Of a stretch of DNA of 57,327 bases, positions 1 through 57,327 are shown piece after piece. Under the pieces are notes generated by a model. It did no database searches. It saw only the letters and a list, made by a program, of their open reading frames with translations, and was not told where the DNA came from. This DNA comes from a virus (Duplodnaviria > Heunggongvirae > Uroviricota > Caudoviricetes), in IMG/VR virus record IMGVR_UViG_3300034357_000765; one strand, written 5' to 3'. Made by a program: the position numbers and the translations under genes. Numbering within the stretch: the stretch's first letter is position 1; the number at the start of each line of letters is the position of its first letter.

Positions 1-151
1 CTCTCTCTTCGGACATCGCAATGCAGCAAAATCTGTGCGTCGCCGGCAGTTCTCCCGTTTCGGAACAAGGTATAGTCAATAGTTTTTCGTTTTTCTTTTC
101 TTCTCTTATTTGTGAAACTTTTTCTTCTTCACACAAAATACATACTCTCAT
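1..151 (-). CDS. hypothetical protein, partial (runs off window start)
   Basis: ATG at 151; MRVCILCEEEKVSQIREEKKNEKLLTIPCSETGELPATHRFCC..., open to position 1; follows 155..394 on the same strand. Confidence 0.6.
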   Translation of the reverse strand, partial: MRVCILCEEEKVSQIREEKKNEKLLTIPCSETGELPATHRFCCIAMSEER

Positions 152-154
152 ATA

Positions 155-394
155 TTATTGTTTATTTTTTAATAGGTTTCTTAGTTCCTTTACTTCCTCA
201 ATTGTCATTGACTTGGATTTAGAAAAGTTAAATATTTCCTTTATATCATTACCATACACACTAAGTGCAGCCTTAGCAGTCTCACATTCTCTATGAGTCA
301 TCTCAAACGCTTCTTTTTGACTATCAACCCATAAATCATTTTCTACCGATTTTAGGTATTTTCCGTCTGTTGTTCTTTGTATCAATTTTATCAT
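155..394 (-). CDS. hypothetical protein, 79 aa
   Basis: ORF collinear with neighbours, phage-like codon usage. Confidence 0.7.
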   Translation of the reverse strand: MIKLIQRTTDGKYLKSVENDLWVDSQKEAFEMTHRECETAKAALSVYGNDIKEIFNFSKSKSMTIEEVKELRNLLKNKQ

Positions 395-420
395 CTTAAT
401 AATATTTTTTTTATTCTGAT

Positions 421-1386
421 TTATATGCTATATGCAACAAAAAAATTCAAAGTTCCAAATGTGTTGAATCTCTCTACAAGATTTGCATACATTGAAAATT
501 CTAACCCATCGTTACCGTCATCTGAAAAGACTCCTAAAAAATTGGTTCCTTCATCATTGTTCAATAACGTGACAAGTTCTGTAATATTATTGGGCATACT
601 AACAGAAGTCGTGAAGTACTCTACAAAATCATTGTTATTGTATAGTACCACATCTATAGTAGATTCGGTCGAATAGTCAACTACACTCATACCAGGTAAT
701 AATATAGGAGTCTTGTCAATATTTTGCTTTACTTTTATCTCAACCGGTGTTAAATATAGTCTATTCTCAATCCAATCTGACTGTGTCCAAGATTGATAGT
801 TTATATTTCTTACATCGAGACCTATACTATCATTCTTTACAACAATCTCTCTAGTACTTGGATAATATCTTATATTATCCGCTTCAAAGAAATATCCAGT
901 CTCTTGTACCGTAATAAATGTTCTGTCTTTAGGAAAGTTGTTGTATTTTGGTCCAAAGTTGGAATCAAATCCCGCATAAATTCCCGGTGGTGCAGTTGGA
1001 TTTTGCTCCCATTGTAAATCATACCCCAATGTATTTTCCAAAACATTTGCGAATATATCTCCTGTAGATGTTATTGTAGATCCGTTTGCCCAAACGTTTG
1101 GTATTTCTCCCGTTGCTATGAAAACGCTTCCGGTCGCGCTGATAGTAGCACCTATATTGGTGAAGTCGTCACCATCTACATAATTGGTGATAGTGTATTC
1201 TTCTCCTACAATAAATCCACCCTCTAAATCTAATATTTCCGTACCCACAATTGGTCCGGTTTGTGTCAAAAGTGCTCTGTATGTTAAGGTAGTGAAATTC
1301 TCATCAACAACGGTCAGTCCTCCGTTTATCGTTAACTGACCAGTTATACTTTGGTTCGATAGATTATCTACGATATATTTCTTCAT
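421..1386 (-). CDS. putative virion/tail-associated protein, 321 aa
   Basis: Beta-rich T/G/N composition; lies in the structural gene run. Confidence 0.5.
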   Translation of the reverse strand: MKKYIVDNLSNQSITGQLTINGGLTVVDENFTTLTYRALLTQTGPIVGTEILDLEGGFIVGEEYTITNYVDGDDFTNIGATISATGSVFIATGEIPNVWANGSTITSTGDIFANVLENTLGYDLQWEQNPTAPPGIYAGFDSNFGPKYNNFPKDRTFITVQETGYFFEADNIRYYPSTREIVVKNDSIGLDVRNINYQSWTQSDWIENRLYLTPVEIKVKQNIDKTPILLPGMSVVDYSTESTIDVVLYNNNDFVEYFTTSVSMPNNITELVTLLNNDEGTNFLGVFSDDGNDGLEFSMYANLVERFNTFGTLNFFVAYSI

Positions 1387-1403
1387 TTCTTATTATTTAT
1401 TTT

Positions 1404-4400
1404 TTATTTATCTATGTCTTTTATAGTCAAGATATCGGAAGCATCGTAGTAGGACAATCTGTTCACACTACCTGCACTTTTGAATATTTCAGTGTTGTAT
1501 TCTCCGTATACAGAAGGTAAATCAGATACTCCAGTGATTATTATAGATAAGTCATTACTACCGGTTCCACCAAAATTAGAATCCGATATAGCAATCTCAC
1601 TTGCAGTAAAACCAATACTTGGTAAGTAATTATTACCCGAATTAACCAATGTAACCGACAATGAAGTTGTGCTCGTTACGTAGATATCGAATGTCGCATC
1701 AACCACCACAGACACAGTACCACCATAACTATAAGTTCCTGATACACTAGAATATGTAATACCTTCGGCTTCATTTGGAAGAGTTCCCGTGAAGTCATAT
1801 GAGAATGTCAATATGTTTCCGTTGTATGTTGAGAAGTCTGTATTACTAACTCTTGTTTTAACATCATTATATTGGAAGTTATGACTCATTGTGTTTCCAA
1901 TGAAATTATCCGAGATGTTGTTATCATAGAAATACTCACCTACGTGGTTTTCTGTAAAGTTGTTTCCAATTCTGTTTCCTCTTATCTCATCGTCTCCGAA
2001 TCCAAAGTCGCTTTCTATACTGTTGTTCGTAAAGCCGTATTCAATCGTGTTGTGTGCGAAGTTTTGTGCAATCACGTTGTTATAAAATCCGTCGTTGATT
2101 TTGTTATTCACAAAGGTTTCTCCTATCGTATTATCTTCAAAATCATTTCCTATTTCATTTCCATTAAAATAAGGATCTATATCATTATTATAAAAATTAT
2201 TTTTAATCGTGTTTCCCCAAGCACCATCAATAAAATCGTTACTAAGAAAGTCATCACCAATCACATTAGATTCAAAATAACCAGGTAGTGAATTTTTTCT
2301 AAAACTATTTCCAATTTTGTTTTTGCTAAAATCCGTAGAATTTGCAGTTAAGCCTATACCTATAGTGTTTTCTTCGAAATAATTTCCTATTTCTGTATTC
2401 TCAAAGAATGTATTGTATATAAAGTTATTAGTAAAAGAGTTTTCTATATTATTTTTTTCAAAGTTTTTATATATCTTATTATTTTGAAAATCATTCTGAA
2501 TATTGTTGTCTTTAAAAAGAGCACCGTTGTTGTTTGCCAAGAATCTTGAATTCCAAAGAGTACCTGTTGGTGCAGAACTTGAATCTGCATTCGACTCTGT
2601 TGCGCTATTGTATATATATCTGTTATTACCTCTGGTTATTTCTAACACACCAGGAACTATTACATCTACACTTAATTCAGAGGATGTAGCTCCATTTGGT
2701 TTTGTGAAAGATACGGTGTCTCCTGCAGTAGCACCAGTTGTTGGATTCACTTTAGTTCTCTCATATGAGAATCCACCACCATTACTATTTTGTGTCCATT
2801 GAGTAAACTTTACTTTATAGTATTCGTCATTTACCGTATCTTTTAGTATAAGATTTTCACCAACTACGTATTCACCTATTCTATTATCCAACGCATTTGA
2901 AAACGTATCATATTCTCTATCAACTAGATTGTTTAATTCAGCCCAGTCAAAAAGACCGTTGTCAATTTGGTTACTAGCGAAAGCATCACCTATTCTATTT
3001 CTTTCAAAATTATTTCCTACTCTATTTGATTCAAAATAGTTTCCTATAACATTTGAATCAAAATTAACACCAATCCTATCATTATCATTAAAATTGTTTC
3101 CAATCTTATTGTCGTTGAAACGCGATCCTATGGATTGGTTGTTATTAAAATCATTTCCTATAAAGTTTCTTTCGAATTCACCATAGACATTATTATTTTG
3201 AAAATCATTACCAATCTGATTATCTCTAAAATATTCTTCATCTCCTCCAAGTGTTGTGTTATCACTGAAATTTTTTCCAATCGTATTTCCAGAGAACCTG
3301 TAGCCGTTTCCGGTTCCATTTCCAGAATCTCCTATGTTATTGTTATTGAAGTAATGACCTATTTGGTTTTCATAAAACTCATTAGCATAAAAATTATTAT
3401 TATAAAAATTACTACCAAGTATATTTTTCTCGAATGTGCCAAAAATTTCATTATCATAAAAATAATCACTTATTACATTTGCTCTAAAACTTCCTAATAT
3501 AATATTTGCATAACAATCGTCTCCAATTTGATTGTCTTCAAATTGACCCTCTGTGACATTGTCTCTAAAAGTACCATTAAGAGTATTTTTACTAAAACCA
3601 TCAAGTATGATGTTTTCGTAAAACTCTCCTTTGATTGTATTGTATTCAAAATGGTTATCTCCTGTGTAGAAATTGTTGTAAAAACTAGCATGAATGATAT
3701 TATAATCAAAATCCTCATCACTTTCATTATCTCCAAAATGGTTATCATAGAATTGTCCATTAATTATGTTACGCTGAAAATCGCATTTCATTATATTATC
3801 GTGAAAATTATCATTGATTATGTTATTGTCAAAATCGTTATCAATAATATTATTGTAAAAAGAACCTCCAATTCTGTTAGAATCACAGTCAGTATTAAAT
3901 GTGTTATTTTCAAAATTATGTCCAAATGAATTATCTCTATAAGTATTTTCACCTTTGAATACATTGTTTGGTAATAAGAAAGTATTTTCATCCCATACTA
4001 TATATGTATCTGTGGTTGTGGTTGTGTTACTAAAACATTGGCTTATGTCACCAAAGGTTGGATATTCATAAGAAGCAGTACTGGAAATAATATTATTTTG
4101 TTTCCAAGACATACCTTCTAATAGATTTGAATCAACTAAACGAACATTTTCACCTGTAATGATTGTATTACCGGTTACGACCATATTGTTATCATCTAAT
4201 ACTTCTAAAACTTCATAATAATTTACAATAGGATCAGTATTTTGATTCAAAACACCAATAACACTTCCAGTTGCAAAATTACCAAAATATGAGTCACCAT
4301 CTCCAGTAACAACTCCTGTAATAACCTCTTGACCATTGGAGTAAGTTCCTGTGATGGAAATCAATCCGCTATAAACCTGTTCTGAAAAATATGCATCATA

Positions 4401-4925
4401 TCTTTTGAAAAGAACCTCTCTGAAATCATAATCGAAAGCGTTTCCATTGTCATCTTTTCTATATGTTATTCTACCATATGCGGTTCCACCAGTAACTTCC
4501 GTTGTGTTGAATGAAATATCGTATTTGATTTCATCCTTTGGATAGTTTGGTTGGTAAGCATTCGCTGCCAACTCGTTAGCTGAAATTGCAAAGACCAAAA
4601 TAGGACTCTCCTGTGATACTTTGTAATTACTCGCTGAAAATGTAGGACTCCCATCTGAATCATAGTCTGGTTGGTCATAGCATGTTTTGAAATTAGTAAT
4701 TAAGTAGTAACCACCTGGAGTCAGCTCTGATCCGTCTTGTAAAGTTCTTAATGTTTGGTAAGTTATTTCTGTGAAACTCGCACTTCCACCTCCACCAGTT
4801 GGTGTACTTGATCCGTTCTCATCCTTTTCGGTGAAGGTTGGTCCGTTAAAACCAATATATTTAAACCCTGCAGGAGGATTTGGTAATGTAGTAAAGTCTG
4901 TTTCTGTGAACAATATTCTTCTCAT
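1404..4925 (-). CDS. putative tail fibre/spike with right-handed beta-helix repeats, 1173 aa
   Basis: Many ~10-aa N-x-I-G-x-x-F-x-x-N repeats; N-terminal ITYQTLRTLQDGSELTPGGYYLITNF segment typical of phage fibre proteins. Confidence 0.65.
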   Translation of the reverse strand: MRRILFTETDFTTLPNPPAGFKYIGFNGPTFTEKDENGSSTPTGGGGSASFTEITYQTLRTLQDGSELTPGGYYLITNFKTCYDQPDYDSDGSPTFSASNYKVSQESPILVFAISANELAANAYQPNYPKDEIKYDISFNTTEVTGGTAYGRITYRKDDNGNAFDYDFREVLFKRYDAYFSEQVYSGLISITGTYSNGQEVITGVVTGDGDSYFGNFATGSVIGVLNQNTDPIVNYYEVLEVLDDNNMVVTGNTIITGENVRLVDSNLLEGMSWKQNNIISSTASYEYPTFGDISQCFSNTTTTTDTYIVWDENTFLLPNNVFKGENTYRDNSFGHNFENNTFNTDCDSNRIGGSFYNNIIDNDFDNNIINDNFHDNIMKCDFQRNIINGQFYDNHFGDNESDEDFDYNIIHASFYNNFYTGDNHFEYNTIKGEFYENIILDGFSKNTLNGTFRDNVTEGQFEDNQIGDDCYANIILGSFRANVISDYFYDNEIFGTFEKNILGSNFYNNNFYANEFYENQIGHYFNNNNIGDSGNGTGNGYRFSGNTIGKNFSDNTTLGGDEEYFRDNQIGNDFQNNNVYGEFERNFIGNDFNNNQSIGSRFNDNKIGNNFNDNDRIGVNFDSNVIGNYFESNRVGNNFERNRIGDAFASNQIDNGLFDWAELNNLVDREYDTFSNALDNRIGEYVVGENLILKDTVNDEYYKVKFTQWTQNSNGGGFSYERTKVNPTTGATAGDTVSFTKPNGATSSELSVDVIVPGVLEITRGNNRYIYNSATESNADSSSAPTGTLWNSRFLANNNGALFKDNNIQNDFQNNKIYKNFEKNNIENSFTNNFIYNTFFENTEIGNYFEENTIGIGLTANSTDFSKNKIGNSFRKNSLPGYFESNVIGDDFLSNDFIDGAWGNTIKNNFYNNDIDPYFNGNEIGNDFEDNTIGETFVNNKINDGFYNNVIAQNFAHNTIEYGFTNNSIESDFGFGDDEIRGNRIGNNFTENHVGEYFYDNNISDNFIGNTMSHNFQYNDVKTRVSNTDFSTYNGNILTFSYDFTGTLPNEAEGITYSSVSGTYSYGGTVSVVVDATFDIYVTSTTSLSVTLVNSGNNYLPSIGFTASEIAISDSNFGGTGSNDLSIIITGVSDLPSVYGEYNTEIFKSAGSVNRLSYYDASDILTIKDIDK

Positions 4926-4950
4926 CGGTCATTTAATATTTTTTATAATG

Positions 4951-4960
4951 TATATATTAA
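4951..4960 (-). promoter_or_regulatory. phage-type promoter motif TTAATATATA
   Basis: Exact motif 26 nt upstream of the 4925 start; recurs upstream of many genes. Confidence 0.6.
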
Positions 4961-4983
4961 AAATCGAAATGAATAAAATTATT

Positions 4984-7290
4984 TTATCCAAATGAACTTA
5001 TTTGTCCAAACACTTGCGACCAAACGTTTTCTGATCTTACAAAAGTAAATCCAACAATATCAACTTTGTTTGAAGACACCGAATAAGTACCATTTGTCCA
5101 TTTTATAGTTTGTGCAGAACCGTCTATTTGAACAGCAGTTGGTGCGTAACCAGTAAGACCCTGACTAATCATGATTGTTGTTGTTATTACTCTATTGTTG
5201 TCTAAAGGCATGTTTGTAAAGTTTGCAGTATAGTTAGTAGATGCAGTGGCATGATACCAAATAGCACCTGTATTGAAATCATAGATTACTGTAGATGCAG
5301 TTGCACCAGGTGTTACGTTTATTACTTCAGATATTTCGGATAAAATAGTATGTCCTTCAAGAGACGCTGTTCCTGAAACGGTCAATGATCCACTTAGACT
5401 CCAATCTGTTGTAGGTGTTATACCAGATGTTCCTGAAGTCCCATCAGAACCGGTGGCACCTATCATACTAACACCAGAAGTTCCAGAAGTTCCATTAGCA
5501 CCTGCTATCGAAAATGAAACAGAGTATTCATTATCATTCCACCATTGACCATTACCATAAACCGCAGGAGTATCTACACCAATCTCGTATGCAGCACCAC
5601 TCCAGAAAACATTGTTTACTTTATACAATGCTGTATAATTTTGTTCATTAGCTCTTGTAACTTGTAAATATACTGAATTCCCAATAAGAATCGAATTGGC
5701 AATCGTGTTCCAAAATCCTTCGGATGCCACATTCAAACTATTATATGCAAATTTCAATAATATAATACTTATCATATTCGCGTTATATCCAACCGTGAAT
5801 TTTCCAGACGCACTAGGCGTTGCCCCTAGATTATTTTCCAATGTCCATCTTAGTGAAGCGGCACCATCTACACCGCTTATTCCTGATGTACCAGATGTTC
5901 CATCAACACCAGATGTTCCGCTTGTTCCTGAACTTCCTATTAAAATAGAATCATCTACATATTTTTTACTCACTAAAGAGTGTGTAACAAATCCTAAAGA
6001 ATAGTCTGATTGATAAACCAATCCGTTTCCATTTCCTATCGAAACCAATCCGGAAGTTCCTGCAAGTGCTAACTCACCACCTGCGATTATTGTTACATCA
6101 TTTATGGATAGTATTTGAGAAGAATCATTTGAATCAAGACTAATAAAATCAGAAACTACATCAAATACAGAAGAAGTTACTGAAATATTATCAAATCCAG
6201 AAACTATAAAATCGTTATACCCACCATTTAAACTAAGTGTCTCATATAAAGTTCCACCAACACTCATTGTGTTTCCTACCTGAATAAGTCCGTTTCCAAT
6301 ATCGAATGAACCGGTTGCACCTCTTTCACCTTGTAAACCTTCAAAACCTTGTTGACCTTGTTGACCTTTAATAGCATTTAAAAAGTCTTGCTCACTGAAC
6401 GCAAGTGTCTCAAGACCATACACATCCAACCAGGTCTGATATGCAGATGCACCAGATGTTCCTGATGTTCCTGATGTTCCATCAGTTCCGTTTACTCCTG
6501 CAAGACCTTCAAAACCTTGTTCACCTTGTTCACCTTTAATATCATCTAAAAAGTCTTGCTCACTGAACGCAAGTGGCTCAAGACTATACACATCCAACCA
6601 GGTCTGATATGCAGATGCACCAGATGTTCCTGATGTACCATCCTTACCTTTTTGACCAGTTAGATTTATATACCAAAAGCTGGATGTAGCACCGACCGGT
6701 TGGCAAACATTTGCAACAAATGCCAAATTACCTGTAACAGGATTATATGTATCCACATCACCAACCATATAAACTGGATCCGAATAATCATAGTATGGTT
6801 CATCTAAATAATCTGCAACATAATAGTTTGTAGGAAAATCTTTATATACAACTATAGTCTGACCAGGAACAAATGCCAAATCTTTCTGTGTAGTAAGCTG
6901 AACTAAATATCCAGAATTTGGTATTGTCAAATATGTACTTGAAGTTCCTGTGAATGTCTTTCCGTTTGAACCCGTAGGACCTTTTTGGATATTTGCAGTT
7001 ACATAGTTAAGAACATCTTTATCTATTATAAATGGAACTTTTTCCGTAAGAACATCCATCTGTCCCTGAAGTTTAGATAATGAAATCTTAGCCTCGTTGT
7101 TCGTGGAGAATACCATTACTATAGATCTATCAGAATCTAGATTTATCCTCATCGTGTTGTTTAGAACGTTAGTGTTCTTGATGTGGAATGGATTTATAGT
7201 GTATTTTAATATACCATTATCCTCATATATCTTTATGTTTCTATCCGTAGCTGTTATAGGTCTAAGAAATTTATCAAAACTAAAACTCAT
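4984..7290 (-). CDS. collagen-like tail fibre protein, 768 aa
   Basis: G-X-Y runs (GEQGEQGFEG, GTSGTSG) between globular segments. Confidence 0.65.
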   Translation of the reverse strand: MSFSFDKFLRPITATDRNIKIYEDNGILKYTINPFHIKNTNVLNNTMRINLDSDRSIVMVFSTNNEAKISLSKLQGQMDVLTEKVPFIIDKDVLNYVTANIQKGPTGSNGKTFTGTSSTYLTIPNSGYLVQLTTQKDLAFVPGQTIVVYKDFPTNYYVADYLDEPYYDYSDPVYMVGDVDTYNPVTGNLAFVANVCQPVGATSSFWYINLTGQKGKDGTSGTSGASAYQTWLDVYSLEPLAFSEQDFLDDIKGEQGEQGFEGLAGVNGTDGTSGTSGTSGASAYQTWLDVYGLETLAFSEQDFLNAIKGQQGQQGFEGLQGERGATGSFDIGNGLIQVGNTMSVGGTLYETLSLNGGYNDFIVSGFDNISVTSSVFDVVSDFISLDSNDSSQILSINDVTIIAGGELALAGTSGLVSIGNGNGLVYQSDYSLGFVTHSLVSKKYVDDSILIGSSGTSGTSGVDGTSGTSGISGVDGAASLRWTLENNLGATPSASGKFTVGYNANMISIILLKFAYNSLNVASEGFWNTIANSILIGNSVYLQVTRANEQNYTALYKVNNVFWSGAAYEIGVDTPAVYGNGQWWNDNEYSVSFSIAGANGTSGTSGVSMIGATGSDGTSGTSGITPTTDWSLSGSLTVSGTASLEGHTILSEISEVINVTPGATASTVIYDFNTGAIWYHATASTNYTANFTNMPLDNNRVITTTIMISQGLTGYAPTAVQIDGSAQTIKWTNGTYSVSSNKVDIVGFTFVRSENVWSQVFGQISSFG
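6337..6636. repeat. intragenic direct duplication, ~132 nt x2 (6337-6468 and 6505-6636)
   Basis: GASAYQTWLDVY.LE.LAFSEQDFL..IKG.QG.QGFEGL encoded twice, offset 168 nt, few substitutions. Confidence 0.9.
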
Positions 7291-7306
7291 CTTTTATAAT
7301 TATTTT

Positions 7307-8476
7307 TTATGCAATAATATTCAAATTTACAACGACACCATCCAAATAGTTCTGTGCGATGTCAGAGTAGTTGAACGTCATTGAATATGTTCCACTTGCC
7401 GTTATTCCAACAACATCTACCAAATCATTGTTTTTCAATACAACATTTGATGGAAGAATACTCATTTGTCCATCTCTATTGTCTGTTACGTTATCTACGA
7501 TTAATCCTATTAGATCCGATTTTGTCAATGTGTTGTATGTAGTTGAAATCGTTGTACCAAACTGTACTAAGCTTATTGAAGTAGAGAATGTAAGTCCATT
7601 AGTGAATGTATTGTATGGAGTACTGAATGTAGCACCAATTGTTATTCCGTCGTTATATAGTATATAGTCACCTCCAACACCTGCAGTTGAGTTAAAATAA
7701 ACTACCGGATCTTGATTGTCCAAAGAAGTAAGATCAATGTCTATACCTGGATTTTCTATTATATATGTAAGTAAAGAATGTGCTTGAATTGCATCACTTT
7801 CTGTTTTGAACGCAAGAATTATTGTGCTAAGTGCGTTATCATCCACAGTAAGTATTTTCCCATTTCTCTCTATAGAGTTTATGTTGTTTATCATAAAATA
7901 GATAAGAGGTCTGGCAGGAGTGCTTTTGTCGTTTATAACAATAGATTCTCCAATAACATGAGTATGTATATCCGTATATTCCAAATCCGTGAAAGATGTC
8001 GCAGTTTGGTTTATATTGTCGTTGAAGAAAGAATAGTTTTCGTCTATGACTGCAACCATAACATCTAAAGAAACCGAATATTTCGTGTTTGGATTTGTAA
8101 GATATATCTGTTTTACTCTATGAGTAGAGTTTCCCGTAAGAAGCATAACTTGAGCAAATTGATTGATAGTACCAAGACTATCGTAAAAAGACCAATCTAC
8201 GTAGTTGTCATCTTGAATAACCGATTTAGGATCGTATGATGCCTTTATAAGTAAAAAGGTTGCATTGTCTCCAATACCCAGATGGTTTAGAAGATAGTTA
8301 GCTTGTCCTGGTTTTAAAACTATTCTACTTTTTAATATTTGCTTGAATGGCATTCTTAAATCGGATAGCGAAAGCTTTTCCGAAGTGTTTGACCCATTGA
8401 CAGCGACGAAATCTCCGGCGTTGACTTTTATATATTGACTACTTGGTCCAAATAGTGAGCTTCCTCCACATGACAT
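7307..8476 (-). CDS. putative virion structural protein, 389 aa
   Basis: Long ORF in the structural run, with a TTAATATATA motif upstream. Confidence 0.5.
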   Translation of the reverse strand: MSCGGSSLFGPSSQYIKVNAGDFVAVNGSNTSEKLSLSDLRMPFKQILKSRIVLKPGQANYLLNHLGIGDNATFLLIKASYDPKSVIQDDNYVDWSFYDSLGTINQFAQVMLLTGNSTHRVKQIYLTNPNTKYSVSLDVMVAVIDENYSFFNDNINQTATSFTDLEYTDIHTHVIGESIVINDKSTPARPLIYFMINNINSIERNGKILTVDDNALSTIILAFKTESDAIQAHSLLTYIIENPGIDIDLTSLDNQDPVVYFNSTAGVGGDYILYNDGITIGATFSTPYNTFTNGLTFSTSISLVQFGTTISTTYNTLTKSDLIGLIVDNVTDNRDGQMSILPSNVVLKNNDLVDVVGITASGTYSMTFNYSDIAQNYLDGVVVNLNIIA

Positions 8477-8499
8477 ATTGAAATATATTTATTTTAATG

Positions 8500-8509
8500 T
8501 ATATATTAA
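8500..8509 (-). promoter_or_regulatory. phage-type promoter motif TTAATATATA
   Basis: Exact motif upstream of the 8476 start. Confidence 0.6.
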
Positions 8510-8526
8510 AATAAATATTCGTCATT

Positions 8527-11223
8527 TTAAATATCTCTCACATCCACACGATATCTTTCAGATAAAACAACAGAACTTTGAGAAACTCTTGTCACCAATA
8601 TTTTCTTTCCTTTATTTAAACTGAAATATGGAAGGTTCGAAAGCAATGAAGTACTTGTTCCATGTAGTTGCATTGGCAGTGAAGTGCTATTTGTAGTCGT
8701 GTAAGTAGAAAATGCCACACTACTATTTATATCAAATGTTACATAAGAACTTGTTGCAGAAACTAATGAATCTACTTTATATTGTCCAGAAAAATCATAC
8801 ACTGAAGAAGTTCCTACAAAAAGATTGTTTAAACGTAAAGTATCACCAGGTTTTATAGAGTTGTTTATTAAATAAGCATTACCAAGAAAAGGAACGTCAA
8901 GATATCCACCACTTCTAAGTGTGATTGGTTGTGTAAAATCTATTTCAAATTTAAAATCTTTCCAAAGTATTGCAGAGTTTGGTAATTGTTTTGTAGTGTT
9001 GTAATAAACCGGTAAATCAATCTCACCAACTAACAATACCTGAGTATTAACTGAAGTTGTTGTAGCGATGTCACTATTTATGTATATGTTTAGTTTTTTA
9101 TTTTGTGATGCAAATTCTGTTCCAGAAATATAGAACTCTGCAGTTTGCATGAAATCTAAATCTCTACTAAGTAAAATAGTAAGTCTATCATTATTAGGAA
9201 GTGTAAGTGGAACTTCATCATTATTAATAAAGTGTACCATGAAGTCTTTGTTTTTAGGAACAGCCATGTTCATTGGTATTATTCCCTGTGCGTTATAAAG
9301 ATCAGTTGTTTTTACTTGATCAATTTTAACATAGTTTGTATCGATACTATTTAGTTTTATAGAAGTTCCTGCAGTGACCACTTCTATAGAGTCTGATGTT
9401 ACCATCTGTCTTGTTGAATATAGTCTTATTAAGTCTTCTAAAGACTTTACTTTAGCGTTGATAACATTGATATCAGTCTGTGTGTATATCAAGCCTTTAA
9501 TCGAGTTTATTTCGTCTTTAATGATTCCCTGATCAGCCAATATATTTAAAAAACTATCATTTGTAGAAGAAAGTTTTTGCATTGCAGCATTGAAAAGATT
9601 CATACTAAACATAGAGTTTATGGCCTCTGGATTATACGTATCCTGTGGGTTATCATTTATTATGTTGAAGTTTAAGTTCAAACTGAAAGCAAAAGAACTA
9701 CCATCTTGTTTTCCATTAGAAACCAATTTTTTATAAGTAGGGAATTTTACTCCTATTTCTTCTTCTTTATCATTGTTGTTTGGATTATCCAAGAAAGAGA
9801 TTCCATATACGTTTGTTCTAGAAACTCCGTTTTGATCCTCTACTGTATAGTACCACAATATTGCGTTAAACTCAAAGTCATTAGGTGGTGTATTGTTAAC
9901 TTCCAAAGCATTGAACTGGTCAAAGTTAGTTACTTTTCTGTTAGCAATGTTCATCTTCACATAGTGTCTGGTATCAAAGTCTATTCCAAGACCATCTATT
10001 GTCTGTGGAGTTACTATAGGATTGTTTATATCTCCTTTTACACCGAAATAATCACCACTTCTTCTAAGAACGTCACCAGTAGAAGTTTCGTAGGTAAAGT
10101 CTAATGTATCAAAATGTCCAAAGTAAGAACCTGGATAGTTTTGAGGTGAACTAACGATAGGTGAGTTAAAAAGTTCCGCACCCATTATTTCAGTCTGATA
10201 TTGACTTGGTAATATAGGAAATATTAAATTTGGTTTATAGTTTACATCATAGTTAGTTCTGAAAAGAATATCAGGTGTCATACCTGTATGATCTGGGATA
10301 TGTGCATAAACTTCTGTGTATGCTCTGTTAGCTTCTTGTACGTTACTAACACCATTAATCTCACCTAAGTATTGAATAAGTCTGTGATAAACTAATTCTG
10401 CTTGTCCTGTAAATTCTATTTGTCTACCTAAAACTGTATCAACATCAATAATAACTCTTTGACCCGCTGTTGCACCTGGTGCTATTATATCTAATACTTT
10501 TACGAATTGTCCTTCTTCGGAACCTGAATCATAAAAGTATTGTTCACTTCCATTGTTGTATATAGTCGAGTTACTTACATTGAATATTCTAATAGTATCA
10601 CCGATTCTGAAATTTGTCAAACCATTGAACTCTATCTCCATCTTTCCATTATAAGAACCAGAGTCAGTTAAATAAAAGTATCTTGTGTCCCATTCGATTA
10701 CTTCTCTTTCTTTCCAAAGATATTCTGGAAAGTAAGCATCATCGTTTAATTTATTACTTTGAAACTCACCAAGATTTGCAAAATATTCATCTTGTGGAAT
10801 TGCAGGTTCAAAGTCAACTACATTAAGCATTTTACACCATTTAAAAAATAATTTCTCACTAGTAGTTTCCAAAGCATTAGTATCATAGTAATACTTAGTA
10901 CTATTAAGTCTACTTTCTCTGATTACCACCTCTTGGTTAGCAACATAGTTTCTAAGAGACTCTACTATCTGTGAAGAGAAATCCGCCGGAGGAGTAGCAT
11001 TCACTGATCTTCTGAAAGAACTTTCAAAGTCAAAGTATATTGGTTTTGATTGCGTTCCCGCGCTTAAGTTCTGAGTAGGAAAATTCAATAACGCATATTT
11101 AGAGAAATACATTTTATAGTTGGCATTTTGATATGCCGCCGATATATCCTCTGCTGCGCCTGGAAATGCGTAAAAGGTTGTTCCATTTGATTTAAGTCCT
11201 TTGTAAAGTGGTGTACTTGCCAT
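8527..11223 (-). CDS. putative virion structural protein, 898 aa
   Basis: Long ORF in the structural run; no catalytic motif recognised. Confidence 0.5.
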   Translation of the reverse strand: MASTPLYKGLKSNGTTFYAFPGAAEDISAAYQNANYKMYFSKYALLNFPTQNLSAGTQSKPIYFDFESSFRRSVNATPPADFSSQIVESLRNYVANQEVVIRESRLNSTKYYYDTNALETTSEKLFFKWCKMLNVVDFEPAIPQDEYFANLGEFQSNKLNDDAYFPEYLWKEREVIEWDTRYFYLTDSGSYNGKMEIEFNGLTNFRIGDTIRIFNVSNSTIYNNGSEQYFYDSGSEEGQFVKVLDIIAPGATAGQRVIIDVDTVLGRQIEFTGQAELVYHRLIQYLGEINGVSNVQEANRAYTEVYAHIPDHTGMTPDILFRTNYDVNYKPNLIFPILPSQYQTEIMGAELFNSPIVSSPQNYPGSYFGHFDTLDFTYETSTGDVLRRSGDYFGVKGDINNPIVTPQTIDGLGIDFDTRHYVKMNIANRKVTNFDQFNALEVNNTPPNDFEFNAILWYYTVEDQNGVSRTNVYGISFLDNPNNNDKEEEIGVKFPTYKKLVSNGKQDGSSFAFSLNLNFNIINDNPQDTYNPEAINSMFSMNLFNAAMQKLSSTNDSFLNILADQGIIKDEINSIKGLIYTQTDINVINAKVKSLEDLIRLYSTRQMVTSDSIEVVTAGTSIKLNSIDTNYVKIDQVKTTDLYNAQGIIPMNMAVPKNKDFMVHFINNDEVPLTLPNNDRLTILLSRDLDFMQTAEFYISGTEFASQNKKLNIYINSDIATTTSVNTQVLLVGEIDLPVYYNTTKQLPNSAILWKDFKFEIDFTQPITLRSGGYLDVPFLGNAYLINNSIKPGDTLRLNNLFVGTSSVYDFSGQYKVDSLVSATSSYVTFDINSSVAFSTYTTTNSTSLPMQLHGTSTSLLSNLPYFSLNKGKKILVTRVSQSSVVLSERYRVDVRDI

Positions 11224-11310
11224 CTAAGTGATTTTAATTTTATATTCTATATATAATTATTCTCTTTTTCTGTTTGATAAAACATTTTGACGTAAATAAA
11301 TATAAAACGT

Positions 11311-11748
11311 ATGTTAGCCCATATTTTTTATTCGTTTGGAATATTGTTTGTGATAAGAACTCTTTCATCTATACATGGATTCCAAAAATACCATTCCATA
11401 AAGGAATGGCAGCAAATCTATTACGAAAAAATAGGTAAAGCACCTAAAGATTCAGAATATAGAAGTAAAGAAGAGTTGGAGACATATCAAACACAGATAG
11501 TTCTTAATATATTAGAGATAACTTGGTTATTGATTGGACTATTCACATCAAACATGAATATATTTATTTCGATAATATCAATGTTTTTGTTAATGAGTAT
11601 TTGTAGTAAATCTTTTAGGTTCACGGTTTTTGAAAAAACAACATCAATGCTTTTTATCTTATTAAGATTTTTCGTATATTTGTTATTGATTGTAAATGAT
11701 TTTGCATATCAATATGACCTTTGGTCTATTATTAAAAACTGGATATGA
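11311..11748 (+). CDS. predicted membrane protein, 145 aa
   Basis: Several hydrophobic helices; overlaps the next gene by ATGA. Confidence 0.65.
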   Translation: MLAHIFYSFGILFVIRTLSSIHGFQKYHSIKEWQQIYYEKIGKAPKDSEYRSKEELETYQTQIVLNILEITWLLIGLFTSNMNIFISIISMFLLMSICSKSFRFTVFEKTTSMLFILLRFFVYLLLIVNDFAYQYDLWSIIKNWI

Positions 11749-12173
11749 TAATTATACACGGAGAACAAGGAACTGGAAAATCAACTTTGGCACTGAACCT
11801 AATAAAGAACAAAAAAAATTCTTTATATTTGGTATTAGAGAATGACTTTAGTACTATAAAAAAATTGAAAGAATATAAGATTGACTACACTTATATGAAA
11901 CACCGTAGTTTAATAGATTTAAAATATAGAATATTAGAAAATGGTGGACTGATTGGCAACAGCTTAGAATATGTTGTTATAGATTCTATAAACCTTATTA
12001 ATGATAATAAGTCATACAAAGAAAAAATAAGCTACATAGAAGAACTTGAATCAGACTTCAAAATAAAGATTTTATTAGTATTTAACACGTTGAACAGGAT
12101 GGATAAAATGAAAAAGTTTATTCATTCAATAGAAAGACACAGATTGATAGACATCAAGTTTATGCCTGTGTAG
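11745..12173 (+). CDS. small P-loop NTPase (RecA/KaiC-like core), 142 aa
   Basis: Walker A GEQGTGKS and Walker B YVVIDS. Confidence 0.7.
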   Translation: MIIIHGEQGTGKSTLALNLIKNKKNSLYLVLENDFSTIKKLKEYKIDYTYMKHRSLIDLKYRILENGGLIGNSLEYVVIDSINLINDNKSYKEKISYIEELESDFKIKILLVFNTLNRMDKMKKFIHSIERHRLIDIKFMPV

Positions 12174-12624
12174 GAGCCTCACCTTCAGGTGCCTCAGGAG
12201 TAGCTTCTCCTTCAGGTGTTTCAGGTTTCTCTTCTTTTTTTTCACCACCTTCTGCCAACAATTTAACAGCTTCTTCTATAGATTTTTGAGTTCCTTTTAT
12301 CAGATAGTCATATAAACCTATGGCATTAACTTCACTTGGTGCGTTTCCAAAAAACTTTATGTCGTTCAATATCTCGTCGATGTCATTTCTAAACTTTAGA
12401 TAAAAGTCGTATAAATCAGAATCGTTTATCAATCCCTCAATCTTAACATCTTCTGGTTCTTTAACGAACTTATCCACAAAAGACGCAAATTCTCCTCCAC
12501 TCTTTTCGATAGTCTTTTCTATCATCGACTTTATTTCGTCTTTTATCTCAGTGTATTTTGAGGAATCGACTTTTTGAACTTCTTCGTTCGCTTCTTTTAT
12601 GAATTCTAAGTATCTTTTTACCAT
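12160..12624 (-). CDS. acidic protein with N-terminal capsid-targeting-like motif, 154 aa
   Basis: Start moved to ATG 12624 (MVKRYLEFIKE), directly after TTAATATATA at 12629-12638; Glu/Pro-rich tail. Confidence 0.7.
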   Translation of the reverse strand: MVKRYLEFIKEANEEVQKVDSSKYTEIKDEIKSMIEKTIEKSGGEFASFVDKFVKEPEDVKIEGLINDSDLYDFYLKFRNDIDEILNDIKFFGNAPSEVNAIGLYDYLIKGTQKSIEEAVKLLAEGGEKKEEKPETPEGEATPEAPEGEAPTQA

Positions 12625-12628
12625 AATG

Positions 12629-12638
12629 TATATATTAA
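12629..12638 (-). promoter_or_regulatory. phage-type promoter motif TTAATATATA
   Basis: Exact motif 4 nt upstream of the ATG. Confidence 0.6.
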
Positions 12639-12653
12639 AATTTAATATTATTT

Positions 12654-15600
12654 TTATCCCCAAGTTCCGTTAAAAACTCCATTATACCATATTCCTGTTT
12701 CAAAGATTCCTTCGTTGAATATTCCGTTTGTCCATATTCCTGTCTTCCAGTTAGCGTTATTAAATCTACTGACTATTCTTAGACCAGAGTCTATTGCAGC
12801 AGTTTCGTCATATAACTGAGCACCTAATACATCTGAATATCCGAATTGTATTTCCCAATTCTGAAGACGTCCTATGTTTACTCCACTTGTGTTTTCTATA
12901 GAAAGAGTCCAATCTCCATTCGCATACTGAGTTGTTCCCACAAGATTTGTGAAATCTGCATAGTTGTTCTTACTGATTAGTGATCTAACATTCAAATCTT
13001 CTGATATTAACTTATCACATTTTGCTGAATATTTATCTACTCTATAGCCATAAGGAACTCCTGTTGCAAATGATGCAGTTCCTGTTGAACCAATCTCAAT
13101 AAAGGATGACGTATTTGCAGCAGAAACTAAAGTTATTATAGTCTCTGTAACCGTTTTTGCAACACCAAGATATTTTTCATAGTATCTCATTGTACCACCA
13201 ACATTCGTGGTTGTGGTTGCATATATTTTAGATCCAGGCATAGCTCCATTTGTTAAAAAGAAAGCTTGGTTTGTTAAAAGTGTCGCTGGTGAGCTAAGAA
13301 ACAATCTAGAGGTATGTACATATAATTTACCAGGAGTTACAAGTTCACTCTGTGTACCTAAGTTCATCTTAAAGTCACCTTCGTATATAGGTTTTCCAGA
13401 ATCCAATTCAGACAAGCTCTGATCATATGAAAATACAGTGTCTATCATGTTTGTATCATCGTTTCCTTCGTTGAACTCTTTAAGTCCTATTATTTGTCCA
13501 TTTGGTGATCTTAGGTTTATTCTTATTCCTCCTATACCGGAAGATTTTACTTCTAATACTCTGAAATAGTAATATCTATTAGGAGAAAGACCGACAACCT
13601 CATATTGGTATATTAGTCCAACTTCATATTGTGCAAGATAACTTCCAAAAAGGTGGTCCTCTGAAATCTCTATTCTATAACCATATATCTCATCACTTGT
13701 AGAATATGTTGTTCCTGTTGCAATGGTTGTAGTGCTTATATCATTTAGCGATATAGGGTCTAAAACTCTTTCTATAGCAACGTAGTTATTTCCATATGAC
13801 GCTATCATACTACTATTAGTTCTATATACCATTGGTCCATTTGCTAGAGTGTTTCCTGGTCCGTTATAACCGTTTGGTGTGAATCCCCATTGTAGCTTAA
13901 TGACTCCTAATGAGTCAGACTTTCTAACACCTATTAGATTCTGTGATAAGAAGCTTACTTGAGTAGTTGCACCATTTGATCCATTGTTCGTATTACATCT
14001 GAACTTATAATTAAAATTTGTAACCGTCGAGTTTACTACGTTGTCATAGAAGTAATAGCCTTTGTTAACATTGGCGCTTACCAAATATCCAGTACCTGTA
14101 GAAAAGACAAGAGGAACGAAGTCGTTGACCAACATAAGCTCGGTGTCGTTCGCGATTGACGCAACTTTACCCAATAGATATGGTATCGCAAATATAGTTG
14201 CTCCAAATGGTGTTACAGGATCTACTTTATATAGATAGATATCAGATCCTACTTCGACCTGAGATAAGAATTGTGTTGATATACCGATGACTTTCTTCTT
14301 GTTGCTACTATGCACATATACATTACCCACTTTGTTCCATACATTAGGAACAATACCTGGATTACCAGGCAAACCAACAGAAGAGTTTTGCCAACCAGCA
14401 CTTACCGAAGCTAAAGATTTTGGTGCACTTGATGAGTTCGCATCAAATAACGGTAACGTAGGATAAGGATTCGAATTTGATGATGGAGTTATTGGCCCTG
14501 GTGATGTTCCCAAAGGAAGCTCCCAAGTTGATATTCCTAAAGGATCTGTAGGTCCACCTACTTTATATTGAGCAACAGGAGTATATTTTTCAATCAGCTT
14601 GTTTTCGACAGAAAGATTTATTTTAACTTTAACATCTTTTATTGTCTCTCTAACTCCAGTTGTTGTTATAGTATTTGTTATTATAGAGTTAGTACTAAAC
14701 GTAGCATTTATTCCAGTGTTTGCCTTTTTATAAGAAACGAATCGACCACTAAAGTCAGTTACATTTGTAGCTACATAAACTTCGGTGTATTTGTTTATAG
14801 TATCTTCCATTGTATAAAGAACGATGTATTTTTTCGGTTCATCATTATTTCCATACAATACAGAAAGTTCGTTTTCAATATTGTTGTCGATTATATAAAA
14901 CTCATCTCCTATATTAAATTTAAAGATTCCGTTCAATATGAAAGAGTTATTGTTTTCGTTCATTCCGATTATTTGTATATCTTCCAATATACCACCATGC
15001 CATGTTCCAGACTTGAAGTCTATATTATAAGCGACACCACCATAGAAGTCACCAGATATCCATTGACCCGTATACCATATAGAATATTTGTGAACATCCG
15101 AAACATCAGGTATAGTTCCTAGTTTAGAGAAGAAACTTCCACTTAACCATTTACCACCGTGCCAAGTAGCAGTTCTCGAGTTGTATGCCTTTGTTCCAAA
15201 TCTAGAATCAATGTTCTTTGATTCGAAAGATCCGTTATACCACATTCCATTCTCAAAATCACCACCATTCCAAACTCCGTCTATCCAATATGCAGGTTCA
15301 TTATCTGTGTTGAATATACCTGCATTCCATTCTCCAGTTACCCAAATACCACCTATGAATCTTCCTCCGTTCCAAGTTCCATCATTCCAAGTTCCGTTAT
15401 TCCAAACACCTGCGTTCCAGTTTCCGTCATAGAATCTTCCGTTTATCCATGTTCCATCGTTCCATGTTCCACCAAACCATCTTCCCGTATACCAAGTAGA
15501 TTGGAATTCATCAGAAGATTTTTTGTCTATCTCTACAGAAATCTTTTTGTCTTTAATCATTTTAGAGTTCCAAGTTCCTGCATACCAGTCTCCCAGCTTC

Positions 15601-18600
15601 CAAGTTCCTGATATCCAAGTTCCACCGAACCATCTTCCACCTTCCCAGATTCCTTTGTACCAAATAATTTCACTACCTTCCTGTCCGATTACTGCACCAG
15701 AAACTTCTGCTTCTAAAAGCCAAGGGAAGTTCAACGAAATTGTTTCTATGTTTAATCCGTCAACTAATCTGAATCTATATTTACTGAAGTCTACATTTAC
15801 CAATCCAAATTTTCCGTCTGTTAACTTTGTATTTTCAACTCCAAGCTCAATCGCAATATTTCCTCTTTTATTTACTCCTATATCAATCAAATCAACTGGT
15901 TGGTAGTTTAAGAAAGGATCTTTCTTTACATATCTAACATAACCAGAGTCAGATCCAACAAAAGCTTCATTTCCATAAGGAAGATCCACTGCAAAATCAT
16001 ATTCACCATATACCTGAGTTACAACTCTGTATCCAAAGTAGTTTTGATTTAATTCTGCGGAAGATTGTGAACCACCATTAAACTCTAATACGATTCCATC
16101 ATCTTTTGATAGTTTGTGTTTCTCTGAACAAGTTATGAAAAGCTGTCCACCAAAATCAACCGTGTTTGTTATAGGAATGTTGAAGTCTCTATCAAGTCTT
16201 GTTATGTTCATTGCCAACTCGTTTTTGTAGTCAATATACATAACCGCACTAAGTGAATCAACAGTATCAACATCTGAAAGAAATATCTTAGCATAAGAAT
16301 CTGTAGGAACTTTAAAGTTTAGTTCACTTTGATAGTTGTTGTAACCAAAAGTATCGTTCACAATATGTTTAGTACTTAACTTAGCTTTGTGTATGTTGTT
16401 CAACTCCTGTAAGTCATCACTTATCTGAAGCAACGATCTTCTCGATATTATATCTATAGTACCATCATTAAGAGATGTGTTTAACTGAAAGTTTATTTTT
16501 TTATGGAACTCTATTACATAAGTGTTTAATCCTATATTGTCTATATTTTCTATCTTGTATTTGTGCATAACAAGAAGTCTTTCAGTTGTGTATGTACCTC
16601 CTGCATCTGGTTGATATATCGAAACGTCAACAAAAGTGTTTAGTAAAATACTTTCCCATTCTAGTTTAAGTTTTTCTCCAAACATTATTTTGTTTCCAGT
16701 AGTCGACGATTGTGTTATTCCATTTGAGTCTATATAAATGTTACTAGAACCAAGAGATCCCAATGGAATATCTTTGTATATAGGCATTGCTAGATACTCT
16801 TTAGATGCGTAGAATGTTGAAAGTCCATTACTTACTTTGTTTATACTTTCTAAATAGTCAAGTAGATTATAAGTTGCGGTGTATCCAAACTTCAAGAATC
16901 CACTTGTGTATATCATATCTTTTACATAGTTACCATAAGTAGACGTTTGATACTTATAAGTATTCAGAAAAACATTTGTTGCCAAGTTATAATATGATGT
17001 TAGATTGTTAAACTTTGGAGTAAGTTTCAAATCATAGTTTAGATACGATGCAGAACCTGTTATCTGCATTTTGTATGCGTTTCCGATTGGATGTAAATTA
17101 AAGTTATAAACTAACTCATCAATATCTTTATATCTGTTTAAGTTAGTTATCGTAACAGTTGAAGTCACTAAAGTATCTCCAGCATTCAATATCAAATCAG
17201 TTATTATTGTTTGGTTGAATTCGGAATACATATAAACGTATGTAGATGTTCCATCAACCCAAGTCTTATTTACTATTAAGTTTGTGTCTATAATACCACT
17301 TTCTATTCTTGTAACATCTCCTACATTGTATGTGTATTGAGAAGTAGGAACTTTTAATATCATAAGATAATCATATAGATAAAGCTTTATAGGTGTTAAA
17401 TCAGTAGGTGCTGTTATATTGGCTCTATTTAACTTATCATATCTACTACTTTGTGTTCCAGAATAATCAAAACTCGGTGCAAGCTTTATAATATCTGTCA
17501 AATCATTACTGATTATTCCTTTGTAAAGTTTCACTTTGTTTTCCTTACTTGGTATCGCACCATTTACTAATGCACCCGATGCATAAGAGAAAGTTGTTGA
17601 TATCAAAACCATACTTCCTGTTATACCACTTACTGCATATTCGTTTAGTGGATATTTACTATAATATTCGAAAGTCTTTTGAGAATCTACCCAATAAGTA
17701 AGCCAGTTACACTCTGATTGTGTTAGCATACTAGGTGCAGTTGCACCGTATATTATAGGACCAAATCCCATATCATAAAGATACTCTGAACTTCTTGTAG
17801 TAGATAATGACCCATTAGCAAGTTTTTTGAATGGAATACTAGTACTAAATGTTATTGAATTTGGCATTCTGTAGTCTCCTTGATCAGTAAACCAGTTTAG
17901 TTTAGCACCAATATCATAGTCCATGAAAAGAAGTTTTGACTTCAATCTATTTTCAAAGTTATCATCTAATAAATTAAAGTTCAATGTTGTACCATAGTTT
18001 GTGGTTTTCAACAAAGAGTTGTTTCCTGCTATTATCAACTCATTTTCTTCGTAATCGAATATTTCGTTTGCCCACAAAGAAGACTTAAGCGTCGCGTATG
18101 TTCCTGAAATCGTATTAGAATAAGTGTTTCCAACACCTATATACTTAAAGTTATTTATATCAAATGAGTATAGTCCATCCGTCGCAGTAAAGTAAAAGTT
18201 GTTTGTGTTTGATTGTCTTGTAACGTTTCTTATGTCACCATAGTTCTTTCCAAAATCTAAGTATAGAAAGTCAAAATCTGTGGCATCAGTCATATCATAG
18301 GTTATTAAGTTACCATTGTTTGTTGCGATAAACATAAGATCCTTTGTAGTTGCAGTGGTTTGTGTACTACCAAAAGAATAACTTAAACCCCATGTATTTA
18401 TAGTAGTTTTATAAAGGTCATTGATTCCTTCTACTAATAAATACTCATCATCATCATCAATCTCTTTGAAGATTCTTCTTTTTAATGCAGTCCAACCAGA
18501 CTGATCTTCATACATTTCTAAGAAGACTCCGTTTCTTCCACCAATATAAAATCTATTTGCTTCTGTGAAAAGAACTTTATTGTATGTATATGGTGCAAAG

Positions 18601-19856
18601 TCTGCTATCTTTAGTCTGTTCCATTTTTGTCCACCATTAGTGGTTATAAATATACTATTAAACTCACCTACTACCGCACCTCTAAGGTCGTTAAATAAAG
18701 AAACTGATGTAAGATTTGATAAAGTGTCAACCGTAACTCTTTCAATAAAGAAGTCATGCTTTCTTACTTTCAGAAGTATAGAATCATCACCACAAATCCA
18801 ATAGTGAGTTGATGTCTGAGATATACTTCTTAGGTTTACTTTGTATTTGTTGTTTATTATGTTAGATGTTCCCTGAAGACCAGATAAATTTTGAGTGTTT
18901 AAAATGACTCCAAACTCTCCTACTGAAATAGTTCTTGGAGGTATACTATAAGTTACTCCTTCTATCTGATATGATTGTGTTCCATGCTTGATAACATCAT
19001 AATAGTTTATTTCAAAAAGATTATTATAGTCAACTCTGTTTCTAAGCATCCAGTTGTGCTTCTCTACAAACTCCATAGGTTCAGAGAGACTTGATGTAGG
19101 AAAATATCCGTTCAAAAGTCTTTTTAAATGAAACTGTTTTTCGGTATTTACAGTACCCATATTCACATGCACACTATATCTCACACAATTAGAATAATCA
19201 TCTAATATCGAATCTTTAATAAGTCTTTTACCATCATAGATGTATATTCCGTTTTCACTGTTGTAGTATTCATATGTTATCGTACCACCCAAATCTTCAA
19301 TAACCTTATATTCTCCTAAAAAATAAGTAGCCGGATCTAAATCACCGGGAAGAGTATCCGAAGTCTTTTGATCCTTAACTAATACTTTATGTCCATTTCT
19401 AAGAAGGACGCCGTCTATTACAATCGCATTGGAAATTTGATTTAGATTTATTTGATCCGTTGTTGCTAAATCGACATAGTAGTAGTTATTTATAGAGTCT
19501 TTTATAAGTCTGTCCGCAGTAAATAATGTTTTTAATGTTAACCCATATTCTGCTATAAATTTAGTATAGTATTCATATGAATTAGTACTATCTATACCCA
19601 TCGCATTTTTAGTAGGAGACATCGTTTCACTATATTGTGAACCAGAAGAGTTTATATACCAGTTTCTTGGCTCCCATTCTCCTAAAATATCATAGATGTT
19701 ATCTAAATCGTTCACCGGAATGAACGTGGCACCACTAAGAATCCTAGAATAGAATCTTGTAGCCGACAACTCTTGCTTTAAAAGGTCGAATGAAGTTTTT
19801 GTAAGGTTATCGCCAGACGAAGACCATTTTCCAAAATTACTGTTGTATATCCACAT
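12654..19856 (-). CDS. giant mosaic virion/tail protein, 2400 aa
   Basis: IDGVLLRNGHKVLVKDQ...NGIY fibre-type motif, Ycf48/BNR-like propeller (ITTNGGQKW), G-x-W pentapeptide repeats, P-domain-like segments (LRSPNG; NGDWTLSIEN...LQNWEIQF). Confidence 0.65.
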   Translation of the reverse strand: MWIYNSNFGKWSSSGDNLTKTSFDLLKQELSATRFYSRILSGATFIPVNDLDNIYDILGEWEPRNWYINSSGSQYSETMSPTKNAMGIDSTNSYEYYTKFIAEYGLTLKTLFTADRLIKDSINNYYYVDLATTDQINLNQISNAIVIDGVLLRNGHKVLVKDQKTSDTLPGDLDPATYFLGEYKVIEDLGGTITYEYYNSENGIYIYDGKRLIKDSILDDYSNCVRYSVHVNMGTVNTEKQFHLKRLLNGYFPTSSLSEPMEFVEKHNWMLRNRVDYNNLFEINYYDVIKHGTQSYQIEGVTYSIPPRTISVGEFGVILNTQNLSGLQGTSNIINNKYKVNLRSISQTSTHYWICGDDSILLKVRKHDFFIERVTVDTLSNLTSVSLFNDLRGAVVGEFNSIFITTNGGQKWNRLKIADFAPYTYNKVLFTEANRFYIGGRNGVFLEMYEDQSGWTALKRRIFKEIDDDDEYLLVEGINDLYKTTINTWGLSYSFGSTQTTATTKDLMFIATNNGNLITYDMTDATDFDFLYLDFGKNYGDIRNVTRQSNTNNFYFTATDGLYSFDINNFKYIGVGNTYSNTISGTYATLKSSLWANEIFDYEENELIIAGNNSLLKTTNYGTTLNFNLLDDNFENRLKSKLLFMDYDIGAKLNWFTDQGDYRMPNSITFSTSIPFKKLANGSLSTTRSSEYLYDMGFGPIIYGATAPSMLTQSECNWLTYWVDSQKTFEYYSKYPLNEYAVSGITGSMVLISTTFSYASGALVNGAIPSKENKVKLYKGIISNDLTDIIKLAPSFDYSGTQSSRYDKLNRANITAPTDLTPIKLYLYDYLMILKVPTSQYTYNVGDVTRIESGIIDTNLIVNKTWVDGTSTYVYMYSEFNQTIITDLILNAGDTLVTSTVTITNLNRYKDIDELVYNFNLHPIGNAYKMQITGSASYLNYDLKLTPKFNNLTSYYNLATNVFLNTYKYQTSTYGNYVKDMIYTSGFLKFGYTATYNLLDYLESINKVSNGLSTFYASKEYLAMPIYKDIPLGSLGSSNIYIDSNGITQSSTTGNKIMFGEKLKLEWESILLNTFVDVSIYQPDAGGTYTTERLLVMHKYKIENIDNIGLNTYVIEFHKKINFQLNTSLNDGTIDIISRRSLLQISDDLQELNNIHKAKLSTKHIVNDTFGYNNYQSELNFKVPTDSYAKIFLSDVDTVDSLSAVMYIDYKNELAMNITRLDRDFNIPITNTVDFGGQLFITCSEKHKLSKDDGIVLEFNGGSQSSAELNQNYFGYRVVTQVYGEYDFAVDLPYGNEAFVGSDSGYVRYVKKDPFLNYQPVDLIDIGVNKRGNIAIELGVENTKLTDGKFGLVNVDFSKYRFRLVDGLNIETISLNFPWLLEAEVSGAVIGQEGSEIIWYKGIWEGGRWFGGTWISGTWKLGDWYAGTWNSKMIKDKKISVEIDKKSSDEFQSTWYTGRWFGGTWNDGTWINGRFYDGNWNAGVWNNGTWNDGTWNGGRFIGGIWVTGEWNAGIFNTDNEPAYWIDGVWNGGDFENGMWYNGSFESKNIDSRFGTKAYNSRTATWHGGKWLSGSFFSKLGTIPDVSDVHKYSIWYTGQWISGDFYGGVAYNIDFKSGTWHGGILEDIQIIGMNENNNSFILNGIFKFNIGDEFYIIDNNIENELSVLYGNNDEPKKYIVLYTMEDTINKYTEVYVATNVTDFSGRFVSYKKANTGINATFSTNSIITNTITTTGVRETIKDVKVKINLSVENKLIEKYTPVAQYKVGGPTDPLGISTWELPLGTSPGPITPSSNSNPYPTLPLFDANSSSAPKSLASVSAGWQNSSVGLPGNPGIVPNVWNKVGNVYVHSSNKKKVIGISTQFLSQVEVGSDIYLYKVDPVTPFGATIFAIPYLLGKVASIANDTELMLVNDFVPLVFSTGTGYLVSANVNKGYYFYDNVVNSTVTNFNYKFRCNTNNGSNGATTQVSFLSQNLIGVRKSDSLGVIKLQWGFTPNGYNGPGNTLANGPMVYRTNSSMIASYGNNYVAIERVLDPISLNDISTTTIATGTTYSTSDEIYGYRIEISEDHLFGSYLAQYEVGLIYQYEVVGLSPNRYYYFRVLEVKSSGIGGIRINLRSPNGQIIGLKEFNEGNDDTNMIDTVFSYDQSLSELDSGKPIYEGDFKMNLGTQSELVTPGKLYVHTSRLFLSSPATLLTNQAFFLTNGAMPGSKIYATTTTNVGGTMRYYEKYLGVAKTVTETIITLVSAANTSSFIEIGSTGTASFATGVPYGYRVDKYSAKCDKLISEDLNVRSLISKNNYADFTNLVGTTQYANGDWTLSIENTSGVNIGRLQNWEIQFGYSDVLGAQLYDETAAIDSGLRIVSRFNNANWKTGIWTNGIFNEGIFETGIWYNGVFNGTWG

Positions 19857-19860
19857 ATTT

Positions 19861-20076
19861 TTATTTCTTTACTTTTAGTTCCCATATCGCAGTCTTGCTA
19901 TCAACCAAGACACTACTTTTGACTATGTTGACCTTTGACTTTTTTAATACTCGTTTTATTTCTGCGACGAATTCCTCATATCCGTATATGTCATCCAAAT
20001 ATTCGGCGATATCTATTCTATAACTTGTAACATCAGAGAATATCAAGTCGTATATGAGTTCATCCTTAGTCTTCAC
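19861..20076 (-). CDS. hypothetical protein, 71 aa
   Basis: GTG start downstream of a TTAATATATA motif. Confidence 0.65.
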   Translation of the reverse strand: MKTKDELIYDLIFSDVTSYRIDIAEYLDDIYGYEEFVAEIKRVLKKSKVNIVKSSVLVDSKTAIWELKVKK

Positions 20077-20095
20077 CTAAAATGATATTTTTACA

Positions 20096-20105
20096 TATAT
20101 ATTAA
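20096..20105 (-). promoter_or_regulatory. phage-type promoter motif TTAATATATA
   Basis: Exact motif heading the leftward structural operon. Confidence 0.6.
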
Positions 20106-20181
20106 AAACTTTGTAGCCCATTTAATATAGGAAAGGGTAAATAGAATATTTCAATATATAATAAAAAAGAAATATTAAAAT

Positions 20182-20934
20182 ATGGCGAGAGAAAAACGGG
20201 ATTTCAAGAACGAAGTTGACGAAGGTGTGCAAGAGCACGAATATCGTAAGAACATCAGAAGGAAGAACTCTCTTTCAAAAGAGGAATTCCAAAAATGCAA
20301 TGTACAGCTTACACCAAAGCAGAATGATTTGTACAAAGGCATTAGAAACAATACACTTACCGTTGTTCACGGCCCTGCCGGAACATCTAAGACTTTTACT
20401 ACATGTTATACCGCTTTAGCTCTTTTAGCCGATAAAAAGATTGAAAAGATAATCATTACAAAACCAATACAAGAATCTGGTGAAAACTTAGGATTTCTTC
20501 CTGGATCGATGGAAGACAAACTTCATCCTTATAGACAGTCATATTATAACTCTTTCTGTAAGATAATCGGAAAACAAGCAACAGACTTTTTGTTTTCTAC
20601 TGAAGAGATTGTTTTTGAACCACTTGCTTATATGAGAGGTTCTACATATGATAACTCAATAATGCTTTTAGACGAATGTCAGAACGCAAGTATCAAACAA
20701 CTAATGCTTTGGGTAACTCGTTTAGGTAAAGATTCTAAGGCGGTCATGATGGGAGATACATCACAGTATGATGTGAAGAAAAGAGACTCTGGATATAATG
20801 ACTTCATCAAAATGGTCAATGGAATGAATGAGTTGAATCTTTTTGAGTTCCAAAACACAGATATTGTAAGAAATAAATTCTTAATAGAGATTGCGAACAG
20901 ATACGATAAGTATCGTTCAGAAAACAACGACTAA
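20182..20934 (+). CDS. phoH: PhoH-like ATPase
   Basis: GPAGTSKT, LGFLPGSMEDK, PLAYMRGSTY, LDECQN, GDTSQYD, DIVRN motifs. Confidence 0.92.
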   Translation: MAREKRDFKNEVDEGVQEHEYRKNIRRKNSLSKEEFQKCNVQLTPKQNDLYKGIRNNTLTVVHGPAGTSKTFTTCYTALALLADKKIEKIIITKPIQESGENLGFLPGSMEDKLHPYRQSYYNSFCKIIGKQATDFLFSTEEIVFEPLAYMRGSTYDNSIMLLDECQNASIKQLMLWVTRLGKDSKAVMMGDTSQYDVKKRDSGYNDFIKMVNGMNELNLFEFQNTDIVRNKFLIEIANRYDKYRSENND

Positions 20935-20965
20935 AAAAAAGCCACTCAGTTTGAGTGGCTTTTTT
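20935..20965. terminator. bidirectional intrinsic terminator (GCCACTC family, copy 1)
   Basis: AAAAGCCACTC-agttt-GAGTGGCTTTT between convergent genes. Confidence 0.85.
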
Positions 20966-20966
20966 G

Positions 20967-21935
20967 TTAGTATTGATCATCATCATCAGAATCTCCCCAA
21001 TATTCTGGCTCTTCTTCATCTGGTTCTTCTTCTTCTCTTTCGGTAGCACCATTACTTTGAATCAAAACATAGTCAAAGTTGAATCCATCAGAACTAGAGA
21101 ATCTTTTCTTATCTACGTTATAGAATTTGAAAGTATCTAAATAAGGATAGTAATCTTGTTCGGTATTTTCAAGCTTTACATACAATGACATTCTTGAATG
21201 AACTTTATCTCCTAAATCAAAATCTCTTTCAGATTTGGCAGATTGTTCCCATTTTGCAATGTATCCGTTATCTTTGGCCCAATCTTTGAAAAAATCTACA
21301 TCGTGGTCATAGAAAGAATATATTCTATCCATGAATTTATATCTTGCATCTTTATCATTGTGGTCTCTTACTCCATCCCAAAGCAAAGCTCTCGCTCTTA
21401 TTCTTTCATTATCATCAAAGAACACCAGCATCTTTATCTTATCCACATTGTCTGCGTAAAGCTTCATGAACTTGTTTCTTTCAGACTGTCTCATACAGGA
21501 GTTCCAAAGACTTCCGTATCTACAACCACCATTTATATGGTAACTATCTTCTTGATAGTATTTTAAAATATCTTTACCTTCAACAATCTTTAACTTAGAT
21601 GTATCTCTTGAAAAATAAGATTTGAAAGTATTCACAAATTTCTCAATCTGAGTATCATCAATCTCATAGTTTTTGATAGAGTATTCGTTCAAAAACTTTC
21701 TCAAAAACTTTCCAATCTTTATAGAAGTTCGACTTTTGTGCCAGACATCCTCTACTTTCTCAAACTTAGACAGAGGTAAAAAAGAAACCATGTCAATCTC
21801 TTTTTCAACTTTAGAAATAAAGTTTCCTTCCAATACAAGAAGTTTTGAATCTCCGTTCATTAGTATCTGTGCAATAACCGAACCTCTTGATGCGAACTCA
21901 AGAAATCTGTACATTTCGTTGTCAAATTTAAGCAT
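20967..21935 (-). CDS. uncharacterised phage protein (SCM / RALLW / MDRIY family), 322 aa
   Basis: Paralogous to 31037..32194; acidic C-terminal tail. Confidence 0.7.
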   Translation of the reverse strand: MLKFDNEMYRFLEFASRGSVIAQILMNGDSKLLVLEGNFISKVEKEIDMVSFLPLSKFEKVEDVWHKSRTSIKIGKFLRKFLNEYSIKNYEIDDTQIEKFVNTFKSYFSRDTSKLKIVEGKDILKYYQEDSYHINGGCRYGSLWNSCMRQSERNKFMKLYADNVDKIKMLVFFDDNERIRARALLWDGVRDHNDKDARYKFMDRIYSFYDHDVDFFKDWAKDNGYIAKWEQSAKSERDFDLGDKVHSRMSLYVKLENTEQDYYPYLDTFKFYNVDKKRFSSSDGFNFDYVLIQSNGATEREEEEPDEEEPEYWGDSDDDDQY

Positions 21936-21957
21936 GTGAAAATTTTATATATAGTTA

Positions 21958-22218
21958 ATGAAATTTATATTAGAGTTTAATTCTTATAAAAAACCAACTT
22001 ATGAAGTCGGTGATGTTGTTCTTGTTGAGTATTGGTATCTTGATGAACCGTCTTGCCCACCTTTACTACAAAGAAAGTTTCCTTACACACCGGTTAAGAT
22101 AGTCGAAAAACTTTCTAAAGTATCTTTTAAAGTTAGTCATAATGTTCCTAATTCTGAAATAAAAAACGCCCCAGACGAGATTGTCAAAACCACTGACATT
22201 ATTGATTTAGCTCGCTAA
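21958..22218 (+). CDS. small SH3/KOW-like protein, 86 aa
   Basis: YEVGDVVLVEYW strand pattern; N-terminal MKFILEFNSY motif. Confidence 0.5.
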   Translation: MKFILEFNSYKKPTYEVGDVVLVEYWYLDEPSCPPLLQRKFPYTPVKIVEKLSKVSFKVSHNVPNSEIKNAPDEIVKTTDIIDLAR

Positions 22219-23458
22219 CATACTCAACCAAATATTCATAGAACAATCTGTCGTTATAGCTAGATAAATCTAGGTACTGATGTTTTATTACTTCTAAATC
22301 ATGAATCGTTAGTTTAGATCCAACAAACTTAGACATTATCCATTCATAGTCACTTTGAGCAGTTGATACTTTTTTATCTTTTATCTCAATAAGCTCTCCA
22401 CCTTTGTCATAATATGTTTTACTATTCTTAGTTTCAATTTCTTCCCATTTATCCCAATCGCTATCCACATCTTCTACTTCATCATCCCATCCAGGATAAT
22501 CGTCGTGTGCGTATGAGCCACTATAGTCGTCATACCAATCATCGTGGTATCCATTACCTCTACTTCCACCTTTTTTAGAACTACCTCTCTTTGTACGAGA
22601 GTTGCCATATCCATAATCGATACCACCACCTTTACCAACCCAAGTGTTTCTTTTAGAAGAGCCATAAGAAGTTCCATAGTCGTAGGAAGTCGTTTTGTAC
22701 TCTGTGAACTTTGGGTCTCTTTCTGTAGGAAGATTTTCCCAATCAACTCTTAAACAAGCTTCTGCAAGTTTCTCTAAGTGAACGATATCTTGAGACTCGT
22801 TTGTTGTGTGTTCTTTGTAATAACCAACAGATATGTTAGTACACTCTGGAATGATATCTACGAACTCTGCCGAGTCAGTATAGACACCACCATCGTCTTT
22901 CTTATATGACAAACCGCTTTTGTTTAACTCTGAAGCCAAAGCATCACCAAAAGAGTCTGAGCAACATCTTGACCAAGATTGGTGAGTGATTACAGAACCA
23001 ACATCACGTCTATCGAAAGAGATTATTCTATCATATTTATCTTTAAAGTCAGATACAGATCTTGCTGCATTACCAGAACCGATACAACCAACTTCTTCAC
23101 CAATAAAGAAGTAGTATAATCCAGGAACGTTGTGTTTAATCATCCAAAGCATAGTTGTAACACCTGCTTTATCATCTGCACCTAATGTAGTAGTACCATC
23201 AGTTTTAATCATGGTTCCTTCGAAAACATGATTTACTTTTGTGTGTGTTTTTGAAACAGTATCTAAGTGGCTTGCGAAAATAGTTCTGCTTTCTCCTACC
23301 TGATAGAAGAAATTTCCGTGAACATCTTTCACGATGTCTTTAGGGAACAACCCGCATTTAATCATTTCTTTTACCAAAACGTCTTCATATCCATAAGGAT
23401 ATGTCATCGAAGTAAGTTTGATAAAAGTATTTAATATGAACTTTGTAGCTTTACCCAT
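22199..23458 (-). CDS. M28/M20-family zinc peptidase, 419 aa
   Basis: HLDT, LGADDKAG, GEEVG, SFDR, YTDS, EHT metal-ligand motifs; start moved to ATG 23458 downstream of the promoter. Confidence 0.82.
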   Translation of the reverse strand: MGKATKFILNTFIKLTSMTYPYGYEDVLVKEMIKCGLFPKDIVKDVHGNFFYQVGESRTIFASHLDTVSKTHTKVNHVFEGTMIKTDGTTTLGADDKAGVTTMLWMIKHNVPGLYYFFIGEEVGCIGSGNAARSVSDFKDKYDRIISFDRRDVGSVITHQSWSRCCSDSFGDALASELNKSGLSYKKDDGGVYTDSAEFVDIIPECTNISVGYYKEHTTNESQDIVHLEKLAEACLRVDWENLPTERDPKFTEYKTTSYDYGTSYGSSKRNTWVGKGGGIDYGYGNSRTKRGSSKKGGSRGNGYHDDWYDDYSGSYAHDDYPGWDDEVEDVDSDWDKWEEIETKNSKTYYDKGGELIEIKDKKVSTAQSDYEWIMSKFVGSKLTIHDLEVIKHQYLDLSSYNDRLFYEYLVEYVSELNQ

Positions 23459-23482
23459 CTTTATATTTATTTGTTTGTTTGA

Positions 23483-23490
23483 CAAAGATA
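23483..23490 (-). promoter_or_regulatory. Bacteroidota-type promoter -7 box TATCTTTG
   Basis: TAnnTTTG with TTTG 20 nt upstream (23511-23514). Confidence 0.7.
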
Positions 23491-23543
23491 CGGAGTTTTT
23501 TAACAAAATACAAAACATTATTATTATTATTAATATAAAATTT

Positions 23544-24422
23544 ATGATATTACATAATTTAATTAAAGAAAGTCTTTTTGACCAACTAAAAGATATAAAA
23601 ACACATGATGAAATTGTTTATGAAAAGCCCGTAACATTTCATTGTTATTGGAATAAAGAAATTGGAATAAATCAGCTATTTTCAATACTATCATGTTACT
23701 TAACAAATGTTAAGGATACAAACAATAAAATAATACTATGGGGTGAATCTGACATAGAATCTTATTTAGAAAAGCCTATCTATAAGTTATTAAGTAGATT
23801 TTGTGAAGTGAAATATTTTGATCACTTAACAGAAAGAGTTGGAACTCCATTAGAATCATATCAAATAGATAGAAATGGATATCTATCTATGCCATCATTC
23901 TATAGTGATTATCTTAGACTTATAATGCTTTACAAATATGATGGAATGTGGTTTGATTTAGATATACTTTTTTTCAAAAATTTTGACTATCTATTCTCTA
24001 AATATGATTCATTTCTATCAACATGGGAAAGAAGTAACTATCCAAATAATGCACTTTTTTGGTGTAGAGATAAAAATATTTTAAAAAGTATAATAGAAAG
24101 ATTTCTTGAATATGGTGGAGGTCATTTTGGAATGCAAGATACATTTGGTAATAGAAAGGAAAATCAAATACATTTTAGCTTAGATAGTACTTTAGAAATA
24201 AATACTCTACCCTGTGGGTGGTTTGATCCAATGTGGATTTGTGACACATGTGATTTTGACCTTTGGTTTAAAAATAATAACAATGAATATTTCTATGACG
24301 ATGCGTATTGTTATCATTGGCATAATAGAAACCATTTGTCTATTGAAAAGGACTCACCATTTCATAGAAATATAGTCAAATTAATAGAAGAGTTAGGTCT
24401 TCAAGACACTATTAAAATATAA
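23544..24422 (+). CDS. GT32-like (DXD) glycosyltransferase, 292 aa
   Basis: SDYLRLIMLYKYDGMWFDLD and terminal HWHN; start moved to ATG 23544. Confidence 0.8.
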   Translation: MILHNLIKESLFDQLKDIKTHDEIVYEKPVTFHCYWNKEIGINQLFSILSCYLTNVKDTNNKIILWGESDIESYLEKPIYKLLSRFCEVKYFDHLTERVGTPLESYQIDRNGYLSMPSFYSDYLRLIMLYKYDGMWFDLDILFFKNFDYLFSKYDSFLSTWERSNYPNNALFWCRDKNILKSIIERFLEYGGGHFGMQDTFGNRKENQIHFSLDSTLEINTLPCGWFDPMWICDTCDFDLWFKNNNNEYFYDDAYCYHWHNRNHLSIEKDSPFHRNIVKLIEELGLQDTIKI

Positions 24423-24452
24423 AGAGGGAAATAATCCTCTTATATATACTTT

Positions 24453-24543
24453 TAAGTTCGACAAACTTATGTCAGGTTATTCCGGGTAGCCTTTGAGATT
24501 TAGAAATGAATCAAGATATAAGTTAAAAATAAAAAAGAATAAA
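24453..24543 (+). promoter_or_regulatory. candidate structured 5' leader
   Basis: Hairpins TAAGTT/AACTTA (24453-24469) and TCAGGTTA/TAGCCTTTGA (24472-24496) between a TATATA motif and ATG 24544. Confidence 0.35.
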
Positions 24544-25488
24544 ATGGCAAAGAAAGCTAAAAACAACCATGTTGAAAAGCCAAGTGCATGGGTAGTCTCC
24601 AACGATAAAGGGAGAAAGTCAATCAAAAATGGCAAAGTCTATCTAAAAGACAAAGAAGAGTTTCAAATAGAACTTTTCAATCCACTAACAGACTGCGTAC
24701 TCGCAGACATCAAACTAAACGGAAATACAATATCACAAAGCGGACTGGTAATCAGACCCGGTGAAAGATTCTATCTTGATTGTTTCGTAGATGATAACAA
24801 AAAGTTTGTGTTCAATACATACGAAGTCGAAGACAATCAAAGTACAAAGGTCGCTATTTCTAAAAACGGAATGCTTGAAGTATTCTTCTACAAAGAAAAT
24901 GTAGTGAGTTTAAATAACTGGAGAAATAGATTCAACAGAGTGATAGTAGAAAGATATTATCCTGTTCACTATCCACATTATCAACCTTACTGGTATGGAG
25001 TTCCAAACGTTTATTGTGGAACAACAACCGGTGGACTTAGTGGCACAACAACCGGTGGTTATTATACAAATGGCTTGAGTAATAACATTATTGGTACTAC
25101 TACAACTAATACCACAAATCTACAGTCTATAAACTCTACATATACTGCTGGTATCAATATTTCAGATTTAGGAAATATGGCGACGACTACAAGCTATTCG
25201 ACCAATTCGATAGAGACAGGACGTGTTGAAAAAGGTAAAAAATCAAACCAAAAGTTCGAAGAGGTTGATATGGACTTTGAGAAGTTTCACATATCTTCTA
25301 TAGTTCTTCAGCTTTTACCAGAGAGTGTAAAACCAGTTGATACAAAAGATTTGAAAAAAGAAAAAGCTTCGAATCCAACAGAAGACATAATCGGTTTGAT
25401 AAAGAAACTTGCAGATTTAAACTCTGCAGGGATATTGACAGACGAAGAGTTTTCAGAAAAGAAGGCAGAGCTTCTAAATAGAATATAA
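24544..25488 (+). CDS. uncharacterised protein with C-terminal SHOCT domain, 314 aa
   Basis: IKKLADLNSAGILTDEEFSEKKAELL is a SHOCT pattern; Thr/Gly linker; start moved to ATG 24544. Confidence 0.7.
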   Translation: MAKKAKNNHVEKPSAWVVSNDKGRKSIKNGKVYLKDKEEFQIELFNPLTDCVLADIKLNGNTISQSGLVIRPGERFYLDCFVDDNKKFVFNTYEVEDNQSTKVAISKNGMLEVFFYKENVVSLNNWRNRFNRVIVERYYPVHYPHYQPYWYGVPNVYCGTTTGGLSGTTTGGYYTNGLSNNIIGTTTTNTTNLQSINSTYTAGINISDLGNMATTTSYSTNSIETGRVEKGKKSNQKFEEVDMDFEKFHISSIVLQLLPESVKPVDTKDLKKEKASNPTEDIIGLIKKLADLNSAGILTDEEFSEKKAELLNRI

Positions 25489-25492
25489 AAAG

Positions 25493-25520
25493 AAAAGCCA
25501 CTCGTTTGAGTGGCTTTTTT
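25493..25520. terminator. bidirectional intrinsic terminator (GCCACTC family, copy 2)
   Basis: AAAAGCCACTC-gttt-GAGTGGCTTTT between convergent genes. Confidence 0.85.
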
Positions 25521-27229
25521 TATTTCATTATATCATCTACATAAGATTCTATTTCTTTAAGTTTTTTCAGATCCATTTCTAAAAGAGTCGTCTTATTGTC
25601 GTTTGTTAAAGTAGAATAGTCTCCATCCATATTTTCTAGTCTTCTTATAACCATGTCGGAATCACTCACTCCATATCTTACATTTTCCGAGAAGTCTCTG
25701 AACTGTCGAGAAAGCTCAAAATCATCATCTCTCATCATTGATTCAATACTTTCAAGTTTGAATAATATCTTTTTTAAATCTTCTCCTCTAGTAATCTCTT
25801 TAGATACTATTCCTTTGGATATTTTATTACTTATTCTGAGTATAGAATCATATAAAGGTTTTAGATATTCTCTTTCTTTTAACATATCCATTGAAGCTTT
25901 TTTTGATTTATATGCATTACTCGCATTTTTTTTAGTTCTTCTATAATCACCTGCAAATTCGTTGTAGACAAATTTAATCATTTCTGGATTTTGTAGAGAA
26001 ACACTTGATATCAATCTCTTTAGTTGATATGCCAAATTATCTATAGCCCTATAATCTCGACTCATAATTGAAAAAAGTGCATATGAGTCTGATATTCCAG
26101 TAGACATTATAGTCGCTGCGACCTTCTGTAGATTCTTAAGCTCCACTGATTCTGGAGTGATTCCAATCTTCTCAACTAACTGGTTGAGATATTTCTCTAT
26201 GTTTGCTTGCTTGAAGTCTTCGTCGGACATCAAAGCGATTGCTCCTTTTCTAGTTTCTTTTCTTTCTTCGGAAGTAGCGGATTTACTTTTCAATCCTCTA
26301 CTTAGAATACCATCGACGTATAAAATAACTGCAAAGTCTGCCTCTTTTTCTATTTTATTCTTTTCATCAATGTTTCCTGACCAGTCAGAAAGAATCAACT
26401 TATTATCTTCTATCTCTTCTAAAGAAAGGTTGAATTCAAAAGGATTATTACCTTCTTCATTATCAACTTTTTCACTATAGTAAGATATTGGAGTATCGGA
26501 CTTTATGACTTTATGAAGGTTGAAATGATCGGAACCTACACCTCCATTGATACTCACAATACTCCAGGAATACTCACCCCATTCTATGTCCGGATATTCT
26601 TCTGATGGAGTATTACTTGGTTCCGATCCTTCCGCGATATCGTTGTCATGTATGACATATACGTTTCCATCCACAAATATCTTTCCACATACTAACCTAT
26701 CTACTCTAGAATCTGGATAGTCATCATATTCTTCCTCATCACAAAGACATACTATAACCTCATCACCATCTTTTAACTGATCATATTCATCATGGAGTAC
26801 AGGTATTAAATACCCAGTTTTTGGAAAGCCAAAAGTCATTGATTTTTTAATCTTATCCCATTGTGCTTTTGAATATGGTTTACTGTGATAACTACTAGTA
26901 CTTGGCACATTTGAAGTAGCAAACTTTGCGTTTCCTGTTCCTGAAGTACCGATATATTCTCCGTCTTTATCAAACCAAAATTTTATGGCCCATATTCCAG
27001 AATCATTCTTTGCTTCCGATCTAAGCGGAAGAGCCTTTCTTCTAGAAATATAAGAAACATCTTCGTCTGATATTTTGTCCATAGGAATATCAAAAGACTT
27101 TGCGATTACTTCCATGTCTTCTTTGAATTGATTAAGACTTTTATTACTAGCATTCTTTTTCTTTAGATGCTTATAAAGCTTTGAAAGCGTATTAGATGAA
27201 AACGCTTCGTATAGTTTTAGATATCTCAT
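25520..27229 (-). CDS. hypothetical protein with N-terminal capsid-targeting-like motif, 569 aa
   Basis: MRYLKLYEAF start directly after TTAATATATA. Confidence 0.7.
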   Translation of the reverse strand: MRYLKLYEAFSSNTLSKLYKHLKKKNASNKSLNQFKEDMEVIAKSFDIPMDKISDEDVSYISRRKALPLRSEAKNDSGIWAIKFWFDKDGEYIGTSGTGNAKFATSNVPSTSSYHSKPYSKAQWDKIKKSMTFGFPKTGYLIPVLHDEYDQLKDGDEVIVCLCDEEEYDDYPDSRVDRLVCGKIFVDGNVYVIHDNDIAEGSEPSNTPSEEYPDIEWGEYSWSIVSINGGVGSDHFNLHKVIKSDTPISYYSEKVDNEEGNNPFEFNLSLEEIEDNKLILSDWSGNIDEKNKIEKEADFAVILYVDGILSRGLKSKSATSEERKETRKGAIALMSDEDFKQANIEKYLNQLVEKIGITPESVELKNLQKVAATIMSTGISDSYALFSIMSRDYRAIDNLAYQLKRLISSVSLQNPEMIKFVYNEFAGDYRRTKKNASNAYKSKKASMDMLKEREYLKPLYDSILRISNKISKGIVSKEITRGEDLKKILFKLESIESMMRDDDFELSRQFRDFSENVRYGVSDSDMVIRRLENMDGDYSTLTNDNKTTLLEMDLKKLKEIESYVDDIMK

Positions 27230-27233
27230 AGCA

Positions 27234-27270
27234 TATATATTAAAAAATAGATGTCGATTTTTAATATATA
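27234..27270. promoter_or_regulatory. back-to-back phage-type promoters (TTAATATATA at 27234-27243 minus and 27261-27270 plus)
   Basis: Two exact motifs in the 45-nt gap between divergent genes. Confidence 0.65.
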
Positions 27271-27274
27271 ATGA

Positions 27275-28681
27275 ATGAAGATAAAAAGATGGAATGATTT
27301 TATTTCTTACATAAAAGAATCAAAAGAGACGGAAGAGGAATTCAATCCTTGGATGTTGGACGAAGACGATATAAGAGACTACTTCCAAGAATCTATAGAT
27401 GAAGGATATCAGATTGAAGTCAGATATGGATTTGTTGGAGAGGAAAGAATGTGGAACTACAAAGAAAGTAGAACACATTATGTGGAAAGATTCACAAAGA
27501 AGATGGAGTCTGGAAACAATACACCGGCAATAAGCATACTCATCACAAGTGAAAAAGTATCAAGCAATGACGTTTCTGACAATCTAAAGTTTGCTTATAG
27601 TATAATAGCAGAAGAAGCTGATGGTGATATTTCTATATTAGATAATGATGGAGAGATAGGTGATATAGAAGGAATAATAGCAAAAGAAGGCTTATTCTTT
27701 ACAGAGACTTGGAACAATGTCGAAGGTAAAGAACCTACCATAACAGAGGCTGATGGCTACGTAGAATTTTTAGTCAAAAAGAAACAAGCAGTAAAGATAA
27801 CACAGACACAGCTTGCAAAATACTACGACTGGAGTAGATACGAAGAAAAAGATGACAGTATATACGTAGAATACAACCTCGAAGATTTATCAGACCTACT
27901 TCTTTCCAGAGATTCGAACTATAAGGATCTGCTGATAGACGGATCGGGTATATATGACAGCTATTGTGGTAATGACTACCAGCCAGATTTTAACTCTCTA
28001 TTTGAATACTATCTAGACAAAGAGAACAAGTCTCTCTTCGTGAAGGCTTTGATAAAGGACGCTGGTGGATTGGAAGAATTTGTTAGTTATATAGGCGACG
28101 AATGCGACGACATGGTGTATGATGCCATAAAAGTAATGATAGAAGACAAAGAAGGAGAACCAGAGTCAACTAAAGAAGAAAGAAAAACCAAAGATATAAC
28201 AGAATATCTTCTTAAAGAAAGATTCTACAATACTCTGAAGCAGATTTCTAACGATTCCGAAATACTTTCGGATATCAAGCAATCCTACGGAGATTGGGCA
28301 TCCAACGCACATGCAGAGGCAAACCTACAACAGATAAAAGACGAGTTCGACGAAATACTCGACGACAACTTCACATATATAAAAGGAACAAGAGAAGTGG
28401 AGAAGAAGTCCAAATTCAATAAAGACGAAAACGGAAACTGGAGAACATACAAAGAAGAAGAGACTTTCTATCTTATACGTTTCAGCGATGACTGGATCGA
28501 GGATTTTGAGGTAGACGACTTAGAACAAGAAAGTCTGGAGACTATCTTCAGCGAATACTGCTACAAAACTGAAAAAACTGGATATGAACTTAAACCACAC
28601 TTCTCGGACTACGGAGATGTAGATGATAAAGAATGGAACAAAGATATCAAATCAGATTTACTAAGATTTTTAAACAAATAA
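27275..28681 (+). CDS. acidic hypothetical protein, 468 aa
   Basis: Long ORF; starts MKIKRWNDFISYIKES. Confidence 0.7.
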   Translation: MKIKRWNDFISYIKESKETEEEFNPWMLDEDDIRDYFQESIDEGYQIEVRYGFVGEERMWNYKESRTHYVERFTKKMESGNNTPAISILITSEKVSSNDVSDNLKFAYSIIAEEADGDISILDNDGEIGDIEGIIAKEGLFFTETWNNVEGKEPTITEADGYVEFLVKKKQAVKITQTQLAKYYDWSRYEEKDDSIYVEYNLEDLSDLLLSRDSNYKDLLIDGSGIYDSYCGNDYQPDFNSLFEYYLDKENKSLFVKALIKDAGGLEEFVSYIGDECDDMVYDAIKVMIEDKEGEPESTKEERKTKDITEYLLKERFYNTLKQISNDSEILSDIKQSYGDWASNAHAEANLQQIKDEFDEILDDNFTYIKGTREVEKKSKFNKDENGNWRTYKEEETFYLIRFSDDWIEDFEVDDLEQESLETIFSEYCYKTEKTGYELKPHFSDYGDVDDKEWNKDIKSDLLRFLNK

Positions 28682-28707
28682 AAAAAGCCACTCATTTGAG
28701 TGGCTTT
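28681..28707. terminator. intrinsic terminator (GCCACTC family, copy 3)
   Basis: AAAGCCACTC-attt-GAGTGGCTTT between convergent genes. Confidence 0.8.
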
Positions 28708-28714
28708 ATAGTTT

Positions 28715-28933
28715 TTATCCTCCAAAGACTGCAGTGATGAATCCGCCTCTTACTCTAAAATTTAATCTATCTGCACGAACAGACATATCAAGCATTTTAA
28801 CATCTCCTTCTTCTTCTACAATCCTAACAACAAATCCACCATCTTCGGCATATTTTGTTGCTTCTTGTAATGTCTTTCCTTTGTATTCTGATTCGGAAAA
28901 TACTCCGAAGTTTCTCAATGGTATTTTTTCCAT
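28715..28933 (-). CDS. putative I78/potato-inhibitor-I-like protease inhibitor, 72 aa
   Basis: G.T..EA...A...G..VRIV..EG....LDM..R.DRLNF.V..G.I.....G pattern. Confidence 0.55.
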   Translation of the reverse strand: MEKIPLRNFGVFSESEYKGKTLQEATKYAEDGGFVVRIVEEEGDVKMLDMSVRADRLNFRVRGGFITAVFGG

Positions 28934-28959
28934 AAAAAAGTTTTTCTTTTTATATTAAA

Positions 28960-29532
28960 CTATTTTGATAAGTTTAGATATTCTTTTGCTTTCAAAACCA
29001 TGTAAGCACTTGCAAGGTCTGAAAAGTTTACAGAGTCAAGATATTTCAAATCTATCTTAACTGCTTTACTCATACTCTCTGCCTTTGATCCATCTCCTTT
29101 TGCCATTACTTCTTGATAGTCTTTCTCATTCAATGGAAGTATGAAAGGATACGCTTTGTTTGCAGAACCCTTTGTTAAAAAGAATGGTTTAAGTTCTTCA
29201 AAATCATCATAGTCTTCTCTTAAAACTATTCCAGCTTCTTCTTCTAACTCTCTTAAAAGTGCAGTCTTAGGATCTTCACCTGGTTCTATACCACCAGCAA
29301 CTATAGTTGCATGATACTCTTGTCCAGTAACGTATTTGAATGTAGGTATGTATTCTTGTCTAAGAACGACTTGGTTTGTTTCTATAAGAATAGGAATGCA
29401 AAGTATACAGTCTTTAGTCTTTATGATACTCCAATCCTCAAACTCTATTACCTTTAAAGGTCCTTTAGAGAATAGTTCTTTATCTTTTTTTTCAGTCTCG
29501 GTTTTTGGTCTTAATTTAGAAAACTTATCCAT
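28960..29532 (-). CDS. Nudix hydrolase (ADP-ribose pyrophosphatase-like)
   Basis: Nudix box GGIEPGEDPKTALLRELEEEAG. Confidence 0.88.
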   Translation of the reverse strand: MDKFSKLRPKTETEKKDKELFSKGPLKVIEFEDWSIIKTKDCILCIPILIETNQVVLRQEYIPTFKYVTGQEYHATIVAGGIEPGEDPKTALLRELEEEAGIVLREDYDDFEELKPFFLTKGSANKAYPFILPLNEKDYQEVMAKGDGSKAESMSKAVKIDLKYLDSVNFSDLASAYMVLKAKEYLNLSK

Positions 29533-29552
29533 TTAAAATATTTGTATTTTCT

Positions 29553-29562
29553 TATATATTAA
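29553..29562 (-). promoter_or_regulatory. phage-type promoter motif TTAATATATA
   Basis: Exact motif upstream of the Nudix start. Confidence 0.6.
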
Positions 29563-29573
29563 AAAGCCGTATT

Positions 29574-29783
29574 CTAAAATCCGTGAGTTCCGTCAGAAAT
29601 AGAAATGCCATGACGCACACCACTTACAAAGTCGTCTTTCTCATAACCCATTTCATCATTGGTATACTGTCCTATAATAATACCAATCTCATTTCCTAAA
29701 TCACTCAAATCTCCGTGATTGATAGGTGCACTATTTTTAATCGACTCTAAGTGTTTTATTAGAGTATCTAATATATTTTCCAT
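29574..29783 (-). CDS. hypothetical protein, 69 aa
   Basis: Abuts the upstream ligase gene in the same operon. Confidence 0.65.
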   Translation of the reverse strand: MENILDTLIKHLESIKNSAPINHGDLSDLGNEIGIIIGQYTNDEMGYEKDDFVSGVRHGISISDGTHGF

Positions 29784-30419
29784 TTAGTATTTATAGTTTT
29801 TTGTTTCCTTTCTACATTTGATTTGACTCTTCACGTTGTTCAACTCAGAAGTACCCATTTCCAATCTTGCAGTCTTTCTTTTTAAAACAAGACCTTCAAT
29901 CAAATCGATTGGTGTCAGAGTATCATAAAGCATATTGAACTGATTTTGGTATGACTTAACACGGTAAACGTTTTCAGAAATACCATAAAGGTAGTCTTTC
30001 TCACATTCGTTCTGTCCGAACATATTATCCAATAACGTGATTCTTTCTTCAAAAGTTTTTCCCACAAGATAATCACCATCATTTACAAGAATGTCGAATA
30101 TGACAAACTTATGGTTGAAAGCTTTTCTGTTTTCATCCTGTTTATTCTTATTAAGATATTCACCATTCAAGATTGTCCATCCACCTGTTCCTTTATAAAG
30201 TGATTTGATTTCATCATCTTTCAACTGAAAGTTTGTAAGACGACCATTGTGTCTGTTCATAGAAATATGCTTCTCACCATTGGTGAAGATAAGACAGTTA
30301 GAACCATTTAATTTTGGCTGTGCTATCAAAGATCCATTGTCCCAAAAACCCAACTCTGTATTTGGGATTGGATTTTTTGGACGTGGAGGAAAAATATATC
30401 TAAAGCTTGCGTATTTCAT
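29784..30419 (-). CDS. ATP-dependent ligase adenylation domain only (DNA or RNA ligase), 211 aa
   Basis: Motif I QPKLNG, III NGEYL, IIIa FVIFDIL, IV EGLVLK, V KCRK. Confidence 0.75.
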   Translation of the reverse strand: MKYASFRYIFPPRPKNPIPNTELGFWDNGSLIAQPKLNGSNCLIFTNGEKHISMNRHNGRLTNFQLKDDEIKSLYKGTGGWTILNGEYLNKNKQDENRKAFNHKFVIFDILVNDGDYLVGKTFEERITLLDNMFGQNECEKDYLYGISENVYRVKSYQNQFNMLYDTLTPIDLIEGLVLKRKTARLEMGTSELNNVKSQIKCRKETKNYKY

Positions 30420-30437
30420 ATGACAAAGATAAGTAAA

Positions 30438-30986
30438 TTATCCGAATATACAATAAAGATCACGATAATGCTTGCTACCTTCGAGTGTTATTTTTGTTTC
30501 TATTATATCTATAGGATGCTGCACTTTGTAGACATGTCCTTTGTATTTTACTTCGGAATATCTCGTGCCTTTGTCTTCGAAGAAGTCTACTTTATATTTC
30601 TTAGGGAAAAGCTTGCCCCAGATTCCACGCTTTCTATGCTTTATTTCCAAATAACCAAGTCTGCGTTCCATGTCCAGCTCGTTGTTTTTTGTTCGTCGAT
30701 AGTATTCACCACTATTATATTGACTATATCTTTCTCTATCCTTTATCAAGATGTCGATATCTGATATCTCTCGTTCCAGAAAGCCAAATATGTTAAGACC
30801 CAGCGACCCTGTTATGATATCATTAGGGAATTCGTCTCTGATGAATGCTAACTGCTCGTCGAATATCGTTAAACATTCTTGGCTGATTTTTATTTCTCGT
30901 TCGCCAGTAATAATACTTAGCTTGAAGTCTCTTAAATATGGAGTCCAATCTTTATCACCATTCGTTTGCTGAGCTCTATTTCTCAT
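30438..30986 (-). CDS. putative Pol-beta-type nucleotidyltransferase, 182 aa
   Basis: ITGSLGL...SDIDILI (GS...DxD). Confidence 0.6.
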   Translation of the reverse strand: MRNRAQQTNGDKDWTPYLRDFKLSIITGEREIKISQECLTIFDEQLAFIRDEFPNDIITGSLGLNIFGFLEREISDIDILIKDRERYSQYNSGEYYRRTKNNELDMERRLGYLEIKHRKRGIWGKLFPKKYKVDFFEDKGTRYSEVKYKGHVYKVQHPIDIIETKITLEGSKHYRDLYCIFG

Positions 30987-31001
30987 AAGTGTTTTTATTA
31001 T

Positions 31002-31011
31002 TTAATATATA
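31002..31011 (+). promoter_or_regulatory. phage-type promoter motif TTAATATATA
   Basis: Exact motif upstream of ATG 31037. Confidence 0.6.
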
Positions 31012-31036
31012 CAAAAATACTAAAATTTTTATCATT

Positions 31037-32194
31037 ATGAGAAAGTATAACCAGTTTATATTAGAAAAGCTTAACGAAGAAATAAAACTTATGTTAGAAG
31101 GACAACTTCATGCATCATCCGATTTTTTGAGAAAGCTTTTCGAATTGTCATTGGACAACGGAAAAACTGCAGAGATTGCTAGATTCATAAGAAAGTATAT
31201 AGAAGACGAACAGTATATAGAAGATGATGAAATAGCTCAGAACTTCTTCGACACTACAGACAAAGCAGATATGGTCAGCTTTACGATGAACAACAAAGTA
31301 CCTGAAGAGTGGGATTCTGAATATGATGCAGGACTGCCATATTCTATGGGTAGATCCGAAATGAAGATTGGAAAACTTGTTAAATATATCATAAACGTTT
31401 TAAATACATCATCTGGCGTAACAACATTTCGTAAGAAAGGAAAGTTTAGTGTAAGTGATAGTGAATTAGAAGCTTTCGTAAACGCATACAAAGCATCAGA
31501 ATCAAGCAGCAACATGGAGTTCAGACTTGTAAAAGGAGAAGAAATAGCCAAATACTACAATAACGAAAAATATTTAAGTGATAAAGGAAGTTTAGGTAGT
31601 TCTTGTATGGCAGAAAAAGGAAAGAAAACTTTTAAATTATACACTCAAAACGAAACAAAAGTTCAACTTTTGATACTAGTAGACAAAGAAACCGACCAGA
31701 TATCTGGAAGGGCATTGGTTTGGAAACTAAAGAATTCTCCGTGTGAGTCTAATTTTTTCATGGATAGAGTATATTCAAACAACGACTCTGATGTGATAAA
31801 ATTCAAAAAGTTTGCAAACGAAAACAGATTCCTATACAAGAAATATATGAATAGTCATACCAAAAGCAATGTTGAGTTTGTATATGGTGGTAAAGATGTA
31901 TATGGAGAAATAACCGTAAAGCTAAACGGAGACGTAGACAAAGCACCATTCGTAGACACACTTTGCTTTTTGAACAAGCAACAGAATACTCTTTCAAACC
32001 TTCCGTCGAAGGATTGTAATTGGTTACACTACACCGATGGAAGCTATGATGAATGTGGAACCTGCAAAGGTAAATGCTTCGAAAGAGATTTGGGTATTAA
32101 AGTAATCTGTAATAATTGTGGTGATGGTCATATAGCTTTGAAGAATTATGGAGTTGATACCTCTATAAATCTAAAATACGATTTACCGAATTAA
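31037..32194 (+). CDS. SCM / RALVW / MDRVY family protein with capsid-targeting-like N-terminus, 385 aa
   Basis: Start moved to ATG 31037 (MRKYNQFILE); paralogue of 20967..21935; C-terminal CxxCxxxC...CxxC. Confidence 0.7.
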   Translation: MRKYNQFILEKLNEEIKLMLEGQLHASSDFLRKLFELSLDNGKTAEIARFIRKYIEDEQYIEDDEIAQNFFDTTDKADMVSFTMNNKVPEEWDSEYDAGLPYSMGRSEMKIGKLVKYIINVLNTSSGVTTFRKKGKFSVSDSELEAFVNAYKASESSSNMEFRLVKGEEIAKYYNNEKYLSDKGSLGSSCMAEKGKKTFKLYTQNETKVQLLILVDKETDQISGRALVWKLKNSPCESNFFMDRVYSNNDSDVIKFKKFANENRFLYKKYMNSHTKSNVEFVYGGKDVYGEITVKLNGDVDKAPFVDTLCFLNKQQNTLSNLPSKDCNWLHYTDGSYDECGTCKGKCFERDLGIKVICNNCGDGHIALKNYGVDTSINLKYDLPN

Positions 32195-32346
32195 AAAGGT
32201 AAATCGTCAGAGAAGTCTTCTGATTCAGATTTGTTTATCTCTTGCATTAGAAGAGTAGCTTTATAATCATTCATCATTCTTAAAAAGTCTACCATTTTAG
32301 AAGCTTCAAGATTCTCTATCATATCGTATGCAATGTTGTCTATCAT
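32191..32346 (-). CDS. 51-aa protein ending in an SSB-tail-like EDFSDDLPF (missing from the ORF track)
   Basis: MIDNIAYDMIENLEASKMVDFLRMMNDYKATLLMQEINKSESEDFSDDLPF*; has its own TATCTTTG promoter. Confidence 0.75.
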   Translation of the reverse strand: MIDNIAYDMIENLEASKMVDFLRMMNDYKATLLMQEINKSESEDFSDDLPF

Positions 32347-32363
32347 ATCTCTGTTTGTTTTAA

Positions 32364-32371
32364 CAAAGATA
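32364..32371 (-). promoter_or_regulatory. Bacteroidota-type promoter -7 box TATCTTTG
   Basis: 17 nt upstream of ATG 32346, with an A-rich leader. Confidence 0.6.
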
Positions 32372-32379
32372 AGGAATCT

Positions 32380-32598
32380 TTAAGATTCGCCCAATATTTT
32401 CACTATCTTTTTATCTCTTTCTTCTTGAAGGTTCAGATATTGAAAATAGTCATATTTGTCTTTGAATCCGTGCTTGACCAAAATCTCTTCTTCGTGATCC
32501 AAGAACTCTCTTAAGCCAACCGTTTTCTCATTTAACATTTTACAGATGTATTCATAATCATCATAGTCATCATACATCTTACTAACTCCACTTCCCAT
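32380..32598 (-). CDS. hypothetical protein with C-terminal RDxKL tag, 72 aa
   Basis: Ends RDKKIVKILGES. Confidence 0.65.
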   Translation of the reverse strand: MGSGVSKMYDDYDDYEYICKMLNEKTVGLREFLDHEEEILVKHGFKDKYDYFQYLNLQEERDKKIVKILGES

Positions 32599-32599
32599 A

Positions 32600-33070
32600 T
32601 TATCTTAGTTTTTCTCTAACACTCATTATTGCTTCTCCAAGCCAATTCGTTCCTTGCCATTGAGACTTATCTAAACATCTCGCGTCTGTCTCATGCAATC
32701 CGATTCCCCAAATCTTGTCATAAGGACTAGCTTCCACAATCTCAAGATCATCAGTGTACATAAGTTCTTCCAACATTTTAGGATTCTGTGTGAACTTCGC
32801 CATATTTGCATCGAATACAACCTGGCGACAGATAGCTTCCCATTTGTCTTTGTCGAATCCTTTTACTCTACGACCAAATCCTTTTTGCTCATCAGGACTC
32901 TTTGAGTACATAATCATCTTATGACTTTCTACATCATTGAAAAGCAAAGCTTTCTGAGCCATCATATATTGTTCACAACAGTTGTACTCAACTTCTTCTA
33001 TAATGAATTTAGATGGATACCATTGCGAGAAAACTCCGTTCCAAAAGAACACATATTTTTCTGTAATCAT
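32600..33070 (-). CDS. NADAR (YbiA-like) family protein
   Basis: FSQWYP...EQYMMAQKA..F.D...QKGFGR.V..FD...W...AKF.QN...VEASPYD.IWGIG...G.N.LG.A.M.VR. Confidence 0.9.
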   Translation of the reverse strand: MITEKYVFFWNGVFSQWYPSKFIIEEVEYNCCEQYMMAQKALLFNDVESHKMIMYSKSPDEQKGFGRRVKGFDKDKWEAICRQVVFDANMAKFTQNPKMLEELMYTDDLEIVEASPYDKIWGIGLHETDARCLDKSQWQGTNWLGEAIMSVREKLR

Positions 33071-33079
33071 ATTATTTAT

Positions 33080-33454
33080 TTATTTTAAAGGGAAGTAATC
33101 CCCGATTGTTGTTTTTCTTTCTTCGTCAAACTGTTCTAAACCCAAAAGCCTGTTCAGCATTCTTTCCCTATAATAGATAGTTCCCATTTCATAGATACTA
33201 TCCATGTCGATGAACTCACCAATAAGTCTTTCCTCTATGGTAACTCTTACTCGTTTAGACACGTACGTTCGGTAAACCTTTTCTTTGTATTGCCAAGACT
33301 CGTACTCATAATCGTAATATGAATAGGAATCATACTCCCAACCATAGTGGTAGTAATCATCCCAACAATACCAATTGTCCGCGATCATTTCCCAATCTAC
33401 CGTGAAGGTGTCTGAGTATATTTCAGATTTACTTTTGTACTTTCCTAATGACAT
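33080..33454 (-). CDS. Tyr/Trp/Asp-rich hypothetical protein, 124 aa
   Basis: In operon; subterminal RERMLNRLLG. Confidence 0.65.
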   Translation of the reverse strand: MSLGKYKSKSEIYSDTFTVDWEMIADNWYCWDDYYHYGWEYDSYSYYDYEYESWQYKEKVYRTYVSKRVRVTIEERLIGEFIDMDSIYEMGTIYYRERMLNRLLGLEQFDEERKTTIGDYFPLK

Positions 33455-33822
33455 TACTTTAATAGAGTTTTTAATCTCCAGTCTCTTACTATGATTTTAA
33501 AGTCTTCGAAGCTAGAAGACTGTGACATCAAGTCTACCTTTTCGTTTATCTCTTCGATAAGTTCTTTAAGTTCCTCACTTCTTTCTTTTATTCTACCATC
33601 ATAGACACATTCTATCTTTGTATCTCCTTGTTGACGAGGAACAATCCAGGTAACGACGTTCGAATAACTCCATTGATCTTTGACCTGACTGATTACTTCA
33701 TTCGCCCTTTGTGGTGACAGTCCGTTCACGTTTATGTAGTAGACAAAGATTGGATTGTCCAGGTCTATTTCCACCTGTGGTTCTTTTATTCCATAATTTA
33801 CATTCATGTATGTTATATACAC
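33454..33822 (-). CDS. hypothetical protein with C-terminal RDxKL tag, 122 aa
   Basis: Ends RDWRLKTLLK. Confidence 0.7.
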   Translation of the reverse strand: MYITYMNVNYGIKEPQVEIDLDNPIFVYYINVNGLSPQRANEVISQVKDQWSYSNVVTWIVPRQQGDTKIECVYDGRIKERSEELKELIEEINEKVDLMSQSSSFEDFKIIVRDWRLKTLLK

Positions 33823-33827
33823 AAAAG

Positions 33828-34262
33828 CTACATATGTTTTCTTATATCTATATGAGAAATCTTCTCAAAGTCTTCTGAAGACTTGTATAATAAGAATGGT
33901 GTAGTAAAATATTTTGAATAAACTTCAGTATCATCAATATGTAAATCAATCTCATTTGACTTACAATATCCTGCCTTTATAGTGTCCCAAAGGTCGTAGT
34001 CAAACTTCTCTTGAATAGTTCCATCAGGAAACTGAATAGTTCCGATACTGTCTATTCCAGAGTCGACAAGATAGTCGTACACTGAAAAGTGAGAAGTCCA
34101 CTGAATACCATAATCTTTAAGCTGATTTTCGAGTTCTGTTGTCCACGAACCACCGGTGATGATATGTACTTCTCCATTGTTGGAAATAACAGATTGACTC
34201 ATAAACGCAAAAGATTTTGGGTTTGAGTCAATAACACCGTGTATGTCTAGTCCTAGTTTCAT
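33828..34262 (-). CDS. HAD-superfamily phosphatase-like protein, 144 aa
   Basis: LGLDIHGVID (motif I variant), IITG, HIDD. Confidence 0.65.
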   Translation of the reverse strand: MKLGLDIHGVIDSNPKSFAFMSQSVISNNGEVHIITGGSWTTELENQLKDYGIQWTSHFSVYDYLVDSGIDSIGTIQFPDGTIQEKFDYDLWDTIKAGYCKSNEIDLHIDDTEVYSKYFTTPFLLYKSSEDFEKISHIDIRKHM

Positions 34263-34630
34263 TCGTTGAATAAATCATTTAATTTAGAATCTCTTTGCAT
34301 AGACTTCTTTAGTTCCTCTGGTACATTACCGACGAAGCCATCCCAGCCCCTTATCTGATGGTTTGCAGATTTTGCTATGATTATCTTTTTTATATCAGAT
34401 TTGATTTCACTAATATTCAATTTAGTATCAACTAACTCAGGACTTTCATTTATTAAATCATAACGAATGTTTTCCCACTTCCACCAAAGAAACTTTCTTT
34501 TAATAACTACCTTTTTATAGACATAAAGATCATGATAGTCATTACTACTATCTCTATCTTCTATCTGAAAGTAGTATGTATTTCCGTCTTCAAAAATAAA
34601 CGGAGTCATTTTTATAACAATATCACTCAT
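34259..34630 (-). CDS. hypothetical protein with C-terminal RDxKL tag, 123 aa
   Basis: Ends RDSKLNDLFNE. Confidence 0.7.
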   Translation of the reverse strand: MSDIVIKMTPFIFEDGNTYYFQIEDRDSSNDYHDLYVYKKVVIKRKFLWWKWENIRYDLINESPELVDTKLNISEIKSDIKKIIIAKSANHQIRGWDGFVGNVPEELKKSMQRDSKLNDLFNE

Positions 34631-34634
34631 ATAA

Positions 34635-34642
34635 CAAATATA
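34635..34642 (-). promoter_or_regulatory. Bacteroidota-type promoter -7 box TATATTTG
   Basis: TTTG 19 nt upstream (34662-34665). Confidence 0.65.
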
Positions 34643-34649
34643 TCAAAAA

Positions 34650-34946
34650 TTATTCATTGTTCAAAAGTCTTTCAAGCCTTTCGTCTCTTATCAGTGATTT
34701 AACCTCGACAAGATTGCAGACTTCCTTCATTATCTTTTTTGGTAGTGTCTTTTGAAGATTCTTACCAAAGAGTTGTTCTCTCAGATCCATCCTTATACAG
34801 TTTGCATAAGGAAACCTAAGACGTATGTACTCATACTCCATATCGCTTGCGATTGGAATAACTTTATACGAATATTTATTTATTAGTTTAGATGTTTGAT
34901 GTGCGTGAATCGCAAGGCTTTTATATTTTATGAAGTAGTCACTCAT
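34650..34946 (-). CDS. hypothetical protein with C-terminal RDxKL tag, 98 aa
   Basis: Ends RDERLERLLNNE. Confidence 0.7.
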   Translation of the reverse strand: MSDYFIKYKSLAIHAHQTSKLINKYSYKVIPIASDMEYEYIRLRFPYANCIRMDLREQLFGKNLQKTLPKKIMKEVCNLVEVKSLIRDERLERLLNNE

Positions 34947-35508
34947 GTCGTGCTATTTTAATGTTGTACAAAATTACTAAAAAAGTATGTGCAATCTCTG
35001 CAATCGCCATCCCATGAAACATACTCAAAAGTATTATAGGAAACACGGCCATCGATGTTGATATTATAACCTTTTGTAACCAATCAGAATACTGCATATA
35101 TTTTCGATTCAGATAAGCAAACATAAATATAGTCAGAGGATAGAAGAAGAAATAAAGCCCTGCGGAAACATTGTGTATCAGTCTATAATCTATGTTGAAA
35201 AAACCTACTGCAAAAAGACAAGTCGATAAGAATCCAAATAAAAAATAAAACTTTTTCTTATACTTTATTCTAGTATTGTTCTTTAAATAAAGAAAAGAGT
35301 TCACAAATATCGATACCGCGAAAAGACACACCGCGGAATTCCATATTCTTCCAATCCATCCAGACTTGCCCCAGTTTGAAAGCTGTATCTCACGTATGTC
35401 CAAATTGGCAAACTTCCAACAAACCAAGAATACTGACAAAAATATAAATATGGAAATATAGGTCTGAGACCTTCTCACCATTCTTATCAGACGTTCTCTT
35501 GATAGCAT
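34939..35508 (-). CDS. multi-pass membrane protein (DUF998-like), 189 aa
   Basis: Five to six hydrophobic helices; H-x-x-S-A motif. Confidence 0.6.
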   Translation of the reverse strand: MLSRERLIRMVRRSQTYISIFIFLSVFLVCWKFANLDIREIQLSNWGKSGWIGRIWNSAVCLFAVSIFVNSFLYLKNNTRIKYKKKFYFLFGFLSTCLFAVGFFNIDYRLIHNVSAGLYFFFYPLTIFMFAYLNRKYMQYSDWLQKVIISTSMAVFPIILLSMFHGMAIAEIAHTFLVILYNIKIARHE

Positions 35509-35569
35509 ATCGACTCATATATTTTGAAGGGATTTTCTCCCTTCTCTATATATAAGTTTTTAGAAACAA

Positions 35570-36886
35570 TCATTTCTTAGCATCATATTCAGGATTCATG
35601 TACTTACAACTCAAGTCATTTGTGTACAGAGTTCTTACAACAACACCCTCAATGATTCTACCCTCTGATTTCTCTTTAGCAAAGATACCATCACAGTATT
35701 CACAAAGAGCTTCATAGGTCGCAAACTTAGCGATAAACACCGGAGTGTATTCAATCCCAAGAATCTTAGAAACATCTCTCAAATTGTGAGGAGATGAATA
35801 GTTGATTCTTTTAGAGAATCCTTCAGACAAATCATCAATCCCGAAAAGAACAAGTTTCTGTTTTTCATTTGAATCCGGATTCACTTTGTTTCCAGAACCT
35901 TTCAATCCTTGTCCGATAATCTCTCCACGGAAAGCAAGCTGCAATCCATGCTCTTTACAATAAGCTAAACCATTTTCCAATAGTCCAGAGTTTGTAGCCA
36001 ATTCAATCCAAGAGTCTTTTACTTCTTTAGTGATTGCTTCAAAACCATCCATTTCATCATCTTCTCTGAACTGAGATAAATTATCACAAAACCATCCTTT
36101 AGTCATAGTGTCTTTATCAAAGTATCTATGATAAAGATTTTTATCTTCATCTAAGTATTCAGTAACAAAGGTTTGATCCATTTTCTTTTCTTGAGCTCTG
36201 GAACAAACACCAGATTTGTAGTCTTCACCTTCTAATTTGAAGTAAGTCGTGTGAGAACTACCATCACGTTTGATAGTGATTCCCATTTCCTGACCTTCTG
36301 TTATTATCTTTTTGACGTGGTCTACAATGTTGTTGATGTTTTGTTCATCAGTCTTATACATAAAAGAAGGGAACTCACCAGCGATTAAACCAGAGCCTGC
36401 AGTTTCTGGTTCTTCATACTTAGTGACACCCAACTCTTCTGCTAAGTCTAATTCTCTATATGCTTCAGGAGAAGGCATATCACTATAGAAGCAATAGTTT
36501 TCATCACCTTCAAACAAGAAAGCTTCTACTTCTTCTAAAGGTAGTAAGACACCATTTGAATAAATAGGGTCGTTAGAACCTTCGAAAGAAAAGTTAAACT
36601 TAATCGCACGAATACGATTTTGCTTACCTAATCTAGATCTCTTTGGATCTCCACCAGGTGCAATGAAACTCATAAATAAGTCGTTTTCAGAAAGACAATA
36701 GTCTGGTTGGATATAGATTGCCTTTGAACCTATCTCATATAAGCCTTTCTGTGCAATCACATTAAAACCACATTCACCACCATTATCAAAACTAAACTTA
36801 GCTACTTGAATAGCATTTGCCTCAGCTCCTTCTTTGAAGACTGGAATCAAATTAGTTATCGTTACAATTTCTACTATCTTTACCAT
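35570..36886 (-). CDS. RNA ligase, DRB0094/Rnl5-like, 438 aa
   Basis: N-terminal OB-like module; TIKRDGSS, FRGEIIG, EGVVVR, KYMNPEY. Confidence 0.82.
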   Translation of the reverse strand: MVKIVEIVTITNLIPVFKEGAEANAIQVAKFSFDNGGECGFNVIAQKGLYEIGSKAIYIQPDYCLSENDLFMSFIAPGGDPKRSRLGKQNRIRAIKFNFSFEGSNDPIYSNGVLLPLEEVEAFLFEGDENYCFYSDMPSPEAYRELDLAEELGVTKYEEPETAGSGLIAGEFPSFMYKTDEQNINNIVDHVKKIITEGQEMGITIKRDGSSHTTYFKLEGEDYKSGVCSRAQEKKMDQTFVTEYLDEDKNLYHRYFDKDTMTKGWFCDNLSQFREDDEMDGFEAITKEVKDSWIELATNSGLLENGLAYCKEHGLQLAFRGEIIGQGLKGSGNKVNPDSNEKQKLVLFGIDDLSEGFSKRINYSSPHNLRDVSKILGIEYTPVFIAKFATYEALCEYCDGIFAKEKSEGRIIEGVVVRTLYTNDLSCKYMNPEYDAKK

Positions 36887-36894
36887 TTTTATTT

Positions 36895-37509
36895 TTATTT
36901 AAGAAATGTTTTTTCATAAACATCTCTGATTGCTTTTATTCCATTTGGTTGAATCTCTCTGGTTCCTATACCAGCAAAATCCTGTTCTGTTATCAAAGGT
37001 ACTTCTTTTAATTCTACAAACCTAAGAGAATTGTAAGACCATCTAAACCATTTATCTTTAATCTGATCAAAAACAAAAACATCGTTTTCTTGGTTTATCG
37101 CCATCATTACAGCATATCCAGTACCACCATCAACTACATCATTCTTAGAGTTGTTCTTATATCCTTTAACAGATTTCTCACCTGCTTTGATTATAGTACC
37201 GATAGCAAAAACTTGCTTTGAATATTTAACTTGTGCCCAGTTTCTGGCCAACAAACTCATATACTTATGAATACCAAATCTACCCAAAGTTTTGTTTGCT
37301 TTGGTTATTTGAATAACACCTTCTTCATAATCTGCATCCGAAATCTCTACTTTATTTGGAGATACGTGAGACTTTGTTCTATATGAATAAGCCTTAGTCT
37401 TAACACCAAACTCTTCACCAATTTCATCCCAAACTGTATCAGCACCGGTGGCACCACCGGAATGACAAGTTATTTTAGTAAGATCTATTTTTGTGTTGAA
37501 AATATCCAT
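36895..37509 (-). CDS. SLOG-superfamily (YspA/YpsA-like) protein, 204 aa
   Basis: CHSGGATGAD, LARNWAQV, GGTGYAV. Confidence 0.72.
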   Translation of the reverse strand: MDIFNTKIDLTKITCHSGGATGADTVWDEIGEEFGVKTKAYSYRTKSHVSPNKVEISDADYEEGVIQITKANKTLGRFGIHKYMSLLARNWAQVKYSKQVFAIGTIIKAGEKSVKGYKNNSKNDVVDGGTGYAVMMAINQENDVFVFDQIKDKWFRWSYNSLRFVELKEVPLITEQDFAGIGTREIQPNGIKAIRDVYEKTFLK

Positions 37510-37769
37510 TAGTCTAATATGTTTTTTAATATAATTTCTCTTATTGTTGCGGTATCATTCAAATAAACTTTTATACAGAAAGTACCATTGAACTTATTTA
37601 GTATAGTCGCTTTTTCAAACGACTTCACACTCGCTGGTATACCAATCTTTCTGAGATACTCTGTTGCTCTCGTTTTTGCAAACACAGTATCAAAACCAAC
37701 AACCTTATCATCTATAACATCTTTCAGTATAAGTTTTTTGTTGGTATCATAAAAGTAAATGTCAGTCAT
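37509..37769 (-). CDS. hypothetical protein with C-terminal RExxL tag, 86 aa
   Basis: Ends REIILKNILD. Confidence 0.65.
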   Translation of the reverse strand: MTDIYFYDTNKKLILKDVIDDKVVGFDTVFAKTRATEYLRKIGIPASVKSFEKATILNKFNGTFCIKVYLNDTATIREIILKNILD

Positions 37770-38640
37770 TCAATTCTAATTTTAAGTTGTCTGTGCTCCA
37801 GATTGCAAGCTCGCCATCCATTCGGAAATACAAGTCTCTGATGTCATATGGCTCGTTGAAGATATATTTTTTCAAATACATAAAAAACTTATGACCATTA
37901 CATCCAACTGGCTCGCTATGTAGTATTTCACCACTATCTTTACAAAGATACTGATTTATTCTGAAGTTTTCAACTTTTTTAATAGTAAATGGTGTTATAG
38001 TAAAATCTTCACCATCCAATCCTTCGATAATCTCTCTAACATCTTCTATCTTTTCAAAAGAGTAGATAATCTCGTCGTGTTTAATACACTCTATTTTAAG
38101 ACCATATTTTGACATAGCGTTTTTGATGTCTTCAATCATCACTCTTTGTGCCTTTATCTGTTTCTTTGGATTTAGATTTCCAAAGATATACTGTCTGAAA
38201 TGTTTTGATTTATGGAATACCTCTGGTACTCCAAACTTATTCAAGAACTCAGAATAGGTTTCACCTAATTCATTTATAAAAGATGGATCGTATTTCTTCA
38301 TTGCTTGCCAGTTCGCCATCTTTAAGTCAATAGAAAGATAGTTCACTCCCTCAGAATATTCGAAGCTCTTGTTAGTCGGATAATCTGGAATAAGATTTTC
38401 GTCTGCCATATCGTTGTATGCACGAGTTCCTTTAACAAATGCAACAATTTCGTCAATCTTAGACATACGATATTCAAACATGTCTCCAATCTCTGACTCT
38501 GCCTTTTCATATAGTGTAATAAGCTCGTCAAGGTTCTTCCATCTATCAATACGTGAGAATTGATTCTTGTAGTATTCGAAGTCGTCAAAACTTGCTATGT
38601 TCAAATCAAACATCTTACAAAAACTCTTTATATCTTTCAT
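37762..38640 (-). CDS. hypothetical protein, possible polymerase-palm-like fold, 292 aa
   Basis: LSIDLKMANW ... SKHFRQYIFG ... IKHDEII; the ORF is solid, the function is speculative. Confidence 0.6.
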   Translation of the reverse strand: MKDIKSFCKMFDLNIASFDDFEYYKNQFSRIDRWKNLDELITLYEKAESEIGDMFEYRMSKIDEIVAFVKGTRAYNDMADENLIPDYPTNKSFEYSEGVNYLSIDLKMANWQAMKKYDPSFINELGETYSEFLNKFGVPEVFHKSKHFRQYIFGNLNPKKQIKAQRVMIEDIKNAMSKYGLKIECIKHDEIIYSFEKIEDVREIIEGLDGEDFTITPFTIKKVENFRINQYLCKDSGEILHSEPVGCNGHKFFMYLKKYIFNEPYDIRDLYFRMDGELAIWSTDNLKLELND

Positions 38641-38645
38641 CTTTA

Positions 38646-39071
38646 TTATTTTAAAATTTCATCAATCTTTCTATCTCTATCCAACACTTTGTTTCTTTTT
38701 AAGAAACTTTCCCAATGAACAGCAAGTCTTTCTTTTTTCTGTAGCTCGTCTCGTCTCTTACAGAATCTCTTTACATATTGAAGTAGAAAATAGAATCTTA
38801 TTTTAGACAGACCAATATCCTTTAGTTCGTATTTACATTCGTCTCTACCATCACAAAGATGTATATAGTATGGTCTATTATCATCAGCATCATTATTCCT
38901 TTTAATCTCTTTAAGAATTTTTAGATACTCTGATTTGAATCCTTTTTGGTCAGGTCCATAGCTAGGTTGAATCTTTGTTTTTACCCAATCCGCACTTTGG
39001 TTTTTCATTTCTCTTACGATGAATCTTTTCAGCTGAGCCAGTGATTTTTCCGTTTCTATTTCTTCTCTCAT
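38646..39071 (-). CDS. hypothetical protein with C-terminal RDxKI tag, 141 aa
   Basis: Ends RDRKIDEILK. Confidence 0.7.
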   Translation of the reverse strand: MREEIETEKSLAQLKRFIVREMKNQSADWVKTKIQPSYGPDQKGFKSEYLKILKEIKRNNDADDNRPYYIHLCDGRDECKYELKDIGLSKIRFYFLLQYVKRFCKRRDELQKKERLAVHWESFLKRNKVLDRDRKIDEILK

Positions 39072-39508
39072 AATATTTTTTTTAGTTTAAAGTCTCTTAC
39101 AATGGTCGTTGGTTCATCCTTCATTCTACCCATATCCTCCATCAATCTTCGATTCATTTCGTTTATCAAGATTACGTCTTTCAACTTCTCCTTCGACAGC
39201 ATCAGAAATGACTTTGGATCACCAACATCTCTTGGGTTTCTCTTCGTGCTTGTTCCAGGTATGTTCATATAATAGTTCTGCTTTGGAAGCGTCCATGTAA
39301 TCTGCCACACATCTTCTACTATCGTAGTTCCTATGATGTAGTTGTCTATCACTAACATAGACATATGATTATTCAACTTCTCTGAATAACATTTTACAAA
39401 TATTCTTTTCAGTTTATGTTCATACTTTACATAGTCTAAATCACAAATCTTGTATTCCTCTTCGAAGAACACTTCTTCAAGCAATGATTTTATTTCATCT
39501 GCGTTCAT
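39068..39508 (-). CDS. hypothetical protein with C-terminal RDxKL tag, 146 aa
   Basis: Ends RDFKLKKIL; ATGA overlaps. Confidence 0.7.
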   Translation of the reverse strand: MNADEIKSLLEEVFFEEEYKICDLDYVKYEHKLKRIFVKCYSEKLNNHMSMLVIDNYIIGTTIVEDVWQITWTLPKQNYYMNIPGTSTKRNPRDVGDPKSFLMLSKEKLKDVILINEMNRRLMEDMGRMKDEPTTIVRDFKLKKIL

Positions 39509-39783
39509 AGTCCTATATTTTTTAACTTAGCTTCTCTAAGTAATGGTAGTATTACTTCGTCATAAGAATAGTCTTCGCCTTCTTTCAGAGTCCAAACAAG
39601 TTCAGATAGTTCCTTTTTTATAATAGAGTGTGTTTTGTCAAATTCCAAACGAGTTGAGAACATTCTCTTTTCAAGACGGAAGAAAGTCGGAGGTGTCAGT
39701 CTTCCTTTCATCACACATTTTATAAGTTCGTCTTTTAAGCAAAGATAATACTTTCCACCATCTTTAATCAAAAAAAAATTCAT
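39505..39783 (-). CDS. hypothetical protein with C-terminal RExKL tag, 92 aa
   Basis: Ends REAKLKNIGL. Confidence 0.7.
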   Translation of the reverse strand: MNFFLIKDGGKYYLCLKDELIKCVMKGRLTPPTFFRLEKRMFSTRLEFDKTHSIIKKELSELVWTLKEGEDYSYDEVILPLLREAKLKNIGL

Positions 39784-40157
39784 ATACCCAGTTTTTTCAA
39801 CTTACTTTCTCTATATTTTATCCTGTCTGGTTTGTATTCATCAGCGATATGTTCAAACCATTCTTTCCAAGTATCGAAGAACTCAAAGTTAGACCACATA
39901 CTCATTCGATCTTTCTCTTCCATCATCTGCTCTTGATTATAGTATGATGTCTCTAATCTCTGCTTGTCGTCGAAACTTAGACACAACCACCAATCCTTTT
40001 CTACTTTTTTAGAAAGATACTTTGAATAGAAAAGAGAAAGACGATGTTCTTGCTCTCTTCTTACCTGTCTATCAGACTTTGAAGAAGAGTAATATCCAAC
40101 CTCACCATCTCTCTGACGATCCTGGAACTTCGAAAAGTTGTTGTCTTTATATTTCAT
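39780..40157 (-). CDS. hypothetical protein with C-terminal RExKL tag, 125 aa
   Basis: Ends RESKLKKLGI. Confidence 0.7.
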   Translation of the reverse strand: MKYKDNNFSKFQDRQRDGEVGYYSSSKSDRQVRREQEHRLSLFYSKYLSKKVEKDWWLCLSFDDKQRLETSYYNQEQMMEEKDRMSMWSNFEFFDTWKEWFEHIADEYKPDRIKYRESKLKKLGI

Positions 40158-40513
40158 ATTCCTAATGATTTTAATCTTTCGTCTCTTCTGTATATCTCAT
40201 AGTTTTCATCGTCTGTTATGAAGTGTCTTTCTAATTCATCCAATGTCATATAGACCCATCTGGTTCTATCCTCATATTTTCGTTTCCATGAATCTTTAAT
40301 AGGATTGTTGTTTTCATCAAAGCAACCAACCCAATCATCTTCTAAACACAATCCCCAACCTTTCTTATCAGTCGCTGCGTTGTATTCTAGATTACCTTGT
40401 CCTTTTACTTTATATGTAGAGCCAACACGAAGTCCTTCGATTGGTTCGATACAAACAACTGCCATACAATCCCATCTTTCTGTCATATCTTTATTTTTCT
40501 CCGTGATGATCAA
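40154..40513 (-). CDS. hypothetical protein with C-terminal RDxRL tag, 119 aa
   Basis: Ends RDERLKSLGI. Confidence 0.7.
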   Translation of the reverse strand: MIITEKNKDMTERWDCMAVVCIEPIEGLRVGSTYKVKGQGNLEYNAATDKKGWGLCLEDDWVGCFDENNNPIKDSWKRKYEDRTRWVYMTLDELERHFITDDENYEIYRRDERLKSLGI

Positions 40514-41099
40514 CTACTCCTACTTTCTTTTTCTTCATTTCTGCTTTCACCTGCTCGTATGAGATTGGTGTGTAGTCTATACAAGGACATCCAACATCCA
40601 TTACTTTTCTTTTGTAGTACTCTTGTTGAGTAGCCATTAAAGATCCGTGAGTGTGTCCGTGAAGATGCCAAGATCCATAGTGGCTTCTGTTCCAAGAAAA
40701 GATTGGATAATGACTCATTATGATTTGCTGGTATCCGTTGCAACCTCTCAATCCTTCGTTGTCTTCATCTTTTACCCAGATTTCAGTTCCGTATTCGTGG
40801 ACTCCATCCATTCTATCAACTGCAATGATGTCTTTCATCTTATCATGGTTTCCCATAATATGTATAATCTTTCCTTTCAGAGAGTGTACAAACCATTTGG
40901 TCCCATCACTTCTTCCAAAAGAAAGGTCTCCTAAGTTGTAGACGATGTCGTTTTCCCCAACAACGTTGTTCCACCTTTTAATCATTTCAACGTGCATTTC
41001 TTCAACATCCACAAATGGTCTGTTGTCGAATTTTATCACGTTCTTATGAAAGAGGTGTAAATCACTTATGAAGAATATGTTTTGTTTTTCGTATTTCAT
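40491..41099 (-). CDS. calcineurin-like metallophosphoesterase, 202 aa
   Basis: SDLH, LGD, GNHD, SHYP, HGHTH. Confidence 0.9.
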   Translation of the reverse strand: MKYEKQNIFFISDLHLFHKNVIKFDNRPFVDVEEMHVEMIKRWNNVVGENDIVYNLGDLSFGRSDGTKWFVHSLKGKIIHIMGNHDKMKDIIAVDRMDGVHEYGTEIWVKDEDNEGLRGCNGYQQIIMSHYPIFSWNRSHYGSWHLHGHTHGSLMATQQEYYKRKVMDVGCPCIDYTPISYEQVKAEMKKKKVGVVDHHGEK

Positions 41100-41371
41100 T
41101 TTCTTTTTAATCTTTTTATTTTTTCTTTTATTATTGACTCGACTATACTTTGTCCGTATGTGTCACATATATCTTTACCATTCTTATCATAGAACTGAAA
41201 GCACTCTAAATCTCCGTTTTTTTCACAGAATATTTGACCTACTATCTTTTCACCGTTTATTGTCAATGTTCCTGTATAACAAACTTCTTCATCAGTTCTT
41301 TCGATAGTCTTCAATCTAAAGATTGTGGACTCTATTTTGTTGAACTCGTCGAATCTAAATATTCTAGTCAT
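41096..41371 (-). CDS. hypothetical protein, 91 aa
   Basis: Start moved to ATG 41371 (MTRIFRFDEF), downstream of the promoter. Confidence 0.6.
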   Translation of the reverse strand: MTRIFRFDEFNKIESTIFRLKTIERTDEEVCYTGTLTINGEKIVGQIFCEKNGDLECFQFYDKNGKDICDTYGQSIVESIIKEKIKRLKRK

Positions 41372-41385
41372 GCTTTTATTTTTTA

Positions 41386-41393
41386 CAAATATA
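41386..41393 (-). promoter_or_regulatory. Bacteroidota-type promoter -7 box TATATTTG
   Basis: TTTG 20 nt upstream (41414-41417); heads the leftward accessory operon. Confidence 0.65.
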
Positions 41394-41441
41394 CGAAACA
41401 CAACTGACACCGACAAATATATAAACAAAAAAAAGTATTTA

Positions 41442-42311
41442 ATGAAATTCTCTAAAAACGTCGGACAGACACCGCTGGTAAAAATATCAGAAAGAATATT
41501 TGCAAAATTCGAAGGACACAACCCAAGCGGATCTTTAAAAGACAGAATGGCAGTCTATATAATAGATGATGCCGAAAAACAAGGACTTATAAAGAAAGGA
41601 GATACATTGATAGAAGCCACTTCGGGAAACTCTGGAATAGCATTTGCTATGCTTGGTGCAGAAAGAGGTTACAAAGTAATCATAGTCATGCCAAAGAACA
41701 TGAGTGAAGAAAGAAAAAAGATACTAAAGATATACGGAGCAGAACTTATTGAAGTAGAAGATGGAAGATTTGATGATGCAATTGCTTTAAGAGATAAAAT
41801 GGCCGAAGAGAATGGTTATTTCAATCCTAGACAATTTTCAAACCCACTAAACGCGAAAGCACACTACGAAACAACAGCACCAGAAATACTACATCAACAT
41901 ACAAACAGAATTGCCGCGTTTGTTTCAGGAACAGGAACCGGCGGCACTTTAATGGGAACTTCAATGCTACTAAAGATGCATCATCCTTTTATGAAAACGG
42001 TTGCTGTAGAACCTGCAGAATCTCCGGTAATGAGTGGTGGTAAACCAGGTCTTCATGGAATACAAGGGATTGGTGATGGTAGTAAGTTTTTAGTAGATTT
42101 GAATCTGGTAGATGACATAATGGTTATTTCAACACAGGATGCAATAGATAGAGCAAAAAGACTTGCTAGTGAGAATGGTTTATTTGTGGGAATCAGCTCG
42201 GGTGCAAATATATTGGCAGCTGAAAGACTTTTAGAAAAATATCCTGAAATGGAAGGAGATGTGATAACAATACTATGTGATAGAGGCGAGAGATATTTAT
42301 CGGTTTTATAA
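41442..42311 (+). CDS. cysK: cysteine synthase (PLP-dependent, CysK/CysM family), 289 aa
   Basis: GQTPLV, KFEGHNPSGSLKDR, EATSGNSG, GTGTGGT, IQGIG, GISSGAN, DRGERYLS; start moved to ATG 41442. Confidence 0.92.
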   Translation: MKFSKNVGQTPLVKISERIFAKFEGHNPSGSLKDRMAVYIIDDAEKQGLIKKGDTLIEATSGNSGIAFAMLGAERGYKVIIVMPKNMSEERKKILKIYGAELIEVEDGRFDDAIALRDKMAEENGYFNPRQFSNPLNAKAHYETTAPEILHQHTNRIAAFVSGTGTGGTLMGTSMLLKMHHPFMKTVAVEPAESPVMSGGKPGLHGIQGIGDGSKFLVDLNLVDDIMVISTQDAIDRAKRLASENGLFVGISSGANILAAERLLEKYPEMEGDVITILCDRGERYLSVL

Positions 42312-42312
42312 A

Positions 42313-42322
42313 TTAATATATA
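42313..42322 (+). promoter_or_regulatory. phage-type promoter motif TTAATATATA
   Basis: Heads the five-gene MKxLKxF cluster. Confidence 0.6.
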
Positions 42323-42351
42323 GTATATAAGAAAAAAAACAAAAAAGAAAT

Positions 42352-43101
42352 ATGAGAAATCTTAAAAAATTCGAAAACTTTGATGGCCTTGCTGCTGATG
42401 AAGAAATGGATCAAATGAACAACGACCAAATCTATGCAGATAGAGATGCCCAAGACGAACATGATACACATGATGCTCAATATTCTCAAAATGACGAAGA
42501 ACCAGTAGACGTTTTAGCTAGATTCGAAGAAGAATTTGGTGATAATGAACCATCTAACCAAGAAGTTATGGAATTCTATCACAAACTTAGATCAGAAGGT
42601 GTTGATGGTATAGAAATATTTGACACACTTTTAAGTAATAATAAAATAGGTGAAGGTGATGATGAGAACTACTCTGATGATGATGATAACTACGATCCAG
42701 AGCACGACGAAGATTTCGGTGCAATGAGAGCTGACGGTTCTGATGACTTAGGTTATGATGATGAAGAAGAAGGTCAAGAAGATCAACACTTCGAAGGATT
42801 GAAAAAGTTCTTTGAATTTAATGATATTCAAGAAGACGAAGAAGGATTTGACGAATTTGGTAATTATGATGGCTTAGACAAGAATCAGAGGAAAAAAAGA
42901 ATGCAAGAAGACGAAGAAGAAAGACAAGTTCAAGTGGACGAAGAAGGATTTGACGAATTTGGTAATTATATCGGATTTTCAGATAGTAACTATGATAAAA
43001 TTAACATCAACCCCAACATTGTACGTAAAGGAAAAGAAGGTCAAGAAGATGCTCAACAATACGAAAGACGTTCTTTAAAAAGATTCAACAACTTCAAATA
43101 A
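42352..43101 (+). CDS. very acidic, probably disordered protein with three LKxF motifs, 249 aa
   Basis: MRNLKKFENF, EGLKKFFEF, RSLKRFNNFK; D/E-rich. Confidence 0.72.
   Translation: MRNLKKFENFDGLAADEEMDQMNNDQIYADRDAQDEHDTHDAQYSQNDEEPVDVLARFEEEFGDNEPSNQEVMEFYHKLRSEGVDGIEIFDTLLSNNKIGEGDDENYSDDDDNYDPEHDEDFGAMRADGSDDLGYDDEEEGQEDQHFEGLKKFFEFNDIQEDEEGFDEFGNYDGLDKNQRKKRMQEDEEERQVQVDEEGFDEFGNYIGFSDSNYDKININPNIVRKGKEGQEDAQQYERRSLKRFNNFK
42835..42969. repeat. exact 33-nt intragenic direct repeat (42835-42867 and 42937-42969)
   Basis: gacgaagaaggatttgacgaatttggtaattat (DEEGFDEFGNY) twice. Confidence 0.9.
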
Positions 43102-43421
43102 TGAAATACTTAAAGAGATTCAACGAAGAGTTTGGTAAAAACGAAATAGTTTTCATTAGTCAGAGAAATCCAAGACTTTTGATAACCGTTTCTATTTCCC
43201 CTGATAGAAGAATCTCGAATATAGATAACAAGACGGGAATAAGATTTCCGTTTTCTGTCGGTCAACCAATCAACAGAACTATGGAAGTCTGGGCAAGCAA
43301 CAACAATTTTTTGATGGACGGAAAAGACGTAAGTCCTGAAAAGAAAGTTTTTGGTGTAAGAGCATCAGACGTACCACAGGGACATGAGTGGAGATCAATA
43401 TACCCAAACAAATTTAGATAG
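43101..43421 (+). CDS. hypothetical protein, MKYLKRFNEE N-terminus, 106 aa
   Basis: Stop/start overlap with the previous gene. Confidence 0.72.
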   Translation: MKYLKRFNEEFGKNEIVFISQRNPRLLITVSISPDRRISNIDNKTGIRFPFSVGQPINRTMEVWASNNNFLMDGKDVSPEKKVFGVRASDVPQGHEWRSIYPNKFR

Positions 43422-43422
43422 T

Positions 43423-43773
43423 ATGAAACACTTAAAAAGATTTAACGAAAACAGCCACGACTGGAGAGCCAACGCTTTCCCGGGTGCAACAGAAGAGGAA
43501 ATCGAAGCAGAAATCCAAAAGATAGAAGCAGAAAGAAAAGCAAAAAATCCTCAATCAACTCAACCTACTATTACACCTAAAGCAGTTCCTGCTAAAAAAA
43601 TGACAGAAGAGGAAGAGGAAAACTATTACCGTAGCACAGGATGGGCAACTGGTGATTATGGCCAATACAGAAACCAAAGCACAGATTCTAAAAAAGAAGA
43701 AGAAAAAGAAGTTGAAGAAGAAAAGCCAACACTTGGATCTAAAATAAAAAGTTTTTTCGGATTTAACAAATAA
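43423..43773 (+). CDS. hypothetical protein, MKHLKRFNEN N-terminus, 116 aa
   Basis: Start moved to ATG 43423. Confidence 0.72.
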   Translation: MKHLKRFNENSHDWRANAFPGATEEEIEAEIQKIEAERKAKNPQSTQPTITPKAVPAKKMTEEEEENYYRSTGWATGDYGQYRNQSTDSKKEEEKEVEEEKPTLGSKIKSFFGFNK

Positions 43774-43782
43774 TAAAAGAGA

Positions 43783-44238
43783 ATGAAATACTTAGAGTCA
43801 TACAAAAACTTCCCAAAGAAGTTCGCACACAAATGGAACAGTGAAACACCTGTAGAGATAATCCTACCTAACTACCTTGATGAAGAAAAGGAGAAGGAAA
43901 GAATGCAAAAAGAATGGGAAGAAGCAAACGAGGAAGGTGAGGAAGGCGAAGAAGAAGTATCCGAAAAGAAAATGAATGAATCTGCCGAAATTATGTTAGG
44001 TGATAACAAAATTCATGAAGTCAAAGAAGGAGATCAATTAAGATTCATGGAACACTATAAGAACCATCTTATTAAGAAATATTCACCATCTTTTACAGAT
44101 GAAATAAACCTAGACGAACCGGTAACTTTTATAAGGGTTGAATCTTCTAACTTAATCCGACCAAATTTAATAGTTCGCACCAAAGAAGGTGTTGACTGGG
44201 TATTCGGACCAGAGGCATTCGTATTGGATAGATTGTAA
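43783..44238 (+). CDS. hypothetical protein, MKYLESYKNF N-terminus, 151 aa
   Basis: In operon; Glu-rich middle. Confidence 0.7.
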   Translation: MKYLESYKNFPKKFAHKWNSETPVEIILPNYLDEEKEKERMQKEWEEANEEGEEGEEEVSEKKMNESAEIMLGDNKIHEVKEGDQLRFMEHYKNHLIKKYSPSFTDEINLDEPVTFIRVESSNLIRPNLIVRTKEGVDWVFGPEAFVLDRL

Positions 44239-44252
44239 AAAATATAAAGAGA

Positions 44253-44699
44253 ATGAGGCATCTGAAGAGGTTTAACGAAAGCATAGAAGAAGGTTTAGAT
44301 ATCGAGTATATCAAATTCTGTTTTATCGACATGGTCGAAGAGAAGAAAGATGGCGAAGAACTTGGTGAGATATCATATTGGAATAAAGTATCAGATATTG
44401 GTGCAAAGAAACAGATAGAAGACAGAGACGCCACTTCCAAAAATGTTACCAACGTAATCATATTTGTTATCTGTCCTCAGCTGAATATCGAGCATACACC
44501 AGACGGATTCAAAGGAAGCATATCAGAATTTACAGAATACAACAAAGCATTTGCAGCTTTTTTAGATGAACTTGAAGCAAATATGGAAAAGCTCAAAGAA
44601 GAACATCCAGACTATGTAGTAGAAACCACTTTTAACCAGCCTTTAATAGATGGAATAAAAGGTCTCGACTACTTTGTAATCGAAGTGAAAAAGTCTTAA
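44253..44699 (+). CDS. hypothetical protein, MRHLKRFNES N-terminus, 148 aa
   Basis: Last gene of the operon. Confidence 0.72.
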   Translation: MRHLKRFNESIEEGLDIEYIKFCFIDMVEEKKDGEELGEISYWNKVSDIGAKKQIEDRDATSKNVTNVIIFVICPQLNIEHTPDGFKGSISEFTEYNKAFAAFLDELEANMEKLKEEHPDYVVETTFNQPLIDGIKGLDYFVIEVKKS

Positions 44700-45409
44700 A
44701 TCTTATTCTTCAAGCACTCCCAAAGAATCATATAGATATTGTCTATCTGGTCATACCTTATCTTAACCAAATCAATATAGTTGTCTTCACAATAGTCAGA
44801 CTTTATCTTTTCATCAATCTTTGATTTCTCATAGGTATTCAAGCCACCCAGCTCTTCTATCGACTGAAAATGATAGATACCATCAAACTCTACACAAACT
44901 CTTATAGAAGGAAGATAAAAGTCAAACTCAATCTTATCCAACATATGGTTCTGCTTGAAGTCTATCTTGAACTTTCTAAGAAAGTCCTTTATCTCCCTCT
45001 CGCCTTTGAAGTCGCTTTGATCCAGCAAGTCTCTTATTATGGATTCTTCGTTCTTTCTAAACTCAGGTGCCATACCCTCTAAATGTGAAGAAGGGCGTTG
45101 CTCATACTTTATACCTCTATATAATATCGTTATCGGAGTAAGCATGTTTTTATACTGTACCAAAGAGTAGTCATATTTGTCGCCCCAAACATTTATTGCT
45201 CTTTCAACAAAATCTTCTGTAGACTGACGTGTAGACGACTTCTCTGGACATCGACCCATTAAATGCTTGACAACACTTTGTTGATATTCAACACCATTAT
45301 ATTCTATATCAATCTTATCGGACAATATAACTTTCTCGTTTAAAGTAGGATATGTGTATTTATATCCGTGCCTTTCTCTTGCTTTCTCTAAAAATTCCAT
45401 CTTCTTCAT
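44696..45409 (-). mobile_element. free-standing homing-endonuclease-like gene (DUF723-type repeats + Vsr/DUF559-like nuclease)
   Basis: Two F.EKA...HG.KY.Y-type repeats; FDFYLP....VEFDG..HF...K..YC......L..I.Y nuclease domain. Confidence 0.65.
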
Positions 45410-45513
45410 ATAGTATATATAAAAAATCACACCCTCTTTCGGAACTATTTTAAAAAAACTTGAAAGGGAGGTATAGTTTCTTTATATATAAAGTATAAAA
45501 ATAATTTAAGAAG

Positions 45514-46746
45514 ATGGCAAAAGCAGTAAAAGAAGGAAAGAAATTCGAATTCAGCAAAGTTGGTTCTATATTAGACAACATAGCTAAATCTATTCCAATC
45601 TTAATAGAAAAGGAAATTAAAGAAAAAACATTCATCACAACAGGAGTTTATTTATTAGACGCCGCACTATCAGGAAGATTGCTAGGTGGTGGAGTTGCAT
45701 CAAACAGAATCACGGCATTCGCTGGAGAATCCGGTGCAGGTAAATCGTTCATCGCTTATTCAGTATCAAAGCACGCACAGAGAGCCGGATATTCGGTAAT
45801 CTATATCGATACAGAACAAGCGATTGACTTAGAAGACTTACCAAAGTTTGGAATCGACAACTCTTTGGAAAAGTTCAGATTAATCAGATCTAACAAAGTA
45901 GAAGATGTAAACATGTTATTGACTCAGTTGATAGATGATTTGAAAGAACAAAAGCTTGCAGGATTTGAACTGCCTAAACTAATGATTGTATTAGACTCTT
46001 TAGGTCAAATGGCAAGTAACAAAGAAAAGGCAGATTTATTGAAAGGTGATATCAAACAGGATATGACTAAAGCAAAAGCATTAGGTTCTATGTTCCGTTC
46101 AATCAACACAGACTTAGGATACTTAGATATTCCAATGATTGTATGTAACCACACTTATCTAACAATGGACCTTTTTCCACAAGAGAAATTAAAAGGTGGT
46201 AATGGTTTGTTATACTCTGCATCAGTAATCGGCTTTATGTCTAAATCAAAATTGAAAACAGGTGAAGAAGATGATATGGACTTAGGTCAATCAGGAATCT
46301 CTGTATTGTTCAAGACTGCAAAAAACAGAATGGCCAAACCTAAGAAGATTAGATTTGACATCTCTTTCGCGAATGGTATGAATCCATACACAGGATTGGA
46401 TGCCTTCTGCAGACCAGAGTATATGGATCAGATTGGAATCGCTAAGGGTAAAATGGATGTAAACAAAGCCACTGGTGAAATGACTTTTGTACCTGGAGGA
46501 AACAGATGGTATGTATCACACCTAAACAAATCAGTTACTACAAAACAACTATTCTCACAAGAGGTTTTCACAACAGGCGTCTTAGATAGAATGGCACCGA
46601 TTGTAAACGACTACTTTAGATTCAAGTCATTAGACGAGATCGAAGAGGTAGAAAACGAATTCAACAAGATAGTTGGAGAAGATGATGAAGAAGATGACAC
46701 AAATGGCTTCACAGATGCTACGGACGCAGGAGACCTTTTTGGATAG
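45514..46746 (+). CDS. recA: RecA/UvsX recombinase, 410 aa
   Basis: TTGVYLLD..LSG, AGESGAGKS, IDTEQA, IVLDSLG, NHTY, KGGNG..YSAS. Confidence 0.88.
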   Translation: MAKAVKEGKKFEFSKVGSILDNIAKSIPILIEKEIKEKTFITTGVYLLDAALSGRLLGGGVASNRITAFAGESGAGKSFIAYSVSKHAQRAGYSVIYIDTEQAIDLEDLPKFGIDNSLEKFRLIRSNKVEDVNMLLTQLIDDLKEQKLAGFELPKLMIVLDSLGQMASNKEKADLLKGDIKQDMTKAKALGSMFRSINTDLGYLDIPMIVCNHTYLTMDLFPQEKLKGGNGLLYSASVIGFMSKSKLKTGEEDDMDLGQSGISVLFKTAKNRMAKPKKIRFDISFANGMNPYTGLDAFCRPEYMDQIGIAKGKMDVNKATGEMTFVPGGNRWYVSHLNKSVTTKQLFSQEVFTTGVLDRMAPIVNDYFRFKSLDEIEEVENEFNKIVGEDDEEDDTNGFTDATDAGDLFG

Positions 46747-46801
46747 ATAGTAAGAGAAAGTCGAAGGGTACTTTAACCCTAAAAAATAAAAATGAATAAT
46801 T

Positions 46802-46972
46802 ATGCAAGAAATCTATGAGAACTTGAAAACATTATGGGAGCAATTTGATGCTAATCATAATAAAACGACTAAAAAATCTAACGCTGACGCAAGAAAAGCA
46901 TTAGGAGAGATTAAAAAGTTGGTTACTACTTACAGAGCTGCTTCAGTTGAGTCTGAAAAAGTTGCTAAGTAA
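46802..46972 (+). CDS. Hc1/Bacteroidota histone-H1-like small protein, 56 aa (missing from the ORF track)
   Basis: MQEIYENLKTLWEQFDANHNKTTKKSNADARKALGEIKKLVTTYRAASVESEKVAK; ARKA..EI.K....YR.AS.E pattern. Confidence 0.62.
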   Translation: MQEIYENLKTLWEQFDANHNKTTKKSNADARKALGEIKKLVTTYRAASVESEKVAK

Positions 46973-47000
46973 TAAACTTATTATATAGCTAACTATATAA

Positions 47001-47105
47001 GAGTATGTTTTCCTTGTAGTCATAAAACAAGGTGGTGGAGCCGAAAACAAAGATCTTAATAAAGATTTGGCCCAAACCCTCTCCTTTTAAAGAGAGGGTT
47101 TTTTG
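47001..47105 (+). ncRNA. candidate structured small RNA with its own terminator
   Basis: GC-rich island: CCTTGT/ACAAGG hairpin, TGGT linker, GGAGCC/GGCCC stem, then AAACCCTCTC/GAGAGGGTTT plus T-tract; no plausible ORF. Confidence 0.45.
47074..47104 (+). terminator. intrinsic terminator
   Basis: 10-bp stem followed by a T run. Confidence 0.85.
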
Positions 47106-47124
47106 TTTATTGAAAAATAATATA

Positions 47125-47132
47125 TATCTTTG
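47125..47132 (+). promoter_or_regulatory. Bacteroidota-type promoter -7 box TATCTTTG
   Basis: TTTG 19 nt upstream (47102-47105). Confidence 0.7.
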
Positions 47133-47148
47133 TAAAAGAAATAAAGTA

Positions 47149-47211
47149 ATGAGAGAATTTAATAACAAAATGATTTTGCATGAACAAAACAGTCAACGAC
47201 TGAGTTTATGA
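47149..47211 (+). CDS. putative attenuator leader peptide MREFNNKMILHEQNSQRLSL, 20 aa
   Basis: First ATG after the promoter; stop lies 20 nt before a terminator; 3' end can pair with the terminator 5' arm. Confidence 0.5.
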   Translation: MREFNNKMILHEQNSQRLSL

Positions 47212-47231
47212 TATTGTATTCAACGATATTT

Positions 47232-47262
47232 AAACCCAGTCTTTATTAAGGCTGGGTTTTTT
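47232..47262 (+). terminator. conditional terminator of a putative attenuator
   Basis: AAACCCAGTCT/AGGCTGGGTTT plus T run, 20 nt before the next ATG. Confidence 0.8.
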
Positions 47263-47281
47263 GATTTTAAAAAATAAAGAT

Positions 47282-47449
47282 ATGGAAATGACTATTTACA
47301 AGTATATGAAAGATGGCAAGTTGTACATGTTTCATACCGTCGAAAAAGAGAACGGGAAAAAAGAAATATTGGCGATACCAGTTAGACATGACGGAAAGCC
47401 AATAGTGAACTGTGACATAAAGGATTTTGTGCTGCACTCAATGGATTAA
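47282..47449 (+). CDS. hypothetical protein, 55 aa
   Basis: ATG 47282 preferred to the TTG in the ORF track. Confidence 0.6.
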   Translation: MEMTIYKYMKDGKLYMFHTVEKENGKKEILAIPVRHDGKPIVNCDIKDFVLHSMD

Positions 47450-47466
47450 AAATAAAATAAAAAGAT

Positions 47467-47619
47467 ATGGAATTAAAAGAAAAGATAATATCAAAGGAAG
47501 TGATGAGCGGAAACTTGGAATCAAGTTACGAAATCCTTAGGATAAAGAAAAAGAAGATAAAGAAAAAAGCAAAGAAAAATATTTTTAAATCGCTTAAAAA
47601 ATTGTTAAAGAAGAAATAA
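47467..47619 (+). CDS. Lys-rich basic microprotein, 50 aa (missing from the ORF track)
   Basis: MELKEKIISKEVMSGNLESSYEILRIKKKKIKKKAKKNIFKSLKKLLKKK. Confidence 0.5.
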   Translation: MELKEKIISKEVMSGNLESSYEILRIKKKKIKKKAKKNIFKSLKKLLKKK

Positions 47620-47636
47620 TTTATTATATTTACACT

Positions 47637-48158
47637 ATGAAAGTAATATTTTTGGATAACGATGGAGTAATGTGCTTATCTACAGAGTGGGGCGGTCGCG
47701 ACAAAAAGATTAAGAAATGGAAGCTTTCTAATCCTGGAGATCCTGGATACGTAAACGATCCAAAGATACCGGCACATATAAAAATGGACAACTTTAACTC
47801 AAAGGCAGTTAAAGTCTTAAACGACATATTGACAATAACTGATGCTGAGATTGTAGTATCTTCTGATTGGAAGTTGCATTGTACACTAGAGCAGTTACAG
47901 GATATGTTTATCAAGTACGGAGTTTTAAAAGCACCGATTGGGAGTACACCTAATCACGTTTTAAAGTCTATGGACGAACTTGAAAGCACGAGAGTAGCCG
48001 AAATATCGGAATGGCTTTCGAGTCATCCAGACGTAGAGAAATGGGTAGCCATTGACGATTTGGATCTTAGTGCTTTACAATGTTTCGTTCACACTAAGAG
48101 AATGAAAGAAGGAATCAAACAATCTGGCATAAAAGAGCAGATTTTAAAGTTCTTATGA
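47637..48158 (+). CDS. HAD domain of the Swiss-Army-knife RNA-repair type, 173 aa
   Basis: KVIFLDNDGV, IVVSSDWK, WVAIDD. Confidence 0.8.
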   Translation: MKVIFLDNDGVMCLSTEWGGRDKKIKKWKLSNPGDPGYVNDPKIPAHIKMDNFNSKAVKVLNDILTITDAEIVVSSDWKLHCTLEQLQDMFIKYGVLKAPIGSTPNHVLKSMDELESTRVAEISEWLSSHPDVEKWVAIDDLDLSALQCFVHTKRMKEGIKQSGIKEQILKFL

Positions 48159-48190
48159 TAACATAAGAACTTTTTTCATATATAAAAGAT

Positions 48191-48697
48191 ATGACATTAG
48201 AAGACTATAACAAATGGATTGAGATGCTCAAGACCGTAGAGATACGTAAGGGTAACCATAATCTATTACAAGAAGTCTTCAAGTTCTCACCAGAGAATTT
48301 TTCAAAATCAAAAGGATTAGATACCGAGTCTTTTGTAAAGCAGTTTCAAAAAGAAAGAAAGATAATACATCATCGACTGATTGACTTTAATAAGATACAA
48401 ATATTAAAGAAAAGAAAGTTAAAGATTGAGAAATACACAACTGGTGGAAAAACATATGATGCCAGAATATGTGTTTGTATAAAGAGATTTAAGAATGAAG
48501 AACCTAGAGCAAAGGGTGGATATGACTTCTACGAGACGATACAATACAACTATGTAATCATATATGATTCTTTCTTTGGTAAAGATGATGCCATCATATT
48601 TGATGATAAAGGAGGAAGAGTTTACTCAACTGTGACTGAGTTCAATAAACATTTTATTGATATTAGAGAGGACAAAATAAATAGTATATTGAAATAA
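48191..48697 (+). CDS. hypothetical protein with C-terminal RExKI tag, 168 aa
   Basis: Ends REDKINSILK. Confidence 0.7.
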   Translation: MTLEDYNKWIEMLKTVEIRKGNHNLLQEVFKFSPENFSKSKGLDTESFVKQFQKERKIIHHRLIDFNKIQILKKRKLKIEKYTTGGKTYDARICVCIKRFKNEEPRAKGGYDFYETIQYNYVIIYDSFFGKDDAIIFDDKGGRVYSTVTEFNKHFIDIREDKINSILK

Positions 48698-48724
48698 TCA
48701 GTATATTTATAAAAAAAATATATT

Positions 48725-49429
48725 ATGACTAAAAAAGACTTTATAATAAAATCGTTATTTTTAAACGGAACATTATCAACAAGTGAAATAGTAGATAAAT
48801 TCTACGATGAATGTACTGAAAAGGTTGATGAAAAGAGAGTTTATTATATATCAAAAGGTAGTGAAAAAACAGAAAAAGAATTAAGACAACAAATCTACGC
48901 AGAGATGGGTAGAGGAATTATATCAATACCAACACTTGTTGAAACCTCAAAAGAAAAAGGTTCGTTAAATAAACATAATATAACGGAACTTGGTAAGAAA
49001 TTCTACTTAGAGAGTAACAAAGAAGAAGAAGAAAATATTGACGTTGTTATAGAAAATATTGATATAGAAGAAAATGTCGATACTTTTGGTATTGTATATC
49101 TTTTAAAAAGTAAATCTTTCAACGATACTTATAAAGTCGGAAAAACTAAAAACATCACTCAGCGACTATCAGAACTATCAAAAGATCATAGATATGGTGT
49201 TTTTAATTTAGAAGAGATTATGAGAATAGAATGTGAAGACTATTCTATAATCGAAAGAGTATTACATAAGTTTTTTGAAGATTTTAGACTATGTAAGAAA
49301 AATGAGATAAAGGTAGATACAGAACTATTCATAAATATACCTACAATCGAATTAGAGTTTGAACTATTTGCAGAAATGCTAAGTAAGAATCCACGATATG
49401 GTAAATGTAAATTGATAAAAAATAAATAA
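48725..49429 (+). CDS. GIY-YIG-like (T5orf172/MUG113) domain protein, 234 aa
   Basis: GIVYLLK...YKVGKTK....RL.EL...IERVLH..F...R....ELF. Confidence 0.75.
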   Translation: MTKKDFIIKSLFLNGTLSTSEIVDKFYDECTEKVDEKRVYYISKGSEKTEKELRQQIYAEMGRGIISIPTLVETSKEKGSLNKHNITELGKKFYLESNKEEEENIDVVIENIDIEENVDTFGIVYLLKSKSFNDTYKVGKTKNITQRLSELSKDHRYGVFNLEEIMRIECEDYSIIERVLHKFFEDFRLCKKNEIKVDTELFINIPTIELEFELFAEMLSKNPRYGKCKLIKNK

Positions 49430-49470
49430 TAATAATTTATAAAAAAATAGTTTTATCAATAAATAATTCT

Positions 49471-49478
49471 TATATTTG
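49471..49478 (+). promoter_or_regulatory. Bacteroidota-type promoter -7 box TATATTTG
   Basis: 20 nt upstream of the nuclease ATG; -33 element weak. Confidence 0.55.
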
Positions 49479-49498
49479 TAAAACAAACGACGACAACT

Positions 49499-50065
49499 AT
49501 GACAGAAATAGCAACAGCAAAGAAAAAAGGCGGAATACAACCAGGTACAATAGCAAGCTCAGTAGAGTCTAAACTTATCGACAAACAAGTTAAGACTGCA
49601 AACAAAGAGTTGTTCGAAGAATTGAAAGCAACTATTCCAGGTTTAACATACCAAGCAAAATTAAGAAAAGATCAAATCTGTGGTGGTGTTGGTGCTTGTG
49701 CACCAGATGGTGGTATTTGGCTTTTCAACGGCCTACCAATCTTTGCATCAGAAGCTAAAAAACAAGGTGAGCGTGGAAACGCAATCGAAAGATGGTATAA
49801 AAACCCATTCATCGCAAGAGCTTGTAACAAAGATATTCTTTATGTAACTTTTGGTACGGGTAAAGGAACTGCAGTAAACGGACCAATCTGGAACACATTA
49901 CACATCGCAGTTGAAGGTGAGTACAACACAATCAGAGAAAAAGCAAACGAAGGTTACGGAATGGATAACTTTTCTATCTTCTTATCTGAAACTGACTTTG
50001 ACTTTGACTATGTAAAATCTACATTGAAACAAATCATCTTAATGGCGATTGAAAAAGTAAAATAA
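49499..50065 (+). CDS. EcoRI-family restriction-endonuclease-like protein, 188 aa
   Basis: PDGG...EAKKQG..GNAIERWYKN mirrors EcoRI PDGG/EAKHQG/GNAIERSHKN. Confidence 0.75.
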   Translation: MTEIATAKKKGGIQPGTIASSVESKLIDKQVKTANKELFEELKATIPGLTYQAKLRKDQICGGVGACAPDGGIWLFNGLPIFASEAKKQGERGNAIERWYKNPFIARACNKDILYVTFGTGKGTAVNGPIWNTLHIAVEGEYNTIREKANEGYGMDNFSIFLSETDFDFDYVKSTLKQIILMAIEKVK

Positions 50066-50066
50066 A

Positions 50067-50663
50067 ATGGATATTATAACTTGTTTTAATAATAATAAAA
50101 GAGATTTGTTTTGGGAGAAAAAGTCTCAAACAAAAGAGTTTATTGGATTCACCAATAAAGAAAAATGTAAAACACTATTTGGTTGGGCTTTAGAACATCT
50201 TTTATTACAGATAAGACAAACAGATAACAATGTTTCAAATACTTGGCTCAAAGGAAATTTTGGATACGATGGTATAGGAACTGGTACTACTGGTATAAAA
50301 TCTGGTATAAGAACAAGTGCTGCAAAAAATCTTTTGTCAAAAGATATTACATGGGACCACCTTATAGGTGCCGTAGGAATTGGTAGATATGTACATAATG
50401 AGTTTGAAAAAGCTTCTATTTCTTTATTAGGTAAAGATTTATTAACTATTGTCAACGAAAAAGGATATTTAGATAATGAATCCACAATAAGCTTAATTGA
50501 ATATATGAAAGAAGTTTGGTTATATGAAAATCTATGGTTATGGATTACTATTGGTGTAACTAAAGAAGAACATCAAAAAGATAATATACTAAGAAATAAC
50601 AATACTATCGAGGAAAAAATACAACTCAAACACTATAAAAATGTATCAACTCTTATATTTTAA
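50067..50663 (+). CDS. hypothetical protein, 198 aa
   Basis: ORF between the nuclease and the methylase; WDH...TKEEH could be HNH-like. Confidence 0.6.
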   Translation: MDIITCFNNNKRDLFWEKKSQTKEFIGFTNKEKCKTLFGWALEHLLLQIRQTDNNVSNTWLKGNFGYDGIGTGTTGIKSGIRTSAAKNLLSKDITWDHLIGAVGIGRYVHNEFEKASISLLGKDLLTIVNEKGYLDNESTISLIEYMKEVWLYENLWLWITIGVTKEEHQKDNILRNNNTIEEKIQLKHYKNVSTLIF

Positions 50664-50689
50664 AATAATAATAACCAACCACTAATAAT

Positions 50690-50714
50690 AAAAGTCCTCA
50701 AATAGAGGACTTTT
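50690..50714 (+). terminator. intrinsic terminator
   Basis: AAAAGTCCTC-aaata-GAGGACTTTT. Confidence 0.8.
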
Positions 50715-50756
50715 CTGTTTTTTATATATAAAATAGATATAAAAATATAACAATAT

Positions 50757-51599
50757 ATGAAAGTAGTAAAACCATTATTTATGTGGGCCGGCGGTAAGAA
50801 CAAGATGATTAAGAATTATCTTGCACACATGCCAGAAAAAGTAAGCACTTACTCAGAGCCGTTCTTTGGTGGTGGAGCAATGTATATTTATGTTCAGCAA
50901 AACTTCGCACCCGAAAAATGCTACATAAACGATGCCAATGAAGGTATCATCGAGATTTACAAATCAGTTAAAAGCGATCCATTGGGTTTCATAGAGATTC
51001 TTAAAGGTTATGACAAAAGATTTATTCCTTTGACTAAAGAAGACAGAAAGAAACTTTACTATGAAATAAGATTAGAACATGCTTATGACTTCCAAAAGTG
51101 GTCTAAACTAGAAGAGTCTGCAGCACTTTACTTTTTAATGAAGACAGGATTCAACGGAATCTGGCAGATAAATCAAAACACTAATAACAGATTCGGAACT
51201 CCTTCTGGACTTCTTACTCAAAAAGAAACTTGTTTTGATTACGATAACATTCTTGAATGGAATAAGTTATTACAAAACACAGAGATTCTTTGTGGTGATT
51301 GGAAAAACTGTCCTTATAGTGAGTTCACTTTCTTCGATCCACCATACAGAGATAGTTTCACTAAGTACGGAACTGGTTGGGGAGACAAAGAGTTTGAAGA
51401 ACTACTTGACCTTAGTAGAAATGTGGAAGGGTTGGTTTTCATTTGTAACAGAGACGATGGTACTCAATGGATTAATGAAAGATCTGAGAACTATACTATC
51501 ACGACATTCCCTATAACATATACGGCGGGTCGAAGAAAGAAAACAGATGATGGGTTTGAAGCCAAAGCTGCAACAGAAGTACTTATGATAAAAGCATAA
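50757..51599 (+). CDS. Dam-like (D12 class) N6-adenine DNA methyltransferase, 280 aa
   Basis: WAGGK, EPFFGGGA, INDAN, FFDPPY. Confidence 0.88.
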   Translation: MKVVKPLFMWAGGKNKMIKNYLAHMPEKVSTYSEPFFGGGAMYIYVQQNFAPEKCYINDANEGIIEIYKSVKSDPLGFIEILKGYDKRFIPLTKEDRKKLYYEIRLEHAYDFQKWSKLEESAALYFLMKTGFNGIWQINQNTNNRFGTPSGLLTQKETCFDYDNILEWNKLLQNTEILCGDWKNCPYSEFTFFDPPYRDSFTKYGTGWGDKEFEELLDLSRNVEGLVFICNRDDGTQWINERSENYTITTFPITYTAGRRKKTDDGFEAKAATEVLMIKA

Positions 51600-51600
51600 T

Positions 51601-51626
51601 AAAAAGAGAGCATTTGCTCTCTTTTT
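51601..51626 (+). terminator. intrinsic terminator
   Basis: AAAAAGAGAGC-attt-GCTCTCTTTTT. Confidence 0.8.
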
Positions 51627-51639
51627 TCATATAATACAT

Positions 51640-52296
51640 ATGGAATTATTTATGTTTGATATCGAAACAACTGGCGAGTACAAAAGCTTCGCTGATTTTA
51701 AAGCACACGACGAACGTGGTGCAAACCTTTTTGAAGGTAAATGGAAAAGAATGGGTTGGGATCAAAAGTTTACACTTGAAGATTCTTACTTAGACCAATC
51801 CGGAATAATGTCTACCTATGGTAGAATCTGTTGTATATCTTTTGGATACGTAGATGGTAACGGTCAGAAACAGATTAGAAGCTTTCATGGTACTGATGAA
51901 AGATATATCGTTGAAAGTTTTAACGACTTACTAAAAAAGATTGGACAAAAAAGTTTTAATCTATCAGGATTCAGAATAAACTACTTTGACATTCCCTGGA
52001 TACTTCACAAACTACACAAATACGAAATCACACCTGCTGATATGATTCGTCCTTACGAAAAGAAACCGTGGGAAATGAGAGTCGTAGATATGGCTGATGA
52101 TTGGAAACAAAAGTTTGCTTATGCTTTCTCGTTTGACGAAATGTGTTATGAGTTGGGAGTTGCAAGTCCTAAAACTAAAATGGATGGATCATTAGTACAC
52201 GAATACTATCATACTGGTAGACTAGAAGAAATAAAAGAATATTGCGAAATGGACGTTTCTTCTTCAATTGATGCTGGTTTAAAGTTGTACAAATAG
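51640..52296 (+). CDS. stand-alone PolB-type 3'-5' exonuclease (DEDDy), 218 aa
   Basis: FDIET, GFRINYFDIPWI, YCEMDV. Confidence 0.85.
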   Translation: MELFMFDIETTGEYKSFADFKAHDERGANLFEGKWKRMGWDQKFTLEDSYLDQSGIMSTYGRICCISFGYVDGNGQKQIRSFHGTDERYIVESFNDLLKKIGQKSFNLSGFRINYFDIPWILHKLHKYEITPADMIRPYEKKPWEMRVVDMADDWKQKFAYAFSFDEMCYELGVASPKTKMDGSLVHEYYHTGRLEEIKEYCEMDVSSSIDAGLKLYK

Positions 52297-52307
52297 AATA
52301 TTGTCCT

Positions 52308-52315
52308 TATATTTG
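52308..52315 (+). promoter_or_regulatory. Bacteroidota-type promoter -7 box TATATTTG
   Basis: GTTG 20 nt upstream; A-rich leader to ATG 52341. Confidence 0.6.
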
Positions 52316-52340
52316 TAAAACAAACTTAAAACAATATATT

Positions 52341-52496
52341 ATGGGACGCATCAAAGACTTAGTTATCGATTTACAAAACGAATACGGATACGATTTAGAA
52401 AACTTACCAGAAGGATTCTCAATGGATGAATACTTAGAGATGAAATCAAAAGAAGTAACACCAGTTCTATTTTGTCAAACTATAAACGGAAAATAA
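52341..52496 (+). CDS. acidic microprotein, 51 aa (missing from the ORF track)
   Basis: MGRIKDLVIDLQNEYGYDLENLPEGFSMDEYLEMKSKEVTPVLFCQTINGK. Confidence 0.65.
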   Translation: MGRIKDLVIDLQNEYGYDLENLPEGFSMDEYLEMKSKEVTPVLFCQTINGK

Positions 52497-52497
52497 T

Positions 52498-52581
52498 ATG
52501 ATGTATTTTGATAAAAATGACATCTACTCCACAGTTATTGGTGTTGTCTTAGTAGCAACAATGGTATTCTTAGCAATATAA
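52498..52581 (+). CDS. single-TM microprotein, 27 aa (missing from the ORF track)
   Basis: MMYFDKNDIYSTVIGVVLVATMVFLAI, followed by a terminator. Confidence 0.45.
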   Translation: MMYFDKNDIYSTVIGVVLVATMVFLAI

Positions 52582-52599
52582 TAATCCAAATAAATCAAC

Positions 52600-52627
52600 A
52601 AAAGCAGTCGTTTGGCTGCTTTTTTTT
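52600..52627 (+). terminator. intrinsic terminator
   Basis: AAAAGCAGTC-gttt-GGCTGCTTTT plus T run. Confidence 0.8.
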
Positions 52628-52635
52628 GTTTTATA

Positions 52636-52645
52636 TTAATATATA
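52636..52645 (+). promoter_or_regulatory. phage-type promoter motif TTAATATATA
   Basis: Exact motif upstream of the GNAT gene. Confidence 0.55.
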
Positions 52646-52673
52646 GATTATAGGAAAATAATCTGTAGAATAG

Positions 52674-53015
52674 ATGGGAGAGAATACAGGCCTTAAAATA
52701 ATTAGGCTTAAGACGAATGCACAGAACCTCGAAATGTGGATGGCGTACGAAGGAGATGGAGGAGAGGCAATAGGACATATCTTTATGACCTTAGAAAACA
52801 ACAAACGAATAAAATTCCTGGATGCTTGGGTTGACGAAGATCACAGGAGAAAAGGAATCTACAGAAAACTTTGGGAAACCAGATGGGAATACGTCAACGA
52901 AAACTACAAAGGATATACAGTCTACGCTTGGTGCAAAGATGCTTCTCTAACACTTCTAATCGAAAAAGGATTCAGTACCGGTGAAATAGTAACTTACGTA
53001 GAAAAAACAATATAG
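52674..53015 (+). CDS. GNAT-family acetyltransferase, 113 aa
   Basis: Motif A WVDEDHRRKGIYRKL; LIEKGF. Confidence 0.8.
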   Translation: MGENTGLKIIRLKTNAQNLEMWMAYEGDGGEAIGHIFMTLENNKRIKFLDAWVDEDHRRKGIYRKLWETRWEYVNENYKGYTVYAWCKDASLTLLIEKGFSTGEIVTYVEKTI

Positions 53016-53062
53016 GACCAGCATATATTTGTATATATAAGTAAAAATAGCATATACATTTT

Positions 53063-53233
53063 ATGGCCGCGAAAGACAAGATGTTTTCACTAAGATTACC
53101 AGACAAACTTCTGGAAGAATACAGAAAGTTCTGTGACGAAAACTCAATAAACATTTCTAAAAGAATCAGAAAGTTTATGGAAAGAGATTTAGAAAACTGG
53201 AGAATAAGAAATCAAAAAAACAATGCCGGCTAA
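53063..53233 (+). CDS. ribbon-helix-helix (Arc/CopG-like) DNA-binding protein, 56 aa (missing from the ORF track)
   Basis: MFSLRLPDKLLEEYRKFCDENSINISKRIRKFMERDL. Confidence 0.7.
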   Translation: MAAKDKMFSLRLPDKLLEEYRKFCDENSINISKRIRKFMERDLENWRIRNQKNNAG

Positions 53234-53235
53234 CA

Positions 53236-53970
53236 ATGAAAGTCGCATTAGTTTGTATAGCAAAAGACGAAGACGAATACATCAAAGAATGGATTGAATA
53301 CCATAAGAAATTAGGATTTGACAACATATTTGTCTTTGAAAATAATTGGCGTTGTAAAGTCAAAGACGATATAGTCACCAACATAGAGTTTGATGGTGAT
53401 AGAAAACAAATACCTGCATACAACACATTCATAGAAAGATTCAGATACGACTACGATTGGGCCGCGTTCATAGACGTGGATGAATTCATTGTTTTAAAGA
53501 AACACGATAATATAAAAGATTTTTTAAATGAGTATGATAACGTTGAAAACGGAATCGCAATCAACTGGGTAATGTTTGGTAGCAACGGACATAAGGAGAT
53601 TTCAGAAAACACCAGTCTATTAGAAAGATTCACAAAGAGACAGATTGATAAAAACAAACATATAAAAACGATTTTGAAGTTGAAACGATTTGGTGTAAAG
53701 ATGGTAAATCCACATTATCCAAATGTAATGTTGAACGACACTAATCTTAATGAGGTTTTTGGACCAGTCAACTTTAAAGGTGATATAGATATTGCACAGA
53801 TAAACCATTACTTCTGTAAAACCAGACCAGAGTTTATAAAAAAGATAAACAGGGGCCAAGCAGATCAGTATGCAAAAAGAAAGTTAGAAGAGTTTGAACC
53901 ACACGACAAAAACGAAGTTGATGATTTTCTAGCTCTAAATTATTCGTTGTACGGGAAGTTCGGTAGATAG
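53236..53970 (+). CDS. GT2/GT92-like glycosyltransferase, 244 aa
   Basis: IAKDEDEYIKEWIEYH..LGFD, WAAFIDVDEFI, INHY. Confidence 0.82.
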   Translation: MKVALVCIAKDEDEYIKEWIEYHKKLGFDNIFVFENNWRCKVKDDIVTNIEFDGDRKQIPAYNTFIERFRYDYDWAAFIDVDEFIVLKKHDNIKDFLNEYDNVENGIAINWVMFGSNGHKEISENTSLLERFTKRQIDKNKHIKTILKLKRFGVKMVNPHYPNVMLNDTNLNEVFGPVNFKGDIDIAQINHYFCKTRPEFIKKINRGQADQYAKRKLEEFEPHDKNEVDDFLALNYSLYGKFGR

Positions 53971-56213
53971 ATTCTTGTTGTTGCATTATCTGCAAAAACC
54001 ATATGCTTAGAGTCGTCTCTTATTATATACTGGTTAAGAATCTTATTATGATATCCTTCTGGTATAGTTTCTATGAACAATCTAACATTCGTCAATCTCA
54101 TATCAGAACCTAAGATACTACAATAGTCTCCTTCGATTACATACTCAAATGGAACGATTGTCTGAGAACCTCTATAAACATTGTGTAGTATTGTTGAAGG
54201 TGCTTGTGCTCCTTCATCCTCATCATAAATATCTCTCTTATAGATCCATTGAGTCATTTCTCTGTTTCTTTGATCCACATTAAGTGCATAGCAATACCAA
54301 GTATCTTCGTCTAATGCAATAACATCGTTTGTTGGATTACCTTTAAGATGGTATCTATATTCAGTTGCATTTGCAGTAAATACAATATCATCGTTTACAA
54401 TGTCTGCTTTCCAACCGAAAGAGTTTGTATCATCATAATAATGGAACAAGTTATATAACTCATCTTTTATATAATTCTGAAGTTTAAACCAAACATAGAA
54501 TCCTATATTATCAGATACTTTCAACTGAGCATCAAGATTTTTGTATCTTACTGCAGGGGTTCTATATGCAACACTTGACATGTCGTAGTTTGCTCTAGAT
54601 ATAATAGTACTAGAATTTTCTATAAGTTCTTTATCAATCTCAGCTAAGTATTCCAATCTGATTGGATCTTTAGTCAATGGTTTGTATTGGTCTTTGTTAG
54701 CGATGGCCGCTTTATCTTGAGCCATCTCGATTCCCATAAGTTCATCAAGAGTTGTGTTCTTAGTAAGATTTTTAAGTGTATCTGCAATATCTGCAGTACC
54801 TGCCCTGACGTTTGCTTTTTGACTGTATTTTTTCAGATGTAGTTTGTAGTACACCGCAGCATTGTTAAAGTTTCTAAATTGTTGTGCGTGATCTACCTGA
54901 TACATTCTATTAAGATTACAGAAATATAAAAAGTCTTCTTTCGAAGGTCTTCTTTGAGGTCCAAATATTTCTTTGAATGCTTGTTTCGTTATATGTACTT
55001 CCATTTGTTCAAATAGATTCAAATCAAATTGATTCATTACTATCTGACTATCCGGGAATGCATTATTATCAACAGATACTTTTATGTTTCCTTCACATAC
55101 TACATTGAATAGTTGATACTCATGCATTGTGTGATCTTGTCCTTTCTTATCAGGATCGGTACAGAAGTATATAGTCGCGTGTCCAAATACTTCCTGTGCG
55201 TCCGTACTAAGTTTAGTAAGAAGATCCATAGCAGTGTTTTGTTGATAGGGATTATAAAGTCCTGCTTTGTCCTCACTTGTCATCTTAGGAAGAGAACTTC
55301 CATTACCATCGGTTGCACATGCACTACCACCACCTACTCCACTTCCACCAAGTGTATTTCCTCCAGCCCCAACATTTGCACCAGTACTAGCCACGAAGTT
55401 TCCATTAGCATCAGTATATCCTGTCATATTAGAAGTACAACATTCTCTTATTCCCATAAGGTTAGATTTGAAATAGTCTTTACTAACATTTTGAACATCA
55501 CCTATTATATTGATATCTTGTATCGATATGTTAGAGCCAGAGTTGTTGTGTATAGAATATTCTACTTGAAAGAATCTAATAGGATTTATTCTTGTAGTGG
55601 TTACGTTTTCTTTTGTGAACAATTCCCACTCAGACCATGTTCTTTCATTATCTTGTGAGTATCTGTATTTTATTATTGTATTAGAAAGGTCTGATCCAGA
55701 CAATATTTCAATATCGTTTACAGAGAATACTTTATAGATAAAAGGTGCTTTCATTATCAAAGTCTTTCCAGGAGGAACCTGAACTACACTTCCGTCATCT
55801 ACTACAACTCTATTAAGTTTGCCTTCGATTGCATATTCTAAAAGTCTGATAGTTCCTATAGTAGAACTTCCTGCTCTTACCCATTTAATATCTAAGTAAA
55901 GTGGATCGTTAGGATCGATTACAGGAAAGTTTTCAATATTCCTATTTAAAGGAAGCCATGCACTCCAGTTTGTTTTGTCTCTTGATATTCTATAAAAGTT
56001 ATTTAAGAACCTTTCACTTGTCATTCCAAGCGTGTCGTATTGAAACTTCTCAAACTTTATTACATTCGTCAGATTATCGAATGTCAATATGTATTCACTT
56101 CCTATAGAAGGAAATGTAGGTGTGAAATTGTAATCACCAGATTGTGTCGCACCAATATCGAACTTGTCGAATATTTGTATTGTTCCGTTTAGAAGGTCAG
56201 AATTTTGTTGCAT
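53940..56213 (-). CDS. virion protein with T4 gp14-like neck domain and extensions, 757 aa
   Basis: MEVHITKQAFKEIFGPQRRPSKEDFLYF....RMYQV resembles the gp14 RP.EGDLIYF segment; LamG-like C-terminus; Gly linker. Confidence 0.5.
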   Translation of the reverse strand: MQQNSDLLNGTIQIFDKFDIGATQSGDYNFTPTFPSIGSEYILTFDNLTNVIKFEKFQYDTLGMTSERFLNNFYRISRDKTNWSAWLPLNRNIENFPVIDPNDPLYLDIKWVRAGSSTIGTIRLLEYAIEGKLNRVVVDDGSVVQVPPGKTLIMKAPFIYKVFSVNDIEILSGSDLSNTIIKYRYSQDNERTWSEWELFTKENVTTTRINPIRFFQVEYSIHNNSGSNISIQDINIIGDVQNVSKDYFKSNLMGIRECCTSNMTGYTDANGNFVASTGANVGAGGNTLGGSGVGGGSACATDGNGSSLPKMTSEDKAGLYNPYQQNTAMDLLTKLSTDAQEVFGHATIYFCTDPDKKGQDHTMHEYQLFNVVCEGNIKVSVDNNAFPDSQIVMNQFDLNLFEQMEVHITKQAFKEIFGPQRRPSKEDFLYFCNLNRMYQVDHAQQFRNFNNAAVYYKLHLKKYSQKANVRAGTADIADTLKNLTKNTTLDELMGIEMAQDKAAIANKDQYKPLTKDPIRLEYLAEIDKELIENSSTIISRANYDMSSVAYRTPAVRYKNLDAQLKVSDNIGFYVWFKLQNYIKDELYNLFHYYDDTNSFGWKADIVNDDIVFTANATEYRYHLKGNPTNDVIALDEDTWYCYALNVDQRNREMTQWIYKRDIYDEDEGAQAPSTILHNVYRGSQTIVPFEYVIEGDYCSILGSDMRLTNVRLFIETIPEGYHNKILNQYIIRDDSKHMVFADNATTRIYLPNFPYNE

Positions 56214-56217
56214 AGAG

Positions 56218-56227
56218 TATATATTAA
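56218..56227 (-). promoter_or_regulatory. phage-type promoter motif TTAATATATA
   Basis: 4 nt upstream of the 56213 start. Confidence 0.6.
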
Positions 56228-56273
56228 AAAAGAAAATCTATTTAAAATATTTGTTAATAACTTTATTTATCCA

Positions 56274-56281
56274 TATCTTTG
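56274..56281 (+). promoter_or_regulatory. Bacteroidota-type promoter -7 box TATCTTTG
   Basis: TTTG 20 nt upstream (56250-56253). Confidence 0.7.
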
Positions 56282-56303
56282 TAAAACAAATAAAATAAGC
56301 AAG

Positions 56304-57327
56304 ATGAATATTAAAGATAAGTTTTTAGAATTGACAAGCAGAACATACCCACACGGGACTGAGTCTGAGATCTTTCCACTTTTAGGTGAAGGTCTTCAAG
56401 CTGACGAGTTCGGAAACTTGTTTATCAAAATAGGTGAGAGCGACGTTATGTTTACTGCTCACTTAGATACTGCCACTTCTGCACTTACGGATGTTACTCA
56501 CGTATTCGAAGGAAATATAATCAAAACTGATGGTAAATCTATCTTAGGTGCAGATGATAAAGCTGGTGTTGCAATCATGCTTAATATGATTGAGAATAAC
56601 ATAGCAGGACTTTATTACTTCTTCTTAGGTGAAGAAGTTGGTTGTATCGGTTCTAGAAAAGTTGCAACTGTTCAAAAAGAAAATAAGATTGAAGGTATCA
56701 ACAAAGTAATATCTTTCGACCGTAGAGGTAATAACTCAATCATTACTTACCAAAGTGGTGCTAGATGTTGCTCTGATACATTCGGTTCTGCTTTAGCAAA
56801 AGCTTTAAACGATGTAGACTCTACTTTCAAATACGAAAATGACGACACAGGTATCTTAACTGACTCTGTTCAGTTTGTAAGTATCTATGCTGAGTGTACA
56901 AACATATCAGTAGGTTACCAAAACGAGCACACATTTTCTGAGAAACAAGATATTGAACACTTAACTAAACTTGCAGAAGCTTGTTTGAAAGTAGATTGGA
57001 ACGCATTACCGGTAGAACGTGACCCAAAAACAACAGAGTACAAATCTTACGGATCTTCTTACGGGTCTTACGGTGGTTGGAGTCGAGGTGGATACGATGA
57101 TGATGAATACGACTACGACTACAGTAGATCAAAAACTTCTAACTGGGGAAAACCAGTAGATAAAATAGAGCCAATCTGGTTCTACGACAATAAGTACGGT
57201 TATGTTTCTAACATTGAAATAAATGCCACTACTAAAAAAGTAGTGAAAGTAGACCTTTGTAAAGACCGAAAAGAGTATGAGAAATCTCTTATCGAAGACT
57301 TGTTGAAATCTCTTGACATTGAATATA
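56304..57327 (+). CDS. second M28/M20-family peptidase, partial (runs off window end; missing from the ORF track)
   Basis: MNIKDKFLELTSRTYPHG...AHLDT...LGADDKAG...GEEVG...SFDRRG...TDS...ISVGYQNEH; paralogue of 22199..23458. Confidence 0.85.
   Translation, partial: MNIKDKFLELTSRTYPHGTESEIFPLLGEGLQADEFGNLFIKIGESDVMFTAHLDTATSALTDVTHVFEGNIIKTDGKSILGADDKAGVAIMLNMIENNIAGLYYFFLGEEVGCIGSRKVATVQKENKIEGINKVISFDRRGNNSIITYQSGARCCSDTFGSALAKALNDVDSTFKYENDDTGILTDSVQFVSIYAECTNISVGYQNEHTFSEKQDIEHLTKLAEACLKVDWNALPVERDPKTTEYKSYGSSYGSYGGWSRGGYDDDEYDYDYSRSKTSNWGKPVDKIEPIWFYDNKYGYVSNIEINATTKKVVKVDLCKDRKEYEKSLIEDLLKSLDIEY

Follow-up and report, generated by a model that had tools for sequence, protein, structure and literature searches.

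Why a phage should encode a protein of 51 residues that ends like a bacterial SSB is the question raised by this locus. In bacterial genome maintenance, the C-terminal tip of SSB serves as the central docking code. It has been proposed as an antibiotic target, and many genome-maintenance enzymes have a pocket that receives its Pro-Phe-carboxylate. The window (the whole stretch of 57,327 nucleotides that was analysed) belongs to an IMG/VR viral record of 150 kb with a GC content of about 33%. The completeness of the record was estimated as 61%, which leaves 39% of the phage genome missing and makes the source a phage of jumbo size. In the ORF list, the coding sequence of the small protein is found on the minus strand at 32191..32346, with an ATG start and a stop codon at 32191-32193, and the C-terminus of the product (51 codons) reads ...SESEDFSDDLPF-stop. 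A 51-aa ORF with an SSB-like terminus had been proposed in an earlier note on this DNA. It was confirmed at this position, and more than 60 metagenomic homologues of 28-63 aa were found, in conserved synteny.

The acidic LPF end was unique to the small gene among the 1117 ORFs of at least 30 aa in the 150-kb record, and no ORF ending in an acidic LPF tip was obtained in 60 composition-matched simulated genomes. A large protein collection contained 46 homologues of 28-58 aa, a metagenome scan yielded 26 loci from freshwater and marine samples, and a profile search of 1.8 billion representatives returned 17 clusters, down to approximately 35% identity. In public metagenomes the small protein is predicted by gene callers and labelled 'hypothetical protein'. 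The phage GenBank collection gave neither a DNA match nor a protein match to the small gene, and the bacterial genome collection held no copy of it, so that no prophage or host link was obtained that way. Scans of IMG/VR by protein or profile gave no relative, although a direct search of related records did give copies without the tail. Longer fused forms of the small protein were searched for and none was found, which is a weak negative. Purifying selection was found to span the entire ORF (22 distinct coding sequences). Based on the homologues, the purifying selection and the conserved synteny next to NADAR, the small gene is a real gene and a member of a real family.

The tip, D-D-L-P-F, comprises residues 47-51 (32194..32208, minus strand) and is directly followed by the stop codon. 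When pN/pS was determined for each part of the 22 distinct coding sequences, the tip gave 0.008, the body 0.25 and the linker 0.57; the pS of the tip was 0.92, a saturated value. All five tip codons vary synonymously (e.g. Leu TTA/TTG/CTA, Pro CCT/CCG/CCA). Leu was present in all 22 sequences, Pro in 21, and the two Asp in 22 and 21, respectively. The stop codon came directly after Phe in 21 of the 22, showing that the free carboxylate on Phe is kept. The tip with its terminal Phe is the most strongly selected feature of the small protein. Remote relatives (approximately 35% identity) still end in NDLPF, LDLPF or DDLPF behind unrelated linkers. Conservation of the tail in homologues had been set beforehand as a check, and D-L-P-F was kept from 100% to approximately 35% identity, at the pN/pS given above.

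The end of the protein displays the features of the SSB C-terminus (SSB-Ct): a last Phe with a free alpha-carboxylate, preceded by Pro (-2), an aliphatic residue (-3) and two acidic residues (-4 and -5). As in the SSB family, a variable linker of low pLDDT leads to the acidic DDLPF-stop. Bacterial SSB-Ct (MDFDDDIPF in E. coli, ...DDLPF in Bacteroidota) is the same acidic-hydrophobic-Pro-Phe-carboxylate peptide, likewise preceded by a variable flexible linker. Seven of the last nine positions match between the E. coli SSB and the small protein (D-8, F-7, D-5, D-4, [IL]-3, P-2 and F-1). A beta-clamp-binding motif (QL[SD]LF or QLxLxL) was also considered for the tail and was rejected. That motif begins with a conserved Gln, and its hydrophobic core, Leu-x-Leu/Phe, contains no Pro, whereas the tail EDFSDDLPF has no Gln, keeps its Pro throughout and is strongly acidic.

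The helical body extends over residues 2-45 (32212..32343, minus strand) and includes the motifs AYDMIEN and DFLRMxDDY. AlphaFold2, run on 22 sequences, predicted a single helix for these residues and a low-confidence tail, with a mean pLDDT of 77. The invariant or nearly invariant body residues are Y7, D8, M9, I10, E11, N12, F21, L22, M24 and D27, and polar residues (Y7, D8, E11, N12, D27 and Y28) are among the conserved positions. Relatives carry a two-residue indel at residues 13-14, which suggests a possible turn in the body. The variable linker, residues 40-46 (SESEDFS; 32209..32229, minus strand), has indels and low pLDDT. Its length ranged from 7 to 13 residues in the homologues, with a mean pairwise identity of 0.33, and its sequences are unrelated across the family (SESEDFS, QSNSPVIIDIE, EFNETSNFSSDIE).

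The body gave no match to an OB-fold or to any Pfam, PHROGs, NCBIfam or PDB entry. No match of the small protein to PF00436, the bacterial SSB family, was detected, and the protein Atlas feature search gave no usable match. Profile searches of PDB and NCBIfam returned chance-level matches alone, to helical proteins (E ≥ 0.19). A homotetramer prediction with four copies, run with no controls alongside, scored 0.01, a value that counts neither for nor against oligomerisation. The single AlphaFold2 helix and the lack of an OB-fold family match agree with the short helical body without OB fold that had been described earlier. In bacterial SSB the tip is carried by an OB-fold DNA-binding tetramer, whereas here its carrier is a helix of 40 residues in which no DNA-binding domain was detected. 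The body lacks a DNA-binding fold, and the small protein cannot mark ssDNA as SSB does.

A TATCTTTG box, a -7 element of the Bacteroidota type TAnnTTTG, is located at 32364..32371 (minus strand), 17 nt upstream of the ATG. The sequence ATTG at 32392..32395 (minus strand), 20 nt upstream of the -7 box, is a possible -33 TTG element; it was read from the sequence, is weak alone and falls within the 3' end of the 72-aa ORF upstream. TAnnTTTG is the known -7 box of Bacteroidota promoters, the Bacteroides consensus being TTTG-N19-21-TAnnTTTG, and the spacing of ATTG to the TATCTTTG box fits this consensus. It was found that TAnnTTTG is enriched approximately 5-fold 10-40 nt upstream of gene starts in the phage genome (28 seen vs about 5 expected), the commonest variant being TATCTTTG. 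The box is also kept upstream of remote homologues in four contigs (L061, L064, L214 and L215). We infer its promoter function from the match to the known Bacteroides consensus. The promoter claimed for the gene thus corresponds to a signal that recurs across the phage genome, and this signal points to transcription by the host polymerase.

The probable host was evaluated from the phage's own genes. A cysteine-synthase-like (PALP) gene is found at 41445-42311 (plus strand), and its best five matches in 185,579 species genomes were all Bacteroidota MAGs from lakes and groundwater, with 60-64% identity. Identities of 51-56% were seen as well between this gene and genes of Thermoplasmatota and Marine Group III archaea. 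The promoter boxes and the cysteine-synthase-like gene are two independent, if indirect, lines of evidence, from which the host is likely a member of the Bacteroidota. The SSBs of these five candidate-host MAGs end in DDLPF, DGLPF, ADLPF or SHLPF. From these ends, the local SSB signature of the candidate hosts is LPF-COOH, in which Leu takes the place of the Ile of E. coli, and the phage protein carries its fullest form. RecQ and PriA were each found in all five candidate-host genomes, while Pol III chi and ExoI were found in none of the five. The list of possible targets drawn up in the earlier note is therefore to be shortened by Pol III chi and ExoI, with RecQ and PriA staying on it as candidates.

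The phage has an SSB of its own, with a different end. No bacterial-type SSB was found in the assembled part of the genome. A gp32-type SSB (PF08804) is encoded at L031:1357-2322 (G000:C1:58885-59850) and ends in ...DEDDFFADI. All 31 gp32 homologues of the clade in IMG/VR (L183-L213) end in [DE]DDFFxD[FLI], and none of the 31 has an LPF end. In the gp32-type SSBs of the clade, a conserved SSDDF[DES]F[ED]E block comes before this tip. From this alignment, [DE]DDFFxD[FLI] looks like a clade-specific SSB docking code. The 51-aa protein does not carry it and ends in DDLPF. The difference between the two tips indicates that two separately conserved C-terminal codes coexist, a phage code on the phage SSB and a host code on the miniprotein.

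The small gene is part of a cluster of small genes that also includes NADAR, Nudix and RNA or DNA ligases, and the gp32 gene is approximately 59 kb away. In the conserved order, NADAR comes first, in some loci with the 72-aa ORF behind it. The small gene is next, in some loci with a Vsr-like endonuclease inserted after it, and is followed by a convergent gene of about 390 aa, a small ligase and Nudix. In the window, the convergent gene encodes 401 aa (30989-32194, plus strand), and its stop codon overlaps that of the small gene. The TTAA at 32191-32194 holds both stops, the one on the minus and the other on the plus strand, leaving no space for a terminator between them. The 72-aa ORF that adjoins the small gene upstream (32380-32598, minus strand) has no family match; it is present in some relatives (L004) and absent from others (L002).

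Some relatives have lost the tip. In G006 (476 kb, rated 97% complete), G009 and several metagenome contigs, the same gene with the same promoter box is present and the stop codon comes right after the helix; downstream of these copies DLPF is encoded in no frame. They are still open over a pS of 0.4-0.6, with a pN/pS of 0.4-0.8 that indicates weaker selection. On a body tree with weak support, the tail-less copies group in one sub-clade, of which one member still ends in NDLPF. No copy of the small gene was found in three other related records. In the genomes with tail-less copies, no other DLPF-ending ORF replaces the tip. Five related genomes were scanned for the pattern D-[LF]-P-F-stop, and one real ORF end (peptidase-like, KDDFPF) was obtained, together with chance matches in tiny frames. 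The tail-less and absent states and the lack of a replacement tip indicate that the tip is an ancestral but dispensable add-on, that the gene is accessory and that the body keeps some function alone.

Two further observations were made at these loci. In three of the tail-less contigs, a tRNA-Cys (GCA) lies directly 3' of the gene (L061:1308-1379, L214:1609-1681 and L215:1419-1490), where the tailed loci examined carry the convergent gene of about 390-400 aa or a Vsr-like endonuclease. The peptidase-like protein of about 390 aa (L216:328-1515; G010:C1, ends at 159247) terminates in ...EFMKDDFPF, a near-variant of the SSB tip with Phe at -3, and is an enzyme unrelated to DNA metabolism.

Docking of the tip on the partners of host SSB appears to be the most economical reading and the most likely one. 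That the small protein is a host-directed mimic of the SSB tip is, at the level of sequence, a well-founded reading, given the conservation of the tip, its match to the SSB tips of the host lineage and the different tip of the phage SSB. The protein would consist of two modules, namely a helical body of approximately 40 residues and, behind a flexible variable linker, a D-D-L-P-F-COOH copy of the host SSB docking tip. After transcription from the host-type promoter, the free tip would become available, and its Pro-Phe-carboxylate would insert into the basic and hydrophobic SSB-tip pocket of at least one host genome-maintenance enzyme, RecQ and PriA being present. The helical body may add a second contact or self-association and thus raise the affinity. 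The host enzyme would then be uncoupled from SSB-coated host DNA, that is, inhibited or sequestered, and phage replication would be spared, as the gp32-type SSB signals through a different tip. We infer both that the tip docks on host enzymes and that this inhibits them, as well as the contribution of the body. That the small protein is an accessory, host-directed mimic which docks into and blocks host enzymes such as RecQ and PriA is our tentative preference, held at somewhat less than an even chance.

The inhibitory outcome is favoured because the gene is accessory and variable, because it is found among counter-defence-like and RNA-repair genes and not with gp32, and because the different code of the phage SSB would be immune to jamming. 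Small molecules that block SSB-partner contacts are reported to halt replication and recombination rapidly (PMC3594151). Against blocking, SSB is abundant and tetravalent, and the tip would be in competition with it as long as no affinity or valency comes from the body. In E. coli, a lone SSB tip binds its partners weakly. The body is also more conserved than a mere scaffold needs and it persists without the tail, which fits an adaptor at least as well. The decoy acting on the host SSB interactome that had been put forward in the earlier note was thus upheld in part: the tip is of the host type, conserved and different from the phage SSB tip, but a pure decoy does not predict intact copies without the tail, which imply some function of the body of its own. 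No support was found for the further proposal that the protein distracts SSB-sensing defences. The one system checked, DRT4, reads no DDLPF tip; a preprint describes that it senses a DUF2815-type phage SSB via ssDNA binding and contacts with its own C-terminal domain.

The main rival is that the protein recruits host enzymes and does not block them. The body would bind a phage component (the gp32-type SSB, a replisome or repair protein, or the product of a neighbouring gene) or DNA, and the tip would bring in a host SSB-partner enzyme, so that a host-type tip in trans would stand for the tip that other phages carry in cis on a gp32-type SSB. When IMG/VR was scanned for [DE]DDLPF-TAA, at least 80 ORFs were analysed, and among the matches listed the tip ends OB-fold SSBs and gp32-type PF08804 SSBs in cis (L078 and L096, DDDLPF), which is never the case for the gp32 of this clade. 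Among the matches listed, it also ends SpoVG-fold proteins (L084 and L148), a DUF968 HNH/Ref-like nuclease-like protein (L149) and small helical or coiled-coil proteins (L103, 74 aa; L141, 112 aa); these five are on unrelated viral contigs. The DDLPF tip thus seems to be portable across phage proteins. A tip in cis on gp32-type SSBs, SpoVG-fold and DUF968 proteins would most simply recruit, which speaks against blocking. The strong conservation of the body, polar residues included, also suits an adaptor, as does the fact that in one sub-clade its frame stays open although the tail is gone, from which it would seem to bind something by itself. However, the small gene does not belong to the replication module, and it varies between close relatives. 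The lack of a replacement DLPF-ending ORF in the tail-less genomes further argues that the function of the tip is dispensable and not part of a core replisome. Recruitment by an adaptor was considered unlikely, if still to be reckoned with. Among the matches listed, several proteins of about 83-100 aa that start with MAQDNGYQ...FKNDRK and have no Pfam match also carry [DE]DDLPF.

A second rival places the partner in the phage itself: the tip would dock on a phage-encoded enzyme of bacterial ancestry with an SSB-tip pocket, within phage DNA metabolism. In T7 gp2.5 and T4 gp32, an acidic tail that ends in or near an aromatic residue is a protein-protein connector, and such tails link the replisome proteins of these phages; moreover, 39% of this phage genome is unseen. 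Nevertheless, the clade already has a conserved SSB tip of its own, DDFFxD[FLI]. Pfam scans of approximately 50 of the larger ORFs revealed topoisomerase II subunits, a UvsX-like recombinase, a T4 RNase H-like exonuclease and ligases, and no RecQ-, PriA-, RecJ-, ExoI- or Ung-type gene. This explanation is improbable.

Very improbable is a third one, in which the LPF end is the degron of a short-lived regulator that is removed by ClpXP or a protease of that kind, and the resemblance to SSB has no bearing on this role. The C-terminal L-P-F of the ClpX degron is present in the small protein, and the phage encodes a ClpB/ClpC-type AAA+ protein, DnaK and DnaJ. In some Streptococcus mutans strains, a C-terminal LPF is enough to send GFP and SsbA to degradation by ClpXP, but the degron is strain-specific, being unrecognised in E. 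coli, S. gordonii and half of the tested S. mutans strains (PMC5143411). It has no known link to Bacteroidota, and its three residues leave the kept Asp-Asp and the further upstream acidic residues unexplained.

Returning to the mimic of the host SSB tip, it can be compared with known tip-bearing proteins. Phage SSBs with a host-type tip in cis (gp32-type proteins ending in DDDLPF, and OB-fold SSBs) are likewise phage proteins with a host docking code; they bind ssDNA and plausibly recruit host enzymes to phage DNA, whereas here the tip is on a separate miniprotein. In T7 gp2.5 and T4 gp32, the tail belongs to the phage SSB itself and its partners are replisome proteins of the phage; what corresponds to it here is the DDFFxD[FLI] tail of the gp32-type protein. 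Synthetic SSB-Ct mimetics, which are small molecules and peptides that block SSB-partner contacts (PMC3594151, PMC10143822), have the same proposed action, the filling of the SSB-tip pocket of the partners, which uncouples these from SSB; they are laboratory compounds, and the small protein would be a natural, genetically encoded counterpart of such inhibitors. An incomplete search of the literature turned up no account of a small natural protein other than SSB that carries the SSB tip as decoy or adaptor. What is new is the SSB-Ct docking motif in a minimal phage-encoded setting. It is possible, albeit on the unlikely side, that a linear-motif mimic jams or re-wires the whole SSB-partner network of the host while the phage replisome runs on an orthogonal DDFFxD[FLI] code, which the mimic leaves alone.

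Short linear motif mimicry is used by eukaryotic viruses, and a natural carrier of the tip without a DNA-binding domain would show that phages exploit the SSB hub in the same manner. The contrast of the host-type tip with the phage SSB tip suggests that an infected cell contains two orthogonal docking codes. If the reading is true, the small protein and the other phage proteins that bear the tip without being SSBs would be the first example of a general 'tip grafting' in Bacteroidota phages. To our knowledge, the SSB interactome of Bacteroidota is unstudied, and the small protein (51 residues, with or without its last Phe) would be a minimal reagent for finding which SSB partners matter there.

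The surroundings of the small gene showed some additional features. In relatives, a Vsr/DUF559-like endonuclease gene is inserted directly 3' of it (L002:6167-6610 and L004:6153-6599), and in one of them a LAGLIDADG/I-TevI-like gene is found nearby and NADAR is split into two ORFs (L004:3209-4006 and L004:5280-5749). The Vsr-like and LAGLIDADG/I-TevI-like genes represent homing-endonuclease traffic around the small gene. Outside the window, a PrkA/DUF444/SpoVR trio, DnaK, DnaJ, a ClpB/ClpC-type double AAA+ protein, a GAF-PAS histidine kinase and a T4 Rnl1-type RNA ligase are encoded in the regions G000:C1:20870-37258, 41390-42460 (L066, L067) and 74604-76730 (L068).

Follow-up and report, generated by a model that had tools for sequence, protein, structure and literature searches.

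Clp degrons and tethers (ssrA, read via ClpX/SspB; the "C-motif 2" of MuA) are short transferable end peptides that serve one machine. The capsid-targeting sequence of phage T4 (MKTYQEFIAE-type) is phage-encoded, terminal and carried by unrelated, fast-evolving small proteins; it sits at the N-terminus, is cleaved by the prohead protease and occurs on a handful of late proteins. Encapsulin cargo-loading and microcompartment encapsulation peptides, short, often C-terminal and either helical or extended, bring diverse cargo to one shell protein, with one to a few cargo genes lying beside the shell gene; encapsulin shells have the HK97 phage capsid fold. The Dot/Icm (type IVB) effectors of bacteria are fast-evolving, unrelated arsenals amounting to about a tenth of the proteome, which share a loosely conserved C-terminal translocation signal and one coupling complex. 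Clamp-binding tails (QL[SD]LF, the PIP box and the gp45-binding C-termini of T4) are hydrophobic C-terminal peptides that dock on one hub, and that of E. coli Pol IV ends QLVLGL.

Here we describe a C-terminal tag, of which no earlier description was found, in a 57,327-nucleotide stretch of DNA (the window) from a huge phage of Bacteroidota. Its consensus, R-[DE]-x-K-[LI]-x-x-[LI]-[GL]-[IK]-end, is that of a helix in which the Arg ten positions before the end does not vary, unlike the LAA-type or RRKKAI-type endings of Clp degrons; moreover, it is borne by 12–18% of the viral proteome and Clp genes do not track it. Any Clp-like degron role is putative. In contrast to the T4 signal, the tag is C-terminal and lies outside the class of genes preceded by a phage promoter box, and it rarely shares a protein with an N-terminal tag of the same genome that does look like the T4 signal. 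It differs in sequence from encapsulin and microcompartment peptides, and has more than 100 clients without a linked shell gene. Whereas the Dot/Icm signal is fuzzy (an acidic block, small or hydrophobic residues) and belongs to bacterial secretion, the tag is sharp, helical and viral, with no known secretion machine. Endings such as ...LGI and ...IGL recall the Pol IV tail, yet the tag has neither the Gln nor the aromatic pair of clamp-binding tails, its spacing is L-x-x-L rather than L-x-L, and its clients are ORFans rather than replication proteins and far too many.

Tagged genes in the window

Of 73 proteins called in the window, 10 end in the strict motif R[DE]x[KR][LI]xx[LI][LGF], counted in the final 16 residues, against 0.004 expected from shuffling (2000 residue shuffles; mean 0.0035, maximum 1); a looser general motif gave 11 observed versus 0.62 expected. 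The initial annotation had quoted 12 such termini, all of which are present in the ORF translations at their coordinates; 11 are truly terminal, with R 9–12 residues from the end, and one (33080–33454) has its R 29 residues in and is thus subterminal.

Five consecutive tagged genes, correctly recognized from the start, lie on the minus strand at 38646–40513, each encoding a small ORFan. The product of 40154–40513 (119 aa as listed, M17 probably being the true start) ends RDERLKSLGI, with tag codons at 40157–40186. Its orthologues, 69–92% identical, all keep the tag, with R110, G118 and I119 invariant, and in an AF2 model of low overall confidence the C-terminal helix 102–116 is the best part, the tag being modeled as helical and with the most confidence; a Pfam search gave no match. 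The gene at 39780–40157 (125 aa; RESKLKKLGI; tag codons 39783–39812) has an ATGA overlap with the following gene, and its product matches neither a Pfam nor a PHROG family. The other three are 39505–39783 (92 aa; REAKLKNIGL; tag codons 39508–39537), 39068–39508 (146 aa; RDFKLKKIL, with R at -9; tag codons 39071–39097) and 38646–39071 (141 aa; RDRKIDEILK; tag codons 38649–38678).

Further small ORFans on the minus strand carry the tag at 37509–37769 (86 aa; REIILKNILD, with I at +3 where K/R is usual; tag codons 37512–37541), 34650–34946 (98 aa; RDERLERLLNNE, with 2 extra residues beyond the tag; tag codons 34653–34688), 34259–34630 (123 aa; RDSKLNDLFNE; tag codons 34262–34294), 33454–33822 (122 aa; RDWRLKTLLK; tag codons 33457–33486) and 32380–32598 (72 aa; RDKKIVKILGES; tag codons 32383–32418). 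Orthologues in the related phage LR756502 keep the tag of 34259–34630 (45% identical; RDGKLKSILGE) and that of 33454–33822 (48% identical; RDWRLKEII, then an extension). The 124-aa ORFan encoded at 33080–33454 on the same strand is a weaker member, as its motif RERMLNRLLG (codons 33140–33169) has M at +3 and is followed by 19 more residues. On the opposite (plus) strand, the isolated gene at 48191–48697 encodes a tagged ORFan of 168 aa without a Pfam match, which ends REDKINSILK (tag codons 48665–48694).

Recognizable enzymes of the same operons had been reported to lack the tag, and this holds for a NADAR domain protein (32600–33070, minus strand; PF08719, E 8.8e-52; ending ...VREKLR), for a 438-aa RNA-ligase-like protein (35570–36886, minus strand; PF09414, E 1.7e-5, below the curated cut-off), and also for a DUF998 membrane protein and HAD_SAK_2 in these gene strings; most recognizable enzymes are without it. 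At 42352–44699 on the plus strand, five successive genes, the first preceded by the phage box TTAATATATA, encode proteins with an N-terminal MKxLKxFxE tag and none with the C-terminal tag. Across three relatives, the two tags share proteins less often than expected (odds ratio 0.15–0.23, p 3e-7 to 7e-4).

Sequence, distribution and bearers of the tag

In about two-thirds of tags R lies exactly 10 residues before the end, giving a sharp peak at -10 (at -9 in the relative LR756504). The remaining third have 1–6 extra residues between tag and stop, so that no strict need exists for a free carboxylate at one set position. Across the whole 150-kb contig to which the window belongs, 14 copies of the strict motif fall within the final 16 residues of a protein, compared with two in the other ~44,500 residues; over four genomes the terminal rate exceeds the internal one 16–42-fold, depending on motif version and genome. 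Codons at the motif positions vary synonymously and follow genome-wide usage (L as TTA/TTG/CTT/CTA/CTG; K as AAA 5 times and AAG 5 times; D as GAT/GAC), indicating that selection acts on the protein, as was first proposed.

The initial annotation was right about the number in the window (about 12) and about a phage-wide tag on unrelated bodies, but it understated the scale. The tag is present on 27 of 207 proteins (13%) of the 150-kb contig and on 17.5–18% of the proteins of two closer relatives of 642 and 476 kb (182/1001 and 116/663, respectively). A third relative, LR756504 (636 kb), uses a shifted dialect, R-K-x-[KI]-I-x-x-L-L-end, on 113 of its proteins (12%). Counts in the 735-kb sister phage LR756501 are close to background (4 versus 2.1 expected for R..[KR]h..h), and Lak-A2 has 2 pattern matches versus 4 in the control. 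A DNA pattern for R[DE]xKLxxLGI-stop found clustered loci with multiple matches in IMG/VR and just 45 scattered single matches in 596 Gb of cellular genomes. The tag is thus confined to one megaphage lineage, with lineage-specific dialects.

Tagged proteins are small, soluble, fast-evolving and otherwise unrelated ORFans. BLAST sorts the 310 distinct ones into 215 clusters, of which 174 have a single member, and tag-stripped bodies show no BLAST similarity to each other (best E 0.055 in a 26-sequence database), in agreement with the earlier impression. Pfam domains are found in about 4% (5 of 122 tagged proteins of LR756502 and 7 of 100 from the IMG/VR loci), and they include riboflavin kinase, BtpA and dCMP deaminase; ordinary enzymes can therefore also bear the tag. 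Homologues in LR756504 exist for only 5 of 182 tagged proteins, compared with 68 of 529 small proteins that lack the tag (p 3e-5). The tag is retained between orthologues at 27–48% identity, but one orthologue can also have it and another not: W01_571854 carries it and its W04 orthologue does not.

Readings of the tag

We tentatively favor, as the best explanation, a portable C-terminal docking motif, a kind of address label, read by one co-evolving partner. The tag would form an amphipathic helix with R first, then [DE] or K, then K, and hydrophobic residues at +4 and +7/+8, halting in a Gly or hydrophobic cap 1–2 residues short of the end. It marks one class of the proteome, small soluble fast-evolving ORFans from packed arrays outside the phage-box promoter class, which probably depend on host-type promoters early in infection, and a putative common, co-evolving reader would bind the helix of all tagged proteins. 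If so, more than 100 unrelated proteins are handled by the phage as one group. The replacement of R-[DE] by R-K, made together by more than 100 proteins in one lineage, is what a single co-evolving reader predicts, although the dialect could partly reflect new genes born on pre-existing tag-coding 3' ends. Moreover, no reader or hub was found, so that the hubs first proposed (phage scaffold or compartment, host RNA polymerase or ribosome, protease adaptor) are candidates at most. Phages that have the tag are set apart from those that lack it by what is in essence a single phylogenetic event, so that differences in gene content may be plain clade history.

The likeliest place for such a reader is phage-borne proteostasis machinery, yet this is a minority bet. 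The candidates are ClpP paired with a ClpC-type unfoldase that has no N-domain, or DnaK and GrpE together with a J-domain protein specific to the clade; the tag would then control the lifetime of early proteins of marginal stability, or give chaperones a handle on them. Phages of the tagged lineage carry ClpP, a ClpC-type unfoldase and small adaptor-like proteins, and in one contig (G001) a ClpP gene is located inside a tagged array. Of 51 families that LR756502 and LR756504 share and tagless LR756501 lacks, about ten concern proteolysis or chaperones (ClpP three times, ClpS, a UVR-motif protein, GrpE, an HPD J-domain protein and PrkA-YeaH-SpoVR). No proteostasis gene matches the distribution of the tag: ClpP occurs in tagless Lak and ClpS in the tagless contigs G017 and G018, the PrkA module is missing from tag-rich G001, G002 and G004, and DnaK is present in five of five complete phage genomes checked, both tagless ones included. 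Tagged arrays have no consistent gene neighborhood with any candidate, and PDZ domains, S41 protease and McsB are absent from these phages.

Less probable than a common docking partner is sorting to a physical destination, be it the capsid interior (for injection in the next infection), a phage compartment or condensate, or an export route, in the manner of encapsulin and microcompartment peptides, PTS1 or the Dot/Icm signals. The scale (12–18% of proteins) and the unrelated, small, fast-evolving clients resemble effector arsenals, terminal position and lineage-specific dialect suit a structural receptor, and a second, T4-like N-terminal tag rarely on the same protein fits two separate routes. 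However, the phage-specific promoter box that precedes many large and N-tagged genes is missing from tagged ones (0–2% of tagged genes, 11% of untagged genes without the N-tag and 18–36% of N-tagged genes; 4.6% of tagged versus 20.6% of untagged transcription units), which argues against head cargo, as head-packed cargo should be late. A Bacteroidota-type TAnnTTTG element precedes 28% of tagged versus 18% of untagged transcription units; judging from these promoter motifs, the tagged arrays are probably early and served by host-type promoters, which lends indirect support to the view that most bearers are early proteins. Furthermore, tagged genes keep company with nucleotide-metabolism and RNA-repair-type enzymes, their products are free of signal peptides and no richer in transmembrane segments than untagged proteins (6–12% in both), and a non-systematic look linked no shell, chimallin-like or secretion gene to the tag.

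Somewhat more doubtful again is that no common reader exists, the tag being either an intrinsic stabilizing or oligomerizing cap or the remnant of a 3' gene-end cassette used for repeated new genes. Tagged genes cluster tightly (75 adjacent pairs versus 33 expected in LR756502), which would favor local duplication or recombination at gene ends; they are the youngest and most lineage-specific genes, and AF2 shows the tag as the tail of a longer helix rather than a separate peptide. Against a cassette, tags have little DNA identity and differ freely at synonymous sites, making recent common descent or gene conversion unlikely. A generic cap, in turn, needs no fixed register of R, would not exchange R-[DE] for R-K in 100 proteins together, and would not be missing from a sister phage of similar composition or from cellular proteomes; a stable coiled coil would presumably need more than 10 residues.

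It is improbable that the tag is a nascent-chain signal whose last ten residues, in the exit tunnel, slow termination or recycling and so promote re-initiation at the adjoining start, in a host (Bacteroidota) that makes no use of Shine-Dalgarno pairing. This alternative, also raised in the initial annotation, draws on the fixed register relative to the stop codon and on gene arrangement: tagged genes are about twice as likely as untagged small genes to overlap or abut the gene that follows (55–62% versus 28–33%; odds ratio about 3, p 1e-6 to 1e-7) and are less often the last of a string (13% versus 31%). It is weakened because, among strictly tagged LR756502 genes, 27% are followed by a gap of >30 nt or have no co-directional gene downstream, the isolated plus-strand gene at 48191–48697 is also tagged, one-third of tags sit 1–6 residues off the stop, non-overlapping tagged genes use stops like untagged ones (TAA about 70%, with no release-factor preference), and many untagged overlapping genes manage without the tag.

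Still harder to sustain is a membrane-targeting helix that, like the tails of MinD or FtsA, would bring many small proteins against the host membrane from the inside. The tag is indeed short, C-terminal and amphipathic, with Leu/Ile set between basic residues and a Gly-hydrophobic cap at its end, yet it has just three hydrophobic positions, a net charge of about zero and, in the main dialect, a nearly invariant acidic residue beside R, features that are unfavorable for MinD-type tails on anionic membranes, and an Arg that varies neither in identity nor in register suggests specific recognition. Finally, a translated DNA or RNA element (promoter, terminator, ribosome-loading or recombination site) is largely refuted. 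In its favor, the next start codon follows closely on about half of the tags, and these are A/T-rich, as is the genome at large. Against it, tags precede every kind of downstream context, synonymous codons vary freely, and conservation follows amino-acid class (L/I, D/E, K/R), with the change of dialect being an amino-acid change.

A C-terminal motif shared by unrelated small proteins

Every terminus quoted in the initial annotation is present in the window, 11 in terminal and one in subterminal position, and the run of five consecutive tagged genes (38646-40513) is confirmed. The tag, R-[DE]-x-K-[LI]-x-x-[LI]-[GL]-[IK]-end, is concentrated at protein ends: in its strict form it terminates 10 of the 73 window proteins, as against 0.0035 expected from shuffling, and over the whole 150-kb contig that holds the window, 14 copies lie in the final 16 residues of a protein and two elsewhere. 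The earlier view that selection acts on the protein is borne out, as codon choice at the motif positions varies synonymously in line with genome usage; therefore, its conservation lies in the protein and not in DNA or RNA. With the tag removed, the protein bodies are unrelated by BLAST, as had been supposed, and Pfam and PHROG scans of ten tagged window proteins return no family above the cut-off.

The logo reads R(0) [DE](+1) x K(+3) [LI](+4) [NK] [EKQ] [LI](+7) [GL](+8) [IK](+9) end, with a weak preference among the residues upstream. The arginine lies exactly at -10 in some two thirds of tags, and 1-6 extra residues follow the tag in one third. Terminal over internal rates are enriched 16-20-fold for the general form of the motif and up to 42-fold for stricter forms. 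Among close orthologues of the window protein encoded at 40157-40513, the R, G and I of the tag are invariant, and the tag is retained in orthologues at 27-48% identity, where such orthologues exist. In one case, a protein of LR756502, a 642-kb tag-bearing relative, carries the tag while its orthologue in the tagless sister genome LR756501 (735 kb) stops earlier without it; the tag is therefore a module whose presence is optional.

Tagged proteins, on average 107-130 aa in size, are slightly acidic and soluble, and are not enriched in transmembrane segments. A Pfam domain is found in 5 of 122 tagged LR756502 proteins and 7 of 100 from IMG/VR loci, leaving about 96% without a known domain; those assigned are ordinary enzymes or small domains, e.g., riboflavin kinase, BtpA, dCMP deaminase, DUF6011 and TacA1. 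Only 5 of 182 tagged LR756502 proteins have a homologue in LR756504, a 636-kb tag-bearing relative, compared with 68 of 529 untagged small proteins, and tagged genes are the most lineage-specific genes of these phages. AlphaFold2 models a 119-aa window protein poorly overall (pLDDT 58), with the highest confidence in a helix at residues 102-116, which passes through R-D-E-R-L-K-S and ends before L-G-I. The model fits a tag consisting of an amphipathic helix with a Gly/hydrophobic C-cap, in which R(0), h(+4) and h(+7) would share one helix face.

Source genome, distribution and dialects

The contig has a G+C content of 33-34% and a coding density of 95% under translation table 11. The UvsX-like recombinase it encodes shares 83-84% identity with those of LR756502 and LR745206 (635 kb), both complete "uncultured phage" genomes, 54% with that of LR756504, 48% with that of LR756501 and 33% with those of Prevotella Lak phages. 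On these identities, the window can be assigned to a Bacteroidota huge phage of the Mahaphage/Lak assemblage (Al-Shayeb et al. 2020, PMC7162821). Positions 1-443 of the window are absent from the contig record and open with a G+C-rich stretch unlike the remainder; they may represent a record junction or another assembly version.

A degenerate DNA pattern for R-[DE]-x-K-L-x-x-L-G-I-stop was scanned over IMG/VR and cellular genomes. In IMG/VR it matches 105 stretches, many of them repeatedly, with up to 13 or more matches on one contig, and these loci encode 360 proteins with the terminal motif. Together with our own contig they give 310 distinct tagged proteins, which form 215 BLAST clusters, including 174 singletons. 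Counted over whole genomes with uniform ORF calling, the general form R-x-x-x-h-x-x-h-h lies within the last 16 residues of 27 of 207 proteins in our contig (13%), 182 of 1001 in LR756502 (18%), 116 of 663 in the 476-kb IMG/VR contig G001 (17.5%) and 113 of 966 in LR756504 (12%). The last of these uses a dialect, i.e., a lineage-specific version of the consensus, that reads R-K-x-[KI]-I-x-x-L-L-end with the arginine at -9; a scan of IMG/VR for this R-K dialect yields mostly single background matches.

In LR756501, which has a similar base composition, R..[KR]h..h is found 4 times against 2.1 expected, about background. A looser DNA pattern shows no excess in the tagless phage Lak-A2 (2 versus 4 in the control), as compared with 10-44 versus 0-8 in tag-bearing records. 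Across 596 Gb of bacterial and archaeal genomes there are 45 single pattern matches, scattered over unrelated taxa. Therefore, the tag is confined to one megaphage lineage and is a feature neither of A/T-rich coding sequence nor of host proteomes. Among the IMG/VR records, G004 (483 kb) has pattern matches in common with G005 (312 kb) and G007 (242 kb); the three are overlapping assemblies of one phage, and CheckV "completeness" values of 89-98% are therefore unreliable for such genomes.

Gene arrangement, promoter class and the N-terminal tag

Tagged genes are clustered, forming 75 adjacent pairs where 33 are expected. The phage-specific A/T box TTAATATATA lies upstream of 0-2% of tagged genes, 11% of untagged genes that also lack the N-terminal tag (a separate MKxLKxF-type start) and 18-36% of genes with that N-terminal tag. 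By transcription unit, the box is found in 4.6% of tag arrays versus 20.6% elsewhere, and the Bacteroidota-type -7 element (TAnnTTTG) in 28% versus 18%. The two tags occur on one protein more rarely than by chance (odds ratio 0.15-0.23). The promoter-motif statistics and the rare co-occurrence of the tags lead us to read the C-terminally tagged genes as a distinct, probably early class that would be transcribed by the host polymerase.

Five consecutive genes with the N-terminal tag lie at window 42352-44699 (+), with starts MRNLKKFENF, MKYLKRFNEE, MKHLKRFNEN (internal), MKYLESYKNF and MRHLKRFNES, and further ones at 25520-27229 (-) and 27275-28681 (+). This N-terminal tag resembles the T4 capsid-targeting sequence, and such genes often begin 14-39 nt behind box TTAATATATA. 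Directly downstream of the last C-terminally tagged gene, a 51-aa ORF (32191-32346, -) ends in ...EDFSDDLPF, like the acidic C-terminal tail of bacterial SSB.

Possible roles of the tag and the search for a reader

We tentatively favour the reading that the tag is a docking peptide for one co-evolving partner, a putative reader, because its C-terminal register is sharp, selection acts at the protein level, it sits on more than 200 unrelated bodies, and its consensus changes together on all proteins of a lineage. Sliding-clamp motifs, a known docking class of the form QL[SD]LF or Qxx[LIM]xx[FY][FY], are carried by replication and repair proteins; the tag logo, however, has neither the Q nor the aromatic pair, and nearly all tagged proteins are without a known domain. 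A narrower form of the docking reading, in which the reader belongs to proteostasis and the tag marks early, marginally stable proteins for degradation or for chaperones, is rather doubtful. C-terminal degrons for Clp end in ...LAA-COOH or in a basic, MuA-like RRKKAI-COOH. The tag resembles degrons of ClpX, ClpA or ClpC in its position at the extreme C-terminus, with 16-42-fold terminal enrichment, but its consensus is unlike either class.

That the tag instead sorts proteins to the virion or a compartment is a less probable explanation. Encapsulin cargo-loading peptides are likewise C-terminal and are found on cargo encoded beside an HK97-fold shell gene, whereas the tag has a different motif and occurs in long arrays with no linked shell gene. 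The T4-type capsid-targeting sequence is an N-terminal element of about 10 residues that ends in Glu, is cut off by the prohead protease and marks late head proteins. By contrast, the present tag is C-terminal, and its N-terminal look-alike defines a separate protein set; its genes also avoid the phage box that precedes N-terminally tagged and many large genes, unlike what would be expected of late head proteins. It is unlikely that the tag is an intrinsic cap or the relic of a 3' cassette; the joint change of consensus within a lineage favours a common partner. An improbable role is that of a nascent-chain aid to re-initiation: tagged genes run into or directly adjoin the next gene at about twice the frequency seen for other small genes, and 73% have a close downstream gene, yet 27% have a gap of over 30 nt or lack a co-directional successor. 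Arrest peptides acting at termination, of the TnaC or RAPP type, stand in fixed register to the stop codon, depend on release factors and regulate a downstream gene; the register of the tag is partly fixed, and its genes show ordinary stop-codon use with no preference. A membrane helix is very improbable, in that MinD/FtsA-type targeting sequences are amphipathic C-terminal helices with a broad hydrophobic face and net positive charge, while the tag offers three hydrophobic positions and, in the main dialect, a conserved D/E at +1 that brings its net charge near zero. A nucleic-acid element can be virtually discounted, given the codon variation.

Returning to the docking reading, gene content was compared for a candidate reader, and 51 families are common to LR756502 and LR756504 without a match in tagless LR756501. 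About ten are proteolysis or chaperone genes, an enrichment that, coming from a single phylogenetic contrast, is suggestive. They include ClpS, GrpE, a PrkA-YeaH-SpoVR module and three paralogues of ClpP whose catalytic motifs are intact, as well as a small protein with a UVR motif and a J-domain protein bearing the HPD signature. ClpP is present in LR756502, LR745206, LR756504 and the tag-rich contigs G001, G002 and G004, absent from LR756501, and undetected in G003 and G006, both possibly incomplete; as it also occurs in tagless Lak, it was rejected as a tag-specific marker. ClpS was rejected as well, being found in tagless contigs; the phage protein keeps its N-degron pocket residues and on that basis looks like an ordinary N-end-rule adaptor. 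The trio of PrkA (AAA+/Lon-like), YeaH (DUF444) and SpoVR lies outside the window at 20870-25647 of our contig (sub-stretch L302) and is kept in LR756502, LR745206, LR756504, G006 and G012; its absence from the tag-rich G001, G002 and G004 rules it out as a marker, and it is also lacking in LR756501 and Lak. The SpoVR of LR756504 is 135 aa longer and gives a faint intein-splicing match. DnaK occurs in all five complete genomes checked, both tagless ones included, and was likewise dismissed. ClpC-type unfoldases are present in all five genomes checked, among them LR756501; the copy in our contig (74604-76730; 14607-16730 of sub-stretch L304, -) is a double-AAA protein with a UVR-motif middle domain and no Clp_N head.

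Of the candidates, only the UVR-motif and J-domain proteins are confined to tag-bearing records among those sampled, which may reflect mere clade membership. The latter, about 210 aa long (G001 421690-422322; 1690-2319 of sub-stretch L327, +), has a true J domain in which HPD is conserved, flanked by a coiled-coil N-terminus and a W-rich C-terminus that is likewise conserved, and has more than 400 metagenomic homologues (P0015-P0134 among them), one of them on an 816,658-bp contig. Together with the phages' own DnaK and GrpE, it makes up a complete phage Hsp70 set. Complex prediction for the J-domain and UVR-motif proteins with a 36-residue tag alignment returned a score of 0.01, or "no answer", which is uninformative and carries no weight. 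The McsB arginine kinase was not found in the phages, and the idea of phospho-arginine recognition was therefore dropped. L-G-I/L endings, which would fit the hydrophobic-x-hydrophobic-COOH pattern of ligands for PDZ domains or tail-specific proteases, account for about a quarter of tags in whole genomes and a half in IMG/VR loci selected for that ending, and neither a PDZ_2 domain nor an S41 protease was matched in five phage genomes. Tagged genes are not enriched near any candidate, save around the one ClpP gene of G001, and the candidates share no conserved neighbourhood with them. A search of all PDB chains with a profile built from 80 tag ends gave a chance match alone, the VAMP2 SNARE motif "ERDQKLSEL" (E 0.5-1).

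Terminal sorting and degradation tags are textbook biology in cells; the examples known from phages are only small sets, among them the capsid-targeting sequence of T4 and the acidic tails on replication proteins of T7 and T4. In the present phages, a single sharp motif stands at the end of roughly 100-180 proteins per genome, mostly unannotatable and with the fastest turnover between related phages. It is conceivable, and we propose it with reserve, that this Bacteroidota megaphage clade practises proteome-scale addressing, with a phage-encoded reader capturing more than 100 unrelated, fast-turnover early proteins via a ten-residue, dialect-bearing helix, such that any new ORF ending in the tag becomes managed, i.e., stabilised, timed for destruction or localised. 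Such a system would be to viruses what sorting signals are to cells, and would speed the birth of new phage genes. If one reader handles all tagged proteins, the tag would allow the whole "dark" early proteome of huge phages to be purified, localised or destabilised at once, would group hundreds of ORFans by function for the first time and would give new genes a simple route into the viral programme; peptide and reader could also serve as a pair for orthogonal tagging in Bacteroidota. Dialects that differ between lineages should make the reader findable by co-variation, given more sampled genomes. We found no published description of such a tag in the literature searched, which included the ClpP passage of Iyer et al. 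2021 (PMC7824862). New here are the R-K dialect, the tagless sister genomes, the cellular-genome control, the statistics on promoter class, N-tag exclusivity and ORFans, and the systematic elimination of Clp, PrkA, PDZ and McsB candidates.

A recognisable tmRNA occurs in LR756504 only (280507-280863; 1501-1857 of sub-stretch L196, -; 65 bits) and is missed by ARAGORN. Its frame encodes an unusually long tag of 24 residues, DNVNSFEQSILNELFAPVEMAVAA, in which SILNELF resembles the SIIEELL core of the same phage's C-terminal tag, a seven-residue likeness to which no statistics are attached. A weak tmRNA match in LR756502, where ARAGORN reports none, was rejected as a tRNA array; at about 373.1-373.9 kb (750-1581 of sub-stretch L198), this genome carries at least seven tRNA genes together with a sub-threshold tRNA-Sec-like match.

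Follow-up and report, generated by a model that had tools for sequence, protein, structure and literature searches.

A common N-terminal peptide in a huge uncultured phage, probably a T4-type capsid-targeting propeptide

Tagged genes of the window and their promoter box

Five consecutive genes on the plus strand of the window, which is the whole 57,327-nt stretch of phage DNA analyzed here, encode proteins that start with a common peptide, and the locus raises the question of what such a peptide does. The window belongs to a 150-kb record (G000, 61% complete), and comparisons were made with a syntenic relative of 476 kb (G001, 97% complete) that has 101 of the 202 G000 proteins in common. The first-pass annotation of the window had described the five genes, at 42352, 43101, 43423, 43783 and 44253, as one operon. 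The genes are separated by gaps of -1, 1, 9 and 14 nt, and a single promoter-like box lies upstream of them.

42313 to 42322, plus strand: promoter-like box TTAATATATA, the single box, 29 nt upstream of the first tagged operon gene
42352 to 43101, plus strand: 249-aa tagged protein, MRNLKKFENF, very acidic (net charge -52)
43101 to 43421, plus strand: 106-aa tagged protein, MKYLKRFNEE, its start overlapping the preceding stop by 1 nt
43423 to 43773, plus strand: 116-aa tagged protein, MKHLKRFNEN
43783 to 44238, plus strand: 151-aa tagged protein, MKYLESYKNF, no Pfam family
44253 to 44699, plus strand: 148-aa tagged protein, MRHLKRFNES

A Pfam search with the 249-aa protein returned no family, and tag-like copies were found at its C-terminus (SLKRFNNFK, approximately 43072 to 43098) and internally (GLKKFFEF). 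A 267-aa tagged protein of G001 has the body of the 106-aa protein as its C-terminal domain, with 65% identity. The 116-aa protein has another in-frame ATG upstream, at 43384, which overlaps the preceding gene and is less probable as the start. In the 148-aa protein, the first 30 or so residues were near-identical even in a homologue of 36% identity, the most divergent one; its AF2 model was of low confidence overall (pLDDT 58.8), with the tag region disordered (pLDDT <50). The operon occupies a syntenic slot between CysK-like and UvsX-like genes that holds five tagged genes in G000 and four in G001, with only one body domain in common.

Six further tagged genes lie elsewhere in the window. 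All ten N-termini quoted in the first-pass annotation were found where it had placed them, and its list was one short, the gene starting at 41371 on the minus strand being an eleventh.

12160 to 12624, minus strand: 154-aa tagged protein, MVKRYLEFIKE, having E-F-I-K-E in common with T4 gp61.1 (MKTFKEFIKE)
21958 to 22218, plus strand: 86-aa tagged protein, MKFILEFNSY
25520 to 27229, minus strand: 569-aa tagged protein, MRYLKLYEAF, in divergent orientation to the 468-aa gene, box 4 nt before the ATG
27275 to 28681, plus strand: 468-aa tagged protein, MKIKRWNDFISYIKE, box 4 nt before the ATG
31037 to 32194, plus strand: 385-aa tagged protein, MRKYNQFILE, T4-like in flavor
41096 to 41371, minus strand: 91-aa tagged protein, MTRIFRFDEFN, the additional tag

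Pfam and PHROGs searches with the tagged proteins of the window returned no families, and neither the 569-aa nor the 468-aa protein gave a result in the Protein Atlas. The G001 homologue of the 385-aa protein begins with MIKKYSDFINE. Among 119 orthologues of the 468-aa protein (46 to 100% identity), residues K4, F9 and E15 were kept at 99%. The AF2 model of this protein (pLDDT 86.5) contained a tag helix at residues 6 to 15, a disordered linker at 15 to 23 and a confidently modeled body, a predicted layout that would be that of a detachable tag. Fold searches with this confident model gave one uncharacterized phage protein as the only match and no solved relative.

Most of the tagged genes had been said to follow TTAATATATA. 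This held for six of the ten quoted genes, five with a box or near-match at 4 to 25 nt (four at 4 nt, and 31037 at 25 nt) and 42352 at its greater distance, but not for the four internal operon genes, which have no box. Co-occurrence of tag and box, which had been put forward as a check, was evident in G001, where the box preceded 35 of 69 tagged genes vs 121 of 569 others (odds ratio 3.8, p = 5e-7). The same class of box lies upstream of the portal, protease and capsid genes in G001; it is not late-specific, as UvsX-like and NrdB-like genes are also preceded by it.

Extent and conservation of the tag

The peptide, of 10 to 12 residues, occurs at the N-terminus of roughly one-tenth of the proteins of this huge uncultured phage, approximately 20 of 202 genes in G000 and 60 of 638 in G001. 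A strict regular expression matched at residue 2 of 12 of the 202 G000 proteins vs 13 matches in approximately 47,000 internal positions. A position-specific scoring matrix (PSSM) of the tag gave 12 N-terminal matches among the 202 proteins of G000 vs 3 to 4 internal ones, and 52 among the 638 of G001 vs 12 in 136,519 internal positions. With a looser definition, 20 G000 proteins (3 expected) and 69 G001 proteins (8.7 expected) were tagged. Enrichment at N-termini over internal positions was hundreds-fold, and the tag is almost confined to residue 1. Matches were found at 89 loci in IMG/VR and only at chance level in bacterial genomes (4 matches in 596 Gb); judged by these counts, the tag is virus-specific. 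A literature search with the motif strings, and for capsid-targeting sequences in huge phages, found no paper describing such tags.

Two flavors of the tag were distinguished, [KR]-[YFW]-x-x-F-[ILV]-x-E and M-K-[YH]-L-K-x-[FY]. The former was present at 9 N-termini in G000 (0.4 expected) and 21 in G001 (1.2 expected), and within the window at 12624, 27275 and 31037. The five operon genes are all of the M-K-x-L-K-x-F flavor and lack [ILV]-x-E in a fixed register, so that removal of the tag after a motif Glu is uncertain for them. An [LIV]-x-E occurred somewhere in residues 6 to 25 of 62% of tagged vs 30% of untagged proteins. The M-K-x-L-K-x-[FY] flavor usually has the aromatic pair, and resembles the start of T4 IPI. 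A second short module following the tag was common to a minority of tagged proteins.

The bodies behind the tag are mutually unrelated by BLAST, as had been noted from the sequence, with 69 tagged proteins falling into 67 clusters. Known enzymes among the tagged proteins carry the peptide as an extra N-terminal segment that precedes the Pfam domain. Known domains include a 2H phosphoesterase/Acb1-like domain and a GATase in G000, and NUDIX, DeoC, HAD-like, CCA/PolyA_pol, OmpA-like and ankyrin domains in G001; an RNA ligase 1 orthologue is tagged in G001 and untagged in G000. Tagged bodies are acidic on average.

Codon usage inside the tag equals the genome average, and synonymous codons vary freely, which indicates that selection acts at the protein level. 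The fraction of same codons was barely above expectation (0.64 vs 0.55), and DNA-level homogenization is thus not indicated.

Comparison with T4 and the head module of relatives

In phage T4, a capsid-targeting sequence (CTS) is carried by IPI, IPII, IPIII and Alt and is removed by the prohead protease gp21 (Mullaney and Black 1996, via PMC9026906 and PMC3012670); targeting is governed by residues 4 and 7, and processing by residues 8 and 10 (PMC9026906). Read from the T4 genome, the tags are MKTYQEFIAE in ipII and ipIII and MKTFKEF in ipI, and gp61.1 has the CTS-like start given above. Positions 4, 7, 8 and 10 make up the motif aromatic-x-x-aromatic-[ILV]-x-E, and all four are present in the [KR]-[YFW]-x-x-F-[ILV]-x-E flavor. 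Residues 59 to 65 of T4 gp23 (FGSFLTE) also match the motif, and we take gp23 to be cut by gp21 after Glu65.

The two systems are alike in having a peptide of about ten residues at the very start of proteins that are otherwise unrelated, with an aromatic at 4 and 7, I/L at 8 and Glu at 10, in having tagged genes in hypervariable cassette loci, and, as judged from the genomes of relatives, in having a gp21-family protease with T4-type portal and capsid proteins. They differ in scale, with approximately 20 tagged genes in 150 kb here and 60 in the 476-kb relative, compared to ipI, ipII, ipIII, alt and the gp61.1 start in T4. The present system, known from sequence alone, further differs in its two flavors, many enzyme cargos and on average acidic bodies, whereas a T4 paper describes IPI to IPIII as highly basic, and in a scaffold-like domain that, in the relatives, is fused to the protease and made of tandem repeats of a tag-like motif.

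Searches of G000 with PF03420 and PF07068 found no head genes, and this 61% complete record contains no portal, capsid or protease gene. In G001, the portal, capsid, terminase and sheath proteins match T4 by BLASTP (gp20, 2e-22; gp23, 5e-6; gp17, 3e-43). Its protease, of 720 aa, was assigned to phrog_207, which also contains T4 gp21 (1e-31 vs 8e-76, respectively), with a sub-threshold match to PF03420; a phmmer search of PDB sequences with this protease gave no match. Proteases of the gp21 family are also present in G002, G003 and the LR7565xx phages. The C-terminal part of the protease includes 8 to 13 tandem 14-aa repeats that contain the tag motif (Y-x-x-Y-[ILV]-A-E), and such repeats were found in G001 to G003, LR756501, LR756504 and 120 metagenome homologues. 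Approximately 1,550 metagenomic homologues of the protease were counted. Annotations of Rak2-like phages divide the homologous stretch into two genes, one for a protease and one for scaffolding. By these comparisons, the protease of the relatives is fused to a scaffold-like repeat domain.

The motif occurs 83 times in the G001 proteome vs 27.8 expected. The excess lies in the 21 N-termini and in the protease, the only protein with more than three copies, whose 11 copies represent one amplified unit rather than independent matches (the chance of the motif in a 14-aa unit is approximately 0.3%). The likeness of tag and repeat is that of a degenerate 7-residue motif defined from the tags themselves, and a PSSM made solely from these repeats was too peaked and did not recover the tags with significant scores. 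The link between tag and repeat is statistically weak.

Loading signals of other kinds were also compared. In the phiKZ-like giant phages (phiKZ gp175, SPN3US gp245), head and ejection proteins carry propeptides (PMC5694885, PMC10052503). These resemble the present case in a gp21-related protease cutting after Glu, in some 50 head-internal proteins, some of them enzymatic, and in propeptides with a presumed role in prohead targeting. They differ in that the propeptides are mostly at least 100 residues long with no common short tag, the cleavage motif is A/S/G-x-E and the phage lineage is separate. The peptides of encapsulins and bacterial microcompartments are likewise short, terminal and often helical, and are enough to bring diverse enzymes into a protein shell, which in encapsulins has the HK97 fold. 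They differ in that they are usually C-terminal (in encapsulins), are not removed by a protease and are unrelated to scaffold or DNA packaging.

Readings of the tag

The common N-terminus is probably a T4-type capsid-targeting propeptide. The T4 CTS determinants, the T4-type head genes and the scaffold-repeat motif in relatives together make this reading well supported on comparative grounds, and the core of the analogy drawn in the first-pass annotation has stood. The tag would form a short amphipathic helix, in which two aromatic/hydrophobic residues three apart, following a Lys/Arg, would dock the protein onto the prohead scaffolding core. In this lineage, the core would be the C-terminal domain of the gp21-type protease-scaffold fusion with its 14-residue motif repeats. 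In the [ILV]-x-E flavor, the prohead protease would cut after the Glu, as with the scaffold repeats, and the cargo would be freed inside the head. Scaffold binding, cleavage, packaging and injection of the tagged proteins are steps that we infer from sequence comparison. Given the close match to the T4 head-loading signal, the tag probably marks a very large protein cargo, a fast-turning-over set of head-internal proteins encoded by about 10% of genes, partly in cassette arrays. Some of these proteins, including RNA-repair and nucleotide-signal-degrading enzymes, are probably delivered with the DNA, and others, such as the 249-aa protein with its strong negative charge, may serve as dispensable acidic parts of the core and not be injected. 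Against the targeting reading, the implied cargo (DeoC, HAD, GATase and NUDIX enzymes among about 10% of all genes) is far beyond that of any characterized phage, the head genes are those of relatives, the operon flavor lacks a fixed [ILV]-x-E site, the tagged bodies differ in charge from the T4 internal proteins, the promoter box is not late-specific and the repeat link is weak.

Two alternatives would deny the peptide a targeting role. The motif could reflect a constraint on translation initiation or early elongation, given that many of the genes start 4 nt after the box and are probably leaderless (the box is exactly 4 nt before the ATG in 17 genes, many of them tagged) and that N-terminal codons are somewhat A-rich. 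This is very improbable, as synonymous codons are as variable in the tag as elsewhere in the genome, the conserved positions are aromatic/hydrophobic residues with helical spacing, 9 of the 22 genes with a box 4 to 6 nt upstream are untagged, and the tag is kept in operon-internal genes and in genes with leaders of 20 to 29 nt and survives domain shuffling, being appended to enzymes as an extension. A-rich initiation bias as the sole cause, which the annotation had named as a possible refutation, is countered by the average codon usage of the tag. Equally hard to credit is a relic of descent and cassette recombination, that is, a fast-diverging paralogous family whose 5' ends were homogenized by recombination. 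The tandem arrays of tagged genes, the second module in a subset, the identity in DNA of the T4 ipII and ipIII tags, and the internal and C-terminal tag-like copies of the 249-aa protein, as if small tagged genes had fused, would all be consistent with it. The same-codon fraction argues against it, as do tags on proteins of clearly independent origin (2H, NUDIX, DeoC, CCA-adding, RNA ligase, GATase) and the retention of K4, F9 and E15 among the divergent orthologues of the 468-aa protein.

Alternatively, the tag may be a signal addressed elsewhere. Sorting or assembly to a non-capsid destination (for example a compartment built by the phage, a factory associated with the membrane, or a chaperone, for instance the phage's own DnaK/DnaJ), with the CTS likeness arising by convergence of short amphipathic helices, is unlikely, though the likeliest of the alternatives. 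In its favor, many tagged enzymes (DeoC, HAD, GATase, NUDIX, CCA-adding) look ordinary, a tenth of genes are tagged, Hsp70-like and DnaJ-like proteins are encoded (judged from N-terminal sequences alone), and a C-terminal motif on another 8 to 9% of proteins suggests a general sorting logic. The C-terminal motif, the second label of the two-label sorting system proposed in the first-pass annotation, is genuine and hardly ever occurs together with the N-terminal tag. Nothing links it to sorting. Against another destination, all four experimentally important T4 CTS positions are matched and the tag motif clusters in the head module's protease-scaffold fusion; moreover, no linear N-terminal signal for import into phage compartments is known to us. 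A leader for a modifying or degrading enzyme (a maturase, a Clp-type protease with an N-terminal degron, or an M20 peptidase) rather than for the prohead is less probable still. ClpP is encoded in G001, and in the window as well as the head module of G001 an M20 peptidase gene adjoins tagged genes, but the head protease-scaffold is the only enzyme with the motif repeated in its own polypeptide.

Within the capsid-targeting reading, we tentatively suggest, as a doubtful extension, that each tag corresponds to one unit of the 14-residue repeat of the scaffold. By posing as such a unit, a cargo protein would co-assemble with the protease-scaffold fusion, gain entry to the head and then be freed by the protease that dismantles the scaffold. 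To our knowledge, how a CTS recognizes the prohead core is unclear even for T4, and the scaffold-repeat link would offer a concrete mechanism. If such mimicry is true, about one-tenth of the proteome would be packed into the capsid and delivered along with the DNA, including pre-made counter-defense enzymes (Acb1-like 2H phosphoesterase, NUDIX, RNA ligase, CCA-adding enzyme), and for thousands of uncultured phages the injected proteins could be read from sequence alone. If the tag works as in T4, the cargo would be by far the largest and most diverse proposed for any phage, and could be listed from sequence, providing a direct route to candidate injected anti-defense and host-takeover proteins in metagenomes. 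We know of no cultured member of this clade. A practical application could be the loading of foreign proteins, by means of such tags, into the heads of phages in Bacteroidota systems.

A radical-SAM enzyme was considered as a partner of the tag and set aside; no such gene is present in G000, G001 or G003, and G002 has one. Matches to the tag pattern, counted irrespective of gene starts, were also present in LR756500, LR756501 and LR756504.

Occurrence and add-on behavior of the N-terminal tag

The window corresponds to positions 93368-150251, read on the minus strand, of a 150,251-bp IMG/VR virus record (G000; GC ~33%, 61% complete by CheckV), and no tRNA genes were found within it. Encoded proteins include a T4-type topoisomerase II, a gp32-like SSB and a UvsX/RecA-like protein. 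The closest GenBank matches were 630-640 kb 'uncultured phage' records (LR756502, LR745206 and LR756504). A syntenic, 97%-complete IMG/VR record of 476 kb (G001) held matches for 101 of the 202 G000 proteins (a set from a crude gene call) at 22-84% identity and served as a stand-in for the part of the genome missing from G000.

All ten N-termini that the first-pass annotation had listed as sharing a tag were present, and a further tagged gene was located at 41371 on the minus strand. Five of the tagged genes adjoin one another:

42352-44699, + strand: operon of five tagged genes, with intergenic gaps of -1, 1, 9 and 14 nt
42313-42322: TTAATATATA box, the single box of this operon

The strict pattern matched at residue 2 in 12 of the 202 G000 proteins, compared to 13 matches over ~47,000 internal positions. 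With a PSSM, N-terminal and internal matches numbered 12/202 and 3-4 in G000, and 52/638 and 12 in G001; a looser definition gave 20/202 (3 expected) and 69/638 (8.7 expected), respectively. A degenerate DNA pattern for M-K-[YH]-L-K-R-F-N-E matched 89 IMG/VR loci, nearly all of them starts of ORFs with diverse bodies and many on 280-600 kb contigs, compared to four matches across 596 Gb of bacterial plus archaeal genome sequence, which we estimate to be near chance level.

The tagged bodies had been described as unrelated. Removal of the first 14 residues from the 69 tagged G001 proteins left 67 BLAST clusters, so the description held at BLAST sensitivity, but not for a minority that shares a second short module. 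This module, in which a strand comes after a helix whose last residues are [DE]-x-G-[FYW], lies 15-50 residues past the tag and was found in 5/69 tagged and 8/569 untagged G001 proteins. Examples of carriers are:

27275-28681, + strand: window gene for a tagged 468-aa protein
249144, 306273, 325704 and 347477: G001 genes

Orthologues retained the tag in pairwise G000-G001 comparisons, and K4, F9 and E15 were kept at 99% among 119 orthologues of the 468-aa protein. The AF2 model of this protein (pLDDT 86.5) placed the tag in a helix, joined through a disordered linker to a confidently modeled body, for which no solved structural relative was found. The tag also has the character of an add-on: it stood 26-70 residues ahead of Pfam domains (2H phosphoesterase/Acb1-like, GATase, NUDIX, DeoC and CCA/PolyA_pol enzyme). 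The RNA ligase 1 orthologue was tagged in G001 only: the T4 RNA ligase 1-like enzyme at 326882-328225 has a ~20-residue tagged extension (MKLFRYKEFLRE…) that is absent from its G000 counterpart (36047-37258). In this pair, a conserved enzyme has naturally gained or lost the tag. The tagged 2H phosphoesterase (G000 58172-58702, 176 aa, MKIKKYTQFLNE) matched Pfam 2_5_RNA_ligase2 and Acb1, an anti-CBASS family, and is a candidate pre-packaged enzyme degrading nucleotide signals.

In the slot flanked by the CysK-like and UvsX-like genes, G000 has five tagged genes and G001 has four, with just one body domain in common; the slot resembles the hypervariable loci that encode internal proteins in T-even phages. 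The first operon gene encodes a 249-aa protein that ends in …SLKRFNNFK, its stop codon overlapping the ATG of the MKYLKRFNEE gene (window 43066-43103), and that has a GLKKFFEF in its interior as well. Such a protein could have arisen by fusion of small tagged cassettes.

Two tag flavors and the T4 capsid-targeting sequence

The tag is probably a T4-type capsid-targeting propeptide. The T4 capsid-targeting sequence (CTS) is itself textbook knowledge; our literature search turned up no publication containing the motif strings, nor any tying the CTS to huge phages. Judged by sequence, both tag flavors appear to have counterparts among these N-termini, taken from the T4 genome sequence:

ipII and ipIII: MKTYQEFIAE
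gp61.1: MKTFKEFIKE
ipI: MKTFKEF…
Alt: MELITELFDE

The near-perfect CTS of gp61.1 begins a hypothetical protein (gene 61.1, AF158101 18966-19130). According to the review PMC9026906, residues 4 and 7 of the T4 CTS serve targeting and residues 8 and 10 processing, and an Asp in position 10 prevents processing while targeting still takes place. All four positions are present in flavor B (MRKYNQFILE, MVKRYLEFIKE and, inside the N-terminus of the 468-aa protein, KRWNDFISYIKE). The pattern aromatic-x-x-aromatic-[ILV]-x-E occurred at 9 N-termini in G000 (0.4 expected) and 21 in G001 (1.2 expected). Residues 59-65 of T4 gp23, FGSFLTE, conform to it, and we take this to be the site of gp21 cleavage. 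Flavor A, M-K-[YH]-L-K-x-[FY], which includes the five operon genes, starts like T4 IPI but lacks a fixed [ILV]-x-E. Clade members seem to differ in preferred flavor.

Flavor counts per genome from DNA patterns and a reversed control (pattern / control)
Genome: flavor A; flavor B
G001: 53 / 6; 22 / 9
LR756504: 51 / 9; 18 / 5
LR756501: 12 / 9; 33 / 7

Head module and scaffold repeats

Portal, capsid and protease genes were not found in G000, a 61%-complete record of 150 kb. In G001, genes for the portal, a 720-aa head maturation protease and the major head protein lie in a row, and BLASTP to T4 matched gp20 (2e-22), gp23 (5e-6), gp17 (3e-43) and gp18 (7e-8). The protease and T4 gp21 both belong to phrog_207, and PF03420 gave a sub-threshold match to the former. 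Because the homologous stretch of Rak2-like phages is annotated as two genes, 'prohead core scaffold and protease' and 'scaffolding protein', we regard the 720-aa ORF as a fusion:

G001 59876-62038: protease-scaffold fusion, with a scaffold-like repeat domain and then a very acidic stretch

Residues ~259-440 are tandem 14-residue repeats (consensus Y-S-E-Y-[IL]-A-E-N-L-D-K-N-I-[AS]), each containing the motif, which is expected by chance in ~0.3% of single 14-residue units. The protease was the sole G001 protein with more than three hits of aromatic-x-x-aromatic-[ILV]-x-E. Copies numbered 11 in G001 and in the relative G002, 9 in the relative G003, 13 in LR756501 and 11 in LR756504, and were degenerate in LR756500; 120 close metagenomic homologues had 8-11 copies, variable in number but invariably spaced by 14 residues. 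The unit Y-S-E-Y-I-A-E has the same residue as the T4 CTS core Y-Q-E-F-I-A-E at 5/7 positions, a likeness to be read knowing that the repeats are one amplified unit and that the tags served to define the motif. The tags were not recovered by a PSSM built on the scaffold repeats alone. The link between scaffold repeats and tag is the new element of this analysis.

A TAATATATA-type box preceded 35/69 tagged genes compared to 121/569 untagged genes in G001 (odds ratio 3.8, p = 5e-7), and also the G001 portal, protease and capsid genes. It also lies upstream of the UvsX-like and NrdB-like genes and is therefore not strictly late.

An M20-family peptidase gene (window 22199-23518, minus strand; phrog_4191; PDB sequence matches to peptidase T / tripeptidase) adjoins a tagged 86-aa gene, and a paralogue (G001 64612-65967) lies inside the head module, two genes past the capsid gene. 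Speculatively, this peptidase might degrade released propeptides.

Alternative readings and the C-terminal motif

Translation effects are one rival reading. The same residue in two tags used the same codon in 64% of cases compared to 55% expected, and synonymous codons within the tag were used at the genome average. Conservation falls on Lys/Arg, Leu/Ile and a pair of aromatics at helical spacing; 9 of 22 G000 genes with a box 4-6 nt before the ATG were untagged, and the tag was retained in operon-internal genes and in genes with 20-29 nt leaders. The tag is very probably not an initiation artefact or a DNA-level artefact. Cassette ancestry alone is another rival, as is a leader for another enzyme, for which no radical-SAM partner turned up in G000, G001 or G003 and a single radical-SAM gene in G002.

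The tag could also be a signal for some other sorting destination. Capsid targeting would imply a cargo of ~10% of genes, metabolic-looking enzymes included, with putative packaging, cleavage and injection. The tagged bodies are acidic on average, whereas IPI-III are highly basic according to one T4 paper. The 249-aa operon protein, with a net charge of -52 and tag-like copies both internal and terminal, is more reminiscent of an expendable core protein; acidic T4 gp67 is a comparable case.

The C-terminal motif R-[DE]-x-[KR]-[LIV]-x-x-[LIVF] proved real, ending 16/202 G000 (0.25 expected) and 60/638 G001 proteins (0.54 expected):

32380-48697: window carriers, e.g. genes 33454, 34259, 34650, 38646, 39068, 39505, 39780, 40154 and 48191

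Its bearers, mostly small proteins, were spread throughout G001, and it occurred together with the N-terminal tag on only one protein in G000 and two in G001.

Follow-up and report, generated by a model that had tools for sequence, protein, structure and literature searches.

A stand-alone wcaG-type RNA module behind the uvsX and hc1 genes of an uncultured phage, and its possible relation to tRNA 3' ends

We find that the window, i.e. the whole stretch of 57,327 nucleotides analysed here, contains a structured RNA of ~100 nt on the plus strand (47007-47105), formed by the flank GUUUU, a hairpin (P1), the junction UGGUGGA, a second hairpin (P2) and an intrinsic terminator. We are highly confident that this element is a plus-strand module of the wcaG type. 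Judged by sequence and predicted fold, it is a stand-alone copy of the unit that is repeated in the wcaG RNA, and it matches a module that lies unannotated 5' of the match to the Rfam family RF01761. Taken as a whole, the best explanation is that of a stand-alone wcaG-type RNA that would read tRNA or tmRNA ends in trans, to which we assign a probability of roughly 35%.

The source record is an uncultured phage with ~33% G+C. The UvsX-like recombinase of the window shares 83-84% identity with those of its two closest relatives among the >600-kb "huge phage" records of GenBank and ~33% with those of the Prevotella Lak phages, and a DNA similarity search of the window against the phage collection gave no match. 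The uvsX-like gene (45514-46746) is located upstream of the element and of a small gene (46802-46972, plus strand) that encodes an Hc1-like, i.e. histone H1-like, protein of 56 amino acids (PFAM PF07432, 28.8 bits). The order uvsX, hc1, element is common to ~25 loci, and the element is probably the 3' end of the transcript of the Hc1-like gene. Further downstream, a second intergenic block (47106-47282) has a strong terminator at its end (47232-47259) and is followed by three small genes and a HAD gene of the RNA-repair type (47637-48158, PF18143). The uvsX region is flanked by an HNH/homing-endonuclease-like gene on one side (44696-45430, minus strand) and by a T5orf172/MUG113 (GIY-YIG-like) gene on the other (48725-49429, plus strand).

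All the sequence features listed in a preliminary description of this DNA, i.e. a palindrome, the P1 hairpin, TGGT, a GGAGCC/GGCCC stem, an AU hairpin and a terminator, are present. By direct reading, P1 (47012-47032) consists of the arms CCTTGT (47012-47017) and ACAAGG (47027-47032), which form CCUUGU and ACAAGG around a loop of 9 nt in the plus-strand RNA; the fold and the covariation give the same hairpin. It is preceded by GUUUU (47007-47011), and GUUU or UUUU is found 5' of P1 in most family members as well as in three out of three cyanophage wcaG modules. Within the junction UGGUGGA (47033-47039) the first four letters form the linker (TGGT in the DNA, 47033-47036), the following GG is paired to the CC closing P2, and the A forms a bulge. 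P2 itself (47037-47073) has an outer helix of GG-A-GCC with GGC-CC, in which GGAGCC (47037-47042) pairs with GGCCC (47069-47073) around the single bulged A, and a variable inner hairpin, which in the window is made of A and U (47050-47068). The RNA ends with the intrinsic terminator (47074-47105), a G+C-rich hairpin of ten pairs (47074-47101) followed by a run of T, i.e. of U in the RNA. The palindrome, TTATATAG-ctaa-CTATATAA (46981-47000), is A/T-rich and lies between the Hc1-like gene and the element. It was described correctly, but it is deleted in the nearest relative, locus L039, and its octamer is not over-represented; this comparison places it outside the conserved RNA.

The 98-nt RNA folds with -30.1 kcal/mol, corresponding to z = -3.7 when compared with shuffled sequences. 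Together with the covariation described below and the ten-pair stem with its T run, this bears out the earlier claim of a structured plus-strand RNA with a strong terminator. That claim included an exposed UGGU(GGAG), which by prediction holds for the first U but not for the GG of GGA. Along UGGUGGA the predicted probabilities of being unpaired are 0.84, 0.44, 0.44, 0.58, 0.30, 0.18 and 0.67, i.e. U1 would be free and G5 and G6 mostly paired, with the closing CC as their partner, and G2, G3 and U4 lie in between. When an unfitted alignment is used, RNAalifold predicts an alternative fold with GGUGGA paired to the 3' strand of P2. U.G wobbles between the GUUUU flank and UGG are possible, with the pairing at -4/+4 kept inconsistently, and GUUU-UGGU wobble pairing was rejected on the same ground.

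The Rfam scan suggested in the preliminary description gave nothing at gathering level in the window. Its best weak match, PyrR with 30 bits versus 54, is owed mainly to the terminator. According to ARAGORN there is no tRNA or tmRNA within the window, nor across the 150-kb record to which it belongs. The motif TGGTGGA occurs 24 times in the window, always on the coding strand, compared with 4.1 expected copies; since 20 of the 24 sites are in-frame Gly-Gly codons (xxT-GGT-GGA), the excess is a matter of codon usage and carries no signal.

The same element is present in ~45 loci, from huge Bacteroidota-type phages, T4-like cyanophages and a few Firmicutes or MAG contigs. A scan with UvsX provided 62 related loci, with the element 3' of uvsX or hc1 in ~30, and a pattern scan of viral contigs provided ~18 further loci, where it stands behind quite different genes. 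Among 185,579 bacterial and archaeal genomes just 4 matches were found, and the element is therefore essentially phage-borne. Five complete huge-phage genomes were tested with the model R1, and exactly one copy was found in four of them and none in one; weak R1 and wcaG matches elsewhere in huge-phage genomes were not module-like and were discarded. The common plan of the family is (G)UUU, P1, UGGUGGA, P2 (closed by GG/CC, with a bulged A), an A-rich spacer and the terminator. All relatives have a hairpin at the position of P2, variable in sequence and length. Many of them also have an extra ORF of ~70 amino acids, ending in ...KFPCLEK, between hc1 and the element (e.g. L006:5443-5655, L041:5474-5692, L003:3886-4104). 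This ORF stops within the 3' arm of P1; it is absent from the window, which keeps the RNA.

In the 47 model matches UGGUGG is invariant and the next A nearly so, and the junction is likewise invariant in the alignments A2, A4, A6 and A7. The motif for which conservation was predicted, TGGTGGAG(CC), is thus only in part a conserved one: UGGUGGA is the most conserved part of the element, but roughly half of the loci have the next G, and the CC that comes after this G is not conserved. As UGGUGGA alone is conserved, the specific 10-nt complementarity to tRNA-Ala or tmRNA put forward earlier is not supported. Neither is the pseudoknot proposed between GTCAT in the P1 loop and GTGGT, as this loop is not conserved and reads AGAA in most relatives. 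Covariation among phage homologues, another of the checks suggested, gave a positive answer. Across the 47 rows of the model-based alignment A6, pairing in P1 amounts to 98%, both sides have changed at six of the eight pairs, and all five covariation measures are higher than in all 500 shuffles and all slid controls. For the GG/CC that closes P2, 42-43 of the 43-44 rows that have a letter on both sides show G-C, and the pairing of the inner hairpin of P2 is preserved in L039 by two compensatory changes. This conservation shows that the structure is more than a chance fold. The strand can be read from the same data. One pair of P1 is G-C in 18 rows of A6, G.U in 15, A-U in 12 and A.C in none, the P2 stems contain plus-strand G.U pairs too, and the plus-strand fold is more stable than its complement in 27 of 41 unique sequences. 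The G.U pairs, together with the gene context, fix the plus strand.

Several other explanations of the conserved letters were tried and rejected. Coding in overlapping short ORFs is not compatible with the indels of 2, 3 and 5 nt that separate the window from L039. A G-quadruplex formed by GGUGGUGG is contradicted by its first GG, which covaries as a part of P1, and a mimic of a Shine-Dalgarno or anti-SD sequence (AAGGUGGUG) by the loss of AAGG through covariation in L049, L050 and L054. A Chi-like DNA site was dismissed on account of the RNA-type covariation, the single copy per genome and the Gly-Gly codons behind the TGGTGGA excess. For a pseudoknot of UGG with a CC in the P2 loop, CC is found in 11 of 41 loops versus ~7 expected, which is not significant, and pairing of the 5' GUUU with the A-run ahead of the terminator, as a closing helix, is kept inconsistently.

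Weinberg et al. (2010, PMC2864571) described the wcaG RNA of T4-like cyanophages as a riboswitch candidate. In the literature we searched it is still an orphan, thought to act on downstream exopolysaccharide or high-light genes (PMC2864571, PMC9964418). An Rfam wcaG match beside the module was first seen in L121 and L079, two loci from the pattern scan, and a match to RF01761 directly adjoins the module in L121, L079, L199, L200, L202, L203 and L205. The wcaG consensus reads GUUU, hairpin, UGGUGCGGA, hairpin, CC, GUUUC, hairpin, GUGGCGaGc, and on comparison of the two sequences it is a pair of units with the design of the window element. In the cultured cyanophages a UGGUGGA module is located immediately 5' of the Rfam match in five out of seven loci, those of S-IOM18, S-RIM8, S-SRM01, S-RS29 and S-SZBM1 (modules at L199:1499-1552, L200:1476-1523, L202:1181-1230, L203:1170-1222 and L205:1175-1227). 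S-SKS1 has a partial copy of this third module and SynMITS9220M01 has none. It reads GUUU, covarying P1, UGGUGGAGUC, loop, GAC-CC. Given its place 5' of the match and the lack of an annotation in Rfam, RF01761 covers two of three tandem units.

A model (R2) trained on 14 modules, five of them from cyanophages, with the window and L039 left out, matches the window at 47006-47050 with 39 bits (E 1e-10), its sole significant match there. The Rfam wcaG model obtains 19.6 bits against the whole record of the window, with a gathering threshold of 42, and a 700-nt scan of the window with wcaG gave no match even at E<=10. The window contains a single UGGUGGA module, directly followed by the terminator, and no second module was found elsewhere in its record. 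As the module stands alone and the wcaG model reaches only 19.6 bits, the element is not a member of RF01761. The architecture of the unit is the same in both, i.e. GUUU, a covarying hairpin, UGGUG, a GGA-bulged hairpin (the GG-A helix) closed by CC, and then a terminator. However, the wcaG RNA has two modules modelled by Rfam, or three with the unannotated one, and the window has one; the linkers of wcaG are UGGUGCGGA and UGGCGAGC, while that of the window is UGGUGGA. The location differs as well: wcaG is found ahead of sugar or high-light genes, whereas the window type is found behind uvsX and hc1 in huge Bacteroidota-type phages, and the element of the window does not lie in the 5' UTR of an exopolysaccharide or high-light gene.

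The genes upstream of the element are diverse between loci, and the element mostly begins at the stop codon of the upstream ORF. Downstream, 12 of the 27 loci with readable sequence have a convergent gene as the next one, whose end is at the same terminator; the genes that follow in the window and the cyanophages run in the same direction as the element. Nearly all loci have a terminator after the element, with unrelated stem sequences that share no strand with the element or P2. Diverse upstream genes, convergent downstream genes and unrelated, non-overlapping terminators argue against a leader/terminator switch and for a 3'-terminal domain or a small RNA, working through the conserved junction. 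Judging from these alignments, the element does not switch its own terminator, which looks constitutive. The cyanophage wcaG loci (L199-L205) have the same genes upstream, gp205-207 behind a tRNA, but different features downstream (tRNA-Pro, hli genes or sugar enzymes), an arrangement that is more easily reconciled with a 3'-terminal RNA than with a 5' leader. In six of these seven loci the motif has a terminator after it, and several of the cyanophage terminator loops read UUGCAUAAA, with the self-complementary UGCA that is common to the tail of module C. No ORF is found within 400 nt upstream of the element in L151 and L138, where it may have a promoter of its own. Bacterial sRNAs derived from 3' UTRs have a similar layout, i.e. 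a structured RNA right after the stop codon that uses the intrinsic terminator of the mRNA. They differ in that the conserved motif of the present element is invariant across host phyla.

tRNA or tmRNA genes are recurrent neighbours of the module in a number of unrelated phages. The order in the cyanophages is tRNA-Arg, gp205-207, the RNA, tRNA-Pro. A tRNA-Leu gene begins right after the terminator in L079, and another lies ~540 nt upstream of the module in L133, while six tRNA genes are located ~830 nt downstream of it in L145. In L197 an array of 18 tRNAs with encoded CCA starts 131 nt downstream of the module. This locus (L197:55-4144) is from the complete genome of Clostridiales bacterium CCNA10, and the module and the array there probably belong to a prophage or a phage-derived island. 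In L151 a phage tmRNA that ends in CCUCCACCA is located 145 nt upstream of the module, with no ORF between the two; it is a full tmRNA (L151:9275-9667, Rfam 99 bits, tag ANATVGHFVTEGATVAA) of an uncultured 226-kb phage. A tRNA or tmRNA gene within 1 kb is found in ~5 of the 14 contexts that we judged independent by our own grouping; as a rough baseline, the positions no more than 1 kb from a tRNA make up ~5% of a tRNA-rich huge-phage genome. Of the complete genomes, the four that carry a module contain 59, 29, 41 and 7 tRNAs, and the one without it contains 1. The genome without a module (G004, the record of L018) is a complete huge-phage genome, and its single tRNA match is weak. No tRNA was found within 4 kb of the uvsX-linked huge-phage loci, nor any match between the extended tails of the sister modules and the neighbouring phage tRNAs. 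As a pattern of gene positions, the recurrent neighbours support a pairing with tRNA ends.

Pairing with the end of a tRNA has well-known precedents. The antiterminator of T-boxes pairs with the NCCA end of the tRNA through a bulge, UGGN, between helices. The L15 loop of RNase P RNA and the P-loop of 23S rRNA read the CCA end through GG(U). Both tRNA-Ala and tmRNA have the universal end UCCACCA. The RNA of the window, located as it is at the 3' end of the uvsX-hc1 unit, would be made as the 3'-terminal domain of the uvsX-hc1 mRNA or as a small RNA sharing its terminator. By analogy with these precedents, the junction would present UGGU(G) between two stackable helices, and it would pair with the single-stranded (C72)-A73-C74-C75-A76 ends of tRNA-like RNAs, whereby the RNA could, during infection, read, hold or sponge up uncharged tRNA or tmRNA ends in trans. 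We regard this mechanism, with its putative partner and effect, as possible but doubtful. The invariance of UGGUGGA extends over phages of three or more host phyla and argues for a universal partner. The sister modules carry UGGUG and UGGCG, i.e. they differ exactly at the N of UGGN (UGGU-G versus UGGC-G), and these are complementary to C72 and A73 or G73 with CCA. If all modules work in this way, each would offer UGGY-G to uncharged tRNAs, as a partner of their (C72)-R73-CCA end, the type with UGGUGGA would additionally fit the UCCACCA end of tRNA-Ala and tmRNA, and the 3' ends of tRNA and tmRNA would be sensed, held or protected by wcaG-type RNAs that the phages employ in trans. That the wcaG-type modules, the single-module form of the window included, are the first virus-encoded T-box-like readers of tRNA acceptor ends is an unlikely extension.

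The likeness to a T-box is that UGGN lies between two helices, with an N that is complementary to a purine discriminator base. Stem I, the specifier, the T-box sequence and an Rfam T-box match are all absent from the window element. The terminator of a T-box shares a strand with the antiterminator, whereas P2 and the terminator of the window are adjacent without overlap, and T-boxes lie in leaders of aminoacyl-tRNA synthetase genes, whereas the window-type element lies at gene 3' ends. RNase P L15 and the 23S P-loop also present a CCA-complementary GG(U) tract in a structured RNA, an analogy only, with no homology in sequence or structure to the window element. Against tRNA-end reading it has to be said that 4-5 base pairs alone bind weakly; T-boxes need Stem I as well, and no second tRNA contact was found in the window element. 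According to the fold predictions the G residues in UGGUGGA are partly or mostly paired, the complementarity beyond UGGUGGA is not conserved, and the proposed pairing does not account for the conserved 5' UUU flank.

The element could instead be a protein-binding part of the 3' UTR, with the junction (UUU, CC/GG, UGGUGGA, CCC) docking a phage or host RNA-binding protein, e.g. a nuclease, a chaperone or RNA polymerase, that sets the stability or processing of the transcript 3' end. Such a role would agree with the constant position at the transcript 3' end, right before the terminator and after diverse genes, with a conservation that is focused on the short junction while the loops are free to vary, and with one copy per genome. 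We nevertheless consider it rather unlikely, as no co-varying protein gene was identified, and the invariance across phages of Bacteroidota, cyanobacteria and Firmicutes needs a protein that is universal or transferred together with the element. It also leaves unexplained why sister modules differ only at UGGU versus UGGC and why tRNA and tmRNA genes are frequent neighbours. A riboswitch-like or antitermination role, in which a small ligand or RNA polymerase bound by the module would modulate how much transcription passes the terminator into the downstream genes, is quite unlikely. The classification of wcaG as a riboswitch candidate (PMC2864571), the terminator after the motif and the co-directional downstream genes of the window and the cyanophages are in line with it. 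However, the next gene is convergent in 12 of 27 loci, the terminator stems share neither a strand nor a conserved complementarity with the element, so that there is no alternative fold, and it is the upstream genes gp205-207 of the cyanophages that are constant and the downstream genes that vary.

As a base-pairing small RNA the element would use UGGUGGA as a seed against mRNAs that contain UCCACCA. The terminator-ended layout, the conserved and partly single-stranded motif and the possible own promoter of the two loci that lack an upstream ORF would suit this role. A seed that is invariant across phages of different phyla speaks against mRNA targets, and the coding strands of the window carry UGGUGGA and not its complement, which makes this role very unlikely. 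Finally, the preliminary description had proposed an alanylatable minihelix decoy on the minus strand. In this reading a tRNA-Ala-like acceptor (GGG...UCC-ACCA, with G3.U70) would lure AlaRS or CCA-targeting enzymes. The minus strand of the invariant letters does read GGG ... UCCACCA. Yet the 15 G.U pairs of P1 on the plus strand would be A.C on the minus strand, with more of the same in P2, and the G3.U70 register puts C4 opposite C69 in the window. ARAGORN finds no tRNA or tmRNA, and where a convergent gene is present its terminator precedes the element on the minus strand and would block transcription from that side. The G.U pairs and the gene context exclude the minihelix for practical purposes, leaving it a negligible chance. 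Of the earlier interpretation as a whole, the motif and a possible link to tRNA or tmRNA are retained, the minus-strand decoy and the pseudoknot are dropped, and the connection to wcaG had been missed.

The reading we prefer, a stand-alone wcaG-type RNA that would act on tRNA or tmRNA ends, bears on a candidate riboswitch that has been an orphan since 2010, with its function unsolved. The locus and its relatives show that wcaG is built from an autonomous unit, and that this unit also exists alone, in one copy per genome, in huge phages far from the cyanophages. The Rfam wcaG model misses the third, UGGUGGA-bearing module of cultured cyanophages. The contexts argue against the reading of wcaG as a leader riboswitch, and, taken with the tRNA and tmRNA genes nearby, they point towards an RNA that acts in trans and has tRNA 3' ends as its candidate partner. 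If this is true, a 16-year-old orphan riboswitch candidate would gain its ligand, and phages would have a new route to monitor or manipulate the translation apparatus of their hosts.

Follow-up and report, generated by a model that had tools for sequence, protein, structure and literature searches.

The question raised by this locus is whether a 20-codon open reading frame (ORF) that lies between a promoter and an intrinsic terminator on a phage genome is the leader of a ribosome-mediated attenuator and, if so, where it came from and what it controls. The DNA belongs to an IMG/VR virus record of 150 kb; the window is the 57,327-nt stretch of this record that was analysed. The explanation favoured here, which is held to be somewhat likelier right than wrong, is that the unit is a functional ribosome-mediated attenuator that derives from an Ile/Gly tRNA-array attenuator, now gates an operon of three protein genes and acts as a generic sensor of translation lag.

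Anatomy of the leader unit and its alternative folds

An earlier note on this DNA had described a promoter, a 20-codon ORF, a hairpin and a terminator; all four are present where it placed them (Table 1).

Table 1. Features of the leader unit and of the operon behind it. Positions are those of the window; features are sorted according to their start. Region numbers refer to the alternative pairings described in the text.
Feature	Position	Strand	Description
Intrinsic terminator 1	47074-47106 (stem 47074-47101, then T-run)	+	AAACCCTCTCC...GAGAGGGTTT; 10 pairs, 5 GC; ends the preceding unit
Bacteroidetes-type promoter	47102-47132	+	TTTG (47102-47105), N19, TATCTTTG (47125-47132)
Leader ORF	47149-47211	+	ATG at 47149; 20 codons and TGA (47209-47211); product MREFNNKMILHEQNSQRLSL
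Region 1	47179-47197	+	CATGAAC...CAGTC; pairs with region 2 in the full-length fold
Region 2, antiterminator strand	47198-47208	+	GACTGAGTTTA; within codons 17-20; overlaps the rare CGA and CTG
Hairpin 2	47212-47230	+	ATATTGT-ATTCA-ACGATAT; 7 bp; enclosed by the antiterminator helix
Region 3, terminator 5′ arm	47231-47241	+	TAAACCCAGTC; partner is region 2 or region 4
Leader terminator	47232-47259	+	12 pairs, -16.6 kcal/mol; followed by T6 (47260-47265)
Region 4, terminator 3′ arm and T6	47250-47265	+	GGCTGGGTTT; pairs with region 3
Gene 1, 55-aa protein	47282-47449	+	next ATG after the leader terminator (47282); beta-rich
Gene 2, Lys-rich 50-aa protein	47467-47619	+	no family; syntenic in L226 and L228
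Gene 3, HAD phosphatase	47637-48158	+	HAD_SAK_2 (PF18143, 85 bits); N-terminal DNDG motif; syntenic in L226 and L228
Terminator-like hairpin	48146-48173	+	probably ends the operon

The TTTG and TATCTTTG boxes form what we take to be the -33/-7 promoter arrangement of Bacteroidetes, the -33 TTTG being part of the T-run of terminator 1. The window has 8 instances of the pattern TTTG-N17-21-TAnnTTTG, where shuffles have 2.6 ± 1.7, and a near-copy of the -7 box with its downstream bases (TATCTTTGTAAAA.AAATAAA) is found 23 nt 5′ of a real gene start (56305). Sigma-70-type promoter matches around the leader unit show no excess over shuffles. Transcription would start at about 47137-47139, which places the leader ATG some 10-12 nt further 3′. 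The start context, AAATAAAGTA-ATG (AAATAAAG), is like that of neighbouring real genes, and the leader reads as a translatable short ORF directly behind a promoter. An in-frame 59-aa GTG ORF (47032-47211) was rejected as a gene because it spans terminator 1 and the promoter. An alternative genetic code was rejected because ORFs read with table 11 are open up to 2400 aa.

No amino acid is enriched in the leader: codons 5-20 hold eleven different ones, and codons 2-13 are mixed (Arg-AGA, Glu, Phe, Asn, Lys, Met, Ile, Leu, His, Gln). Near the ORF end lie CGA as codon 17 (47197-47199) and CTG as codon 18. CGA is uncommon and AGA dominant, as the earlier note had it (0.8 CGA per 1000 codons; 3% of Arg codons versus 86% for AGA); CTG amounts to 1.7 per 1000 codons and 2% of Leu codons. 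In a search of the 150-kb record for other units made of a mini-ORF and a terminator with a promoter box, the leader unit was the sole credible case. Rfam gave no match at gathering score in the whole window; a permissive scan of 47140-47270 brought up matches of at most 22 bits, all falling well short of gathering. At DNA level, nothing in the phage collection matched 46700-47700.

The pairing of 47199-47207 with 47232-47240 at 8 of 9 positions, also proposed in that note, is real and extends to 10 of 11 (47198-47208 with 47231-47241), enclosing hairpin 2. The duplex between the region 3 arm and the upstream strand has an energy of -11.2 kcal/mol, versus -4.7 ± 1.2 in dinucleotide shuffles of the sequence upstream of the terminator arm; 1 shuffle in 2000 is as good. 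CAGTC is common to regions 1 and 3, and GACTG to regions 2 and 4. In the full-length minimum-energy fold (z = -4.0), the 1:2 hairpin (47179-47211, -7.9 kcal/mol), hairpin 2 and the terminator stand in succession. The layout is the four-region one of trp-type attenuators. The 2:3 antiterminator, with its enclosed hairpin, has -15.1 kcal/mol and the 3:4 terminator -16.6 kcal/mol; the two folds exclude each other and are of almost equal energy, which bears out the geometry of ribosome-mediated attenuation claimed for them.

The effect of ribosome position was examined by masking the ribosome footprint in a truncated transcript. The antiterminator remains intact with the A site at or before 47185 (codon 13) and is lost with the A site at or beyond 47188-47194 (codons 14-16 onwards), including CGA, CTG and the stop. 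Because the folds shift in this way, a ribosome at the ORF end is predicted from geometry to favour termination, and a lagging one read-through. The first half of this prediction agrees with the earlier proposal that a ribosome reaching the stop favours termination, since masking of region 2 abolishes the predicted antiterminator. The rare CGA to which that note drew attention cannot be the sensor. CGA and CTG were both rejected as a stall site for read-through, as they lie inside region 2 and a pause there masks that region and favours termination. Relatives carry TGG CTG AGT or AGA CTG AGT in place of CGA CTG AGT, and the identity of both codons is explained by RNA pairing. The proposal that an absent ribosome permits read-through is uncertain: without a ribosome, a transcript that stops short of region 4 has the antiterminator as its minimum-energy fold, but the 1:2 hairpin would come first, and in full-length RNA the terminator fold always wins thermodynamically. 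The switch hence depends on the assumed order of co-transcriptional folding.

Kinship with attenuators of phage tRNA arrays

The RecA/UvsX-like protein of the record is 83-84% identical to those of LR745206.1 and LR756502.1, two uncultured phages of 635 and 642 kb. Phages larger than 634 kb are assigned to the Mahaphage clade, with Bacteroidetes as predicted hosts (PMC7162821). In a DNA search of these complete relatives, pieces of the unit were found inside tRNA clusters. Nearly every tRNA sub-array of LR745206.1 is preceded by a promoter, a mini-ORF and a hairpin (with a T-tract in most modules), and the first tRNA begins 5-20 nt after the hairpin end. The leaders and the tRNAs that follow them are: MTTTQQIQQQQINQTD, three tRNA-Gln; MKTKLKYKR, four tRNA-Lys; MKTINNTSKSSSRSSSMSEIRLYS (Ser/Arg-rich), Arg-ACG and Ser; ..SYESYYEE.., Tyr and Glu; ..HKNFSKSHKWF.., His, Phe and Trp; ..APVNPQPQDQDP.., Pro and Asp; MKNLNNISIAVIGNGAGAIREWLSYGI, Ile-TAT, Gly-TCC, Met and Gly-TCC. 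All eight modules recur in LR756502.1, their sequences having diverged. When leaders are matched to arrays by codon content, no other of the 40,320 permutations scores as well as the true assignment, in LR745206.1 or in LR756502.1. With a crude definition of the terminator 5′ arm, 6 of the 16 tRNA-array modules have pairing between leader and arm at a nominal p < 0.05, most strongly both F modules and module H of LR756502.1; in the other 10 it is not detectable by that definition, and the combined p is 3.5e-5. On this evidence, the tRNA-array leaders are convincing leader-peptide attenuators and a real regulatory class. A literature search found no published account of leader-peptide attenuators at phage tRNA arrays.

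A scan of IMG/VR with the terminator sequence gave further Ile-TAT/Gly-TCC modules on huge-phage contigs, with leaders of the type MKNLxNISxxxIAxGAGxxxxWLSYVM. The window unit aligns with the Ile-TAT/Gly-TCC attenuators of nine other huge-phage contigs (family B). Both types share the leader start ATG A.A ... AAT AAC (M-[KR]-x-x-N-N), the antiterminator strand CTGAGTT, A.C mismatch included, the AACCCAGTC...GRCTGGGTTTTT terminator and the 55-aa gene as a neighbour; the distance from stop to terminator is 21 nt in the window and 20-28 nt in the Ile/Gly attenuators. They differ in that the window unit lacks about 14 nt, including all the Ile/Gly/Ala control codons, and has a 1-nt insertion (an extra T) that moves the stop to TGA. 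Its leader has 20 codons, with one Ile and no Gly or Ala, whereas those of the Ile/Gly family have 23-27 codons, with 3-5 Ile and 3-5 Gly. The cargo differs likewise: three protein genes and no tRNA in the window, tRNAs in the family. A protein gene also lies between attenuator and tRNAs in module F of LR756502.1. No tRNA gene was detected in the window, in the 150-kb record or within 1.5 kb of the unit in window-type relatives. To judge from the alignment, the window unit is homologous to an Ile/Gly tRNA-array attenuator and descends from one, without its tRNAs or its codon signature; the earlier note had not recognised this origin.

Conservation among relatives of the window unit

Eight further distinct units of the window type were recovered by a pattern scan of metagenome contigs and by look-ups via the 55-aa protein. 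All run in the order terminator 1, promoter, leader, hairpin, terminator, 55-aa gene and Lys-rich gene, followed by HAD_SAK_2 on contigs long enough to include it. The window-specific RNA pattern has no match in IMG/VR but picked out the clade among metagenome contigs. Of its 18 metagenome matches, seven (L209, L216, L217, L219, L220, L222, L224, L225 types) were discarded as unrelated chance matches. Terminator 1 is present also in L208, L210, L211, L213, L214, L226 and L228. The promoter is retained in six relatives; L212 has a TATTAATATGA-type box instead, and in L226 two genes are inserted between promoter and leader, the leader having no promoter of its own.

Six of the relatives come from a pattern in which CTGAGTTTATG and AACCCAGTC were fixed and are thereby biased for the pairing, which is tested free of this bias only by L226 and L228 (found through the protein) and by the family-B set (region 2 outside the pattern). 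Among 17 sequences of the window and tRNA types, the core pairs of the antiterminator are kept in 15-17 and its central A.C mismatch in 14, and compensatory changes (TA/AT and AT/GC) are found at two flanking positions. The earlier note had made its view depend on conservation of the pairing in relatives; the pairing is conserved. In all nine clade members the antiterminator is the minimum-energy fold of the truncated transcript, and it is energetically balanced with the terminator across the clade. The helices of L226 are weaker (antiterminator -7.2, with 34 of 500 shuffles as good; terminator -10.6). The inner CAGTC/GACTG stem of the 1:2 hairpin occurs in all members, its outer stem being mismatched in most. 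Hairpin 2 has 93% pairwise identity, with changes mostly in the loop.

Over leader and attenuator, pairwise identity is 83-94%; third codon positions of the neighbouring gene reach 63%. The start, frame and stop of the leader are kept in all 9 sequences, and its length is also unchanged in 7 of the 8 relatives. Leader peptides of relatives include MREFINKTILLEQNSLRLSL, MREFNNRMILLEQDSQRLSL, MREFNDRMILLEQNSQRLSL and MREFNNNMILREQDSQRLSL; that of L226, MREFNKKIVLEQSRFWLRQ, has 19 codons as a result of an in-frame change of 3 nt. Seven of the 20 residues vary in the clade. Identity at codon positions 1, 2 and 3 of the ORF is 0.96, 0.88 and 0.89, respectively. Because change is not in excess at third positions, the substitutions indicate conservation of the RNA and of its translation as such, rather than of the peptide. 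The window unit is not a one-off relic, since eight relatives retain it with the leader start and frame and the pairing unbroken.

These data bear on the possibility that an Ile/Gly attenuator, having lost its codons and tRNAs, persists as a fixed leaky terminator that provides a low constant level of the operon, translation of the mini-ORF being irrelevant. The loss of about 14 nt with the control codons, the lack of tRNA genes in the window, the record and the surroundings of every relative, the leader without an enriched amino acid and the weaker helices of L226 would all be expected if this were so. A plain terminator, however, would not need region 1, the 5′ half of the ORF or hairpin 2, which are conserved, nor does it account for a whole leader that is so much more alike than the synonymous sites next door, for a start, frame and stop that are kept through an in-frame indel, or for the energy balance held across the clade. 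Because of this conservation the explanation is disfavoured and is regarded as unlikely.

The unit of about 125 nt from promoter to terminator could instead be a small gene in its own right, encoding a 20-aa peptide or a trans-acting small RNA, with incidental read-through. It has a strong promoter and a strong terminator around a highly structured RNA, and its nucleotide conservation is high. According to PMC6614838, terminated attenuator RNAs are able to act in trans, rnTrpL of Sinorhizobium being an attenuator-derived trans-acting small RNA. The variable residues and the lack of a third-position excess are nevertheless not those of a conserved protein, no Rfam family matches the RNA, the genes downstream have no promoter motif of their own and homologous units feed straight into tRNA genes 5-20 nt past the T-tract. 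The substitution pattern and the missing downstream promoter motif make this explanation improbable.

It is highly improbable that mini-ORF and alternative pairing arose by chance in an AT-rich spacer that holds a terminator: short ORFs are common in AT-rich DNA and sigma-70-type matches in the region are no commoner than in shuffles, but the shuffle and fold statistics, the homology to nine family-B leaders and eight window-type units and the compensatory changes all speak against it, conservation being again what disfavours it.

Proposed switch and the genes behind it

Under the favoured explanation, that of an attenuator still at work, transcription would initiate at the promoter and a ribosome would load on the leader ATG. 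A ribosome keeping pace to codons 14-20 or to the TGA would cover region 2, the 3:4 terminator would form, and termination at about 47265 would leave a leader RNA of about 125 nt. A ribosome lagging or stalled at about codons 2-13 would leave region 2 free as region 3 emerges; the 2:3 antiterminator would then form and RNA polymerase would read into the operon. As the leader has no run of one amino acid, it may report general decoding speed or ribosome availability, not one tRNA. We infer that translation decides between the folds in vivo, and likewise in which direction the unit responds and to which physiological trigger. The anatomy of an attenuator, as far as sequence can display it, is found here: a terminator between the leader ORF and the first gene, a conserved antiterminator above chance expectation, and a region 2 that overlaps the ORF. 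A run of regulatory codons matching the regulated function is absent; such a run defines the amino-acid-specific subclass, not the mechanism.

Leader-peptide attenuation is textbook knowledge for amino-acid operons. The window unit shares with the trpL, hisL, pheL, thrL and ilv leaders of Escherichia coli a short ORF close to the promoter, four RNA regions that can pair as 1:2, 2:3 or 3:4, a region 2 overlapping the ORF end, an intrinsic terminator just before the first structural gene and a predicted outcome set by the position of the leading ribosome. It differs from them in having no run of codons for a single amino acid, in regulating genes that are not biosynthetic and in being carried by a phage of a Bacteroidetes-type host; there is no sequence or Rfam relationship. 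The vmlR, bmrCD and lmo0919 leaders (Term-seq) are leader-ORF attenuators of antibiotic-resistance genes that sense translation stress; in Firmicutes, leaders of this type control ABC-F or efflux genes in response to drugs that target the ribosome. Like the window unit, they have a short ORF without an amino-acid signature, in which a well-placed ribosome stall would flip the terminator/antiterminator choice; the window unit has no homology to them, and its cargo consists of phage genes. By analogy, the best inference is that it may work as these drug-sensing leader ORFs do.

No promoter motif is apparent in the sequence between the leader terminator and the ATG of the 55-aa gene, so that the operon would depend on read-through. 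The 55-aa protein has no Pfam, PHROG or Atlas match, and a pattern search of IMG/VR with it gave none. No PDB structure matches its AF2 model (pLDDT 76) at an E-value below 0.4; all that came up were weak resemblances to small beta barrels. Homologues of the gene lie inside Ile/Gly/Ala tRNA islands, a few kb downstream of the Ile/Gly module: one adjoins tRNA-Gly-GCC in LR745206.1, one is just behind tRNA-Ala in LR756502.1, and one on a Logan contig is between tRNA genes, immediately 5′ of tRNA-Gly-GCC. The name HAD_SAK_2, given to the family of the third gene, comes from association with RNA-repair proteins. The link between attenuator and HAD gene proposed in the earlier note holds within the clade (L226, L228) but not beyond it: a tie of the leader to HAD genes in general was rejected, as the HAD homologues in L006-L014 have other upstream neighbours and no leader.

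A more specific trigger has also been considered, namely a damaged tRNA pool: host defences (anticodon nucleases, tRNA depletion) or shut-off would slow decoding of the leader and cause read-through, as a general counter-defence response. A re-used sensor of tRNA supply would then turn on an RNA-repair-type HAD phosphatase and a small protein associated with tRNA islands. A counter-defence role for the operon is possible; the full scheme is regarded as unlikely. If the HAD_SAK_2 phosphatase and the 55-aa protein do act on damaged RNA, the phage would have a simple means to detect and answer attacks on translation.

In evolutionary terms, a tRNA-gating attenuator has lost its cargo and its codon signature and has nevertheless stayed under selection before protein genes in a clade of freshwater huge phages. 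This suggests that attenuators are portable modules, which phages re-use to couple expression to translation performance. The window type and the tRNA type together provide a natural test of the contribution of the control codons. Arrays of 23 and 35 tRNAs do occur in close relatives whose HAD gene is 80% identical.

Attenuators ahead of tRNA sub-arrays

Codon-matched leader-peptide attenuators precede tRNA sub-arrays in both related phages of 635-642 kb, LR745206.1 and LR756502.1 (n = 8 in each genome). The leaders of the Lys modules are MKTKLKYKR and MKTKRKYKR; the hairpin of these modules begins at the stop codon, lacks a T-tract and is wholly unlike in sequence between the two genomes. In LR756502.1, a gene encoding a protein of ~70 aa lies between the Asn/Leu/Thr/Val attenuator and its tRNA array; protein-coding cargo behind such attenuators therefore occurs in a tRNA context too.

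Two IMG/VR relatives, G001 and G002, have the mini-ORF MQNLNNILLNARTEGDNPCVTEKLC ahead of an array of mixed specificity (Leu, Met, Glu, Asp, Thr, Asn, Arg, Leu, Gly), to which Ile-tat is added in G002. MQNLNNILLNARTEGDNPCVTEKLC looks like a multivalent leader carrying one codon for each tRNA species.

Several tRNA-like sequences with visible acceptor-stem and T-arm motifs were left uncalled by ARAGORN within the LR745206.1 arrays, so the tRNA sets used in the permutation test of leader-to-array assignment are incomplete.

Coordinates of the features (L numbers, loci of relatives)
Feature	Sequence	Positions
Attenuators	LR745206.1 (L041-L044)	342380-344050, 365029-366574, 387700-390332, 406703-408120
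Attenuators	LR756502.1	372930-376193, 388948-391227, 401158-404505, 421958-423370
Asn/Leu/Thr/Val attenuator with the ~70-aa protein gene	LR756502.1	about 401158-401555
Mini-ORF MQNLNNILLNARTEGDNPCVTEKLC	G001, G002	L229 433-510; L231 2295-2372
Uncalled tRNA-like sequences	LR745206.1	342880-342955, 365185-365260, 343845-343935, 388650-388740, further gaps
Structured element, just 5' of attenuator	Window	47008-47106
Structured element	Relatives	L003 8198-8300; L004 7618-7712; L226 3218-3322; L228 1146-1246
51-59-aa family	Window	47282-47449
51-59-aa family	Relatives	LR745206.1 368791-368946; LR756502.1 392021-392173; L227 2257-2418
56-aa Hc1-matching protein	Window	46802-46972
Box AAAAGGGA..N6..CTTTTTAATATATA	LR745206.1	364815-364869, 342340-342378, 387660-387699, 366040-366080
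Box AAAAGGGA..N6..CTTTTTAATATATA	LR756502.1	389600-389655

Structured element and small proteins

The structured element consists, in order, of a hairpin CCTTGT...ACAAGG, the invariant GGTGGTGGA, a GNCCC box capable of pairing with GGT, and a terminator. It is kept in the window and in the 635-642 kb relatives despite a different preceding gene. Its sole Rfam match, PyrR-site, is weak (30 bits vs a gathering score of 54).

A family of small proteins (about 51-59 aa; invariant residues D-G-x-L-Y ... A-x-P ... C ... F) is found repeatedly within huge-phage tRNA arrays or next to them. In LR745206.1 and L227 its gene is immediately 5' of tRNA-Gly-GCC; in LR756502.1 it lies about 0.8 kb 3' of tRNA-Ala. 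The AF2 model is beta-rich and had no match in the PDB. A 56-aa protein of the window matches Hc1 (PF07432, 28.8 bits), a chlamydial histone H1-like protein family; its gene adjoins the RecA/UvsX-like one, and the protein is conserved in LR745206.1 and the metagenomic relatives L226 and L228.

Promoter boxes

Several leaders have the box AAAAGGGA..N6..CTTTTTAATATATA between them and the host-type promoter; in one case the box is immediately 5' of tRNA-Met, without a leader. It agrees with the phage-specific TTTAATATATA promoter box of this genome. Another promoter box, TATCTTTG, is found ~500 nt 5' of the HAD homologue in relatives where that homologue has other upstream neighbours than in the window (L006, L008-L014). 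The ATG of the next gene lies 4 nt past it (TGTATCTTTGATATATG), a spacing which implies that such mRNAs of these relatives would be leaderless or nearly so.
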